Positions 1 through 64,000 of a stretch of DNA of 64,000 bases are shown one piece after another. Position numbers and translations under genes: made by a program. How positions within the stretch are numbered: the stretch's first letter is position 1; every line of letters begins with the position of its first letter. The notes below the pieces were generated by a model, which did not search any database, had not been told where the DNA came from, and was given only the letters and a program-made list of their open reading frames with translations. The stretch is taken from positions 26,969,216-27,033,215 of the forward strand of contig JAHRHZ010000009.1 in the NCBI GenBank assembly GCA_024137785.1, written 5' to 3'. Source of the stretch: Ginglymostoma cirratum (lineage: Eukaryota).

Positions 1-56
1 GCCTAATGAAATATGTCGTTGCAAGAAGGGGAGATGCCTGGGGTTATTGTCAGTAG

Positions 57-540
57 GGTAGTGCTCTTGCTTTTGAGTCAGAATGTTGTGAGTTCAAATC
101 CCATGTCAGCACTTGATTAGGGAACAGCCAAGTTGACACTCCAGTGCTGCATTTTCAGAGCTGCTGTATTTTGTCTGTTATCTCAGATTGATGTAAAAGA
201 GCCCGTAAACATTTTTGGGGAAGAGCAGGAGAGTTGTTTCTTGGTATCTTGGCTAAAATTAAACTCCAGAGCATCTGGCCATTATCACGTTCCTGACTTT
301 TGTACAAAAACAGAAATTGCTGGAGAAACTTAGCAGGTCTGGCAGCATCTGTGGAGAGAAAACAGAGTTTATGTTTCAGGTCCAGTGACCCTTCTTTAGG
401 CCTTGGTAACATGTTGTTGCAAATTGGTTGTCACATTTCCTACACCATAACAGTGACCACGCTTCAAAAACACCTCCCTGGCTACAATGTGCTTTGGAAT
501 GTTCTGTGGTTGTAAAAGGAGCTATTTAAAAGCAGGTCCT
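57..540 (+). mobile_element. Old DeuSINE-like (SacSINE1-type) SINE, interrupted at about 303-400
   Basis: tRNA-like head (B box GAGTTCAAATCCC), central GATGTAAAAGAGCCC...GAAGAGCAGGAGAGTT segment, L2-like tail; homologous to the minus-strand copy at 8970-9450. Confidence 0.55.
303..400 (-). mobile_element. Penelope-derived terminal fragment (same family as 54247-54458)
   Basis: TTGCTGGAGAAACTTAGCAGGTCTGGCAGCATCTGTG...CAGAGTT...GGTCCAGTGACCCTTC is shared with 54280-54375. Confidence 0.65.
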
Positions 541-1869
541 CTTTTCTGATATAGCTGTGTCAGCTGGTGAATTGGAGGTGTGGCAAGGCTGTTAGTACTC
601 AAAGCCAAACAGCCCATTTTGTAGCAAACACATTATGTTTACAGAGTTTATTCAAAAAAAACTCTCTCTGAACCTTAACAAGAAATATTTGTGTGAAATC
701 ACTTCCAGTCACTTAGTGTAATGTAGGCTCCAGGTGTGATTGAAAGAAGAGTTTCCTAGCTCCATTCCTTCAGCCTGCAATAGTGGGAATATTGTAGGCA
801 GTCCAGAGATGATGTCTAATAGGCAATTACAATCAGAGAGACTTGTGTGATTTTGACACAAATCCTATTTCATTGTGCAGACAATTAATGTGTGATGAAA
901 TGAAGGGGTGACTTTTTTCTTCATGCTGGCGGCTGATGTTAATCATGTTACAAAGAAGTGCAGAGACAGACCAGGCACTCTGTCTCTGAGATGAAAAACT
1001 TGCATAGAACATTTTAACATTGCAGCCTCCAATGGAAATTCTGATCATGGTGGTGTATATATGTAAGAGACTGAAATGTTTCTTTATTTTTGTTACTGGT
1101 GAACTGGACTCCCGCTCGTCATCTCCAAACTGGAAAAAATGGATGAGTGTTGTGTGAGGTGGGATTGGGCAGGATGTTTTCTCTGGTTTACATGAAGAAG
1201 GGTGGGAAGCAAAGTGGTGCCTCATTTACAGGGTGCCCTGTTTGTATTGAAGGGTCCCCAACAAAGATATCTCAATCCCTTCCTTCTGTGCTATCTGCAC
1301 AAAAGTTTCTGGCCACTGCCTCCCTTTCTCCACTTCCTAGGGTCTAGGGTCAAGTGGTCCAGAAATACAATCATGGATTGGTGGCAGCAAATAGTTGCCT
1401 CCACGCGTATGTTTCTATCTCATTCGATGGAAGTACTACACCTGTGCAATTGAAAGTAACATCAAGTGTTCAAAGTAGGAAAATATCCTGTTCTTCTCTG
1501 ATAGATGCCTTTAAAAAGAATGTGCAATATTGTATGGAATTTCTTATGAATACGGGATGCCCAAAAGCTTTTCACAGTCAGAAGACATTAAACATTTTGC
1601 GGTGTTGTACCTGTTGTAGTGATGGAAAAACAGCGGCTGATTTGCATGCATCATTTATCTCGCTGCTGTTTGCTTCCACAAGCTTTTTTGGTGGTCATTG
1701 TCCAGGGCAGATAACTGTCTCCAATATCAGGAGAGATTTTTTAAGTTGTAAATTGGTTCTTTTGGTGCTTCAGATGGCAGAAAGGGTCAGACATCCGAAA
1801 GCAGGTACAATTTTTCTTAAGAAGAATCATGGAGTATGGGCATCAATGACGAAGCCAGGAATTATTGCC

Positions 1870-2190
1870 CAAGCTGATTGCCCTGATAGTGCGGTGATGA
1901 ATCATCTTTTGACAATTGGATGGTTTTCTAGGCTATTTCAGAGGGCAGTTAAATATTAACCACATTGCTGGATGTCTGGAGGCACACCTCAGCTGGCAGA
2001 TTTCCTTATTGAATAGGGGCATTAATGAAGTACATGGGTTTATACAACAGTTAATGATCACCTTTATTGATATTAATTTTACTACAGATTTACTTAAATA
2101 GTTTTAAATTTCAAAGCTACCATGGCAACATTTGAACTTATCCAATTATCTTCAATCCAAGCATGTTAATGGTCCAATAGTATAACCAGT
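1870..2190 (-). mobile_element. Degenerate tRNA-derived SINE with L2-like tail (family of 33846-34203)
   Basis: CAGAGGGCAGTTAAATATTAACCACATTG is the reverse complement of the family segment CAATGTGGTTGACTCTTAACTGCCCTCTG. Confidence 0.55.
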
Positions 2191-4934
2191 ATGCTGACAG
2201 TTCTGATCTTTTCAGAACATAAACATAGAAGGTTTAAGTCTACTGCAGTTAGAAATATTTGATCTGATAATGAAGTTTAAAAGCACAGCAAATACAAGTT
2301 TGCATAATTGTGCATTTTGGTAAAACTCCTGTCGATTTGTAGTTTTAATTAATCAAAGCTTCGTGACAATTGATGCCAACGATTACAATCAAATCTTGAT
2401 CGCAGTCCCCTTGAGAAAAAAATCTAACAGAATTTCAGATGGAGACACATTAAATCTAATGAATTTGGTGAAAATTTGCATTGATTATTAGAAAATGGGA
2501 ACATTAGTGTCATTCTGCTGTGCTAACAACCCCACCCAAAACTTGCACAACTGGTTTAGGTAATTTGCAAATACATACACACACACACACAAACTCCTTA
2601 TTTTAATTTTTCGTTTTAAAGAAGCTGTTTTTTTTCTCCACCCACATAATTTAACCACATAGTCACTGACATTAACTGGTTATGTAAGTACAATCCTTGA
2701 ATTTATTAAGAAACTTGCTCGAGGGCTTTCAGGTGAAACTGGTCCAGTATACAAAGAAGGATATGTGAGCAGGGCTATGAGTCTTAAATATGTATTTACA
2801 TGTTGACCTATTAACTAATGGTCCTTTTCTACTATTACTCAGGCTTTAAGGTAATAATTTTTAAATGGTGAATTGTGATTCCTCCGTGCGGTATTCTCTG
2901 TACTCAGTGTTTTCATGTGTCTGTGCTTCACAGAGGCAATCAAAAGAGATTTGTACTTTCTAAGCTTCTGATTCTGTTTTTTAGTTTTATAAAAAGTTAG
3001 GCTTGAAGATATTAAAAGCACAGTTTTGTGTTTTATAGTACCTATTACAGCTCAGGAAATTTTAAATTATTTTTCATGATGAATAAAGGTACAATCAAAA
3101 ACAGGTCATTGTTCCACACCTTGCCCTAGTTTTGGATTTGTTGGATCAAAACACACCTACTTCTAACCTAGGGCATACTTTGTAGCTCAGTTCATGGTAT
3201 ATTGCATATGGTTCATGTCCAACAATCTGGTGCAATCACTAAAGTATGAATTCAGTCTCTTTTGTCTGTTGAGAATCCAAGTCACACATATCTCTGTCTT
3301 ACTAATCACAGAATACTGTTGTGTTCATCAACTCATTACTGCAAATATTATGTAATGTTTCAGAAAAGTTAACTTGTTATGATGCAAAAATATAATGCAG
3401 AATTATGTACAAATCAGTGATAGTTATTCCTAAATTATTTCATTTTGATGTTGACCATTTATATACAGTCAAATATATGGTTGGGCCAAGTTTTGCTGGA
3501 GTAGGACATCTTGTGACATGTACCGTTAATTAGAGATGTTCTTGTTTTGGCTCACCACCACCAACAACACAATAACATTAACATTATGCTTATATCCCAC
3601 GTCTAATGAGAGATGATGAAATATCTCAAGGCACTTCACAGGAGTGTTATAAAATGAAGGATGGAGCTTCATAAAGAGGTATTAGTTCAGGTGACCAAAA
3701 GCATGGGCAAGACTTTAGAAGTGGCATAAAGGAGGATAGAAAGATAGAGAAACAGTGAAGGGAGGAGGTGAAGTTGGGGATGTATTCCAGAGCCTGGGGA
3801 CAAGGCAATTTATGGCACAGCCAACAATAGGTCAGCAATTTTAATTAAGAATGCACTAGAGGCAAGAATTAAAAATACAGATATCTCAAAGGGTTATGGG
3901 TTTAGAGACGATTATGGAGATGAGTGGGAGGACAAAAGTATTAAAGGATTTGAACATTCAAACAAGCTTCAAGCCATCATTTGCAGTGTGATTTGCTGCA
4001 AGTGCGGTCTGACAGTCATGCAGCAATGTCAAAGGACCATCTGGAATCTTCATTCACAATAGGACCAGTGATCTATTTCCTTTGTCAAGGTGATGTAAGA
4101 GTTCAGAAAGAAACAGGAATGACTGAGAAGAAAATAGGGGTGAATTAGTATCAAATAAGGGGCAGAAAGTGTAATGAAGGGGAAAACAGTTGGATTAGGA
4201 AGAGAGTGAAAAGTGAAAGGAAGTGAGGAAAAAATGTAAATAATTTAAATTTTGAATTTTTAAATCTGTCATAATTTTTCTACATGCAGAAGCTAGTTTC
4301 AAACATTGCAAATTATTCCCTCTATGGATTAGAGTGATCAATTGGCATTATACTAACAATGATCATGTTGCTCGAAGAGCACTCATGGGGTTAATGATGA
4401 TCCTAAAACTTCTGTGGCGTGTTTAATGGGCAATTAATGTACAATTCAAGCAAGTCCTTAAAAATAACAGAAAGGCTAAGGATGGATGTCATTTGTGAAC
4501 AGCAAACATCAGAGTGGTATAAATTGAGCAGAAAGTTCAAGAGGCTTGCAACTCGCAGGGTATCTCTTCTTTCCCATCAAGTTATTGACAAAATTATGCA
4601 TTAATAACAGGACCCGCCATGCGCTCTGTTATGCACCTCAAGATGGTTTGAGCCAATATAATTGCTAGAATATCATCAACATCATCATGTTTGTTCTTCC
4701 TGAAAACAAGCCCTTTGATCAAAGTAATCTTTCCCTATCTCTCTATCCCAGTCCCACCTTTCATTCACCAGTAACTTCCTTCAGCATGTTCAGCATTGAT
4801 ATCTCTTCCCCTTACTTCCATGTTTACTTTGAAATTTTCCTTCCACAACATTTCTTACAAGTCTATTCACTCTTAAGATGTACCCTGCCCAATTCCTCTG
4901 CCCTTTCCTAATTGTTTACCTTCAATAATTCAGA

Positions 4935-5279
4935 GGGCGGCATGGTGGCTCACAGTGCCAGGGACCCAGGTCTGATTCTACCCTGGGGTAACTGTCTGTG
5001 TGGAGTTTACACATTCTCCCTGTATCTGCATGGGTTTCCTCCAGGTGCTCTGGTTTCATTCCACAGTCTAAAGATGTGCAGGTTAGCTGGATTGGCAATG
5101 CTAAATTGCCCATAGTGTCCAGGGATGTGCAGACTGGGTGAGTTAGCCATGGGAGATGTAGGGTTACTGGGATAGGGTAAGGGTTTGGGTTTGTGTTGGA
5201 TGCTCTTTGGAGAGTTGGTGAGGACTTGATGGGCCAAATGGCCTGTTTCCACACTGTAGGGATTCTATGATTCTATGAA
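4935..5279 (+). mobile_element. HE1-type V-SINE
   Basis: tRNA-derived head, V-core GGGTTTCCTCCAGGTGCTCTGGTTTC...CCACAGTCTAAAGATGTGCAGGTTAG, CR1/HER1-like tail ending in ATTCTATG repeats. Confidence 0.88.
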
Positions 5280-5984
5280 TTTCTCTGTTCACTCACTCTC
5301 CTCAGTACTTCAACAATCTTTACTTCATCTGTCCAGCAGATCTTGCCCAATTTCCTTTAAAATCAATTTTGCAAGTTAGACTCCCTGTTTCACATGAAGA
5401 TGAAATGGCGTTCCAAATCAAATTGTTTAGAAGTCATCTTCTTGAGTTGTTTATTCAAATTTCTGCTTATCAGCTGTCTCTAGCTATCAGATGGGGCTCT
5501 TCCCATTCTAGATGCTTTATTTCTTGCACTTGTTCTTGTTCTTTGCCTTCTATGAATGTATGAACACAGGCGAATGAAATGGAAATCTCCTTTGCAAAGA
5601 AATGAGGGGTCAGGATGATTGAACTGGTTATTTCCGGCTTTATTTTCAAATTGTTGTGTTTTATTTTCTGAATAATGGGGTAACTGGCCTGTATTAACTT
5701 TTTAGTAGATTGGAAATTGGAAGAGGAGTTTGATATTGCCATTGTATATCCCCAGTCCTCTTCATCTTAGGTACTGGGTACCTAGGTGCAGGTACTTTAA
5801 ATGTGTGATACAGAATTGAAAGAGTGAAAAACAGTGTAGCATAGAAATACAAGGCTTTGAGAAGTACTTGACTTACTCAAAGTCCAGAATAAGTTGTATC
5901 TTTAAAAAGTATCAAATTATAATCCATTTTACTCAGCCTGTGCTTGCCAGGTTTCAGGATACGAGACCTCTAAGCCTTTATGCT

Positions 5985-6465
5985 CTGGCCCCCGGCCCGG
6001 GACTTACCTCCGGGACTCGTCTCCCACACTGGCACAGGCTCGAACTGCCTTCTATTCCGGCCCCAGGCCCGGGACTCACCACCGGGATTCAGCTCCCACA
6101 CTGGCAAAGGCTTGAACTGCCTCCTACTCCGGCCCCCGGCCCAGGACTCCCCTCTGGGACTCATCTCCCACACTGGCACAGGCTCAAACTGCCTCCTACT
6201 CCGGCTCCCGGCCCGGGATTCCCCTCCGGAACTCATCTCCCACACTGGCACAGGCTCAAACTGCCTCCTATTTTGGCCCCAGGCACATAGCTCACCTCCG
6301 GGACTCACCTCCCACGCTGGCACAGGCTCGAACTGCCTCCTACTCCGGCCCCCAGCCCACAGCTCACCTCCAGGACTCGTCTCCCACGCTGGCACAGGCT
6401 CAAACTGCCTCCTACTCTGTCCCTCGGCCCGTAGCTCACATCCAGGACTCGTCTCCCACGCTGGG
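5985..6465. repeat. GC-rich minisatellite, 72-bp unit, about 6.5 copies
   Basis: CTCCCACACTGGCACAGGCTC(G/A)AACTGCC recurs at 6021, 6093, 6165, 6237, 6309, 6381 and partially at 6453. Confidence 0.95.
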
Positions 6466-6639
6466 CTAGACTCAGGCTCACCTCTATTCTCCATTCCCTC
6501 CGGGTAAGTTGAAGAAGTTAAAAGTTGGAGGAGAAGAGGGAAGAAAAGCTGCAGAAAAGAGAAGAAAGGAAAAGGAACTGGCAAAACAGAGGAGCTCTGG
6601 CTGGAGCATCCTACTCTGCCGCCATCTTGAGACAATGAA

Positions 6640-6790
6640 CAGGAAACATTGGTTAGATTTGCAGACGATAAAGTAGTTGCAGCAAGTACAGAGGAAGATT
6701 TACAAGAACTAATAGCTAGACTAATAATGGCAGACATGAACATGGGAATGGAAGTGAATATTGGCAACAGTGTGATGATACGTATCCCAC
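6640..6790 (+). mobile_element. Degenerate LINE reverse-transcriptase fragment (RTE-like)
   Basis: Translation VRFADDKVVAASTEEDLQELIARL...GMEVN contains the FADD catalytic motif and the typical downstream helix. Confidence 0.6.
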
Positions 6791-7059
6791 AATCACCTGC
6801 AAAGCTGAATATTTCTGAGCACTGGAATAGCATTGTGAAAGGTATATATGTGAATGACACAGTTTATCACCTCCTCTTATTAACTTCTGCCCCAATCTAC
6901 CAGTTGCTTACGAACAGTCTGACTCACTGGTTTAGATAGTTCCAATTAATGATGACTCAAATTTGTTTTCTGGGCTTTAAAAAAAGATATTCTGGCAGCA
7001 GGAAAGCTGGGTGTGAATTTCTTCTTGGGTTTTCCAAAATGAGTACAAATGCCTCCAAG

Positions 7060-7320
7060 ATAAAAGGTACTGCAGATGCTGGAGAATCCGAGATAACAAG
7101 GCATGGGGCTGGATGAACACAGCAGGCCAAGCAGCATCGTAGGAGCAGGAAAACTTGACGTTTCGGGCCTAGACCCTTCATCAGTTCTGAAGAAGTTAAA
7201 AGTTCTTCATCAGAACCTTCATCAGTTCTGATGAAGGGTCTAGGCCCGAAACGTCAAGTTTTCCTGCTCCTACGATGCTGCTTGGCCTGCTGTGTTCATC
7301 CAGCCCCATGCCTTGTTATC
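7060..7320. mobile_element. Palindromic Penelope-derived insertion with 15-bp TSD
   Basis: Perfect 93-bp inverted repeat (7092-7184 and 7228-7320); flanking direct repeat ACAAATGCCTCCAAG at 7045-7059 and 7321-7335; arm sequence nearly identical to the Penelope 3' end at 56341-56467. Confidence 0.88.
7228..7258 (+). ncRNA. Minimal type I hammerhead ribozyme core (mirror copy on the minus strand at about 7154-7184)
   Basis: CUGAUGA-A-GGG(UCUAGG)CCC-GAAAC-GUC; has the conserved CUGANGA, GAAA and UH boxes with a palindromic ACGU stem III, as described for Penelope-like elements. Activity untested. Confidence 0.7.
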
Positions 7321-8267
7321 ACAAATGCCTCCAAGTCCTTTTAACATTGGAGTTTGTTGTCCACCGACAAATATGAAGAGGAAAGAAATGCAGAGTAAAA
7401 AATTGGGCTGCCCATGCACTATAATGAAAATTTTTAAAAAATCACTGGGAATACTCAGCAGATCTTGCAATATCCTTGGAAAGAAAACAAAGTTTTTCTC
7501 ATGTCAAATACGTCTTTTCTTCAGCATCTATTTGACTTGAAACATTAACTCTATTTCTCAAATGCTGTCAATCCAACAGAGTACGTTCAACACTTTCTGG
7601 TTTTGTTGCCCCTGTACTCTATAATTAGTTTGCCATTAACAGCCAAGACTCATTTCATCCACATAACAAGTAACCCAGTCTTCCTAACCCATGTGAATGA
7701 AACATTTCCCATTATTTGAGGTCAAAAAGCACTGAATAACGAAAAGACAAGAGTAGGATTCTCTTTAATAGCACATAATTATTTCACAGTGGAGTTTGAA
7801 ATTGATCTTCAGTGATACTGCACGATAGACAATTGTGCATCAGCAGTCCATGTCATCTATTTAGAATATTTAAAATATGTTAATATTTAACATATTTCAA
7901 ATAGCGCTGCTTTATTTAGTTTCTTGAACATACGTGCTTTTCAGGAGCTATGCTAAATTCTGAACGGTGATTAAATATGACTGCCCAGAACAAGTCTTTT
8001 ATGGACTGCAGCATGAAACAATTCTGTAATGATGAGCTGAAATTAACTCAAAAGTGACGTGTTCATAATATATAATTTACTTTGGCTACCTGTACCAACA
8101 AAATTCCTTACCACTGACAGATCTGATTTTCACCTCAGGTTATCATTTGAGTAGCCTTCAAGAGACCTCTCTCAGCTCGTCAGTCAGGCCCAGATACTAG
8201 CTAGCAGGATTTTGGAAGATTGTCTAGACTGACTGAGTTGCTATTGTGTTCAGATTCAATTCCCAGG

Positions 8268-8605
8268 TAGAATCATAGAATCTCCACACTGCAGATAGAG
8301 GCCATTTGGCGCATCGAATCTAAACCAACCTCCAAAGAGCATCCCACCCAGACCCACCCCAACCCAGTAACCCCATAACCCCATATTAACCATAGTTGAT
8401 CCACTTAGCCTGCACATCCCTAGACATTATGGGGCAATTTAGCATGGTCAATCCATCTAATCCATTTGGACTGTGGGAGGACCTGACAGAAATCCACACA
8501 GACACAGAGAGAACATGAAAACTCTACACAGACAGTCACCTGGACTTGAACCCAGCTCCCTGGTGCTGTGAAGCTGCAGTGCTAACCACTGAGTCACCAT
8601 CTCAC
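8268..8605 (-). mobile_element. HE1-type V-SINE
   Basis: Reverse complement of the element at 4935 (GGGCAATTTAGCATGG, GTGCTAACCACTGAG). Confidence 0.85.
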
Positions 8606-8969
8606 CCATAAATCACCAGTGATCTATATGGTCTTCCTTTCTAGTGATGCGATATGACTATATAACTTGCTAGGCCATTACAAAGTGAGCTGAAGAGTCA
8701 AATGTTGATGTGCTGTCATATCCTCATAAAGGTCAACCTGGTTAAGGGCAAGAGTTTTCCCTCCCTTGAGGGACATCAGTGAGCCAATGAGCTAGATAAT
8801 ATGAACCATCCATTTTGTAAAACAAATGAATCATTCCCTTTGTGGATGATACATCCTCTTCTGTCCTTGAGCCTGTTTGTCCAGAATGACTTTCAATACT
8901 CCTGTTCATTTGCATTCAACTTTAATTCATATTAGTCCTGTAACAAGAAGCGCGTCTTAGGGAATAAGG

Positions 8970-9450
8970 GAAAGAAAATCTTGAATATACATAAAACCTT
9001 TCACAAGCCTGGATGTCTGAATGTTTCTTTAGCCAATTAGGTAATGTTGAAGTATAGTTGTCATGATGTAGGCAACATGACAGCCACATTACACGTAGCA
9101 AATTCCAACGGTGGACATATTCTATTTGTTTTGAGACACTGAGTATATTATGTAGAATGATAATGATAATACTCTGTTTATAATGATATTGATCAAGGGA
9201 TAAATATTGGGAAGGACCCTGGGAACAACCCACCCCACCCTGTGCTTCTTCAGTATAGTGCCATGAGATTTTTTTAAACATCCTCCTGACAGATCAGATG
9301 GATCCTCCATTTAACTTCTCATTTGGAAGATTGTGCCTTTGATAATGCCACACTTCCTCAGGGCTAGCTTGTCAATCTAGATTTTTATTACCAATTCTTT
9401 GGCATGATCTTGAGCTCATAACTTCCTGATTCAGAAATAGGAATGCTACC
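8970..9450 (-). mobile_element. Old DeuSINE-like SINE
   Basis: TGCTTCTTCAGTATAGTGCCATGAGATTTTTT matches the reverse complement of the central segment; L2-like tail at the left end. Confidence 0.55.
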
Positions 9451-9939
9451 ACTTCCATCTCTCTGGGGACTATTTCTATAATTAATTTCTTTTACCAACA
9501 TACATTAGGGTGGATATAAACATTGTGTTAATTGTACCACTTTGACTGGAGTAGCTCCAGCTTCTGCAAGAAGGATATAACGGTAAAATGGTAATGTTAG
9601 CATCTCAATTCATATGGAGTCCATCTAACTAGATTTGTTTTTATAGCTGGTGCTGGTTGTAAAAGATCACCTTTACCAAACTAGATGATTCGGCTTACTG
9701 GTCGTCTAAGCTGGACAGATGATCCCTTGGGGTCTTTTAGAAATGTACCTTATCATTTCATTTATTGAATTGAATCATTTATTTATTGAAACATTTATTG
9801 TCACGTGAATTCAATGTAAAAATACAGTGAAAAGTGTGGACTTTCGCCGTACATATATGGCACCATACACATTAACTTAGAATGAGATTTAAAAAAGATA
9901 ACTTAAGAGAGTCCAACTTTCCTTTCCATTGCTGCAGTC

Positions 9940-10190
9940 CCACTTCGGGTTTTCCAGCCCTCGCCATGCCTCTGCCACAGTTCCGCTCCGGGTTTTTCAG
10001 CCCACACCATACCTCCACCAGAGTTCTGCTCCGGGTTTTCCAGCCCTCGCCATACCTCTGCCACAGTCCTGCTCCGGGTTTTCCAATCCTCGCCATGCCG
10101 CCGCCAGAGTCCCACTCTGCGTTTTCCAGCGCTCACCATGCCTCCACTAGAGTCCTGCTCCGAACTTTCCAGCCCTTGCCATGCTGCTAC
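9940..10190. repeat. GC-rich minisatellite, 43-bp unit, about 5-6 copies
   Basis: CGGGTTTT(C/T)CAGCCC recurs at 9946, 9989, 10032 and 10075, with more diverged copies after. Confidence 0.92.
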
Positions 10191-12212
10191 TGGCATCCGA
10201 CTTTTGGCTGCCTCACTGGCCTGATCTCACCACCACTGCCACCCTTGATCCGCCACCATCGCTCCGGCCCATGCTTGATCCACCGTCACTGGAGGAAACA
10301 ATCTGTGTGTTCAGCTCCCGCCATGTAGCTCCTGGCCATGACCCGGCTCCTTCCCAACTTCTTAGGTAGGTAGTTAAAAGGTGTGGGTGGGGCATAGAAT
10401 TACTACAGACAGAGAGAGAAGAAAGGGGCAAAAAAAGGGAGGACAAAGAAAGAAAGAGAAGGAGAACTGGCAAGGAGAGTGGAGCTCTGAATGGAGTGAC
10501 TCACCCTGCTGCCATTTTGCCAGAACAGACAGACCTCCACAGGGTATTAAACTTTCTAATGCGACTGCTGAGTAGTTGTCCCATACAGTAGTAGACCTGT
10601 TTACCCTGGCCACTGCTAACCTGAATCCCATCATGACATTCAAACGAACAATTTCAGAATGCCCAGAAATAATCGTAAGAAACAGGTGTAGGAGCAGTAA
10701 GAAACAGGTGTAGGAGCAGGACATTCAGCCCATCAGGCATGTCTTACCATTCATTGAGATCATGGCTGATCTTCTACATCAACACCATATTCCCACACCA
10801 TCCCTACATCCCTTGATACTGTTAATATCAAGAATTCCATCAATCTTTGTCATAGTATACTCGGTGTCTCAAAACGAATAGAATATGTCCACCGTTCTGA
10901 TAAACCAAGTAGAACATCCTTTATAATATGCCAACTTTTGACGTTAGCTCTGATAACTATTCTAAGGGCTAGATTTTACACAGCCTTACATGGTTTTGTT
11001 TAATCCAGTGTGCAGCCATCTGCCAGCTATCTGCTTGCACTGCTCTTACTACAATTATACAAGTGGCAGGGTTACTGTTGGGTGGCCTGCATTCTGGTGA
11101 GTAATTAATGCTCACTTAAGGGTCTGATGCTGCTGCCATTGGGAGTTAATTGGCAGCAGGAGAGGCCCATGCCAAGTGTCCAGTCTGGTAAGGTTCCTAC
11201 ATGGGATGGTGGTGGGTAGGGAGTGGTCCTTCTTTATTGCACCCACTGGAATTCTCCCTAAATATTTAACCACTCCTAACTACGGTTTCTCAAACCATGA
11301 CCCGACCACATCCCCCCCACCTGCCCTGCCGCCGCTTGTTGAGAGTTGCCTGCTTGGCACTGTGGTGAGACCCCTACACACTGACCCAGCATTCAAACCA
11401 ATACAGACGCTTGTCTGAAAGCCATTATCTGAGGTGGGACTTCCTAATCCAGAAGGCTGGGGGGTCCCATCTTAAATGTACTGATGGTACAATGTCAGTT
11501 AAAAGATTACAGGATAGCCAGTATTTCCTTTGGTGGACCTTGGGTTTCCTTTTGGCAAACTGTTTAGCTGGTAGGGTGCAGGGAATCTGGATCTTATACA
11601 ATTCAGCTCACACTTTATTTAACATTCTAGCTTGACTGGTGATGCATTTTGTCTCAACATTAGCATGAAGGATGCTTTAAAAGTCATAATCATAATATTG
11701 TCTCTGTATTATAAACATGTGACCTGAAGGTGTAAAGGTTTCACACTTAACCTTAACTGGTGTCACTTTAATCATGAAATGCTGATGAAACTACGCAGGC
11801 AAGTAGCTTAATAGTAGCCTAGGTACTGAAGTCCCTGCGACCTTGATATGTACATATTTGAGAAGCTATAATAGATGTCTACTGAACCTTTAAATACTAC
11901 ATTACCCGTGTCCAGGTCTTACATTATGGGAGCCAACAACTTCCTGTTGGCCAGTCATCCTTCCTTCAGTTCAAAAGTGCAGCAGTGTCAGAAAGCTACA
12001 TTGTCACTGCCTCAGAATGAAAGAAAGGAAGCCACCATCTATGACAGTGATGCCAAACAAGGTATGATTATGCACAAGCTGCTAATAACTTTTAAAGTAA
12101 GGTGGTATCCAGGAAAAAAAAATTATGTTCAAACATTTTAGTTTAAGGATTGACAAATAATAGACAATTTATGTTCCACTTTAATTCTGCTAATGTAACG
12201 CATATGAGATAA

Positions 12213-12536
12213 GGTGGCATGGTGGCTCAGTGGTTAGCACTGCTGCCTCACTGTGCCAGGGACCCGAGTTTGAAACCAGCCTGGGGTGACTGTCTGTGTG
12301 GAGTTTGCACATTCTCCTCGTGTCTGTGTGGATTTCCTCTGGGTGCTCCGGTTTCCTCCCATAGTCCAAAGATATGCAGGTTAGGTGGATTGGCCATGCT
12401 AAATTGCCCATAGTGTCTAGGGACGTGCAAAGTAGGTGGGTTAGCTATGGAAATTACAGGGATAGGGGGAAGGGTCTCAGTGGGATGGTCTCCAAAGGGT
12501 CGTTGTGCACCTGATGGACATTGTAGGGATTCTATG
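12213..12536 (+). mobile_element. HE1-type V-SINE
   Basis: GGTGGCTCAGTGGTTAGCACTGCTGCCTCAC head, V-core, internally deleted tail ending GATTCTATG. Confidence 0.88.
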
Positions 12537-14770
12537 TAAGTAAATATGTTTGAGAAGGACTTACTTCTATGCTTTGTGTACTTAGAAACATACTAAGAGG
12601 TGTTTGCTGAAAGCTTTTTACATGATTACATGATCCTTCTAGCCTAATGAAAGAAAGGTAAATTGAGGTGGGCTAACATTAATATGAATATCTGAAGTAC
12701 AAAGTTACAGAAGTATTGATTAAATACATTACGTATTTTGGAATTGCCATGTACACTGTGATTTTCTGGAACATTGCACAAATATGTTTTCATTTGTGCT
12801 CAGACTATATTATCTGTGTAAGAATTAGGCTACAAGGGTTAAATAACAGTTAACTGATTTCTGCGCTCACCGTAAGCAGAAATTCTGGCAAACATAGTAC
12901 ATTATAACTGTCTATGTCAACAAAACACCCCAGAAAGGCCACAGGAGTCAGAGGGATTGAGATACAGGGAGATAGACAGATGCTGACAAGAAGTGGAACA
13001 AACACTACCAGTTTGGAAAAAGGTTAAACAATCCCTGATTGGATGAATAAGATATTTATCTGGAATTAAAGTATACATTGTTTGTCATGTTTGCATGAAC
13101 CATAATTGGGATTCTACAATAAGATGCCTACATGTCTGAACTGATACAAAAGTACTGAAGTTTTCTGTATTCCCCAGAGTTTATTCTAGCTAGTCTAGAG
13201 TATAGTCTCCCTGCATTCAGCTGAAAAAATATTCTTAAACCTGTATGCAAACTCTTGTCATCAATCGCTAGAAGTAACACAGCATCTGTAACAAGACACA
13301 TTCAAGTTTTCTCGCAAAGGGTGAATATTCTTACGACCAGGTTAGGAGAGGAAAATGCGTCATCACCTTTTAACTCTCTCTCGGTCTGTCACAACAATAT
13401 TTTTTATTTCTTTTGAAATGCAACTGTATCTCACATCAAATAAAGATGTAAATAATTAGATCTACATGAAGTAACCAATTGCAGGACTTTCTTGACTGAA
13501 GAAAAGGAGAATTTTATAACTGACTAACCCTGATATAAAATGCAGGACATAAGTTAAAAAGTAAGAGTGTAGACAGAGGGAATAAAAGTAATGTCTTTAA
13601 AAATCTTGAAATTAATAGATTTTTAACCTGTGATCACAACTGTTTAATTGTTGACTGGTAATCTCAGCAGGTGTGAAGTTTATAGGTATCCTTGAGCTCT
13701 GACGAGTGAATAATGGTTTCCTCAATTTGCTGTTCGTTGGGCATTGTTTTTGAGATGCTGTGAGAGTCAGGCAATGAGATTATCTTCTAATGCTTGCGTA
13801 CAAATTAATTTTCTTTCTTTTTGCTCTGTTGCACAAAAGCAGCTCCTGAGATATTGTTCACTGTGTATTCCTGAGTTTGCCTTCTTTGTCTTTCCAAGAT
13901 GGCTACCTGGCAGGCATAGTTTTCCTCTCCTAATATGTGAAATCATCATATACATGTGAATTAAAACAAGAGATGCAAAATTCTTGATGTTAAGACAATT
14001 GTCTGGTTTCAATGTCTTTAAATAAAAGTAGAATTTGATTTATTCCAACTGGGTCTCAACAGCTCGCCTTACTGTGTGGTCAGGATCACTATAACTATTT
14101 TAGGTCCACATTTCTTACCTATTTAATATCGTTTTAATCCATTAAAAGTTTTAAGTGTAACATTGAGGTGGTGGATGTTAAAATTTGATGGCCCTTGTTT
14201 ACCACTGTTGTAACAGTTCTGTCTTGCACTCTAAGGATACACAGAAGTAAAGTAATGTAAGTATGAATACCACCGTCCCAATATTTTCCCTGAAATGTAT
14301 AATTTAACACACTGAGATAGTTGCCAAGAGATAGCCACACTTCAGATAAAGCATTGGTAAGGCCCCCACAGTTCTCACTGTCCATGGTAAAGCCACAAAC
14401 GGTTCAGAAAACTCACAATTTTCCCATAAGTCAGGCAATGCACCATGCTAATTCTTCCCGGGGTTCAGACACACCACAGTGCTAATGTTCCACACAGTTC
14501 AAAGCACATTTCCACATTTAAAAAAACTCATAAGTTTGGAAAATATATAGCTTTGATTTTGGTGGTCATAACAAGCAGTGACAATATTATTTTCTCAGTT
14601 TTGACCATACTTGTCAGATATGTATGTTCAGGTTAAAGGCAAGTCCTTGGCTTAGTGTCTTTTGGTGTCTCATGCTGAGCTGTCTTTCACAGTTTTTGGC
14701 AGTGACAGTGTGCTGATTTGATACCTACCTTCTCCTAGAAAGGTAGCTCTCAAATCAACCAGGACAGTGG

Positions 14771-14777
14771 TATAAAA
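14771..14777 (+). promoter_or_regulatory. Candidate TATA box of the scel-like gene
   Basis: TATAAAAG about 1.2 kb upstream of the ATG exon, followed about 130 nt later by a plausible donor (GATAT|GTGAGC, GT at 14906). No CpG island. The promoter role is inferred. Confidence 0.45.
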
Positions 14778-14799
14778 GACACACTAAAGCATTATTCTG

Positions 14800-14905
14800 A
14801 ACTATTCATCAGCCATCTAGCCAACTCAGATAAGTGACCCCCAGGGTCCTTGGTGGATCCATAGACATTAAACTGGGAACAACTTCCGCCCTTGAGAGGC
14901 GATAT
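14800..14905 (+). other. Putative non-coding first exon (5' UTR); start approximate
   Basis: Lies between the TATA box and a GTGAGC donor. The ATG exon has a clear acceptor (tttatttgcttgtag|G at 15936), so an upstream exon is needed. Confidence 0.4.
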
Positions 14906-15294
14906 GTGAGCAAAAATATCACTGCTTTTTCATATATATTCTTATTGTGCTTGTACATGCATTCAAGTTTAGCGAGTATATCACATGAACCTGTTGCACA
15001 GCCAATTTACTCAGTCACAAGTGGGCAGTAGAAGTCTAAACTTGGCTGGAAGTGAATCACTTAGATCAATCCAATGAGTGAACAACATGTTTAGCTCTGT
15101 TTGTAAATCTACTGAGAATATGCAACTGAATTACTCAGGAACACTGAAGAATAGTTTTTGTAGTCAAACCTCCTATGTTAATATTGTAATCTGTTAAAAT
15201 ATTCAATGTACAGAGATTATTTCTTGGTGTAATATCAAGGAAATCAAATGCTATACAGGATGTTGATTCTGGATCTGTTTTATCACTCCAATTA

Positions 15295-15503
15295 GAGGTT
15301 AGTTAGCTCAGTTAGCTGGACAGCTGGTTTGTCATGCAGCGTAATATCAGCTGCAGGGATTCAATTCTTGCACTGGCTGAGATTACCATGAAGAACTCTC
15401 CTCCTCAATCTCTCTCCTTGCCTCATGGGTGGTGATTCTTTTCTTAAACCACCGCCAGCCATTTCTCTCTAATGAGAAAGTTGGACTATGGTACCTTTAC
15501 CTT
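15295..15503 (+). mobile_element. Short tRNA-derived SINE
   Basis: A box TAGCTCAGTTAG, B box GGATTCAATTCT, tail GGACTATGGTACCTTTACCTT; inverted homolog at 16965-17070. Confidence 0.6.
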
Positions 15504-15978
15504 CTCCCACTTAATATACTTGTACTAATTCACAGGCAAAGAATTTGCTTTCTCTTGCTCTTGACTGTTCTGCTCTTACATATTTGTCATCTGTTCACAT
15601 TCTAATTATCACAATATTTAATGCGGAATGAGACTTTCACAACTCTTCAGCGCCATCTCTCTGATGTCTGAACTTTTCTTGTTGAACAACTCCTTCCTGT
15701 ATATAAACATAAATTTATCCAACAGCTGTATCATGACCCCATATTTAGGAATGCATTCTCTCAAATTAACAGATGCATTCCCTGGTGTGCAAGTCTTGTC
15801 TGATTGATAACTTTTAATTTAAACCACCATTGCGAAATTTTAAATTATTCTACCGTCTAAACTGTATCCTATGATTGATAAATTTAACAGATAATGTCAG
15901 GAATTTTGACTAAATTTTGCTTTATTTGCTTGTAGGTGAAGCTGTTGAAGAAGCCACAAGAAGTTCAAATCTTTAGAA

Positions 15979-16036
15979 ATGGCACTATTTCAAAAAATAG
16001 CAGACTCTTTCTCAGTTAACAAATCCACCCGTGCAG
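15979..16036 (+). CDS. scel: scel-like coding exon 1 (exon starts at 15936): MALFQKIADSFSVNKSTRA
   Basis: gaaATGG start context; the phase-1 donor GCAG|GTTTGT fits the frame of the next exon. Confidence 0.7.
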
Positions 16037-19000
16037 GTTTGTAAGTTTTGATATTCCTGTTTCTACGTATACATGTATAAACCAGTTTATTCATAAATCT
16101 AATGTAACCATGTGAGGCTGAACATATTTTTGCCATAGTCCTCTAATTAATGTCAGCAGGGCTGTCATTGCAGGAATAAGTAATGTCACAAAACAACTAG
16201 GTGATAGAACAAAGAAGCTATTATTTAATGGATAATGCAAGCAGTGATGCACCGATAATCTTATCTGCCATCTCTTCGGGTATTCTTATTATTCCCAGGC
16301 CTCAATTATGTTGGGATAAAACTAACACAATTGCCCCTATTGTAGTGAGGTGTATTTTAAAATTAAACCAAAATAAAATCTACCTCTTTCACTCCTGTTT
16401 TTCTAACTTTTGTGAAATCCTTTGTCCACTGGCACGTTGTTACAGAACTTTCGTCGAGCTATCACAAAATGATCAAAGAGATTCCAATAATTACATTTCC
16501 TGTCTGATGATAACCCCATCCAAAATTTCTCCCTTTCAGTACCTGGAACTTTCTTTGTATTTGGAGACAGTGATCAAGACTCAACAGGAGTCAATGATGT
16601 TTGTTTTAGGAATTGTAACAGAGAAAGATATTGTTACATTATCATTGGACAAGTTAAAATGGCACCTTCGATAATCACTGGTAGGAACATTTATTTTGAA
16701 TTCAAAACAATTCATCCTCAAAAATAAAGGAGAAAACATTTCTGTAGGTTACCTGTTTATATACATTTTATTTCCTGTATTAATCTTTCCAGAGTTGGTG
16801 ACAGTTATTGACATGTTTAAAGTGAAACCACCTCAAGTGATGCACTTCTTCAAAGACTCTTTGCATCGTACTTAAAATTGAAACAAATATAATCAAACTG
16901 AAAACAAAAATTGACTTGGGTATTGTTTAGTCTGTGATCTGGAATTCCAAGCTTTAGAAGTTATGGTGAAGGTAAAGTCAACATAGTCCCAGCTTTCGTA
17001 AGAGAGTGACGATAGGCGTTGGTTTAACCTGAGGGTCACCACACCTTATGTGAGGGGAGAGGTTGAGATGCACTATGGGATCTCATGGAAGCCCCAATGC
17101 TAGTAGTCCTTGGGAATCACCAAGCAGTGTGATCTTCCAATGGACATTTACCCTGCTCTTCAGCATCCTCTGAAAGTTTGTCTGATTCTGAGTAAGAGCC
17201 AAAGCTCTTTGGATAGTTCTGGATGGGTACCCAGAAAATACTGGGAAGTAAAAATCCTGCTCTACCTCCCGAACAATTGTACAACTAGCTCCCCCAATGG
17301 TTCATACTGATTCCACCTCTTCCCCACCACCACCACAATCTATCCTTTCCTGATGCTCCAACTAACCCCCGATCAGACCCCATGAATACCCCCTACACAT
17401 CCTTACTCCCCCTGACCTTTCTAATCACTCTCCCACCAACCACCCTCTCCACACATCACTCTATCCAGCTGACACCATGCCACTTGTCACCTTACCCCCT
17501 TATTCGCATTACCCCCTTCACCCACCCCTCCCCTTACCTAAATACCCATCCTAACCCCTCACCCGACCTACTCCCTTTCCAACGTAGATTATCCATCCAA
17601 AATCTGATCCAATGCATTCCCTCATCTGCCTTACCCCCTCACCTATTAAAGTTGCCAACAGTGTCCTCCTTACTCACTTACATCATTAATCCTACCCTCT
17701 TACCCACCCTCTCCCCTCACCCACCCTACATCCCAACCCAACTTGCCCATTGCCTAATAAATTTACTCACTCTGCCCCATGATACATTTGTTTTCTCATT
17801 GTACCTCTTCGAGAAAACCTTTGGGACATTTAAAATGACCAGGGTGTGACAGCTAGTTTTGTAAAAAGGGAATGGGGTTTATGTTCATCCTCTACCTATG
17901 AAGCAGCTCCATTTCAGGTTCACTCAGGAATTTCTGGACAAGAAAGGACCAGAAATGTGGAACTCATGTAGCTGAGAAAAGCAGGAAACAAGTGGCAATC
18001 TGATGGTTCTTGTCACTGGTCGGAGATTTGGGCCATTGATTTTGTAAAGGATGCAGTGCAGATTTGCTGGTATGATACCAAGTGCTCAACAGATTAAGTT
18101 TTGAAAATGGATTACCCAGATTATTCAGTTGGAAATACAAGACGAAGGGATGATGCAACTGAAATGCTTAGAATGTTAAGGATTTGCTAGGATGGATAGA
18201 AATTATTTCATGTGGTAGGAGAATTCTAAAGAAGACATAAACCTTAACATTAGAGCTGGACCACTCAAGAGTGAAGTTAGAAAGCATATACAAAGAGAAG
18301 CATCTACTGTACAATCAGGTATTCTCTCCTAGTATAAAGGAAAGGTTTAGAGACCCTGTGAACTGACAATTTCAAAACTAAGTTTGCTAGATTTCTGCTA
18401 GGAAAATATATTAATGGTTATGGAACAAAAGCAGGGAGATGGAGTTGAGAGACAGATCAAACAGGATGTAAATGGAAGTCAGTACAGATAGTTGAGATAA
18501 CAAGGTGTAGAGCTGGATGAACACAGCAGGCCAAGCAGCATCATCATAGGAGCAGGAAGGCTGACGTTTTGGCCTAGACCCTTCATCAGAAAAAAGGTCT
18601 TAGCTCCTGTCCTTATATATTACTGAGAGTGGAGAGATTGTAAAGTAGAAGAGGAAAAGGACAGAAATAAAAGTAGTTTCCTGTAAAAAAGGACCAAAAT
18701 GGGATGCACCTGATGAGTTGAATGACGTTTTCCATTTCTACACTTTTACTTACTGATTGATTTTCTGCTTTCATCCGTGATATTGTTTTTACCATAGTTT
18801 TTTATAGATTATAAAATTTCAATTTCAGATGAAGACAGGGATCAGGTTATTCGGGAAACAAAGAAGAGGACTCGCTTAATAAACGATGGTGACTGGATTA
18901 AAAGCAAACCATCAGACGAATCACAGTAAGTGCTAAACCACATTCTTAAAAGAAGAATGTGGAACAATCGTCCTTTTGACTTTTCAAACGTGCCGCATTT

Positions 19001-22000
19001 AATTTATTAATCTGTTTGAAATGAACTTTAATAAATGGTGTTCTAACAAGGTGAGCAGTGATGAATCAGCTAATCTCTTTCCAAATCTTTTTGTTTGGTC
19101 ATGATATTGATTTAAGTTCTTTTTAGCACGAGGCTATACCTCTCTCCAACCAAAATGTAATTAATTAGACATTGCTTTAGCAGCTAAGGAGCAAATCATC
19201 TACGAAATCCTGCTCACTTCCTTGCTGAAGATTCCAGTCTATATTTAGCAGTTTTTCCACTGTTCTGTGTTTGTTTGCAATGTCCACTTCATCCTCAATG
19301 TAATAACTAATTACTGTATCCTGACATATGCCGGACCCTGATACTGGCCAGGGAAAATTTTGTTTAATTTCATCCTTTACAATGCATTTCTTTAATTTCT
19401 CTCACAAGTCTAACTAAACACCTCAATTTCCACCCTTTTGACAGCTACATTAAAATGACTGTTGACATAGTTGGACTCATAATCACTTCTAACCTCAGGT
19501 GGATCCTCTACTTGTCAGTTGCTAATGCTTTGAAAATAGTCTGCCATTTGCTGACTGACCATTCCATGGCAAGCACCAGCCTCCTTTCCTCCATCCTCAA
19601 TGTTGTGGTGAGGGTATGTTTTATTTTAAATTCTGTAAACATACATATTTAATTTAAAAAATTGTTCTTTATTAACAGGCACATGGCAACTGATGTCAAC
19701 TATGGAAAATCTGCACTAAGCCGAGCTAAATCCAGTGAAGGCCTGAACAGGTAAAAATATTCTTCTACATTGAATTTAGTTCTGCCTTGCACATCTTACA
19801 TAAGGGTAAAAGGACAGATCATAGAAACATAGAAGATAGGAGCAGGAGTAAGTCATTTGTATCAATGATAGCCACAGGTGAGGTTCCAGAAGACCAGCAG
19901 TTGGGTAATGTTGTGCCACAATTTAAGAAAAGTGATATGGAAAGGCCAGGGAACCATAGACCAGTGAGACTGAAATTGGTAGTGGGAATCCTGAGGGACA
20001 GAATTTACATGTGTTTGGAAAGGCAAGGACTGATTAGGGATAGTCAACATGGCTTTGTACGTTGGAAATCATGTTTCAATAACTTGATTGAGCTTTTTGA
20101 AGAAGTAATGAAGAGAATTGATGAGGGCAGAGCAGTGGATGTGATCTATATGGGCTTCAGTAAGGTGATTTATAAGGTTCTTCATGGTAGACAGGTTAGT
20201 AAGATTAGATCACACGGAGCACAGGGAGAACTAGCTATTTGGATACAGAACTGTCTCGAAGGTATGAGACAGAGGGTGGTGGTGGATGGTTGCTATTCAG
20301 ACCAGAGGCCTGTGACCAATGGTGTGCCACAAGGATCAATGCTGGTCCACTGTTTTGGGTCACTTATATCAATGATTTGGATGTGAACATGGGAGGCATG
20401 GCTAGTAAGTTTGCGGATGACACTAAAATTGGAAGTCTAATGGACAGCAAAGAAGGTTACCTCAGAATACAATGGGATCCTGATCAGATGGGTCAATGGG
20501 CTGAGGAGTGGCAGATGGAGTTAAATGTAGATAAATGTGAGGTGCTGCATTTTGGAAAGGCAAATCAGGGCAGGACTTTATACACTTAATGGCAGGTGGG
20601 AAGTGTTGCTGAACAAAGAGACCTTGGAGTGCACGTTCATAATTTCTTGAAAGTGGAGTTGTAGGTAGACAGCATAGTGAAGAAGATGTTTGGTATGCTT
20701 GCCATTATTGGTCGATGCATTGAGTATTGGAGTTGGGAGGTCACGCTCTAGCTGTACAGGTTATTGGTTCAGCCACTTTTGGAGTATTGTGTGCAATTCT
20801 GGTCTTTCTTCTAGAGGAAGGATGTTGTGTAACTTGAAAGGGTTCAGTAAAGATTTATGAGGATGTTGCCAGGGTTGGAGGGCTTGAGCTATACTATAGG
20901 GAGAGGCTGAATAGCCTAGGGCTATTTTCCTGGATTGTTGGAGGCTGAGGGGTGACCTCATAGACGTTTATAAAATGATGAGAGGCATAGATCGGGTAAA
21001 TAGGCAAGATATTTTCACAAGGGTGGGAGTGTCCAAAACTAGAAGGCACAGGTTTAAGGTAAGGGAGAAAGATATAAAAGGCGCCCAAGGGGCAACTTTT
21101 TCACATAGAGGGTGGTGCGTGTATGGATGAGCTGCCAGAGAAAATGGTGGAGGTTGGTGTGATTACAACATTTATAAGGCATTTATTTGGCTCTGTGAAT
21201 ACGAAGGGTTTAGAGGGATATGGGCCAAATGCTGGCAATGGGACTAGATTTATATAGGATATCTGGTCAGCATGGATGACTTGGACTGAAGGGTCTGTTT
21301 CCGTGCTGTATATCTCTATGACTCTATTTGACGCCTTGAACCTGGTGTACCATTCAACATGACCATGAAACATGGGTATGCTTATTTAAAGCATCTATTT
21401 GCCTAACTTCACCATGCTGTCTTGGTTATGTTGAGTGATGCAATACAAAGAAATGGTGCTTTTATTTAACTCCATACAAGATAAAAATAATTTATATATT
21501 AAACAAGAATAAATTGTTTCTTTTTTTGAGAAATGGAAATTTATGTCTTCAATAAATTTCAGTGAACACTGAAGGAAGTGTCCTTTAATAAAAAAATGAC
21601 TTTAACCCATTGTGCTCTTTTCCGTATTTGGCATGCTGACAGTAAAACACACAACATTGCAAAAGTTTATATTCACTATGCTACATACAAAGCACACTGA
21701 TCTCAATTAATTTGAATAGCTGTATCTCTTAAATCATTAGTCTGATCATGCACTTTTTAAATTTCGCATTCTTTTTAGAGTTAATGCCTTTTAGCTTAGC
21801 TTGGTGGCATGAAGTACATTGGTTGTATTATATTTCTACTAACATTTTCTGAGCTTGCCTTGTTTGTCCTGTTTACACAGTGATTCAAGTAAGACGAGTG
21901 GTTTGAAGTCAACAACAAAAGCCGATACCATAGATGGACGAAAAAGGTGTGAATTTATTAAAAGATTTTTCAAGAATCAAATAATATATTGCTGTGTTTT

Positions 22001-25000
22001 CTATGTCAAATCATGTGTAAATAATGAACAACAAAGAATTTAATTTAAAAGCCAGGGCTATTGTCTTATGAACTCACTTTGTCAAGTTGAATGAGTTTCA
22101 ACAGATTGCTGCACAGAATTCCAAACTGCGTCATTCTGGTATTGACAAATGGAACAAATCCAAGCTTTTCTACTGAAACAATGACTCCACTGGGCTAAAG
22201 GTCAAACAACATTAATGCTGACTTCGTTAGAGGTCTGAGTCCAGAATATCACATCCTCCATCCATTTGGAGTGAACAATGCAGAAATTGATCCGACAATG
22301 TTGTTAGGTTAACACATTGATAAATGTCACATTTCTGAATGTTGCAGCAAGTAGCATACAGGAATTTCCTGGAACTTGAGTTACAATGCTAATGTTCTTT
22401 CTTAAGTGTTGGGTATACATTCTGACATAACAGCATGAAAATAATTGTACAAGAGCGTGTTTTAACATGATTTAGAATAAAGAAGATCCGCTTTGCAGTG
22501 TAAGTCTAATCATATTTCGAGTTGACAACATTCATACTAATAATTTCAATGTGTGGTTCTAGGAGCAAAGGAATTGTGTATGTTTTGCAACATTATCAAC
22601 AGGAGAAAGTTAGTATGTTTATATACCTGACCTACACCAACCCTACAATGATCCCAAGTCCAAGCCAACAAATGACATTGTAGAAACAATTGGGTAGATG
22701 AAATCCATTTGTCAATAATCTTTTATTGTGTAGTAAATCTAATTTGAAATTCAGCTGTCTAAAGAAGATATTGATAGATGTCTTGGAGTAGATACTATCT
22801 ATCAAAACCATTAAACCCAAGCAAATTAAAAAACAGGGATCAACTTACGCGAGACAAAAAGTGAAACAAAAGTTTTTATTTATAAAATTGTGAGAAGGTG
22901 GTAATATTTAACTCTTTAAATATGCCACATTTCATACTAAACTGCCCAGAAAACTTTGGCAAGTAGTGAACAATATTTCTCCACAATACAATCTAACAAC
23001 ATTGAGGTATAAGCTTTTAAAACAAGATTGAATTATTCTTCAATACAAAAAAAATAAGAAAGCAGTGTGAAGAATGATCCATATATCTTGGTTGTTTGAC
23101 CAAGGCCTTGTCAATTTAAAGGTTCAGTGAATGGCATCCAATAATTTCATATGAAGTCTTGAGTTAAGTATATGTATAGACATGAATAAATTATTGTACT
23201 GAGATGTGAATTTGGAGTCCAATGTCATGATGATTAGAACTGATGTTCCAAAAGAATAAAAAAAGCAATTGAACGGGACTTTTTCCAGCTTAGTCCCCAC
23301 TAAATACATGATTGTTCTGCTAACTTTTAAACATATTTCCCCTTTACAATATGGAGATAGTTGTAATAAAAACAATTCAACACATTGTATTTCTGTGACT
23401 GGGATCACTGGGTTAAACCACACATCTGGATAATGGTTGTTATGAGATCTAACTTCTTTCAAGTGAGTACAGTGAAATGATTATTCTACAATTACCATTG
23501 AGTTTTTTTTATTTATATGGTTTTCAGTCATATTTTCAATGGAAAGAATGGTACAATAAAAACATTAAGTATTGTGTTAGTGATGTTAGTGATCACATTC
23601 CATCAAATGTGATAGGGATATTTTCTTTAAATGCATTTTAAGGCAGAATTGTTCTCTTTATCAGCAGCACTTGGGTAATTAATGCTGGCCGTAAAGTTGT
23701 TCTCAACCGATACAGATCTGAAGAATTCCTGGACAGGTAGAAAAGCTGGTGGTATCAAGAAAAGTCTCTGGCCACTAACCACTTGAGTGGCAGTAATACA
23801 CGTGAATTCTGGAATTGATCCTAGATTTCCCAATCAACTTGAATCAGCATAATTTCACTGGATGATTGCTTGCAAATCAGATTTCCTTCTGAATTTCTAA
23901 ACATTTAATGAAGAAACCCAGTTCCTAGCCAGACCTTCAATTGATGCTTGCTTGTTGATTTTTATCATTGCTTTTCAGGCTCTTTCCTTCCGTTCAAAGA
24001 ACATGTAATAGGAGTAATTGATGCCTTTTCAAATGAATTGAATATTATTAATTATAAAATCTTAGAAAAATTTGTAACATGAACATCTTTTGATTGCAGC
24101 ACTTCAATTGTGAACGTTTGATCTCCTTTTTTAATGGTTAGGATAGGGCTCAGATGACCAAATGTTTAGGTGAAAATGGATAAAGCAGTCTAAATGCCCA
24201 GTGAAAGTGGATAAACCAGGTCATTAACCAGAAGAGCTGGAATCTGCATTACTATCCAGCCTATGACATGGTCTGAACCATTTCTTTCTCGAAACCCTCC
24301 CCCACCAATAATTAGAATCTTGAGTTATGTTTAAAAACCCAAGATCTCAAGAAATGTATGGAGAAGGTAGGTATTTGGAGTCAAGTTGCAGACCAACCAT
24401 GAGGAAGCTGGCTCAAGAGGCTAAATGATCTATTTATATGCCTATGTTAAGATGTTTCTGGAACTACTCCTCAACCTCAGCATCACCCATTAAAGAATTG
24501 AAGCTTCCTTGGTTGACCTTCCAAACTTGCGTCTGATTGAGGCCGTCCACTGATCAATTAGCGCCCACTTAAGGGCTTCATCCCAGAGTCACTGGGATTA
24601 ATCCAGTGGTTTTTGACCCTGTCACCATGTGGTAGGCCTGACAAGTGAAACTGGGAGGGCCAGTAGTCACATTGAGTGATCGTGATTTCTCACTCAAAGA
24701 GAACAATTGCTTGATCGAGAGACTGGACTTCAGGAAGCTAGTGCCTCTGTGATTCTGGTACCTGAAAAGGTGACCTTCAGGCAGCAGTAGCAGCTTCCTC
24801 AGTGGTTTTGCTCAGTGCAGGCGCTACCGGCCTCTGATTGGCTAACAGCTCTTGCTGGGCAGGACCCTAGGTTTTGATTTCAGGGGAAGGGTCACTGTGG
24901 TCTTATCGTTGCCTGATTGGTGTGACGTTTGGTGGGCCTTCCTTAATACAAGGTAGCCTGAATGTGTCACTGATTCACCAGTTGACAGGAGACACCCCTG

Positions 25001-28000
25001 AAGTCTCAAATGGATTTAGCCCGAATGCATGAGCTAAAAAGACAGATGAAGAGCTACACCTGATATGATAACCTATCTGACATGTCAGATGCTTCCAATT
25101 TTTCAAAGCTTTTAGCACTTTGGATTTTTGTTTTCTTAGTTTCATTGTTCCAAGCTGCAATGGTAAACACCTGGTGAATTAATATACTAACAACGGAATC
25201 TTCTTTCGTATAGGGATACGAGTAGCACTACTGATCTCAGCAAAACACAACGGGCTTCAACTTTGGACAGACCTACAAGGTAAGATCACGACAACTGTAA
25301 CAATAGCGCTCATAGAAAAATGAGGGTACATTACGAAATCCATGGGTTGTATCTACCCTACAGTAGTTAACTGAATCAGTAGTGAAAGATTTGACATTGG
25401 TTATGGTCAGTGGCAGGTGTGGATTATATTGAAGTAAAAGTCAAGGTTTCAGTTTACAGGAGTTAGGTAATCAGTCACAACATTTATGGTAACCACTGGG
25501 AAATATGAAAGCTTTATTCTCTGTCCACACCACTCTTGGGACTTTGTTCTTGTTTGACAGAATAAATAATTCCTCAAAAACAAAAGTAAATCAAATTAAC
25601 TTCTGCTATTGTAGATTTAGCATGAAGCTGTAGGGAAGTGTTTGGTGAAGATTATGAACATGGGTTAGCAGCACAAAAAAACTTATCATTCCTATTTCAC
25701 CACTTCACATTTCTCCTCTGACATGTCAGAAATGGCTATTGAGGAAAAGTAACGTCTGATTTACATGGCACTAATGTAAGTGCACTGGTTCTTCTGCTGA
25801 CAAATCCATTCTGTTACTGAAGTCTGGATACGGCAACAACAAAACATCTTGCAGTTATGAGCATTGCCTATGTGCCTTTCTGACTGAGACCTTTCTCATT
25901 GTTGTGAGATGAACTTTATTGATCAAAAATAAATATTGATTGTGACATAGCAAGCTTCATCTAGGCTGCAATGATCATCCCCCACATAATCAGATGCTTG
26001 AGATTATTCTTTATCCATGTCTCTTTGTCTGTCCATCTCCCTCTCCCACCTCTTTCATCAAGTTTTATAGATACATCCCACTCGAAACCATCTTCAGCAT
26101 GCGCTCGATTTTTGTCTAGATTACAGCTCCGTAAGGGGCCTTTGACTTCCTTTCTGTTACTGGCTCTATATAATTGCAAGCTGTTGTCAAACTAAATGCC
26201 AAGGTGACAGATCCAACAAAGCAACAGCACTGATACCCAGCGAAGCCTCTATTGCTTATTTTACAAGATTGGTTTTAAGGTATTATGAATCAGCAAAGTA
26301 AATCTGAATTGTGCAATTGTGAGGGAAGTTTTGTGAATACCTGGTTTTCAACTGATACGTTATGCTGGAAGGCAGATATTTTACCAGAATGGTCAAACAA
26401 GGGGAAGAAGACTTATGCTATTTTAATCCCTATGATATGTGCAATGCGCGATCAGACCGTTCACGTAAATTTGTTTAGCCTTGTATGTTTCAGGTATAGA
26501 ACTGTTCTTTTTGTTAGCAGCTCAGAGCCATCCCATAACCTTGATAATAAAGTTGTGCTGAGCCGATACAGATCTGAAGAAGTCCTGAACAGGTAGAAGT
26601 ATCAAATGTGATACCGGCCAGAGTGAAACTCCTGCAAATGACTGAATGCGAGAAATTGTCCCAGCATTTTCAATCACTTTTAAAATAAAGGTTCTTTGGA
26701 ATGATGGAAAGATGCTGTTCATTATGAGTAAAGTGGGCCTGACAATACAGCATTCTAAGACTACTCGTGCTGTATGCCTGCATCACTGAATAATAAACAG
26801 TATAATATTCCCATTCGTATTTAAAGATCATTAATACAACTGGTGCTTCTAAGGGAATTTCCTTTTTAAATAAACTTGTATATTAGCACTGAACTCCAGT
26901 GCATTGGAGCAAACCTATAATGTTTCAAATGGAGCTGCCATGCTACAATGGATAGCATCGCAGACTCTGAACCTGGTTCTGACTCATAACTCAACGACCA
27001 AGGTGCAGCCAAACAGATTGAGGACTAATTCCAACATGTGACAAGTGGGAATGAATTGGAGAGATTCTAGTCAACCATGTGATGGAAGCAACCCAGAGCC
27101 TCTGTTTCAGATTCCAACATGCAAGTAAAAATACATGTTGTCACAGTAACAATGACTGCCAAAGTAAATTGTGACATGCCACTTTGAAGGCCCTGCACTG
27201 ATCTAGTAACACACTGAGTAGTTTCTTTTTTCCATTAAGGCTTAAGGGAGCTAGATGGTTCATGAGTAACACATTCTTTGGACCTACAGTAGGGGCTGGG
27301 AGGGAGATGAGTAAGCCAGAAAGGTAGCATCAATGGACTGTGTGCTAATCTAGAGTCTCCTTTCCCACCCCAAGTGATGTTTGAGAGATTAGGAGGAGTT
27401 GGAGTTGTGGATGAGTGAACTTGCCTATGGCACTGATCAAGACACTTCAGCAGCTCATTAAGAGCTTGCCTTGATCACTTAAAAATTATCATGAGGCCAG
27501 CAGCCTTCAGCAGCTAGCTGATGTAGACCAGCTCAAGGTGGTGAGAATATGGCTGACAGTGTTTAAAATGGAGAAGGTCAACCTATAAGTGGCTGCAAAG
27601 AGACTTACTGGAGGAGAGGAGGCTTATTCCATCATAGGAAAAAGTTTTTAAAACTCTCAAGTTCCTACTCTGTGCAGGTTTTGTGTCTCTACTTATTCTC
27701 TGAAATGTGAAATGTCTCCACTTTTCATTGTATCAAACACAGAATTTACTGGCCATTAGACTGGCCACAGTAGTGACCTCTGAAGCAAGTTGGAACATGG
27801 CTTCCTTATGATGCCTTGCTTTCTCCTTCGTGTGCCTTTAGAGAACCTCTAGAAAGCACTCACCACCCACCTCCAACAATGTCCTTCTCTCCTACCCAAA
27901 TGGTTCCATGGAATTTTTGGCTGCAAAATCAATGCTACCACAAATTATAATCAATTTCTTATCAGATTGGCTAACAGAGACTTTCATCACAAACACCAGT

Positions 28001-31000
28001 TGTATGAATTAGAACATTTAGATCACTGACTGTAAATCAGAATTTGCACTTCTTTTGCTCGTGGTTAATTTGAAGATCACAATTATGCTTTCGAGTGACA
28101 TTTCCTTGTTGATTTGATCAAATTTGTATCTGATGAGCCTGTTACTAAATTTCCTTTTAACAGGGATTTTCATGACATTGATTTATGATCTAAGTTGATG
28201 TCCTTGTACAGGAGCATAGTATAGAAAGTGGGCTATTTCGCCCTTCAGGATAATCTGCTTTTTTGTTAGCTATTGGAGTCTTATTGCTAATTTTCATATC
28301 TCTGCCTCTTCTACACATTTATTATAGCCATTACATCTCAAGTACATAGCACTCTTGTAAATTCTTGAGTTCATTTAGCACCTGAGGTTTTGGAACCACA
28401 TTCATTGAAAGTTAAGAATGTGTCCTTATGAATGTCACATATCGTAATGTCAGTAAATTTTAACATATGCTGAGGGATCAGTCAAATTTACTGATGTGTG
28501 TACTTCAACAAATGCACTGGCATGATAAAATGCTACTGTTGCTGCTAAACACATCTCCCATAGGGGCAGTATTGAGAGTATCAGCGACAACAAAACAGAA
28601 ACAAAATTGTTTAACTATGGCTATAAGTCAACAAAGTTTAAGCGATGATATCATGCAAACATTCAAGGTTGAAGAATTTGTCAACATTCAGCAAATGTCA
28701 AGTAATTTTAAGCATTTGTCTGGCATTTGAAAGTGAAACAATAAGGGAAATATACTTGTGATTTTGAGTTTTCTGGACATCAACATAGACCTCCATATTT
28801 TGTAATGTCATGTAAACACCTGTAGCTTTGTCAATATTCATGTTTTATTGAATAGACTAATTGTACAATATAGTTTTTTGGGCTGAAATTTCTGACAGCA
28901 AATAAAATCTACCCCCAATAATGCAGCAATTGGTGTCCTTTTTAGTTGAGAACATGTGAGCTAATTCTGTAGATATTGACAGCTGTTTGCCATTAATTTG
29001 TGAATATTAGAGAATTATTATAAAAAAGACAATAATAGTTTAACTATTGACTGATAATGTGGTAGGGCTGTGACAGCAATATCCCTGTGAGTTCATAATA
29101 TGGTAAACATCAATTAATTTTGCTACTATTTTTGTCTGGATAAGGAATCCAAAGTAAACTATTAGCAAGAAAATAAAAGTTATTACAGACTGACAATAAA
29201 ACTGCCCTCTGAAAATACATATTGACTTTTTAGTTAGTGGCTACACTTCAGCTTCAATTTCAGCTCCCTGTTTTTAATCAGCTGGGTGTCTTCAAATTCA
29301 CTGAAACCAACATCTCGCAGCTGAGAAATGTACAACATGTATATGGTTTTATTTATTCATGGGATGTGCCTCAATCAGCATTTATTGCTCATGCCTAACT
29401 TCCATGGAGAATGTGGTGATGGGCTGCCTTCTTCAAGTGCTGCAGTCCTCGGTCTCAGGGATGCCCACAGTACTGTTAGGAAGGAAGTTCCAGGATTTTG
29501 ACCCAGCACAATGAAGGAATGATGATACAGTTCCAAGTCAAGGTGGTTAGTGGCTTGGTGGGGAAATTACTAGTGGTGGCTTTCCCATATGTCTGCTGCC
29601 CTTGTACTTCTAGACTGTAGATGTTGTGGGTTTGGATTTGCTGTCTCTTTACGTATATGGTCAGTTACCTATCTAAAGCATTTATAACATCATAAGATAT
29701 CAAAGATGCTTAATTGATGCATTGTTAAACTTTTACTCCAAGCCATTTAAAGAGCTATTAATGCAGATGGCCAAATGTTTGGTCAAAATGTAGGTTCTAA
29801 GGGTTACCTTAAAGAATGAAAGTAAACTAGAGACAAAAGCTTAGGGAGAGGGTTTCAGGCATTTAAGATCTAGGCAGTTGAAGTCGCACCTGCCAATGGT
29901 AGAGTGAGTAAACTCCAAGGATATTCAATATATCAAGTTTGGAAGGTTTCAAGGTTGAAGGCTATTACAGAGAAAAGGAAGAGTAAGGACATGGAGGGAT
30001 TTAAAAGCAAGAATAAGAATCTTAATCAAGACATTGCTTAATCAGGAGGTAATATTGGACAGTGAGTACAGGCATGTTGGGTGAAAAGAATTAGGTATGA
30101 GCTAAGGTGCATTTTAGATGATCTCAAGTTTATGGAAGGTAGAATTTGGGAAATCTAGCCTAGAGCTAACAGAGGCACAAAAGAGGATTTCAGCAGCAGA
30201 GTGCTGCTGACACCTACTCATTGCAACATTCACTGTTTTTTAACGAAACCCAGGATCTTGGCTTCATTCAGCAATCCATTCTAAATAACAATCATCTTAT
30301 GCCTTAAACTTAACAGATATTAACATTTACTATGCAATGTACCTCTGTAGGATCACTTCTCAGATGCCTTCTTTCAATTCATACAGCAGAGATTTTTCCA
30401 GTACAATCAACTTTTGCCAAAGCAGAAAAAAATCACATCTAATCAATGCTGCAATCTTTCTAATCAACACACCTTATAAATTTTATATCTTCGAATTGCA
30501 CTTTGTGAATTTTGAGTTTTTTTCATAATTTTCATGCTCGTAGTGCTGAAAGAATACTGCTTCACTTTCACAGTGATTGATTTTCTCGGCATTTATTTTC
30601 TCTTGCCTTACACAGTGACAAAGGTAGCATCGACATCTCCAGCCCTACAAACAAATATTCAAGTTTGGAAAGAAAGACCAGGTATGATGGAAATTCAACA
30701 GTATCACAGAATATATTTTCCTACAAAAAGGGCTCACTGTTATATTAATTTATAATGAAACTAAACATTAATACTTTTTTTCTTTGGAATGACCATCAAT
30801 CAATGGAGTTTGTGGTCGAACATTTATCTAGTAGGCATAAAACTAACGTGAGGAGCAGTTATTAAAATAAATGCCTGATTGCCATTTTTTCTCATTTTTG
30901 ATTGAGTTAAGCTTTATAAATATGATCTTCACTAAGAAGCGGGTGAAATGTTGTACCTACATTGACATATTTTCCATTAACTAATTGGACAATGTTGCAG

Positions 31001-34000
31001 CCATTGGTTGGCAAATTGCTGTGTTTGGCTCATGTCAGATGGAATTCTAAGAAGTAATAAAAATGTTCACAAGGTTATGCTACCCTGAAGCACTTCTCAA
31101 CTTATGAACTACGTCTCTGAAGTGTAGTCTTGGTTATTTTTTGGGGAAGTACAGCAGTAAACGTACACTGACCTACGCCGAACAAGCAAACGTGAGATAA
31201 ATGACCAGCTATATGCACAGGGGTTGCTGGAAATACTCAAACTCATTTCCAACATGTTTTTAAAATTTCAATGTTAGGCTTTGAGCATCCACAATGCTTA
31301 TTCTTGCAAATCACCATTCAATTTGTTTTGCAGCCAAATGAACAGGAAAGCATGATGAAGCTGTTCTACAAATGTCTGTTGAGGCTATTTTTAACGCCTG
31401 TTTTGCCTCTGCTTCTGAACCTTTTGGGGTGGGGTCGGGTTGGGTTGGATTAGGTTAACATCTTACCCTGATCCACATTAGCGTACAAAGACTGCAAGAT
31501 CAGATCAACAAATTAAAACTGTGGAAACAACTTTGAAGACATAATCACTTGTCAACAAGTAATTATGGAATAACGTATCCCTTGCAAAACTTGTCTTGCT
31601 AACATAAACTGAGTATGCAGCAGTTAAAACGATTAGAACAGCAAAATGGGTTACAATCAAGAGACAAGCATGGTTATCATTTCAGAGAACCTTTTTTGCA
31701 ACATCAGTGTTTGTTTGCAATGTGAATAAATTTCACATGCCAGATTTCTCAAAGACCAGCAGAATGGGTGAAGAAAACAGTGATGATTTTATAAAATATG
31801 AGTTTGGAAATTATTGAGGTTGTTCACTTGCTGGCTGAGCTGGCTTGTTCTCGTTCAGACGTTTCATTACCGTGCCAGGTGACGTCATCAATGGACCCTC
31901 CGATGAAGCGATGTTATTCTGCTCTGCTTGGCGTAGAATAACGTCGCTTCATCGGAGGCTCCATTGTTGATATCATCTAGCATGGTGGTGAAACGTCTGA
32001 ACGAGAACAAGCCAGCTCAGCCAGCAAGTCGACAACCTCACCCACAGCCTGAGCTACAAATCTTTGCCAAAACTTTAAATTTGGAAATTATTGAAAGCAG
32101 TCAGAGGATGATTTCAGAGATAGCTAGTTACAGACAGGGAAAATCTGGAGGAACTATTTAAGCAAAGTAGTGGAACAGTTTAGTTGGAAGCAATGTGAAA
32201 AAAAATGATATGATTGAAGTAAAAAAGCACCCAGCTTTGCTGGTCAAAGACTCTGAAGTACGGATCTTCTTTGAGGCATTATGGACTTGCTATTTCCATT
32301 TGGTTTTGCATGCTAGTATTATATTTACCACATGTAAATTATATTCATCATGCTGTACAAAATGCACCATATAATGAGATAACTTTACGTCAAAATTTCA
32401 CTTAATTTTGATGAATTGTTTGAGATCAGAATTTTATGCTGGATGATTTGTAATAATTAAGCATCCACTTTAAATTTGACATGTGTGTTGTGGACCACAT
32501 GTTATTTAATTAATTGTGATATGAGTAAGCTCAGAAAATAGGTGCATTAGATCCTTGCATCAGACTGAGTAGTATGTGAATAGGTAATGGGATCTATGAT
32601 TTACTTAAGGAGGGATAAACTTGAATTGGAAACAATTTAGAAAACGTTTGCTAGGCCAATTGTCTAGGATAAAAGTGCAGGCTTACATTTAAAGGTTGAC
32701 AAAAGTTGGGCTTCTATTCATTAGGATTTTGAAGAATGTTAAGTGATCTTATTGAAGCAAGATTTTGAAGGGCAAGTCAGGGTAGGTGCTGAGAGAGTAC
32801 TTCCCCCTCCTCATCAGGGAATCTAAAACTAGGGATACTGTTTACTAATACAAGGTCTCCCATTTAAGACACAGATGAGGAGGAACTTTTTCAGAAGTCC
32901 TTAATCTTTGGAATTCTCTTCCCCAGAGAGGAGTAGAGACTGGGATAATTGAATATGTTTGGGGCTAGGTTAGACAGATTTTTGATCCACAATGGAATTG
33001 CTGGTTTTGGGACCAAGAAGAAAGGAAAACTTGAGGCTACAATCAAATCAGCTATTATCCTAGTCAATGCAAAGTAGGGTCATGGAGCCAAATGGATTAT
33101 TCATACTCCTCCTCCTATTTTTTTTATGATGTTACCACTTCACTTGCTCATTTTTTAAAACTGCTCTTGGCTTTCTGTTCTCTTGATATTTAATTTAACT
33201 GAGATGAACTTCTGACATCCCATTGATCAAAACGGCTGCCTACCCATCTACCATTGACAGCCCAACACATGATTCTGTCACCTCCAGGTTCAATTGTGCC
33301 ATTGCTTTCCTGGCGATCTTCACTCCACCCATAATCTTCAGCTCATCCGACATTCAGTTGTCCATATCAAGCACCAGTCTCACTGATCCATCATTTTTGA
33401 ACTCATGAGGAACAATTCTCCTCATGGGAGAGTCTAGGACAAGAGGGATTAGTCTCAGAACAAAGGGGAACCGATTTAAAACTGAGATAAGGAATTTCTT
33501 CTTGCAGAGGGTTATGAGTTTTTAGAACTCCTTGTCACAGAGACCCATGGGGGCAGAGTCATGTATATTTAAGACCGAAATAGATTGATTCTCCTAATAA
33601 TCAAGAATCTAAGATTATGGGGAAAAGGCAGGAATGTGGATGTAAGAAATATTGAATCAGCCGTGACCCCATTGAATGGCAGAGCAGGCTCAAGGGGCTG
33701 AATGACTTACTCCTGTTCTGATTTCTTATGATCTTATGGACTCCCAACAGCTCAAATTTAACATTTCAGTCAATATTTGAATAAGTCTGTGGTCTCAGCC
33801 CCTTCTGTCTTTCTGGCTTCCTCTAGTCATACAACCCTGCTTAAGGGGAGGCAGTGGTCAAGTAGTATTATCACTGGACTGTTAATCCAGAGGCCCAAGT
33901 AATGAGCTGGGAACCCAGGTTCAAATCCGACCACAGCAGATGGTGGAATTTGAATTCAATAACAAAAATCTGAATTTAAGAGTCTAATGATGACCACGAA

Positions 34001-37000
34001 ACAATTGCCAATTGTTGGAAAAAACCCCATCTTGTTCACTAACGTCCTTTAGGGAAGGAAACTGCCATTTTTATCTGGACTGGCTGACATGTGACTCCAG
34101 ACCCATAACAATGTGGTTGACTCTTAACTGCCCTCTGGGTAATTACAGATGGGCAATAATTGCCTAGCCAGCGACACCCTCATCCTGTGAATTAATAAAT
34201 AAAGCTCTTAGCTCTTCTTCCAATCTCTTAAGCATCCTGCCTTTATCTTTCCCACAGTTAGTGGATGTACGTTTTGCTAGCTACGTTCTATACTTTGCTA
34301 TTCCCTCAATAAGCTTTAATACAATTCCCATAAAGTCTCATGCATTTTCCATTTTTCTCATGTTGATGCCCATATTGTTCCGACTCTTATCAAATATCTT
34401 GTGGCAAGGTAAGAGAAATTTGAAAGCAATAAGTCTCCATCCACATAGTACAGGCCCACAAGAGGCAGAAGTTATGGTGAATATTAAATAAATAGACTGC
34501 TTTAAGCTTTTCAAGACTAAAAGGAGGCACAGGATAGATTACAACTGTGCTCCAATCATATTTACTTCTTTAACTCAATGATGTGAGAACGCTAGAATCC
34601 AATATCAACCTCATGACCTAATTTGGCTGGCGCCACACAAAAAGTTGATTTCCTTGGTACTCCTGGGGTGGTTCTTACACTCTCTCTAAATCTGGTTTTA
34701 TACTTCTTTAATATAACTGTCAACCTATTTAAAACTAATGGGTAAATAATGGTGTTATAATAGCACAGACGGAATTTAATGGAAGCTGGGTAAAATTAAA
34801 AGATTAACCTCTTAGTTTTCACGCATAAATTGGCCATCAAGTCAGTTTCTGTATCTTTCACCTTTGATGTTGTTTTTAGAAGCTTTTGTCTTTGTCTTGT
34901 GAATTAACTAACAATAAAACTTACTGAGTATAACCTTGACCTGGGGACATAACACAAAGCAAGCATTTTTGAATCACTTGTCCATTTTGCATCCCTTAAA
35001 TTTAATATCCAAAAATTGCTGGTGAGTTAATCCATTGAACAAACTTAATTAATTATTACCTTCTCTGATGTCTGAAAATAATCCGTAATGTATTGATATC
35101 AGAATCTCATTGATTAGGGTTGCATTGTAAAGATCTTTACACCACGGTTCCATTTAGAGCGCTACCTTCCGCAGTGTCAAGAGAAATTAATTTGTGATTT
35201 AATCTTGTTACTTTAAAACATAGAAAAATAGAAAGAGTAGGCTATTTGGATGTTCAAACCTGCTCTGCCATTCAGTATGAACATACCTGATCAATCAAAC
35301 CAGTACCCTGTTCCTGCTTTCTTCCAATCCTCTTTGATCTCTTTGGCTCTGAGAACGAAGTAGCTATTGAGTACTTTTTCAACCAAGTTTTCTTCTGTAC
35401 AGCATCAGTAAATTAAATTGTTTGCTCTTCAGATTTTATTACTATTTGGAAGCTTTCTCAATTATTTTGTTAGAATGGCTTACCAACTAGCCTTATGCAG
35501 GTTTTCCAATTTATCGCTATTCTCTAGGTTTAAGGTATCTGATGAGTTTAAGAGTTTTACTCGAACAGTTATTGTTTACAGAATTTTCAGTATGAACCAA
35601 ACATTCAAATAAAAGATTAGTCCTGTAATAGAATTATCTGTAGCCCTCAGATTATGATCTTCACTGTGCCTTGTATCATAAGTCGTTTACTGCATCAGAT
35701 TAGCAAGATTCTGAGCTGAACAGTTGATGAAATGGGCTCGAATGATTTGGGTCTATTACCAGATACACTTTCTATAACAATAGGTAATGAGTTCGCAACC
35801 AACATTTTAGGTTCATCATCTAAACAGTACTTTTATGATTGAAGTCAATGAAATTGTTCTGAAAACGTTACTAGACAGTTTTTTTTCTACTTTGTACTAA
35901 TTGCAGGACCTCTTCATACAAAACTGAGGAATTGCCAAAGATGTGAGTGTATTTTTTTTTGATATTTTACAACACATAATTTAAAATGTGTTAGTTTGGG
36001 TTTTGCATGGATAAGGATGTGGTGGTGGGTACAGAAGTTGGGCTTGCCCCAGGGCTATTTAATGATGAGAAGGGCTGTTAATTGGTTTGAGGCAGTCAGT
36101 CCTCCATCATTCGGGAAAAGGCCCCACCTCAAAAGGCAGGTAAGCAGCCTGCCAAGTCAAGTGGCCTGCAGTTTTCTGGTCACTATAGTGCCACTGGGAA
36201 CAGTGATGAATGTGACAGCGCAAGGTGGAGAAAGGATCACAACGAAGGCAGCAAACCATGGTGGTGGGAAGATATTAAAGTGGGCCTCTGATGCAGAGAA
36301 GAGTACTGTAAAAGCATGCACCCACCCTACTTGACTGACCATCTATTGGCAAGTTTTAATAATGGTTTTGAATCTGCTTCCCCATTTCCTACTATCTTCA
36401 CTGCATCGTAAAGTGTAAAGGTTTAATGTTAAATATGAAGTAGACTATCTACGTCACCAATTAGATGGGATCACATTGTAACAGAGTCTACTGATAAATG
36501 GTTTTATGTGAAGCCTCATGCTAAGCGCAGTTCTGCATATTGTTCTTAGACAATAAAAAGTAAAGGAATAAAGGTAGAGTTTACCAATATCCCAAACTTT
36601 CCACTCTCTATCAATGGTAACCAATGACAAAACTAAATTAAGACCCACGATAATGATGCAGACGTCCTGCTTCAATATTACAGACAAACTTATAGGTTTA
36701 GCATAAAATACTCTTACTCAGTCTTTAATTTATACATCACAAGTGCAAACTGATATTCTGTATAATGATAAACTTTCTATATAAACATTAGAACAAAAAT
36801 AATCATTCAGCCCCTTGGCCTATTCTGCCAGATAACTAGGACATGACTAATACCATTCATTGCAAGCCAACATTGACCCATATAATGCTACCTAACAAAA
36901 TTCTATTGATCTGATTGGTGGAAGAGTTTATTGAGCCAGCATCCTCAACCATTTGGGGGATACCACTTCAGAATTCCTCTACACTTTGTGAAGAAGTGCT

Positions 37001-40000
37001 TCAACTTCACTCTTGAATAGATTGCCTCTAATCTTAAGATTATGCCTACCTTGTTCCACATAAAGAAATGTTCTCTAATTATTTTCTTACCCCACCATTA
37101 TTTGTTCATTTTTGAGCTTGTCCAACTCCCTTAAAAATGGAATTAAAACTTGAAAATGCAAATGTGGTTTTTCTCTAATTCTAATTTTGTTTTGGAAGGA
37201 CAATAATTACATCTGAAACAAAAACTGAGAGTCCAATCAGCAAGAGGTAAGGCCACAACTTTTAAATTTTACAGTATCTTTCATTCAACTGAGATTGTGA
37301 ATAGCTTTAATTTGATTTATAATTATTCTTAGTGAGGCAGTTAACGATGATAATCACCCAATTCTATTATCCATGCAAATATTCCAGCTTGATGTGGATA
37401 TCTTTGATTTTGGCTTGCACACCTTAAAAAAGTATTCAAGTCAGGTTGCACCAATGAAGAGTGAAACACTGTCCAATGGTCATTCTAACTTGTGGAAGTA
37501 ATTGTTTCTATGGTCAGAGTTTCGGAAAGTTCAACTTCAAGAAATATCCTACAACACAGATATGTTTTATGCCATGCTTCAAAGATGGCTTTGTTTTTCT
37601 TCTTTCTTAGCCAACAGAGCAGGACCAGTCCTGATGGTCAAGTAACAACGCAGGAAAAGTCACCTACAAAGTAAGCATCAGGGTCCGGTTGTTTTATAAC
37701 TTATTTCACAAAACTTTAAATACTTTCAAAGCTCGTTCATTTTGTATTTTGCCCCTCAAATGCATATATGAAGTTATAGGGCATTGTAGTGAAGTTCCTG
37801 CAGGAACAATTCAATATATAGTATTTGGTTTTCATCGCATGAGTTACAAGTGTCCTTTCATTTCTTCTACAATAATTAACCCCTTAGAGCATGGATAAAA
37901 TCACGAACTCATATCTGACATTCACATTCCCTAAAATCAATACAGGCTTTGTTTGTGCTATGACTGTCAACCTGTGACATTTATAATTCTAAAACTATGA
38001 TAGTTGTGGCGTCAACATTTGGATGGAACACCTGACTCAAATGATTTTCTGGGACCAGAAACACTTAGACGTTTTGTCTTTGTGCGCACAGAAGTGCATA
38101 CCCCAAAGCCTTGTTGCTGCAGAAGTCCAAGTCCATGCTTAACTAGTTTTCACATTTCTACAAAGAACTGATATACAAAAACATTCTCAGAATTTTGATT
38201 TAGAACTCGTCAATAGAAGTACTAAGAGGAAATCTTTCCAAACGTCTCAGCCCATCAATCACAATCAGGACAGACCAACAAGTGAAAATAATAGTTAATT
38301 GAAAATGAATATTGCTGAAAAGTAGACATATTGAAAAAGTTTTCACTTTGCACTCATCAGGACAGATACAAGAATTTCAAATTTCAAACGATCACATTAA
38401 TTTATATTATAGGAGAGCAGAATTGGCAAGTCAAAGCTGCCGGCAAAGGCATTGCCACAGATAAAGAAAGATGAAACTCTCGGCACCCTAGTTCTCTTTT
38501 CTCCAAAGGTTAAATTGTTGTGATCAATTGAAGGTGGGCACTCAACAGGATAAATGCAAGAGAGCCAAATTTGGATTTGAGGGCTAAAGAGCCAGAGCTT
38601 AGGTGTTATATATTACCCACAGACAATAATTTAGCAATTCCTGATCTATATTATTTCATAGCCACTGCCCATTTTCTTTAAGGTCTTTTCATTTCATAAA
38701 TAATTTCTCCAGCGAAGTGCAGGAAGGCAAGCTCTGAGTTCTGATAACTGTCATGTAGCTGCCAATGAGTTGCATGTACAAGTGACTTACAGCAAGAGCC
38801 TGTGCCTTCTGGCACAACATAAAATCTTTAACCTTCTTTTTCCAGACACTCTAACTTCATTTTAGAAAACAAAAAGCTAGATTGACATACTCCTTTATAA
38901 TTTTGTTTATGCGTGACTGATTAAATAATTTAACTTTGTACATTATTAAGCTGTGTCTTCAAATCTGACCTTATCACATTCAGAAACTGACACTCACATT
39001 TTCTCAATTGGCAGGCCAATTTTGAAATGGGGTAGCCAGAAAGAAGAAACCTCAAAAAGTAGCTATGTTCCAAAGAGTTCAACACTGGAACGAAATACTT
39101 CAAAGTGAGAAAATTGAAAACTTTAATTCCGCCTTTTAGAAAGAATTTGTTTTATGCCATTTCACTGATTTTTTTTCTTACTGCATTGTTATTGAAAGAG
39201 AGTATACTGTTCTAATAATAGAAAACAATATATTTCCTTTCTCCACACTTCACTGGTAAGGTCATGCAAGGTATTGGGTGGAGCTGCATGTGTTCCTAGC
39301 CTATTATTTTTCTTTGCCATGGATTTCAGAATGTGAAGTCATTTAATCTCTGATTGTTTGTATGTGCAGTTTGTAGCCAATGCCTATGTCTGCATTGTCA
39401 ACTGGCCAACTTACCATTACCATCATCACAAGATAGTAAGATAGTTATGGTTCTAGAAAAGAAACTTTCCCTCTTTCTTCACTGAAATCAATTATTCTGA
39501 CCAATGCTCTTGTATGGCTAAGCTTCTCGTTTAAAGAAATCATGAGGTTGAATGTTCAAATCCTGCTCAGGTAAGGAATAGGTGGACCCTGAAAATGATA
39601 TAGCCAACTGACATACCAGCTTCCCACTCTGTTGCCCCTATGGAGAAATTTGGTCGATTCCAGTATTGTGCCCAGGATGGTTGACCACACTGCAGGGTAG
39701 GTGGGATGTTTGGCTCACTCAGAACCTTGACCACCAAGTTTTCTGATGCAGTAGGTTTGGGGGATTGGTTTGCAGGTTAACTCCCTAAAGGTGGGCACCC
39801 AGTGACAGACTGGGGTATGCGCATTCAGGAGTATAGGCCTACAGGTCTGTTTTGCTTGCTAGGGCAGGGATAACACCTATAAAGGGTGTGGGACTGCCCA
39901 TTCCCAATGTCCTACCCCAACAACAGTGGCCTCTCAGTTATTTGTCATGCAGCCAGTTGCTTCTCTGAAGCTTCAAGGACTTTGATCATTCTTCAGCTTC

Positions 40001-43000
40001 AAGGGCCTTCCCAGAAGCTCCAATCTAAGAGGAAAGCCCTTTCCATGCCAATTAGAAACTCACCTGTGAAAATTTTGACTTTAATCTGTTGCCTGCATGA
40101 GGAGGCTTGGGAACGACAGACATTCAGCTCATCGGGTCAACTGGAGCAACTGGAGTAAGATGGTTAGTGACTTGCATTAACTGCTAGGACTGTGGCTATA
40201 ATCCAATTTGCTCTCCTCTTTAAAGAACACCTACCAGTGCTGAATCTGATAGTCTGATTGATCTGACACCTACCACTGAAAGTACAAGCAAGGGGTAAGT
40301 GCTGCAAAATCAATTGCCCACTATTTAATTAAGATTAAATCCTGTTGTAGAAAATATTATTTCATCAATTTTCCAATTTTCCGTCGTCTCCTCTCCTGAT
40401 GGTGTTTCCTGTTGAATGAGTCATGACTAGCACTCTGGTACTCCAACTGAGTGATAATTCTTCATGTGTGAACAGTATGAGTTGTCAAGGGGATTGACCA
40501 AGGGGATATTATATAAATATAATGAGAGGTGGCTATTTAGGCCACCTATTTTACCAAAGTAATCAGGTTCTTGTTTTGGGTGTGCTTCAGTTCAGTTTCA
40601 ATATGCAAGTATGACATAATTGTAGCCAAAAAGCATGTTAACATTCATACAGAATTCAACAAAATCAGTGCTTCCACATTAAATAAGTCTGGCTGATACA
40701 TAATGAACGCAGAAATCCACAATTATAGTACATTTTCCTTTCTGTTCGCAGGTCAGATTTTATATTGAAGGTTGGAAGCAAAAGCCTAATTGATCTTTCA
40801 ATCACTCCAGAGCAAACAAATACAAAGTAAGATCACAGTCGATGTTACCTGAAGCCGGAATAAGAATTGCAATTTTTTGATCAAAACTCATATCCATTAG
40901 AAGCTTTACAGACTGAGTTGAACAGTAAAAATGTTCTGAAAATTACTGCAGGTTTGAGTATTTGGTGGAATATATAGAATTACAATTGACTCTATAAAAT
41001 GGAGTCACAGAGTGCAGATGCTAGGATGTTATGGAAAATGTCCACATAACAATAGTTAGTCCCCAGTTGGAATACTGTGTCCAGTTGTAAGCACCGCACT
41101 TTAGAAAGTGCAACAAGTCTTTGAGGAAAATCAGAGGCGACTTCCTATAAAGGATGAATGGGTTTCAGTTAGCTGGAGAAATCTGAGAATCTGGAATTGT
41201 TCTTCCTAAAGCAGATAATTTGAATGTGAAATTTAAAGGAAGTGTTCCAAATTATGAAGTGCTTTCACAAGAGCAGATGAGGAGAAACTGCTTCCACTGG
41301 TAGAAGGTCCAGTGATTAGAGAAAATAGTTTCAATGTAATTCTCTAAATAAAATCCAGGGGTTTTGGCAGCAGAAGTGGAGTAAAATCTCCTTATTCATA
41401 GAATTGCTATGTTCTGGAATGTAAAGCCTAAGAAGATTTTGGAAGTAGATTTAAGTTAACATTTAGAAGAGAATTAGATAAACATTTAAAATTGAATTAA
41501 ATTACAAGTATTTCGAGAAAGATGAGGGGTGGGACTAATTTGTCAACTCTTTCAGAGAGCCTAGGCACAGGCATCATGGGCTGAATAGCCTTCTCCTGTG
41601 CTAGGTAATTTTACTGCTCTATTCTATGGTTATATGACTGGCACTTCACTGCAATTTTGAGGTAGGAAGTGTCTTGGGTATTTCTGAAAAATGCACTTTT
41701 TTTTACTTTGTGATATCGAATAATATTAGGAAATTGCAGTAATGTTGGAATTGTGGCATTTGCCAATTTTGCTCTTGTTTAAGAAGTCCGGTTACTACTC
41801 CAACTGCTCCAGCTAGAACTTCAAGTCTGATTGATCTGTCACCATCCTCTCCAGCTAAATCTAAGAGGTAAGTTCAGGAATGCCTTCCTCCAGATGACAT
41901 ATTGCAGTTGGATCGGGTAGTTAGCACCATTTTATATTTCTTCAAATACAAATTCATGTTTAAAATAATGATACTGTTCCATTCTTTGTGAACACATGAA
42001 AATGCAGACATGATCTATTGGTGACTTGTTATTCTTATAAAGGCCCTGGATGTAATGGCTAGGATCCTTTGGGTGATTTTTTGTTTGGCTAAACTGAGTC
42101 AATAATTGAAGCAGAAGTATTCATTGTGGTGTACCAGCTCATGGTTAACCTGATACCCTGTTGACAAGGACCAGACACTTGTAACATGTCCACCTATACC
42201 AGGTGTAATGTTAGCACATACATAACATTGTTCTGGCAGCAAATCACAGAATTACAGAATCACGGCAAACGCTATGCTGGATTCTTGTCTGCTGAGACAG
42301 AAACATTTAACTGCCCCTGTAACTATTGGATCACCGATAAACTATTGGTTTTCCTATCATCATTGTGCCCGCTGGTCCAACTGAGCCACCCATTGTGTCT
42401 TGAACTTGGCTCTGCCTGCACTCCCCAGTCGAACAATCACACTCGTCAGTATTCAGAACTAAATAATGGTTAAAGAGCGGGATGCACTGAGGAAACTCCT
42501 GCACTGTCTTCCTGTTCCTTTTGACTGCCTGGTGGTTACCCTTCCTTCTTTCCCTGCTTCTCTTAATCTGGAGAGACTGCACCAACAAGTACATTATTCA
42601 CATACTCTCAACCTCACAACGCCAGGTGCTGCTCCAAAACCAGAACTCACACTACCGCAAATATTGATACTTCCTGACTAAATGGTCAACCAGGATACAT
42701 GCTGCATGCCCCACGTTGCACAGGATATAAACTCTCAAGACTGAAGCAGACTTGCCATTCCTTTTTATATTTATTCACCTTGATACTTCCAAAAATGTGG
42801 CAATAATAATAAACATTACAATGATTAAGCAAACCTTATAACTGATAATAAATTGACTAATAATTTACACTTTACTAGTTTCAATAAACCTTACTTAAAG
42901 CTTCTCTTTCCCGCTGTGCAATGAATTTACACATGAAACAAATTTACAGCATTACAAGGAAGTGGTGGATGTGGGTACAATTACAACATTTAAAAGACAT

Positions 43001-46000
43001 TTGGATAAGTGTGTGAATGGGAAAGGTTTGGAGGGATATGGGCCAGGCACGGGAAGATGGGACTAGTTCGGTTTGGGATTATGGTCAGCATGGACTGGTT
43101 GGACTGAAGGGTCTGTTTCTGTGCTGTGTGACTTGGTCTATATATCACTCAGGCATAGTCTTCTGACTATGTACTCCTAACTGGCATTGCAGTTCAAAAT
43201 ATTTGTCTCTTATATAGAGTGTCTGACGAATCATGACTTAGTACAGCATCATTGTACAATAATTTAAACCCATTGAACCAACAACTTTCATTTGATTGAT
43301 AGATGACTGTCACTACGAGACAGACACCTGTTTAACAAGGCAGTTGTGGTTACTTAATAGTTGTTCATTCAATGTCAGAGTGCGGCTCTTAATTTATACT
43401 TTAAACTTGAGAAAGATTTACCAGAAATTACTGTGTGATCCAAATTCAATCCTAACCTCAGTCACATCACATTCAGGTGTAATCTTCTGACCATGCATCC
43501 CTTAATGACCTTCCTAATTAATAAAAGGCATATAATTATCAATTAAGTGTTAATGTGTTCTGCAGTGACTTTTTGACACAGTCTTGAATTATAGCATTTC
43601 TTTTAACAGAAACAGTGGTGAGTGGGACAATACCAGCTATTCTACAACTACAAGCACGAAAACATCATTTGACCCAAATTCAAGAAAGTCGAGGTATCAC
43701 ATGATACAGCTATGTTATTTAATGCAATTATTTCTCCCTAGATGAAGTAACCATTTGCATTGTCCCACGAATGGAATGGAAATCAATTCAGTTACATAAT
43801 GTGAGAGTGATCAACTTCCTAGATTACTATCTGTGTTCAGTAAATTCCCTATGATCAGAGACCACCGTCAAGTTCCTACTAAACAGTATGTTTCCAGTCA
43901 GTAATTTTGACCAGGCAGAGGTGTTTGAAAAGGGTAGTTTAAGAAGAGGAAAACTAACGTAGATCATTAATTTATAAATGTCATTAAATGTTCAATCTGA
44001 TATTTGAAACAAACTATTTTTTGAACAGGAACAGTGGAAACTGGGATGAATCCAGCTCATACACTACAACGAGCACAAAGTCAACCTTCAATCCAAGGAA
44101 CTCAAGGTACTTAGACAGCAACTTGAAATATCAAAGGCAGACAAGAAGCTTTTCTTGTACATTGTGTTGTGTAATCAGTGTAGATGTTTCTCTAGATAAA
44201 GGAACAATACTCAAATCTAAATTGATTGGATGGACTTAGGCTTTGCAGACCAGCTAACACAAATTTGAAGTTCTGAGACACGTGACGGTAGAACTTGGAG
44301 CTTGTGGATCTAACCAATAATGCCCTGAATTCCTGATATCAGATGCAACTTTGGGAACAAAACAGGCAAACAGGCTCCAAGGAGAAGAGATATGATCCCA
44401 AGAGGAGGGAAAGTGTGCCCAAAGAGGAGAGAAATAGTTTAGTGTGTAGTTCCTATGAAGTTCCCAGAAACAAAGTCGAGAGAACATGTTCACACGGTGG
44501 GTTTAATATTGAGGGGCTGAGATTACTGTAGGGAAGGAATTATAAAGTCCATGTTTTTCTGTGGGCTGTCACAAACACTGGTTTTATTTTTACTTTTACT
44601 TGAGGGCAACATGCTGATTGGAACAAGTCTTATTTGAGTCTCATTGATGTCAGTGTGTGGGTCACTGAATGATTATCAGAAGTGATCCCTGGCTGATTTT
44701 ATGTTCTCTCTAGTCTGATGGTCTTGGGTGAACTTTAGTGACCCTAACTGCTTTTCCAGTTTTTGTATTTTTAACCTTTGATGGGAAAAGCAAGTTTTAT
44801 TTTTAAATTCACTGATACAGAAGAAAATGTTTGTCTTCTTCAAATGAGCAGTAATGTAACTACTGAATCATTTGACTGTCAGGGAACACATCTGATTTTT
44901 TTTATTCTTTCAACTCAATGCAGCAAAAGTCAGACAAGTTTTACAGCAGCTAATTATCCATTTTCCAGGTCCGTGGCAGTGTGAAAATAACTTCCACATG
45001 ACCCTAGTTGCTTTTGGTAGCCATCTTAAACAGTGGGACTCCACTTAGTAAATTTGATTAAGAGATGTGGGAAGCTTTGAGATGGGGGGGGGATGGAGAG
45101 AAATACAATAAATCATTCATTTTAACATTTTTGGTGCGGCGTTTGAAACATCTTTTACTTTTTCACATGAACAGTGGAGACTGGGATGAAGTCACCTCCT
45201 ACACTACAACAAGCACAAAAACAACCTTCAACCCAAGAAATTCAAGGTATTTTGATAAAATATGATGTTATGCACTACAGTTAACTCCTGCTAAGGGAGT
45301 TTGCAGTTTATAACAGGATTTCACTTACTTCTCAAGATTGCAAAGGAAACTATTTCGGAAATTTCTTCTAATTTTTTGGGGGGAATTTACAAACATTTCA
45401 TTCAAGCCTTCTGATTTTTCTCCCATTGTGAGTGGGAATTCTGCACTTTCCTACTGAATTGGTTGTGCATGGAGTGGTTGGCAGGTTAAGCAATTGTGGT
45501 GGATCTCAAAAGTCAAGCCCATTCCCACCTTTAGCATGTTCTTATCCCATGAATAACAGTTCATAGTGGACTGTTTCCACCATTAGCTCAGGTTACAAAT
45601 AATCTTGGTGTCACATCCACTTCCTTTGCTGAGACATCTGTACATTTTCCTTTTTGACGTTGCACATGAACTCACTAAGGCAGAGAAAACCACATTTCTT
45701 CATTTTTCAAAGAAATTGTTGCTTGGTATCTTTCACAGCATAACCTAATCAAAAATTGTAAGAATTCACATTTAGTTGATCCGGATTTGATCATTCCTCT
45801 ATTTATCAACATTAATAGCCTCATTGATCTCAAATGGAGCTGTCTTGTCTTGTGCATTCCAAGCCATCTCTATGACCCTTAGTCCTCTTTTCTTTTGGTC
45901 AAATACTGCAGTACATTTAATGCTCATTATTTACATCCTAATGGCCATGTTAATCAAAGAGATTTTTTGAAGAAAGTTCCATTTTTCCCTCATCAACAAT

Positions 46001-49000
46001 AAATCTTGTACCTATGTAATAACATATGGATAAGAAAATTTCTTGTATCTAATACAAGAATTGTGTATTGATGTAAACGTCTCTCTCAATATGGGAGCAA
46101 CATTCAAGCTTGGATGAATTGGATGGATTTGAAGTTGATAGGACAAATGCTGAAATACTTTGAAGCTCCTGGACATTGGACCAAGTGATGATAAAATCTG
46201 GAGTTTTTGTCTGTGATCACTGATGACCTGAATTCATGACTTTTGAATTATAGCAGGGAAACGTGCTTCCACGACAAGTGAAAATATTTCATCCTGTTAC
46301 TTTAGACTGAAAATGTGAAGTTCTTGAAACAGCATAAAGAGTATAGTAATCCAAGGTGTAGAATTGCATGGTAGGATTGTAAGAAAAAGCGAATGAATAA
46401 TCTTTTCTAAGTCATTATCCTTTGCAGTGGCTGGTTGAAATGCCATTTTAATTTTACCTTCTCTTTTGAATGGCAGCAGTGAGGACTGGGACAATACCAA
46501 TTCCCATACCACGACAAGCACAAAGACAACTTTTGAGCCAAGCTCCAGGTATTGCACAGTACAATTAAGATAGTCATATCAAATAATATCCAATACAGTA
46601 AATTCATGGCTTATCAATCTTTAGTCTGGCTTTTTATACAATTTCAATTCAATAAAACTAAAAATCAGGAGAAAAAGAGAGGCTGACCATTTTCTCGCAT
46701 CTGTTTTAGCAAACAGCTAAGCAAAACTACCCCTTTGTTTCCTTTCTAAGTGTTTCTTTCCACCTCTAAATCCATGAAGTTTTAACTGAATATAATATTG
46801 CTCTCTGGGTATTGGCATTATCTTTAGCAGGGGACCAATTGCTTAATTGTTAAGTTAAGACTGAGTATCATCAGGCAACTTGATCATGGAGGGCCACAAA
46901 GTTAGACTTAAAAACATATTCACTCATGTCTACTGTTCAGCATTCATTACTGGTTAATCCAATAAAGTAAGAGTCAGTTCAGTTATAAAGTCTGGAAGAA
47001 CTTTTCCCTCACAATCTCCATAGCGCTGGGCCAATGTTAGTCCTTAGCAGCTTTTCTGGTTGAGAGTTCCTGATTATTTTTAAAGATAGTCTCTCTCAGG
47101 AATAGGTGAGAAATAAACGTTTGTTTAGATTAGATTTTGATTGCTCTGAGGCTGACGTCTTGAGGATTTCAAGAAATCTAGCCTCATCTAAATAATTGTG
47201 GCCAAATGCCAATAACCTTCATCTATACAGACCGCTCACCCAATGAAAGAATCAACATTTGGCTGGCCAGTTTCATGAATAGGCTACCAATGCCCCCAGT
47301 GGATACCAGCATGGATTCTGCTAGAGATTTCCACAAGTAGACAATTAATCTATAAAGGCAGGTAAACACGAACAATATTGTGCGAACATATACAATACTT
47401 ATCTTCCTTGTGTCAATGGAATGTCTTGTGTCCATTCATCACTTGAGGTGAGATTAGTTAAGATACTCCTGACCCCAACCATAGACTCTCCTTTTCCATG
47501 ATATGAGGCATAATTTTCTTTTTTCTTTGTCAAATCTTTCTTCAGTGCTGCAGAATACTTTCCTGGTCTATTCTTTTTAGTGGCCAAACTTGTTCCACTT
47601 GTTTGTCAAAAACATACCTTAATTTTCTAAAAACCACAAGTCATTCCAATACTATTCTATATCTCGAGGCATTTCTCATCAGCAACTCTTCCTTCTCTCC
47701 AATCCAAATAAGGAGTGCAGGAACAGAGAATTAAAAAGGATAAGCTTTTGCTGTTTTTGCTACTTTGTTCAAACTGCACCTTGTCTCTTTCTTTTTACAT
47801 TGAGTTGCAGCATATAATGGGCACATACTGACAAGAAAATAATGCAGATGCTGGAAATCTGAATCAAGAACACAGTGCTGGAGACACATAGCAGGCCTGG
47901 GAACATCCGTAGTCAAAAATTCAGAGTTAATATTTCAAGTTCAGTGGCCCCTCATTAGGTCTGACAAAAGATTACTTGTTTCAATATCAACCCTGTTTTT
48001 GGCTCTACAGATGCTGCCAGCCCTTATTATCTGTTTTTGTTTCAGATAGCATTAGATAGCAACACAATGTTGCTGGATTAGTAATCCAACCAAAGACATG
48101 GGTGGAAACTAAATTTGAGTGAAATTTTAGAATATGAAGCTAGTCCTGGCAATGGGGACCAGGAAAACGACCAGTGATTGTTGTAAAACCCATTTGGTTC
48201 TTGAATGCCCTCAAGAGAAGGAAACTGGTCATCATTACATGGTTTGGCCCACATATAGGCCCACAACAGTGCAGTTGACTCTGAAATGGCAGAGCAAACC
48301 ACCTAATTCAAAGACCATTAGAGATTGGCAACAAATGTTGGTCTTTCCAGCAATTCCCACGTTTTATGATAGAATTTAAAAAAGAAACTGGGGGACTACC
48401 AGTTCTGCTTTCCATATAATCACAGAAACATCAACTGATGTAATTTTGAGAAGCTACAGCTATTGTTCAGTCCCACAATGGATGCGTTTCATGGTTGCAT
48501 TTATATTGTCTTTAATTCTCGATTCAGTGAATGTTTCATGCAGATTGAAGTCCTACACTTAATGGTACAAGAAGAATAATCTGACAAAAAAAGGTCAAAT
48601 AGGGAGAAATCCGTAAATGACCCAGGAAGAAGCATGGAGATTGTATCATATTTCCTTTTTATGCTGGAAGATAATAAATTTAAAACCCATCAACACTTCT
48701 TTCTGGAACATCTTTAAGTAAATGCAATCATGGAAATCTTTGATGTTTTTAATTAATTACCTCTGATGCTATAGAAATGCTTTTACTGACTAAGGTAACA
48801 CAATGTCAATCTTAGTGAGAAGCAATAAAACCATACTTTAAGAATCACTTTGAACCACCATAAATAAGGCATTGAGTTGTGCCATGACTAAAATTTGAGG
48901 CACAAATTTATACTCATTCATAATTGACATAAATGCAGGAACCTCACATTCTCTAGTCTTCTGTCTGGTGGAATGTTCCTAATAAATAGCAGTGTTGTCA

Positions 49001-52000
49001 TGGAATTCAAAAAAAAAAGATCCAGGGAAAACAGAATAATCTGACAAAATAAAAATGGTCAAGTAACCAGAAATCTGTAAATAATCCAGGAAGAAGCATA
49101 CATTGAAAACTGATACTACTTTGCATTTATGGCATTGTCACATCTCACAATGTCAGAAAATTACAGAGAAGTTTTGTAAGCAAAATTAGAAAATAAATCA
49201 TTAATTGTGTCTTTATTGTAGGTCCACGAGTGAACATGATCTTCCCAAAGATGAACCTTCAACTTACAAATCATCAACTTCTTATACTAAGTCAAGCAGG
49301 ACCTTCAGGTACAAACTTTGTGCCTCTGTCAACATTTCAATGTGGATCAACTGAAATTACCTTGCCCTTAATTATGGCCCAAAACAAACCAATTAGCATG
49401 TGCCTTAAAAAACACTAAATTGTAGCTTAACTAAAAAGTGTGAGATCTGTGCAGACAAGTGGCTAATTGTACACTAATTTCGTGAAAACACACTGAGAGT
49501 GGATGGATTTCTGGAGGATCAGGCTGTCTGTGAAGTCATTTAAAAATGTCAGCTGGATCCCAGTTTTGAAGATCTTGCTTCCATACCTGATGTTGGCAAC
49601 TTTTGCCAGTCCAGTTTAAAGGTGCAGGTAGAGAGCCCACACCCTACGTAACCAAAAGGGCTGACTCTATTGCAGTGTTAGACACTTCATAGCAGTTCTG
49701 GAATTGAGCCAGATTCTAGATGATTCGTTATTCACAGGCCATCAACAGGAGCTGTGAACCACTGTCTGGATTCAAAAAACTATTGAAAGGAAACTTTAAA
49801 AGGTCCTGCCCATGCCCAACACACCACTTCATGTTCCACATGTGTAATCCAATACACTTCCATAGTCCTCATGCCACTTCCAGACTTCTTATTCCTTAAA
49901 AATGGCTTCCTTGTCTTCTCTGTACCCTCCATGGACCTTTCATTACCATTCAGCATGTAATCAGTATGTACAGAAACACGAGGCTTAGAATATAAATGGC
50001 AAGAGTTGAAATGATGAGAAAAAGATATTGAAACTTGCTTTGTCAAAAACTCGCTGTTCCTACTGCACTGTAAATTTGTCAATCAGACCAGGCCGATATA
50101 TTATAAGTCAAGAAGTTTTAGCCAGCTCACACCTCTTAACATTTATAAAATAGAACCTAGAAAAAAAACGTAGCATAACCTTTTAAAGAAATCAAATAAG
50201 CAAGTAAACACTCCCTTGAGTTATCCTATCAGACCTCTGCTGTGCTAATACATTTGTAAATCTTGGAGATCAGCCAGTCATAGTAAATTCATCTGGGATC
50301 TATATTAACAGAAAGGGCTGGCCAGACATTTGGTTTTCCCCTAAGAACAGGTCTATGAGGGGTGAGGGCTAAAGGATGTGATAGCTTCTAACATACTGGG
50401 TCAATGTCCCAGAAAACTAACCCGACTCCATGATCTGTATCTGGGGTCATTGGGCTGAATTCTCTCCTGCCCTACTTACCTCTCCTTGGAGTGAAGATTG
50501 CCATAACAGGGAGGTGGTCTGCTAAATCCTTGTAAAAAGCTTCCATGTATCCTTAAAACGACACAGGGGTAGGAAATTTGGCATCTAAAACAAACACAAA
50601 TGATGTGAGTTCTTCCTCCAGTGTTCAAGAGTTATCATTGAATCAGTTTGGCCTTTGCTCATATGGGTTACGTCAAGTGTACAGCACAGAAACAGGCCCT
50701 TCAGCCTTTCTTACCCTACTTCATCTAAATCTACCTTCCTCACTTGTTGAGTTTGAGTGTTTTGAGTTTGAAAAGTTGCACACCACAACTGTGTTGATGT
50801 AGAAAATATGAGAGATAGGAACGGCACTAGGCAAATATGATTCTTAAATCTGTAGTTGTGTCATAATTGTGGCAGGCTCACTATGCATAAATAAGGATAA
50901 TTTATCTGTTTTTGTTGTCATTATATCTCTATTATTTGCCATGGACTAACTTTATATTTACCATTTTACACAACTGGTCAAAAGCAACACTGACCTTCAG
51001 TTGATGTTAGTTGATCCTTTAACAATTCACATGGTACAACACAGTGCATATTCATCAATTCATGGTAACTATGTTCAGTGAGATGTATGCATCCAGTTAA
51101 TATAAATATCTTCATGGATGCTTGTCTCTTTCAGCTCTAATTCACTTAATGATAAAAGCCCAGTCGTAGAACCAGAACGGTATGATTCTCGATCATCCTA
51201 CAAGGAAAACAGGTATTTTTATGAACTCCTATCACCCCATGTCCTTCACCACCTTTCTCAGACACACACTTGCTCGCTTGCTCACTCACTCTCCAAAGTC
51301 CTGCTTGTGCCTCATCATCCTATATTATGTGAGGTTATTGTAAAGACAGGATTATTCCCATTACCTCTCCATGGTGGAATAGTCTGATTTGACTCACCGG
51401 CCGGACACACATACGCGAAGAATGTTTAATGGACGGCTAATAAAACCAGTGACATTAATTTGTTTCGCATAAGTTCAACTGACAGCCTTTTGCCTCAGAC
51501 ATTAGGATCCAATTAACTTCTTATCAGTGGAAAATGCATAAATAGATTTTGGGCCCATCCTATAATGGCTCTGTTGATAAACCATATCTCATTATTTAGG
51601 GTTGATGTGACCAACAGGTTGGTCTTTCTGTGGTAGTAAATGTTATTAACATTTCCTGTTGCTGATGTGGTGCTTCGCAATATGGGAGCTCACAGCAGCA
51701 ACTCAGGTGCAGAGGATTCTTAACATTTGTTATCATTTTAGTATGGCTGCAATTCAGAACACTTGTACGTACCAACGAATCCCAGATGCACAAAGCATTT
51801 TTAGTGTACACGGAAGTCCCATGCACCTGTGTGCTTTTGCTAATGTGAAGGTAGGCAGCTAGGCAGTGCCACAGTTGATCAATAGCAATAATTTGTAGAA
51901 CGAAAGTAATGAATCAATGTAACGAGTGGCAAGTAACGAAGATGAATGTCAGTGCAAAAGACACAATTTAATATAACAGTCCATATGTTGAGGGAAGGTT

Positions 52001-55000
52001 GTGCTATACTGATTTAACCAAAGATAAGGAGAGGGGAAGAGTATTAAGCATACAAGGAAAAATCCAACCAGTTCTCTGGTGGGAACGGAGAAATGGAAGT
52101 TACATTTTCAGACCCGGACGATTATAAATCTACTCTATAGACATTATCATGTTTGACCGTATGTCTGGGAAGCTTTACTGATTATATTATCAGTGCTTAG
52201 AAAAAATGCAGATAAATATTGGGGAAGTGAGATATGGACTAATTTGTTGCGCTCATTAAAGGAACAAAGAAAAAATTATGATTAGGGACTAGAGGAATAT
52301 AGGATATATTTTACTGAGATGCAACAAGTAATTGATTATGTTTTTATGTCAGCCCTCCAAATGAGCATCTTTCCGAGGATGGTGATTCATACCGATCTCC
52401 AAGTTATTCAAAGATCAGGAACTCCAGGTATGCTGCCATTTTCAACACTGTACTCAAATTTGTTTTCTTCTTGAGCATATAACGACTTTAAAAACTGGGA
52501 TGGCCATCCTCAATTCTGACTTGAAGCAAATGTTAAAACTCACTTTTGAGGTCACAGAAAGTTAATTGGATGGACAGATTGAAATTTGGGGTAATATTTG
52601 ATGATGGTAAGCAGAGAGAATTGTTGTAAATTAAATGCACTGTATTGATATTTCTCATTATCTGAATAGCGCTCTGAAATTTAGCACGCCTGTAACTGTG
52701 AAGTAACATATCTGCTCAAAAATGGTTTTTTTGCAACAATTACTCACAATAAACCTATCTTGTCTCCTGGGCCCATAGTCCTTTCCATTCCAACCTCAAA
52801 ACTGATAATTCTTTATTTCATTCAATGGTGCTAGCAGCGGCCCAATTTTTGCCCTGCCTTCCTTCTGGGTTTGTCTGTCACACACTGACTCCGTGATAAG
52901 GAGATACTGATCCCAATATCTGGAACTCATCCAGTCACTCTATTCTGGCACAATCTCTCAAATTTCAAATTACAGGTGAGGTGAGATGTTTAAGGGAGAC
53001 AATTCTAAATGCTTAGGTCCAGTTAACTGTGAGCATGCATCAGAGGAACAGAACCTCATAGGGATAGAATTTGAATCTTGCTGTGCCTGGTTTTGACTGT
53101 AACAGGTCATAATTTTGCAGGCCAAAGCCATGTCAGTTGTATAAGGCTATTGTTCTGAAGGTGTGAATGTTCATGTTGCCTTGAGTTCCATCCAATCTCA
53201 TAATGTTGCACACAGTCTGAAACGGGAGACAAGGAGTTCACCTTCATAGGGAACAGATGATTTTGTACAAGATTCAGAGAGTCCTAATAATTACTGAATG
53301 TCTGAATTGTAACGTAGTTGTACTCAGTGATATCATGCAATAAACCATGGTATTAACTAGAACAGTTCCTATTTGAAAAGACTCCACCTTGGAGGATCTG
53401 ATACCGTTATTATACAGTCCCTAGGCAAAGTGTAGACAAAGATGGCAGCAAGCTATCTCAAACAGTTCTTGCTCTGACCCACATAATGGCAGAGGTAGCA
53501 GATACCACAAAGTGGTAACAGTGGTAATCAGGGCAGATACTATATCGTGACCCAACGAACTCTGAAAAATCTCAGATCTGAAATTGACTCAAACTTCTTT
53601 CACCTCTGGCACAGCTCAAGGCATTTAAACTGCCATTACAAATAACAGAAGAGGTGCCAGCACCCTATTTGTTAACTTCTCTGTCTCGCTCCTGCTTCTA
53701 ATACTAAACCCTGCCATTCCACCACCTTCCCCCAAAACTGTGCCCTGCTGATATTTAAAAAGGTTGGTAACTGGTGGTGAAAGAACTGGCCCTTGGCAGC
53801 TTGTGTCTTTAGTTCTTGTAAGGCTACAGGCCTAGTTTTTGTTTTGGCCTCAGGTTTCCTTGTTTCTACTGTAAGCAAAGCGCCAATTTAGGCCTAATGG
53901 AAAAATATAGGTCCGTATGATATAGTGAAAGAATAACAATGCAATTAATTCTTTGTTTCTATAGCTCATCTCTCTCTGATGGCAAGAGTCCTGCAAAAGT
54001 GATAAGTTTAACCACTGCCTTCACCAGCGCTGAACAGTAAGATGAAACATATTATTTTTAACGTCCTAATTTTGTTGAGTTTGTCTACTATAATGTTGGC
54101 ATTCATCAGGAATGCTAAGAGACAATGATCCAGGGTAGATACCAAGGCAATCACAGGTTTGTAACAGCCTTTAACTATGTGCTGAAAGATGTGCCAAGTT
54201 GTGAGACAAAGTAAAGGTACTTGCATTGCAGTCCAATTAGCTTAAATAAAAACCAAAAGAACTGCGATGCTGTAAATCAGGAACAAAACCAAAGTTGCTG
54301 GAAAAGCTCAGCAGGTCTGGCAGCATCTGTGAAGGGAAAAACAGAGTTAATGTTTTGGGTCCGGTGACCCTTCCCCAGAACTTAAACGTTAACTCTGTTT
54401 TCTCCTTGACAGATGCTGCCAGACCTGCTTTGCTTTTCCAGCAACTTTGGTTTTGTTCCCAATTAGCTTAAACCTTGTTTTGTTTTTGGAATATTAAATA
54501 ATAAAATGTAAAATTACACACAGCATGATTTGTTGTTTTGAAAGTGGCAATTGTGGATTCAGTGAATTAAAAACCTTGGAGACTTATCCAATTCAATACA
54601 GGAGGATGAAAGCATTTTCTGTTTGCAACCTCCTTTCATTTTCTAAGTCAGTGTTTTCCAAACCTTTTCCTGCTGTGACCCTTATTTTGAAACTTGTCAC
54701 AACCCTTCCGTGAGAACTGAGAGAGTGGTGGGTTGACCGTGATAGTGGGTTTGGTTTGGAGTCGGTGATGACTATGAGAGTGGAAGACTGTTAGAGAGGG
54801 AGCACAGCTATTCTGACTCAGCCAGAGCTCCATAGCAGGCTGTACAGCCTCATAACTCTCAGTACATTACACCAAATTCTCAGCCTGTGATCCCGCTTGG
54901 GGTTGCTAACCTCAAATTGAAGAATTCTGTTTTAAGTGAAGTAAGTTAGGTGCAGTTTTTCAATCAATTCCTGATGTCAAATCACCTCTATCTTGGCATG

Positions 55001-58000
55001 AAATCATTCAGACTGAGCAAAGTGGGAGGGGGGTTCTCAGTGTTGTAGCATAATACTCTTCTGAAGTTAGTGTTAACGCAGACTGTGGCATTGGAAGAGA
55101 ACGAGTTTTACCATGCCTTTGATTTGAGAATTGCTGAGTACTGACACTTTGTGGCTGAAGTAAAATACTACAGGTCATAATTGCAATGATATTATTGATA
55201 AACTTGGCCAAGTGAGTACACAGACTATCCACAAATGTAGCCTAATCCAGCAATTAGGAAGCAGGACTTTCCTACAAATAAATCATTGCCTTTTGTAATC
55301 TGCTGGACCATCTGTCGTCAAAATGGAAACTGAACAATCAAGAAAATATAATTAATATATAAACATTTGTATGTGTTATGCCCAAAGGTACATTGGTCTG
55401 CTGATTCTTTATGCTGAACATTTTTCTATCAGTGACCATTTTCCAATATCTTCCAAGGATGGTTCAAGGAGGCAAATTCCAAGTGTATCCTAACTTAGTC
55501 CAAGCATCAAACCTAGGCATTGGCATTATTTGAGCCACATGCTAGCCACTTAGCCAACTAGTTAGTCCTGTCTAAACACACAGAGATCAAAATTAAAAAC
55601 ACTGCCTTGCAAACAGAATGAGTCATATTCTCAGGCAGGATAAAACTTAAAGGAGGCTTTTTGGTGTAATGGCTGGTGTCACTCTCTGAGTCAGAATCTG
55701 ATGACAATAGCTGGTGGAATTAAATTCAATGAATAAATCTGGAATTACAAGCTAGTCTCAGTAATAGTAATCAAGGCAACTATCATCAATTTCTGCCAAT
55801 GTGGTATACTGCATCCGCTGCACCCGTTGTGGCTTCCTCTACATCGGGGAAACCAAGCGGAGGCTTGGGGACCGCTTTGCAGAACACCTGCGCTCAGTTC
55901 GCAACAAACAACTGCACCTCCCAGTCGCGAACCATTTCAACTCCCCCTCCCATTCCTCAGATGACATGTCCATCCTTGGCCTCCTACAATGCCACAGTGA
56001 TGCCACCCGAAGGCTGCAGGAACAGCAAATCATATTCAGCCTGGGAACCCTGCAGCCCAATGGCATCAATGTGGATTTCACAAGTTTCAAAATCTCCCCT
56101 CCCCCAACCGCATCCCAAAACCAGCCCAGCTCATCTCCACCTCCCTAACCTGTTTTTCCTCTCACCTCAAGCCACACCCCCATCTCCTATCTACTAACAT
56201 CATCCCGCCCCCTTGACCTGTCCGTCCTCCCTGGACTGACCTATCTCCTCCCTACCCCCCTACCTACACTCACCTTTACTGGCTCCATCCCCGCCTCTTC
56301 GACTTGTCTGCCTCCTCTCCACCTATCCTCTCCCCCATTTCTGATGAAGGGTTTAGGCCCGAAACGTCAAGTTTTCCTGCTCCTATGATGCTGCTTGACC
56401 TGCTGTGTTCATCCAGCCCCATGCTTGTTATCTCGGATTCTCCAGCATCTGCAGTACCTTTTATCTCTGTCGTAAAATTCCATCTGGTTCACTTATTTCC
56501 TTCAGTGAAGGAAATCTTTCATTCTTACTTGGTCTGGCCTATGTGTGACATTAGGCCCACAGCAATGTGGTTGACTCTTAACAGTCCTCTGAAATGGTGG
56601 AGCAAGCCACAGAGATCAAGGGCAATAAGGAATGGACAACAAAAACTCTGCCAATGATGCCAAAGTCATGTGAAAGAATAAAGAAAAATATCACGTGGTA
56701 TTTTTATTAAAATTATTGGTAAAATATATGCCTTAAATTCTGAATAACACTTCGTAATATGTGTAATTATTGGTGTTTCAGGAAAGTGGTAACTTTCTAT
56801 TGATGTGTACTGCATGTTTATTATGTGGGTTTCTTTGGCCTCTTATTTTCTAGGTTTTCTACTTCCCTCTCTTTGACTGCCTAAAATGAAACTGACAACA
56901 GACAGTGCTGGCACATGATATATGCTGCTTTTGGTTCAGAAAAGCCAGAGACTTCCTAAGCATGATTTCACACCCACTATGAGTTTTTCCTTTTGTTCCT
57001 TTGTTGTTAAACGCCACAGTGTCTGTTTGGACTTCCAGCTCAGGAAGGGAACTATCCAAATTAAGATTTAAACTTATGCCCAGACAATGGGCAAGTGAGT
57101 GGTGCCCATTTGTTTTATCTTCATTTTCAACAAAACAATTTGCTGTTTGTTCATTTTTTTACCCTATATATCTAAACGTGCTGTGACACCAGAACAACAT
57201 AAGTGATCAGCAAAATAAAAGATAAAATGATCATCTTGTGCCTTTTGGCTTTTTCATGTTTCTCTGAAAAGTACTCCTCTCTTGGAGCAGGTAGCTCGTA
57301 TTGAGTGCTACAACAAGCAATACTTTTAGTATCTTGTCAGTAATTTTGTATAAATATTTAATTGTTTGGTTTGCAGGAGATCCTCAGATAAAAATAAGTG
57401 CAGCCAGTGTTACAAACCCATCGAACACGGTGCTAAAATGATCTTGGAAGAGCTGAACATTAATTGCCATGCTGCATGCTTTAAGGTATAAGTTGCAGAA
57501 TAACAAAACTACTTTTTCTAGATTATTGTACTGTAATGGCTAACATTAAAAACACTATAATGTGCAAACAAATATTGTTTACATCATTCACTTTTTCTTA
57601 ATTTAACCTATTTTTCTAATCAACCTATTCAGAGATATTATTACATACCTCTGGAGCAGGTGAGACTTGAATCCGGGTCTCTCGGTCCAGGGGTAGGGAC
57701 ACTACCAACTGCACCAAAAAAGAGCTCTCATACGTCATTTGCTAAGCGGTGTGGTTAATTGTTTCTACCTTTTCCCTATCAACCTGTGGGAAACAAGGAA
57801 TATCCACTTAGATTAAAGCCCTCCATTATCAATTTAGTTAACATCACAAAATCATCATGTGCACAGTCACAGGCCCATATGTATTATCTGACACTCTGCA
57901 TAATTTTGACTTCAGCTGGTGACAGGAGTTCGACCTAAAATCAAAATTCACCACTTTCTGTCAGTTTAAGCATCTCCATAAAAGATTTACTAGCCAAGCA

Positions 58001-61000
58001 TACATTGATCATAATTAGAACATTTAATGTGTTTTTAAAAAATATTCCTGACAATAAAGGAGAAAACAAGCCAGGTATTTTCTGACACCTTTCCTTATCA
58101 CTTCTCATTGGAATGAGCTGGGATTTACCAGTATCTGCTAATTTATAAAATCTCCTCCAGCAATGAAGTACTAATTGACCTCATGTGTTTCTATTTAGAC
58201 TGCCTCCTTTCCCTTTCCCTCTCCTTACTGTACTTGAACATTGGCTCTATGGGATAAGCTAATAGATCTTGCAACTAAATAACATAACCATACTTCAGAA
58301 ATGCATGGGCTGTAAGTGACACTTTGTATATCTAGCCTGTGCCTCACATAAGCAAAATTATGCACAAATTTATTTTGGCTTTGTTAAAATGTTTTTGTTC
58401 ATTGTAAAGGTGTTTACTGTGGTTCACAGAATAATTGTGATTATGCTTTTCTTATTGCAGTGCCAAATTTGCCACACCTCTCTTGAAAACTTGAGTGCTG
58501 GAGATAACTTCTGGGTTCACCAACGTGTTGTGCATTGTGAGAACTGCTATGATCAAGTAAAAGGTAAGTGGCAGAGTTAATTATGTTTAATGAGAAATCA
58601 ATCATTGCGTGGCTTCCCATGGCCTAGAACCCTGACCCCATGCTCCCTCCATTGGTTACCTCATGCAACCATCCTCAGTGCAATTGGTCAATAATGATAG
58701 CCACAGTGCTAATTCATATGCTTTTCATTATTGGAACCTCAGTAAAAAAATCTAGCAGTTGTAGGACAGTCTGCAGAAGCAGGGCACTATTCCAAATCAT
58801 AACAATACGTAGAAAGCAAAAAAGAAGAACTTGCATGAAAATGAGGCCATCACTGATCCATATAAACTTGTACTTGTCCTGTGTCTTTTATAATGCAAGC
58901 ATGTTTAAATGGACAGTTAATTTCCACTAGCAAGTATGTACAAATAACAGTGAGATGATAACCAGAGTACAATATTTTATTGAGGGATAAATACTGGACA
59001 ACGCAACAACAAAAACTCCATTTCTATTCTTCAATACAGTATCATGAGATATTTTGTCTCTATTTTAGGTTTGGGTGGGTTAAAAGTATCAGTGCAACAT
59101 TAGATTGAAAAGTGACTAATCCAATGTTTGCAACACTGTAGAACTTCAGTTGTCATTTTGATAAATTGCTCTGAGGATGGTTGTAAAAAGTAACTGGGGA
59201 TAGGGTGGTAGATTGTGAAAGACATATGCAATGAAACTTTCCAGAAACACATCCAACCAGACTGACTGACTCTAACAGTTAGCAAGATTGTCCCCTAACA
59301 CTAACCCAAAACTAGAAGAGGATGCAAGAACAAGATGTGGCACATTAACTTGAGATCAATGAGCCTGAGTTAGAATTTTGACAGAGGTGGAAAGCTGGCC
59401 TGATTTTTCTGCCAGAGAGCAGTCAGTTCACAGATACCTGTGTTCTATCATGGTTGAACTTCAAATTGAACATTCAATGAGAAATGCCTGTATCTTAAAA
59501 TGCAGACACAGGAGAAAGAACAACATCATTTTTTTTTAATAAAAGCAGAGGTTGCATGTTTTTAAATATTTGGACTGTTCATCCAAAGTCCAGAACTAGG
59601 CATATGGATATGAAGTACACACATTGCTTAATATACATCGCCCAAGTACTAATTTAATAAAATCTTTATTTTAAGAAAGGAAATAAAATTAGCACTCAAC
59701 AAGGGACTTCTGTTGTGCTGCAGGAATGGTTTAAAAATTCTTTGTAGTAGAGTTGATACTGATGTTATTCATATCAAACTCATTGCCTTAAATAGAAAAG
59801 GAAAAACTATGAAAGCTACATACACCCTTGCTTTGTCTGACCCATTAAAAATTTCAGAGCCACTGTTTGGTTCTCTTGGCTAATACATGTTAAAACTACA
59901 CCAAGAACTGGGCAAATATAACTGCATTGCCATGTTCTATATTCAATGTTATCCTGGACTGGTATTCTGTGTTTGTGATTATATTGCTGATTGCTGCATG
60001 CAGAAACAGTGAAATCACAGTTTCCGTTTACGATAAAAAGATTTTTAACTAACCTAGTCCTATGATAACCTTTACAGCATTATACAACAACTGGCTACAA
60101 ATTTTATGGAATAAATTTTGAGTTGAATCTGTTCTTTCACATTTTATCTTATTAACACTAAGCGCCATTTCATAGTGTCCTATATCCATTCACTGGAGTA
60201 GGCCTTAAACAGTATAGACTGGGGACAATGAATTCCTATCTATATTTCCATGAAAATGGGAAGAAATGTAAAATGAGCTGCTGATTTGCCATCATCTGTT
60301 TATGCCATGATACAAAATTAATATCCTTGAGAACCCTTCTGATTCTGTCTTCAGTAATGCTGAAAAGAGAAACATTTTGTCAAAGCCTTTCATCTTGTAC
60401 TCATCTGGATAATTCACAAGAAATACCAAAGGAAAGGGAAACAATATTTATATTCTTTGGGACACGACTCTGTTCTTTTACAGAAAAAAAAACTTGTAAA
60501 CTCACTAGCCTGTTTCAATTCAACAAAATAGGAGATAGCCATTCTCTGGTTAATTTTTCAGGGCAATCAAGGCAATCAGATGCTATATGCCAAACAATCA
60601 GCACTCTGCTCTCACACAATAAAAATGTTGTTTTTCCTTTTACTACTGTTTCCTGCAAATTGTTTTGATGTGTGCAAGATGGAGAATTTCAATAAAATGT
60701 GTATTTCTTCAGTAATCAAGTTGTGTCCTACAAAGTGACAATTTGTCTTCTGTCTTTGCTTCCTCTCATAATCTTTAAGTATTTAAAATCCAATTTTGGT
60801 CCAATAAACAATTTACTTGCTGATTTTCCTCATTTGTTTCTCTTCTTCATCTCTTGGTTATTTTTCATATTAAATATCTTGGCTTTAGACATGTGCTTCT
60901 TTAAAAATGGAGGCACAATTCAAGCATTTTGCATGAAAAGTAGCCTAGTTTTCAGTGACTTTTTATCTTATGTAAAGTGTATCAAGTTGTAAAAGGTGTA

Positions 61001-61877
61001 TGGATCATTGGCCTCGAAATTGCTGCCAGTGAAGAAAGACACTCAAATGGATTCAGTAATCTCTGGTGTACATTTTCCCTATCCTAATATAAATTTGAAT
61101 CTTTAGTCAGGTCAAGTAAATTTCCAGGTGTTTAACAACAGCAATGTCACGAAATTAATTTAGGCAGCCAACTGCAATCTAAGTATTTTCACAGACGGCG
61201 AGCTTAGAGGTGAAATGTACTGATTATCTTTCACTTTGCAATAGCATTTTATAGAGAGTGATATATATGATTAGAACATGCACATGAGATTAAGATAGTT
61301 ACATTTTCACAAACTTGAAAACATGTCAAATTTATTAAAAAATGCACATTTTTTCATAGTGGAGTAACCTGATAGTCCATAAATATTAAACTGGCTTTTC
61401 AAGGCCAGAGAGATTTTTCAAAAGTAATTATCACCCTAGTCCATGTTAAAAACCTAGCTATACTTCATTCGATAGGGTCTAACTTATTCACAGGTTTCAG
61501 TAGTGAGACTATTAGTATAAAATGGCAAGATCTCTTCAGCTATTTCTAACAGATCATAATCATGACTTTAACTGTGTACTCAAAGGGGAAGTCCAAACTC
61601 ACAGAAAGCAATATCTTGATTTTTGATTTTAACTGTGCATGTGCTGACTCCAGAAGTTACTATCTTTTTCAAGCATGACAGTGAATGCTGATTGTTTGCC
61701 ATCACTGACATGGCAAAATCCAAACTGTTATGTTCATGCCTTACTGTGAAATGTTTTTAAATGTCTGATTGCAAAGTACATGTGTATGAAATAATTCATG
61801 ATGGAACATCTTAATCTCTTTTAAGTCTGAATAACATTTCTATTTTTGGTTTTATTGCAGCACAACGATCATACTAA
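15979..61877 (+). CDS. scel: Sciellin-like (SCEL/ZNF185 family) LIM-domain protein; spliced CDS of 26 exons, about 625 aa
   Basis: Exons with AG/GT boundaries join in one open frame: 15979-16036, 18829-18925, 19679-19750, 21881-21946, 23665-23736, 25214-25279, 26521-26592, 30616-30681, 35907-35942, 37199-37246, 37611-37670, 39015-39104, 40226-40294, 40752-40826, 41784-41867, 43610-43693, 44029-44106, 45175-45246, 46477-46548, 49222-49308, 51135-51212, 52353-52427, 53965-54036, 57377-57485, 58461-58563, 61861-61877 (sum 1878 nt). The N-terminal KKRTRLINDGDWIKSKP...DVNYGKSALSR resembles sciellin as I recall it (KRRTFLQDNSWIKKRP...DENYGRVVLNR). The C-terminal LIM domain (KMILEELNINCHAACFKCQICHTSLENLSAGDNFWVH) resembles the sciellin LIM (KMILDELQICCHSTCFKCEICKQPLENLQAGDSIWIY). 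Orthologue versus paralogue is not established, and small exons may have been missed. Confidence 0.85.
16965..17070 (-). mobile_element. 3' half of the same short SINE family, inverted
   Basis: Reverse complement CTCAACCTCTCCCCTC...GTGGTGACCCTCAGGTTAAACCA...GGACTATGTTGACTTTACCTT aligns with 15403-15503. Confidence 0.6.
17320..17780. repeat. C-rich low-complexity tract (G-rich on the minus strand)
   Basis: Dense CCC/CAC/CTC runs with very few G residues. Confidence 0.7.
18493..18592 (-). mobile_element. Single-arm Penelope terminal fragment (family of 7092-7184)
   Basis: GAGATAACAAGG...GCTGGATGAACACAGCAGGCCAAGCAGCATC...CCTAGACCCTTCATCAG; the hammerhead GAAA box is degenerate. Confidence 0.8.
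18829..18925 (+). CDS. scel: scel-like coding exon 2: DEDRDQVIRETKKRTRLINDGDWIKSKPSDES
   Basis: tttcag acceptor, GTAAGT donor; conserved SCEL/ZNF185 N-terminal RT-x-L-x-D-x-x-WI motif. Confidence 0.9.
19679..19750 (+). CDS. scel: scel-like coding exon 3 (72 nt): QHMATDVNYGKSALSRAKSSEGLN
   Basis: taacag acceptor, GTAAAA donor, phase 2-2; sciellin-like DxNYG motif. Confidence 0.88.
19860..21325 (+). mobile_element. 5'-truncated CR1/HER1 LINE (decayed RT domain and 3' UTR)
   Basis: Frameshifted RT motifs PGNHRPV, SQHGF..KSC..NLIE, DVIYM, GVPQGS, YINDL, KFADDTKI, WQMELNVDKCEVLHFG; 3' tail ending CTCTATGACTCT. Confidence 0.95.
21881..21946 (+). CDS. scel: scel-like coding exon 4 (66 nt): SDSSKTSGLKSTTKADTIDGRK
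   Basis: Pyrimidine tract plus acacag, AG|GTGTGA donor, phase 2-2, open frame. Confidence 0.8.
23665..23736 (+). CDS. scel: scel-like coding exon 5 (72 nt): SSTWVINAGRKVVLNRYRSEEFLD
   Basis: CAGCAG acceptor, AG|GTAGAA donor; paralogous to exons 3 and 7. Confidence 0.85.
25214..25279 (+). CDS. scel: scel-like coding exon 6 (66 nt): RDTSSTTDLSKTQRASTLDRPT
   Basis: tag acceptor, AG|GTAAGA donor, phase 2-2; resembles sciellin KTYKANTLD. Confidence 0.85.
26521..26592 (+). CDS. scel: scel-like coding exon 7 (72 nt, or 75 nt from 26518): SSEPSHNLDNKVVLSRYRSEEVLN
   Basis: TAGCAG acceptor, AG|GTAGAA donor; 3' half nearly identical to exon 5. Confidence 0.85.
29345..30200 (-). mobile_element. Degenerate LINE (L2-like) 3' fragments
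   Basis: ATTCATGGGATGTG...CAGCATTTATTGCTC is the reverse complement of the tail shared with the 33846 SINE family; followed by purine-rich decayed LINE-like sequence. Confidence 0.5.
30616..30681 (+). CDS. scel: scel-like coding exon 8 (66 nt): SDKGSIDISSPTNKYSSLERKT
   Basis: ttacacag|TGA acceptor as in exon 4, AG|GTATGA donor, phase 2-2. Confidence 0.82.
31818..32079. mobile_element. Palindromic Penelope-type insertion (second family) with 15-bp TSD
   Basis: Imperfect arms of about 105 bp (31816-31922 and 31933-32039) with a loop of about 10 nt; TTTGGAAATTATTGA at 31803-31817 and 32080-32094; hammerhead-like TGATGA...GAAACGTC in the arms. Penelope origin is inferred from the architecture. 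Confidence 0.8.
32540..33125 (+). mobile_element. Highly decayed CR1-type LINE 3' end
   Basis: GATCTTATTGAA...TTTAAGACACAGATGAGGAGGAA...TGGAATTCTCTTCCCCAGAG motifs typical of CR1 3' ends. Confidence 0.6.
33405..33740 (+). mobile_element. CR1-type LINE 3' end
   Basis: GGAGAGTCTAGGACAAGAGGG...ACTGAGATAAGGAATTTCTTC...GAATGGCAGAGCAGGCTCAAGGGGCTGAATG, tail CTTATGATCTTATG. Confidence 0.7.
33846..34203 (+). mobile_element. Full-length tRNA-derived SINE with L2-like tail
   Basis: B box GGTTCAAATCC, body GTTCACTAACGTCCTTTAGGGAAGGAAACTGCC, tail GGGCAATAA...CATCCTGTGAAT; homologs at 48050, 55655/56468 and 1870 (minus). Confidence 0.75.
35907..35942 (+). CDS. scel: scel-like coding exon 9 (36 nt): RTSSYKTEELPK
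   Basis: ttgcag acceptor, GTGAGT donor, phase 2-2. Confidence 0.75.
37199..37246 (+). CDS. scel: scel-like coding exon 10 (48 nt): MTIITSETKTESPISK
   Basis: T-rich tract plus gaag acceptor, AG|GTAAGG donor, phase 2-2. Confidence 0.75.
37611..37670 (+). CDS. scel: scel-like coding exon 11 (60 nt): SQQSRTSPDGQVTTQEKSPT
   Basis: Strong pyrimidine tract plus tag, GTAAGC donor, phase 2-2. Confidence 0.82.
39015..39104 (+). CDS. scel: scel-like coding exon 12 (90 nt): KPILKWGSQKEETSKSSYVPKSSTLERNTS
   Basis: ggcag acceptor, GTGAGA donor, phase 2-2, open frame. Confidence 0.75.
40226..40294 (+). CDS. scel: scel-like coding exon 13 (69 nt): KTPTSAESDSLIDLTPTTESTSK
   Basis: ctctcctctttaaag acceptor, GG|GTAAGT donor; SLIDL family. 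Confidence 0.82.
40752..40826 (+). CDS. scel: scel-like coding exon 14 (75 nt): GSDFILKVGSKSLIDLSITPEQTNT
   Basis: ttcgcag acceptor, GTAAGA donor; SLIDL family. Confidence 0.82.
41020..41630 (+). mobile_element. Highly decayed CR1-type LINE 3' fragment
   Basis: TTGGAATACTGTGTCCAGTT...GAGAAACTGCTTCCACTGG...ATGGGCTGAATAGCCTTCTCCTGTGCT motifs. Confidence 0.55.
41784..41867 (+). CDS. scel: scel-like coding exon 15 (84 nt): KSPVTTPTAPARTSSLIDLSPSSPAKSK
   Basis: AAGAAG acceptor, AG|GTAAGT donor; SLIDL family. Confidence 0.82.
42950..43135 (+). mobile_element. CR1/HER1 LINE extreme 3' end
   Basis: Aligns with 21135-21320 (ACAACATTTAAAAGACATTTGG...GGACTGAAGGGTCTGTTTC). Confidence 0.8.
43610..43693 (+). 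CDS. scel: scel-like coding exon 16 (84 nt): RNSGEWDNTSYSTTTSTKTSFDPNSRKS
   Basis: ttttaacag acceptor, AG|GTATCA donor; WD-TTTSTK family. Confidence 0.85.
44029..44106 (+). CDS. scel: scel-like coding exon 17 (78 nt): RNSGNWDESSSYTTTSTKSTFNPRNS
   Basis: gaacag acceptor, AG|GTACTT donor; WD-TTTSTK family. Confidence 0.85.
45175..45246 (+). CDS. scel: scel-like coding exon 18 (72 nt): SGDWDEVTSYTTTSTKTTFNPRNS
   Basis: Paralog of exon 17. The homologous acceptor position reads CAT, so the next AG (gaacag) is taken; AG|GTATTT donor. Confidence 0.78.
46477..46548 (+). CDS. scel: scel-like coding exon 19 (72 or 69 nt): SSEDWDNTNSHTTTSTKTTFEPSS
   Basis: CAGCAG acceptor, AG|GTATTG donor; WD-TTTSTK family. 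Confidence 0.82.
47830..48048. mobile_element. Old degenerate palindromic Penelope-derived insertion
   Basis: TGCAGATGCTGGAAATCTGAA...CAGAGTTAATATTTCA left arm and ...ACAGATGCTGCCAG...TTTTTGTTTCAGAT right arm. Confidence 0.55.
48050..48385 (+). mobile_element. tRNA-derived SINE with L2-like tail (family of 33846)
   Basis: TGGATTAGTAATCCA head, GTAAAACCCATTTGGTTC, GTTGACTCTGAA, tail TGGCAACAAATGTTGG. Confidence 0.6.
49222..49308 (+). CDS. scel: scel-like coding exon 20 (87 nt): RSTSEHDLPKDEPSTYKSSTSYTKSSRTF
   Basis: ctttattgtag acceptor, AG|GTACAA donor, phase 2-2. Confidence 0.78.
51135..51212 (+). CDS. scel: scel-like coding exon 21 (78 nt): SSNSLNDKSPVVEPERYDSRSSYKEN
   Basis: tctctttcag acceptor, AG|GTATTT donor, phase 2-2. 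Confidence 0.82.
52353..52427 (+). CDS. scel: scel-like coding exon 22 (75 nt): SPPNEHLSEDGDSYRSPSYSKIRNS
   Basis: tttttatgtcag acceptor, AG|GTATGC donor, phase 2-2. Confidence 0.8.
53965..54036 (+). CDS. scel: scel-like coding exon 23 (72 nt): SSSLSDGKSPAKVISLTTAFTSAE
   Basis: tttctatag acceptor, GTAAGA donor, phase 2-2. Confidence 0.82.
54247..54458. mobile_element. Palindromic Penelope-type insertion (third family) with 14-bp TSD
   Basis: Arms of about 75 bp (54280-54355 and 54384-54459); CCAATTAGCTTAAA at 54233-54246 and 54459-54472. Confidence 0.82.
55433..55516 (+). pseudogene. Decayed duplicate exon (pseudoexon, or alternative terminal exon) related to exons 20 and 22
   Basis: tttttctatcag acceptor; ATCTTCCAAGGATGGTTCA resembles exon 22 ATCTTTCCGAGGATGGTGATTCA; 84 nt, phase 2-2 geometry, but in-frame TAA at 55491-55493 and AG|GCATTG where a GT donor is expected. 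Confidence 0.5.
55792..56467 (+). mobile_element. 5'-truncated Penelope-like retroelement: GIY-YIG endonuclease region plus 3' terminal repeat
   Basis: ORF 55801-56148 VYCIRCTRCGFLYIGETKRRLGDRFAEH...VANHFN...EQQIIFSLGTLQPNGIN has the VY/YIG motifs, the Arg, Glu and Asn catalytic-type residues and the CCHH pattern of Penelope endonucleases. Confidence 0.93.
56341..56371 (+). ncRNA. Minimal hammerhead ribozyme core in the Penelope terminal repeat
   Basis: CUGAUGAAGGGUUUAGGCCCGAAACGUC, with a short stem I (UUU/AAG). Confidence 0.72.
57377..57485 (+). CDS. scel: scel-like coding exon 24, first half of LIM domain: QRSSDKNKCSQCYKPIEHGAKMILEELNINCHAACFK
   Basis: ttgcag acceptor, AAG|GTATAA donor; C-x2-C-x19-H-x2-C. 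Confidence 0.95.
57612..57726 (-). mobile_element. Short tRNA-derived SINE
   Basis: Reverse complement GGTGCAGTTGGTAGTGTCCCTACC...GGATTCAAGTCTC has A/B-box-like motifs but no cloverleaf. Confidence 0.55.
58461..58563 (+). CDS. scel: scel-like coding exon 25, second half of LIM domain: CQICHTSLENLSAGDNFWVHQRVVHCENCYDQVK
   Basis: ttgcag acceptor, AAG|GTAAGT donor; C-x2-C-x21-C-x2-C. Confidence 0.95.
61861..61877 (+). CDS. scel: scel-like terminal coding exon: AQRSY-stop
   Basis: Strong acceptor (tttttggtttttattgcag); phase 1 matches exon 25; five-residue tail starting with Ala, like the sciellin AKWIP end. Confidence 0.8.
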
Positions 61878-63855
61878 ATTGATACATGGACAAGTTTATC
61901 AGTGTTTCAATGACTACGATTTCAGATTTATTGGGGTTAGGAGGATATATTTACGCTACATTATGAATTTTAGAAAAATCTCTTAAACCAATTACCATTC
62001 CTTTCTCTCATTGTAATTTCTGGACTTTACTGCAAAATAAAGGAATACCATTTCCTTAGTACTCTTTATGTATACATTATATTTTCGGGGGCAAATTGCT
62101 ACGAAAGGCCTGCATCAACGGAAGTGAAGTCACTGCTTAAAGAACAGCCATGAAATAACTGTTCCATTTGATCAGTATATTGGTGTACCAGGATCAAATG
62201 TGGTTTCTTTCTCGAAACGATGTTCACCAGCCTCTGCCATTGCAAATGGATAACCATTGTGTTTTTATTTTCTACCTGAATCTAGAGAATAGTATGTGTT
62301 GCCCAAATTATAAAAGAACTACAGATGAGATGTTGAAGTGGAATGGCATGTATTAATAGAACTGAAATCTTCTATCTGTTACCTGTATAGCAAAAACAGA
62401 TTCAGTTTTTCAAGGCAGAATTACATAACTTGAGAATACATCAGATCCAGTATGTTGAAAGGGCAGCCTATATATTACTGAGGGTTCAGGCCTGTTTATC
62501 TCTGCACAAATAGTTTGTTTAGTACTACAGCAAATTTGGAAATGTGTGAACTGTGATTTTTTTAAATTTGAAGAATTGGGGTAAATGGTATTGTGGGACA
62601 AAATCTGCTACATAGAATTACCATTGCATTGATTATGTCAACACTACCCTAATTACCATGACAAGATTGCATCTTTAAAGGCTGGCACTATTGTGAATTC
62701 AATATTTTGATGTTTCTGAAATTTAACAAATAGCTTTCAGGCAAGCTTAAGATTTGCAAAATTCTTAAGCATTATTTGAAAAAAAAGAGTTCTTTAAAAG
62801 CAAGGGACAGAAATTTGAAAGGAACACTTTATATCTAATTTCTGTAGTTAAACACTGCTTTTAGGGAGGTTTATATTTCTATATAGTATACAAAATCTGT
62901 AAATGATATTAGCATTTTATTTCAACTACTATTGATATCTATGTAACAAACAATCTGGGTCAAATTTTCTTTTTGCACATGTAGTCTTACAGCTGATTGT
63001 ACTGATGGAAGCCGCTGACAAGGTCATTCAAACAAGCTCACACACATATATGTCCACTGGCATTACACGTTGTGGTGAGATTTCCACCAGTAATTTATAG
63101 ATACCATTCTGTTTGTAGAACCACTCCTGCGGTAACAGCTTAAACATAACTTCAGTAAAAATCACATTGTTTATGCTTGTTCTTGCTCACGGTAGCAACA
63201 AGCAAAATCAATAAATATTCATTTTGCTTCTTCGAACACCACATCTAAATGCTGCAAGCAAGAAAATCTGGCCCATTTGTATTTAACATTTTTAAATATA
63301 GCTTTTAATAAACAAAAAGTATGGTTTGGATCAATTGAGACTTAAACAGAAAGTGGAATCAGTGGATCCATCAATCCTATCTTTAGAATTCTTGAACATC
63401 ATGTATGTTACTCGGAGATAGCTGTGATACATCATCTATAAAAGTAAAATCTTTTATATTCACTGGAGAATTAACTTGCGAAACTCAATTTTTTCATTAT
63501 TTTATTGAACAATTGAATTCACAATTGCATCAGGAACGGTGAAATTGAGGACACTAAAATCTTTGAAAGCTCAACCTGCCTTATTCAACACCTCTTGTAA
63601 TTGAGAGTAAACATAAACATTGAACCAAAATTCAGTGGTGAGAATAAACACATTAGCAGGAACAATGCTTTGGTGGATCAAACGATCATTTGTCAGAAGC
63701 AAACAACAATCTGAGTTCCGATTTTAAATGAAGTCTTTGTGTCAGGAATATGTTAACTAAAATTATGTGCTATGTACTAATGCATGAATATTTAGCAAGA
63801 AAAAATGTTGGTACAGTACTATTTTGTTAATGATCTCTAATATTATGTTAATAAA
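61878..63855 (+). terminator. AT-rich 3' UTR with candidate poly(A) signals
   Basis: AATAAA at 62036, 63210, 63307, 63643 and 63850. Which one is used cannot be determined from sequence. Confidence 0.45.
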
Positions 63856-64000
63856 AAGGAAGAACTGACCAAATTAGGTAAATACTGTTGTCCTTTAATG
63901 ATGTGCTTATTCCATTCCTTACTTGGAAATCACTTTTGATTTTTTTCTTTTATTTATACATTTTATTTGACCCAGCTTTTCTGATATCATTTTAGTCATA

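Follow-up and report, generated by a model that had tools for sequence, protein, structure and literature searches.

How a short, perfect palindrome bearing a hammerhead core on each strand came to be inserted in the genome, and whether it represents a working ribozyme, a member of a replicating family or a by-product of another element, are the questions raised by positions 7045-7335 of the 64,000-nucleotide stretch of DNA analysed here (hereafter referred to as the window). A sequence-only reading of the window had taken it for a young insertion derived from a Penelope-like element (PLE), being either an extreme truncation product or a MITE-like unit. The locus itself is an ordinary dead-end insertion without an open reading frame (ORF). 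As a class, however, such stubs provide testable rules, namely that each pair has one tail, that its arms share a source RNA and that the 5' end is fixed at a point other than the ribozyme cut site.

Structure, parentage and hammerhead cores of the insertion

The insert spans 261 bp and consists of two arms, at 7092-7184 on the reverse strand and 7228-7320 on the forward strand, which are exact reverse complements of 93 nt with no differences and are separated by 43 nt (7185-7227). An extra 32 nt at 7060-7091 (reverse strand), outside the left arm, continue the 3' end of the element and match 56433-56464 of the window; judged from the Anolis element, this tail would lie between the two start sites of the reverse transcriptase (RT). 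The right arm is untailed. A 15-mer is exactly duplicated at 7045-7059 and 7321-7335, and the palindrome, the left tail and the duplication described in the sequence-only reading are all confirmed. The 43-nt centre is a patchwork in which the 5' end of the arm is repeated once in sense orientation (11 nt) and twice in antisense (11-14 nt), as would be expected of repeated short template jumps at joining. The two arms start at 0 and -2 relative to the core, not at the ATTT boundary discussed below, and two minority alleles are present in both of these identical arms.

The arm together with the tail is 96.8% identical over 125 nt to positions 56341-56464, the 3' end of a 5'-truncated copy of the parent family that lies outside the insertion at 55771-56467 (forward strand) and comprises a GIY-YIG endonuclease frame, a 3' UTR, the hammerhead end and the tail. 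The frame upstream of 56341 matches Pfam PF01541 (E 2.2e-6). Translations of the family copies carry two cysteines between GIY and YIG, a CX4CxxC linker occurs upstream of the endonuclease in copy L025, and a DKG motif is present in the frame of copy L231. A CX2-5CxxC linker, a DKG motif before the RT and two cysteines inside GIY-YIG are given as marks of Neptune/Nematis-type PLEs in the available text of PMC8557442. By these sequence features, the insert is composed of two back-to-back hammerhead-bearing ends of an EN+ Neptune-type PLE, and the Penelope origin proposed earlier, with an inverted pLTR and tail, is supported by the parent match, the endonuclease frame, the tail and the duplication. 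Some family copies run upstream into the 3' UTR and endonuclease frame, and in others the tail is followed by the beginning of the ORF with its DKG motif; the hammerhead-plus-tail segment is thus present at each end of the unit. When ten loci were extended, only 5' portions of the ORF were recovered and no RT core; L231 ends before that core and has no Pfam match.

Among 90 frames of at least 62 aa in window positions 1-22,000, only two weak RVT_1 matches were found, near 19.7-20.6 kb; these correspond to LINE-type reverse transcriptase fragments at 19739-20586 (forward strand). At 18494-18589 (reverse strand) lies another untailed arm, a solo one from an older subfamily (87% identity), which also begins at the core after a run of six Ts.

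In a relative (organism B), three DNA runs out of three, from three different studies, carry an empty site with a single 15-mer. Three contigs from this organism align with 6500-7044 or 6881-7044 and then run straight on at 7321, their flanks differing by about 4-6% from the window. The 15-mer is therefore a true target-site duplication (TSD), as the sequence-only reading had supposed, and the insertion is younger than the split from organism B. The young age proposed earlier is supported by this absence from a relative whose flanks are about 95% identical, and by the lack of any difference between the arms. Run X1 of organism A yielded two 151-nt flank pieces with no differences, neither of which spans the insertion.

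Each strand carries one hammerhead core (CUGAUGA, a bulged A, a 4-bp stem II, GAAA and CGUC), starting at 7228 on the forward strand and at 7184 on the reverse strand, with the cut predicted after 7255 in the forward core (7228-7255). By sequence, the motif conforms to the minimal type I hammerheads found in animal PLEs. The stem II pairs are kept in nearly all of 263 family motifs, with a U-G/U-A exchange at pair 4 in 10 motifs and almost no two-sided change. Helix I, to which the four bases before the core contribute, has 3-4 pairs in 223 of these 263 motifs; the minimal type I form has about 4-5 bp, compared with 2 bp on the forward core of the present copy and 0 bp on the reverse core, where no pair adjoins the core. 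The covariance-model search proposed in the sequence-only reading returned no hammerhead from Rfam for the palindrome, a single arm or the copy at 56.3 kb, and the palindrome gave only sub-threshold matches to miRNA hairpins. The claim of a core on each strand holds, all core residues being intact, but helix I is largely lost in both, which the sequence-only reading had missed, and neither core is a whole ribozyme. The whole RNA is predicted to fold as one hairpin of -223.8 kcal/mol (z of -30 against 200 shuffles), which would sequester the ribozyme as had been anticipated. Since its cores are short of helix I and would be locked in this hairpin, self-cleavage of this copy is predicted to be unlikely. 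Further, a minimal hammerhead requires a partner core, which no single transcript of the palindrome can provide, a point also missed by the sequence-only reading.

The genome-wide class of inverted ends

The genome searched (4.36 Gb) contains 51,102 exact matches to the 31-nt core and 3,433 head-to-head junctions with centres of up to 30 nt, the latter being an upper bound on the loci of that pattern, with 4 of the first 50 listed being gap duplicates. The centres range from 4 nt to patchworks of at least 40 nt and mostly differ between copies. A MITE family is marked by uniform length and common internal sequence; here the centres vary from 4 to 43 nt and the centre of the present copy occurs at only three loci. 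The class is therefore not a MITE family, and the MITE-like reading fails for it; for this particular copy the matter is less simple, as its 43-nt centre recurs at two further loci. The alternative reading of extreme truncation is correct as regards truncation but not as regards random 5' ends, since the ends pile up just before the core.

Many palindromes of this class are interrupted by gaps of 400 Ns, with the centre duplicated or flipped (for example L002/L011, L022, L067 and L091), and the assembly therefore probably miscounts and may misassemble them; the identity of the arms may likewise have been partly homogenised by assembly. In one inverted pair with a TSD (L196; G000:C2, ~16.926 Mb), the arms enclose about 180 bp of unrelated DNA, which is foreign sequence captured during insertion.

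The inner ends of the arms share a 5' boundary. In an unbiased set of 100 arms (the first 100 listed of the 51,102 core matches), 45 start 0-7 nt before CUGAUGA (7 of these beside a gap), another 4 start at 8-23 nt, and the remaining 51 extend into the body of the element. Genome-wide, with four mismatching upstream bases demanded at each position to equal stringency, the number of copies starting at ATTT is 2,622, compared with 460 for the cleavage site and 133 and 218 for two control positions. The ORF-bearing copies L142, L145 and L164 begin at the same ATTT boundary. A G precedes ATTT in 51 of 69 junctions (the first 100 of the 2,622, less 29 plain palindromic centres and duplicates) as against 14-15 of 69 at the three positions before it, an excess that a cap-templated base would give. 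Among the TSD-resolved solo copies, a single clean extra G is present in one only (L297), many other Gs being explicable by the target, the partner arm or re-priming. T-runs of at least 4 occur in 16 of 38 short arms and in none of 51 body-linked arms. From this sequence pattern we read the shared boundary as the capped 5' end of an RNA; if start sites lie close to either end of the mRNA, short and body-linked copies should arise at similar rates, which matches the counts. Partial tandems in L142, L164 and L231, composed of a core, a tail and a varying length of the ORF start joined directly to a second arm starting at ATTT, look as if run-off cDNA had jumped to another RNA.

The ribozyme cut site was rejected as the main 5' boundary, as copies starting there show only a 2-3.5-fold excess over the two controls, with indel contamination; several of 30 cut-site starters inspected are indel variants of whole copies. 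The 2-3.5-fold excess is possibly a trace of cleavage in vivo, or else of A-rich microhomology. A splice-acceptor origin, which the accessible part of PMC4209133 gives for such a boundary in Penelope of D. virilis, was also rejected, as no AG precedes ATTT. For the same element, PMC2377424, as far as its available text goes, describes an internal promoter whose start site falls within the pLTR.

The outer ends were scored in 67 distinct inverted pairs from all loci fetched, 42 of which came from samples picked by similarity or pattern. A TSD of at least 9 bp flanks 47 of the 67 pairs and measures 13-16 bp in 37 of the 47. One tailed and one untailed arm are present in 42 of the 47 TSD-flanked pairs, the remaining 5 having a damaged end; none has two tailed or two untailed arms. 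The unbiased sample from contig 1 is made up of such mixed pairs throughout (13/13). Among all 67, there is one pair with two tailed and one with two untailed arms, both lacking a TSD. Partner arms are concordant at 153 of 164 diagnostic sites (93%), compared with a mean of 49% and a maximum of 72% in 2,000 shuffles, which suggests that both arms usually derive from the same RNA or source, with a few pairs (L025, L071) discordant at linked sites. Among 26 gap-free pairs selected by hand, 9 have a tailed arm that extends further 5' than its partner, 5 have a longer untailed arm and 12 have arms of equal reach; four of the five untailed-longer cases were inspected, and the untailed arm exceeds its partner in L146, L196, L242 and L264. 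Untailed arms end at the same site as the solo copies. Two separately primed cDNAs fit these observations best, since no tail could be templated by a cDNA begun at the inner site, and a tailed cDNA that folds back cannot yield a longer partner.

Origin of the palindrome

Direct observations establish the insertion with its TSD and parent family, as well as the regularities of the class. The palindrome is a single recent insertion and was probably produced when the enzyme of the element primed on the two strands of a cut staggered by 15 bp, with both cDNAs extending until they ran off what is probably the 5' end of the RNA. The mRNA would start about 4 nt before CUGAUGA, in a context (CC/ATTT) that resembles an initiator when the Inr consensus is taken as the yardstick, and would carry two start sites for reverse transcription, 32 nt apart, with one set of them close to the 5' end and a second set at the 3' end. 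Priming at the outer site by one nicked strand would produce the tailed arm, and priming at the inner site by the second strand the untailed one, mostly on the same RNA; with the 5' copy of these sites in use, each cDNA would end after about 95 or 128 nt. Short template jumps would then join the two cDNA ends into a patchwork centre. The expected product is a dead-end copy without an ORF, its cores lacking most of helix I and trapped in a hairpin. The available text of PMC11167929 describes an Anolis enzyme, predicted to be a dimer, that cuts and extends both strands and starts internally at two sites bracketing the tail, and the twin-priming reading agrees with both its two-strand extension and its two start sites. 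Two features of this copy speak against the model: its arms do not begin at ATTT, and its centre is common to three loci, which independent formation does not predict. A second complex centre that recurs at four loci tells in the same direction.

The shared centre could instead have been inherited, the RNA having already held the 43-nt centre, either as a mini-palindrome or as a full element with an inverted 5' pLTR, such that one cDNA ran through the arm and the centre into the mirror arm before annealing to a second cDNA; palindromes would then re-mobilise at a low rate. The accessible part of PMC3846280 indicates that pLTRs alone can mobilise sequence in trans. The identical 43-nt patchwork occurs at C9 (the present locus), C144 (47.517 Mb) and C250 (1.605 Mb) with different flanks and TSDs, on which grounds segmental duplication was rejected as its source, and an exact 27-mer from the centre is found only here, at C144 and twice at C250. 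Such a patchwork is unlikely to have arisen three times, so that either the RNA was re-copied or the assembler borrowed a path. The copies at C144 and C250 are, however, both broken by 400-N gaps; at C250 the centre appears two times, once in each orientation, and the left piece breaks off after 45 nt of the arm, about where an assembly-graph edge of 48-mers would end, presumably with an assembler K of 48. The C144 arm has the alleles of another subfamily. A borrowed assembly path could explain the sharing in view of the gaps, the flipped centre and these alleles, and the evidence points to an artefact for at least part of it. A 22-nt centre, chosen as it had already been seen twice, is better supported: it is identical at four loci with different flanks (L301-L305; C1, C77 and C218), one of them gap-free and two orientation-consistent, with six-T runs on both arms and a tail on varying sides, and may denote either low-level re-mobilisation or a recurrent joining chemistry. 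As centres are diverse across the class, with at most three copies of the 43-nt one, we regard inheritance of the centre as a minority possibility for this copy.

The remaining explanations concern the boundary, the second strand and the function of the unit. A stall of the RT at the C-rich tract upstream of the core, rather than a transcription start, is unlikely to set the boundary, and would alter only the RNA-start and cDNA-end steps of the model; a C/T-rich tract does begin right at the boundary, but 51 of the 100 arms pass it, only 4 end at 8-23 nt, and neither the G excess nor the lengthened T-runs would be expected of a stall. That one cDNA snapped back and copied itself, or that an antisense template primed its own copying, a model put forward for Adineta elements in the available text of PMC3846280, would account for the identical arms here, including their two minority alleles, and for the high allele concordance of the class. 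It appears improbable nonetheless, given that untailed arms end at the solo-copy site, that they reach further 5' in the four inspected pairs and that linked sites are discordant in some pairs. Twin priming is better supported by the data than the published self-priming proposal, even if single cases may differ. Least of all do we expect a functional RNA unit, be it an active ribozyme, a retrozyme or a hairpin-RNA gene. The core nucleotides are all intact and a transcript with a 93-bp hairpin could feed small-RNA pathways, but helix I is 0-2 bp, helix III and a same-strand partner core are absent, the predicted hairpin is extremely stable, the insert is missing from organism B and it is not a tandem array. 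Moreover, the parts of the literature available report no cleavage of minimal PLE hammerheads as monomers (PMC4209133) and cleavage of the Anolis one only with protein (PMC11167929). The analysis suggests that most solo hammerheads in this genome are by-products and not working ribozymes.

An extended form of the twin-priming reading is put forward tentatively. One enzyme dimer may engage the two start sites of a single capped RNA to prime both strands of a cut with a 13-16-bp stagger, which would leave exactly one tailed and one untailed arm. Use of the 5' sites would give strong-stop-like stubs that end at the transcription start, which is also the beginning of helix I, and some palindromes may have been re-copied with their centre intact as a nascent non-autonomous lineage. 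If this dimer-priming reading is true, the palindromes are a genomic record of an unsolved step of Penelope integration.

Relation to known Penelope-like elements

The layout of the locus is already published: an inverted pLTR, one tail, a TSD and minimal hammerheads on opposite strands. As far as the available text of PMC4209133 goes, the minimal type I hammerheads of metazoan PLEs likewise have a bulged base before stem II, a G10.1-C11.1 pair, no loop 3 and a palindromic CG at 15.2/16.2, and occur as pairs 100-700 bp apart on opposite strands besides many single motifs; in the present copy stem II has 4 bp and the junction cuts helix I to 0-2 bp. The non-LTR retrozymes (bioRxiv 10.64898/2026.07.22.740005, in the part available) are also ORF-less, hammerhead-bearing and related to PLE pLTRs, but they are same-strand tandem repeats with at least two active ribozymes. 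Here the two units are inverted relative to each other and each strand has a single incomplete ribozyme, where a retrozyme would have tandem units and at least two complete hammerheads on a strand.

The building of inverted repeats and tails by PLEs is called undefined in the accessible parts of PMC8557442 and PMC11167929. A literature search found no report of the one-tail-per-pair rule or of the shared 5' boundary, although subscription papers, Repbase/Dfam entries and supplements may describe them.

The Poseidon element of Anolis carolinensis (PAc), as presented in the available text of PMC11167929, similarly has a tail between two start sites, extension of both strands and internal initiation just downstream of the hammerhead near the ORF start. 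The present family differs in possessing the CX4CxxC linker of Neptune/Nematis, which Poseidon lacks according to the accessible part of PMC8557442, and in the ATG within its core, which reads into a stop in most family copies; inverted mini-insertions are not described for PAc in that available text of PMC11167929. The closest likeness is to the EN+ PLE insertions (Pen2a_Av etc.) in the available portions of PMC3846280 and PMC8557442, which likewise have head-to-head inverted ends, palindromic junctions, a 30-40-nt tail at one end only and a TSD around the whole unit. The present insert, in contrast, measures 261 bp and has no ORF or direct pLTR pair, and the TSDs of its class are mostly 13-16 bp instead of 8-10 bp; its class comprises thousands of copies with one 5' boundary, a feature left unquantified in those portions of the two papers.

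Follow-up and report, generated by a model that had tools for sequence, protein, structure and literature searches.

How does a short DNA insertion come to carry the same end twice, head to head, with an unpaired tail on one side only? The window analysed here, a 64,000-nt stretch of the Ginglymostoma cirratum genome, holds three such hairpin inserts (E1, E2 and E3), each enclosed by a target site duplication (TSD). In the reading that we prefer, at a probability of about 0.8, both ends of one staggered cut copied the same RNA, starting from two fixed sites 34–40 nt apart.

Structure of the three inserts

E1 lies within an exact direct repeat of 15 bp (left TSD 7045–7059, right TSD 7321–7335, both on the plus strand). 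Its tail of 32 nt at 7060–7091 (minus strand) corresponds to the stretch of family F1 that separates the proximal 3' end from the distal one. The tailed arm, which is the 3' end of F1, follows at 7092–7184 (minus strand) with an intact hammerhead core at 7184–7161. The centre at 7185–7222 is a filler of 38 nt, made partly of short local copies (the longest 12 nt), and the tail-less arm at 7223–7320 (plus strand) has a second intact core at 7228–7251. In E2, exact 15-bp TSDs at 31803–31817 and 32080–32094 (plus strand) enclose a tail-less arm at 31818–31920 (minus strand), which is the 3' end of family F2 with a decayed core, a tailed arm at 31935–32040 (plus strand) and a tail of 39 nt at 32041–32079 (plus strand). 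E3 has exact TSDs of 14 bp at 54233–54246 and 54459–54472 (plus strand). A tail of about 36 nt and the tailed arm together occupy 54247–54381 (minus strand); they form the 3' end of family F3, and the arm starts 3 nt before a decayed core. The tail-less arm of E3, at 54384–54458 (plus strand), starts at +23 of the core, past most of it.

An inverted-repeat search of the window aligned the arms at 7092–7195/7217–7320 for E1 (97% complementarity), 31815–31920/31935–32040 for E2 (89%) and 54275–54367/54372–54464 for E3 (86%). The three inserts make up three of the four inverted pairs in the window with arms of at least 30 nt and a spacing of at most 600 nt. The exact repeats, the inverted arms and the one-sided tails of the original prediction are all confirmed. 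Its hammerhead boxes hold for E1, where the CUGAUGA...GAAA core is intact on both arms, while those of E2 and E3 are decayed. E1 is a true insertion, since in a related organism a contig of 410 nt (from one of four runs examined, and covering the E1 site only) joins 7044 directly to 7321 and has the 15-mer once at this empty site.

Two decayed, F3-like fold-backs had been listed as older examples. One, old1, lies at 7425–7610, and its left part is also found in the related organism; the other, old2, lies at 47836–48035 with its tail on the left. In head-to-head alignment with the E3 family, both score above every one of 300 shuffles, but a secure TSD is lacking in either case. The candidate for old1 matches at 12 of 15 positions and overlaps its own tail, and no TSD was recovered for old2. 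The window also contains a longer, 5'-truncated F1 copy at 55771–56471 (plus strand). After its GIY-YIG coding sequence (55771–56145, Pfam GIY-YIG, E 2e-6) come the arm, hammerhead and tail known from E1, and the parent family of E1 is present within the window in this copy. Two solo tail-less arms lie on the minus strand, an F1 arm at 18494–18592 that starts 3 nt before the core and an F3 arm at 304–394; no TSD was found for either.

Other repeats accompany these copies. Weak inverted repeats at 58655–59194 and 60360–60712 have no match to F1–F3. A 72-bp tandem repeat at 5970–6863 has open frames on both strands and continues on the minus strand into what we take to be an L1 ORF1-like coiled-coil stretch, and 19739–20589 presumably holds fragments of CR1/L2-type RT coding sequence. 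Another abundant repeat of about 250–290 bp, probably a SINE, is found at 4930–5275, 8268–8606 and 12213–12475.

Parent elements of the arms

A search of the genome with each insert gave many copies; 40 candidates were scored of 1428, 4525 and 4752. Longer genomic copies have the same layout as the inserts, with coding sequence included. The F1 arm lies downstream of GIY-YIG in 19 of the 20 GIY-YIG loci fetched; the domain matches Pfam GIY-YIG, a CX4CxxC linker precedes it, and RT motifs lie upstream in the long copies. F3 arms have their own GIY-YIG bodies upstream (tblastn), rarer than those of F1, which rules out F3 as a body-less family. F2 arms follow a different GIY-YIG-like stretch, judged by eye, whose 80-aa piece has no Pfam match. 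CxxC sits between the motifs in both F1 and F2. The arms of F1 and F3 are about 70% alike, so the three families proposed at the outset stand as families but represent just two clearly distinct kinds. One near-full-length F1 copy (G000:C16, about 40057180–40060440) has an inverted tailed arm, a 557-aa open stretch and an apparent short TSD.

F1 shows the pLTR arrangement: its arm and tail continue into the 5' portion of the ORF. A putative hammerhead core with its stem II is conserved in 127 F1 and 54 F3 arms. No Rfam hammerhead model matched the window, and sub-threshold miRNA hairpin matches alone were returned. The arms of E1–E3 are the 3' ends of elements that code for GIY-YIG, that is, EN+ Penelope-like elements (PLEs); the features of this class that were found are GIY-YIG, the pLTR (in F1), the inverted 5'-truncated copy with a tail of 30–40 bp and the minimal hammerhead. 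All three hairpin inserts are confirmed as real and as shortened end-pieces of Penelope-type elements, in agreement with the GIY-YIG/RT origin first suggested for them. A CX2-5CxxC linker upstream of GIY-YIG marks the Neptune and Nematis clades (PMC8557442). The linker of F1 is of this kind, and F3 is grouped with F1 by likeness. We take F1 to belong to Neptune as against Nematis, and F2, from the likeness of its motifs, presumably to the Penelope/Poseidon clade.

Units that are short, abundant, palindromic and TSD-flanked could also be read as MITEs, the arms serving as the terminal inverted repeats of a DNA transposon. This reading is refuted by where the arms come from, as they are ends of RT/GIY-YIG elements. 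The tail at one end makes the termini asymmetric, TSD lengths range from 11 to 20 bp, the centres vary and the lengths form a continuum. The units do not fit the profile of a MITE (symmetric terminal inverted repeats, a fixed TSD length, uniform copies and a cognate transposase), and the probability left to MITEs is negligible.

The architecture is already in print, and so is the tail (PMC3846280, PMC8557442, PMC11167929). An inverted truncated copy with a one-sided tail of 30–40 bp is typical of EN+ PLEs (PMC3846280, PMC8557442, PMC8969392), and the fold-back layout with its one-sided tail is also covered in PMC11167929. Published insertion units share with ours the head-to-head copy, the one-ended tail, the TSD around the unit, the pLTR hammerhead and heavy 5' truncation (PMC3846280, PMC8557442). 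They differ in the TSD peak, which is 8–10 bp in the rotifer examples of these two papers and 14–15 bp here, and most units here are stubs of 130–280 bp without coding sequence, unlike the EN+ PLE units described in the same excerpts. The minimal type I hammerheads of metazoan PLEs share with ours CUGAnGA, an extra base, stem II, GAAA and a palindromic minimal helix III (PMC4209133), whereas the cores of E2 and E3, known from sequence alone, are decayed. In Schistosoma, opposite-strand hammerhead pairs lie 100–700 bp apart (PMC4209133). Eulor hairpin repeats, compared through an excerpt of PMC5753468, showed no link to these units. The excerpts of PMC3846280 and PMC8557442 contain no statement of a strict tailed/tail-less pairing or of a front-edge pile-up, and a literature search of main texts, mostly open-access, returned no paper on shark stubs, a 14–15 bp mode or strict pairing. 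What is added to the published layout is a set of quantitative constraints on its mechanism. The steps that produce tandem and inverted PLE structures have been called undefined (PMC8557442), and the constraints are that each target end uses a single start site, that both arms stem from one template lineage, that the stagger is close to 14 nt and that copying halts at the front edge of the ribozyme.

Paired ends and target duplications

The census covers 985 kb of readable sequence outside the window, made up of 9 blocks, their neighbours and 100 kb beside the window; 11 of the 20 first blocks read as N and were dropped, so it is a non-random sample. In it, 265 arms were counted, and 64 pairs lie head to head no more than 900 nt apart. 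This is 1 per 15 kb for all pairs, as against about one hairpin per 13 kb of the window in the original prediction, and 1 per 25 kb for the short gap-free pairs (39 of 64). If the sample is typical of the 4.36-Gb genome, there would be roughly 170,000 short hairpins, a rough extrapolation. Such stubs mimic MITEs and microRNA precursors (the sub-threshold Rfam matches), and they coincide with assembly gaps, with an N gap inside 10 of the 64 pairs. Gap-free units of the same layout span 131 to 2560 bp continuously, coding sequence included. The short hairpins are the low end of this continuum and not the separate minimal class that had been proposed.

Each family has two fixed 3' ends, 34–40 nt apart. 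Counted from the core, they lie at +93 and +127 in F1, at about +75 and +115 in F2 and at about +97 and +135 in F3. A tailed end is joined to a tail-less end in 44 of the 45 classifiable census pairs (in 19 of the 64 the two ends could not both be classed), and in 114 of 119 pairs once search-selected loci are added. The sole exception in the census is an inverted tailed arm whose neighbour, a near-full-length copy, has its end at the proximal site.

A TSD is present in 32 of the 44 tailed/tail-less census pairs, as against 0 of 284 mismatched flank pairs. It was recovered in 78 of the 114 pairs and was not recoverable in 36. The lengths range from 11 to 20 bp, with 14–15 bp in 36 of the 78 and 13–16 bp in 54, and the mode is 14–15 bp in all three families; TSDs were scored as maximal repeats with one mismatch allowed, so these lengths are slightly overlong. 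Among 27 exact TSDs, 11 are of 14 bp. The staggered cut of 14–15 nt that had been predicted agrees with this mode, but the spread of 11–20 bp leaves a fixed stagger unsupported. TSDs are 65% A+T, and no strong motif beyond A+T richness was found at the target sites. Solo arms have a TSD in 20 of 79 cases (control, 0 of 191); since single-arm insertions carry the same kind of TSD, copying from two ends is not obligatory. Both F1 3' ends fall in the same 7-nt motif, TTATCTC.

Partner arms share their subfamily variants. At diagnostic sites of F1, mismatches number 91 of 755 within pairs and 1326 of 3515 in age-matched cross pairs (12% versus 38%); the corresponding values are 44 of 219 versus 357 of 1138 in F2 and 83 of 461 versus 769 of 2386 in F3. 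Non-diagnostic sites are nearly equal, 4.6% within F1 pairs and 5.4% across. Low mismatch at the former together with near-equality at the latter points to one template lineage, from which the arms then aged separately, and the near-equal non-diagnostic difference argues against later homogenisation. The shared variants fit one RNA, and they follow equally from two RNAs of one dominant source.

Priming from both target ends is the best model for this sequence record. In its inferred steps, an element protein, probably a dimer, would nick both strands about 13–15 nt apart at an AT-rich site. One target end would prime at the distal site and copy tail and arm, and the other would prime at the proximal site and copy the arm only. 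Both cDNAs would stop early, and their tips would be joined bluntly, through a few shared bases or by short local re-copying. Fill-in would then yield the TSD. The proposal that both ends prime on the element is retained in this form, with the 114 of 119 pairs in its favour; its placement near the ribozyme is not, as priming would take place about 75–135 nt downstream of the core. L1 twin priming is comparable: a single RNA is copied from both ends of the target and the two products meet head to head, with upstream, non-duplicated sequence as the inverted part. Here, in contrast, each arm is a duplicate of the other, as just 34–40 nt separate the start sites.

The protein of Poseidon from Anolis carolinensis (PAc) is predicted to be a dimer, and in vitro it cuts and extends both strands and begins reverse transcription at two internal sites between which the tail lies (PMC11167929). 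AT-rich targets are a further shared feature, and hammerhead cleavage is dispensable for PAc insertion (PMC11167929). Nowhere in the excerpt of that paper are the two start sites assigned to opposite ends of a single insertion. Primer–RNA homology is reported to be absent, whereas many F1 TSDs here run 1–5 nt into the element end, a raw observation.

Priming could instead be one-ended. A single cDNA would snap back or self-prime, possibly on an antisense template, and be recopied into the inverted arm, with nuclease resolution leaving the tail. PMC3846280 proposes self-priming and, for head-to-head structures, favours it on an antisense template; PMC8557442 proposes that EN-mediated resolution leaves the tail. 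Fold-back copying likewise predicts both arms from one template as well as local re-copying at the centres; the 60 young junctions without a gap, taken from the census and from search-selected loci, include 22 that are blunt or overlap and 11 with a local copy of at least 7 nt. However, the tail-less arm has a fixed end point, at which solo insertions with a TSD terminate as well, and two start sites bounding the tail have been shown in vitro (PMC11167929). A simple snap-back copy is unable to extend past its own template, whereas either arm may be the longer one, the tail-less arm reaching further in 19 of 32 census pairs and the tailed arm in 8. In long asymmetric pairs (e.g. L025 and L057) each arm has sequence absent from the other, in both polarities. 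We consider one-ended priming unlikely.

Front edge of the hammerhead and the fold-back centre

Arms start preferentially at the front edge of the core. Starts at −7 to 0 of the CUGA core are found in 27 of 116 F1 arms and 49 of 114 F3 arms (neighbouring 8-nt bins 5 and 11 in both families), and just 5 of the 114 F3 arms reach beyond −16. No front-edge pile-up was seen among 12 F2 census arms, and a start peak near −35 in F2 was set aside because the loci had been chosen by likeness to E2. Among 32 census pairs, both arms start at the front edge in 5, one arm in 13 and neither in 14. The expected relation of the inversion point to the CUGANGA box is upheld to the extent that the centre lies near the front edge of the core in 18 of 32 pairs; it does not extend to the ribozyme cut site, predicted near +28, as starts at +25 to +32 occur in just 5 of 116 F1 and 6 of 114 F3 arms. 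The upstream sequence varies from copy to copy, which rules out a common spliced first exon in front of the core. Folding of single arms does not surpass that of shuffles (z −1.5 to +0.2).

Two-ended priming may also account for the short class. Because arm and tail stand at the front of the RNA as well, priming on this front copy would run off the RNA about 3–5 nt before the core, and we lean slightly towards such run-off as the source of the short copies, which are likely to be dead on arrival. With an RNA end placed at about −4, most of the front-edge starts are accounted for; the alternative is a hard RT stop. Of nine loci picked for the 5' part of the ORF, three have an arm starting at −4 or −5 after the ORF piece, at three different points. 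One front copy begins at −3 and another at 0, and several begin within the arm. One front copy of the nine (L276) extends 385 nt upstream of the core, so −4 is not the start of every template. In D. virilis the start site is 46 nt before an intron (PMC2377424) and the intron end abuts the ribozyme (PMC4209133), which places the start not directly at the ribozyme and counts against the run-off. In the direct composites L275, L281 and L282, a second arm, with its start at −4 or −5, is attached to the front arm, the tail and 200–500 nt of ORF start, and this suggests template jumping after run-off.

As a further alternative, the short hairpins might propagate themselves as a non-autonomous family resembling SINEs or retrozymes, each hairpin being transcribed whole and mobilised whole by the Penelope protein. 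Non-autonomous hammerhead-bearing PLE derivatives are known (bioRxiv 10.64898/2026.07.22.740005). The rarity of F3 arms beyond −16, the enrichment of front-edge-starting arms for one older F1 variant and the recurrence of the 37-nt centre of E1 (7177–7213) at two other loci (L112–L114; G000 C144 and C250) would all agree with such a family. However, all three other copies of this centre abut 400-N assembly gaps, twice facing each other across one gap, and chimeric extension through the perfect arm is plausible; the recurrence is probably an assembly chimera, as against a daughter copy of a hairpin template. The centres listed differ from one another, and coding bodies are found in all three families. 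Non-LTR retrozymes are likewise short, pLTR-derived, hammerhead-bearing and non-coding, in one chondrichthyan genome too, but they form head-to-tail arrays (bioRxiv 10.64898/2026.07.22.740005), whereas the units here are single and head to head. No tandem hammerhead arrays were found among the 55 close neighbours of the census, of which 47 are head to head, 1 is tail to tail and 7 are tandem. We regard a self-propagating family as very improbable.

A bolder extension of two-ended priming is that the dimer always spends one RNA on both ends, that leader-bearing stubs are transcribed and remobilised like SINEs, and that some 10^5 hairpins feed dsRNA into small-RNA pathways. If so, each start site would have one subunit, and stubs primed on the front pLTR copy would retain the full leader with its internal promoter, but we hold this to be a long shot.

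Three minor features were noted at the front edge. F1 census arms that start at −3 are enriched for one older variant (CTGAAGA). A variable T run precedes these arms, as if A's had been added at the cDNA end. At −4 there is an initiator-like match, CCATTT in F1 and TCAGTT in F3, to what we take to be the initiator consensus.
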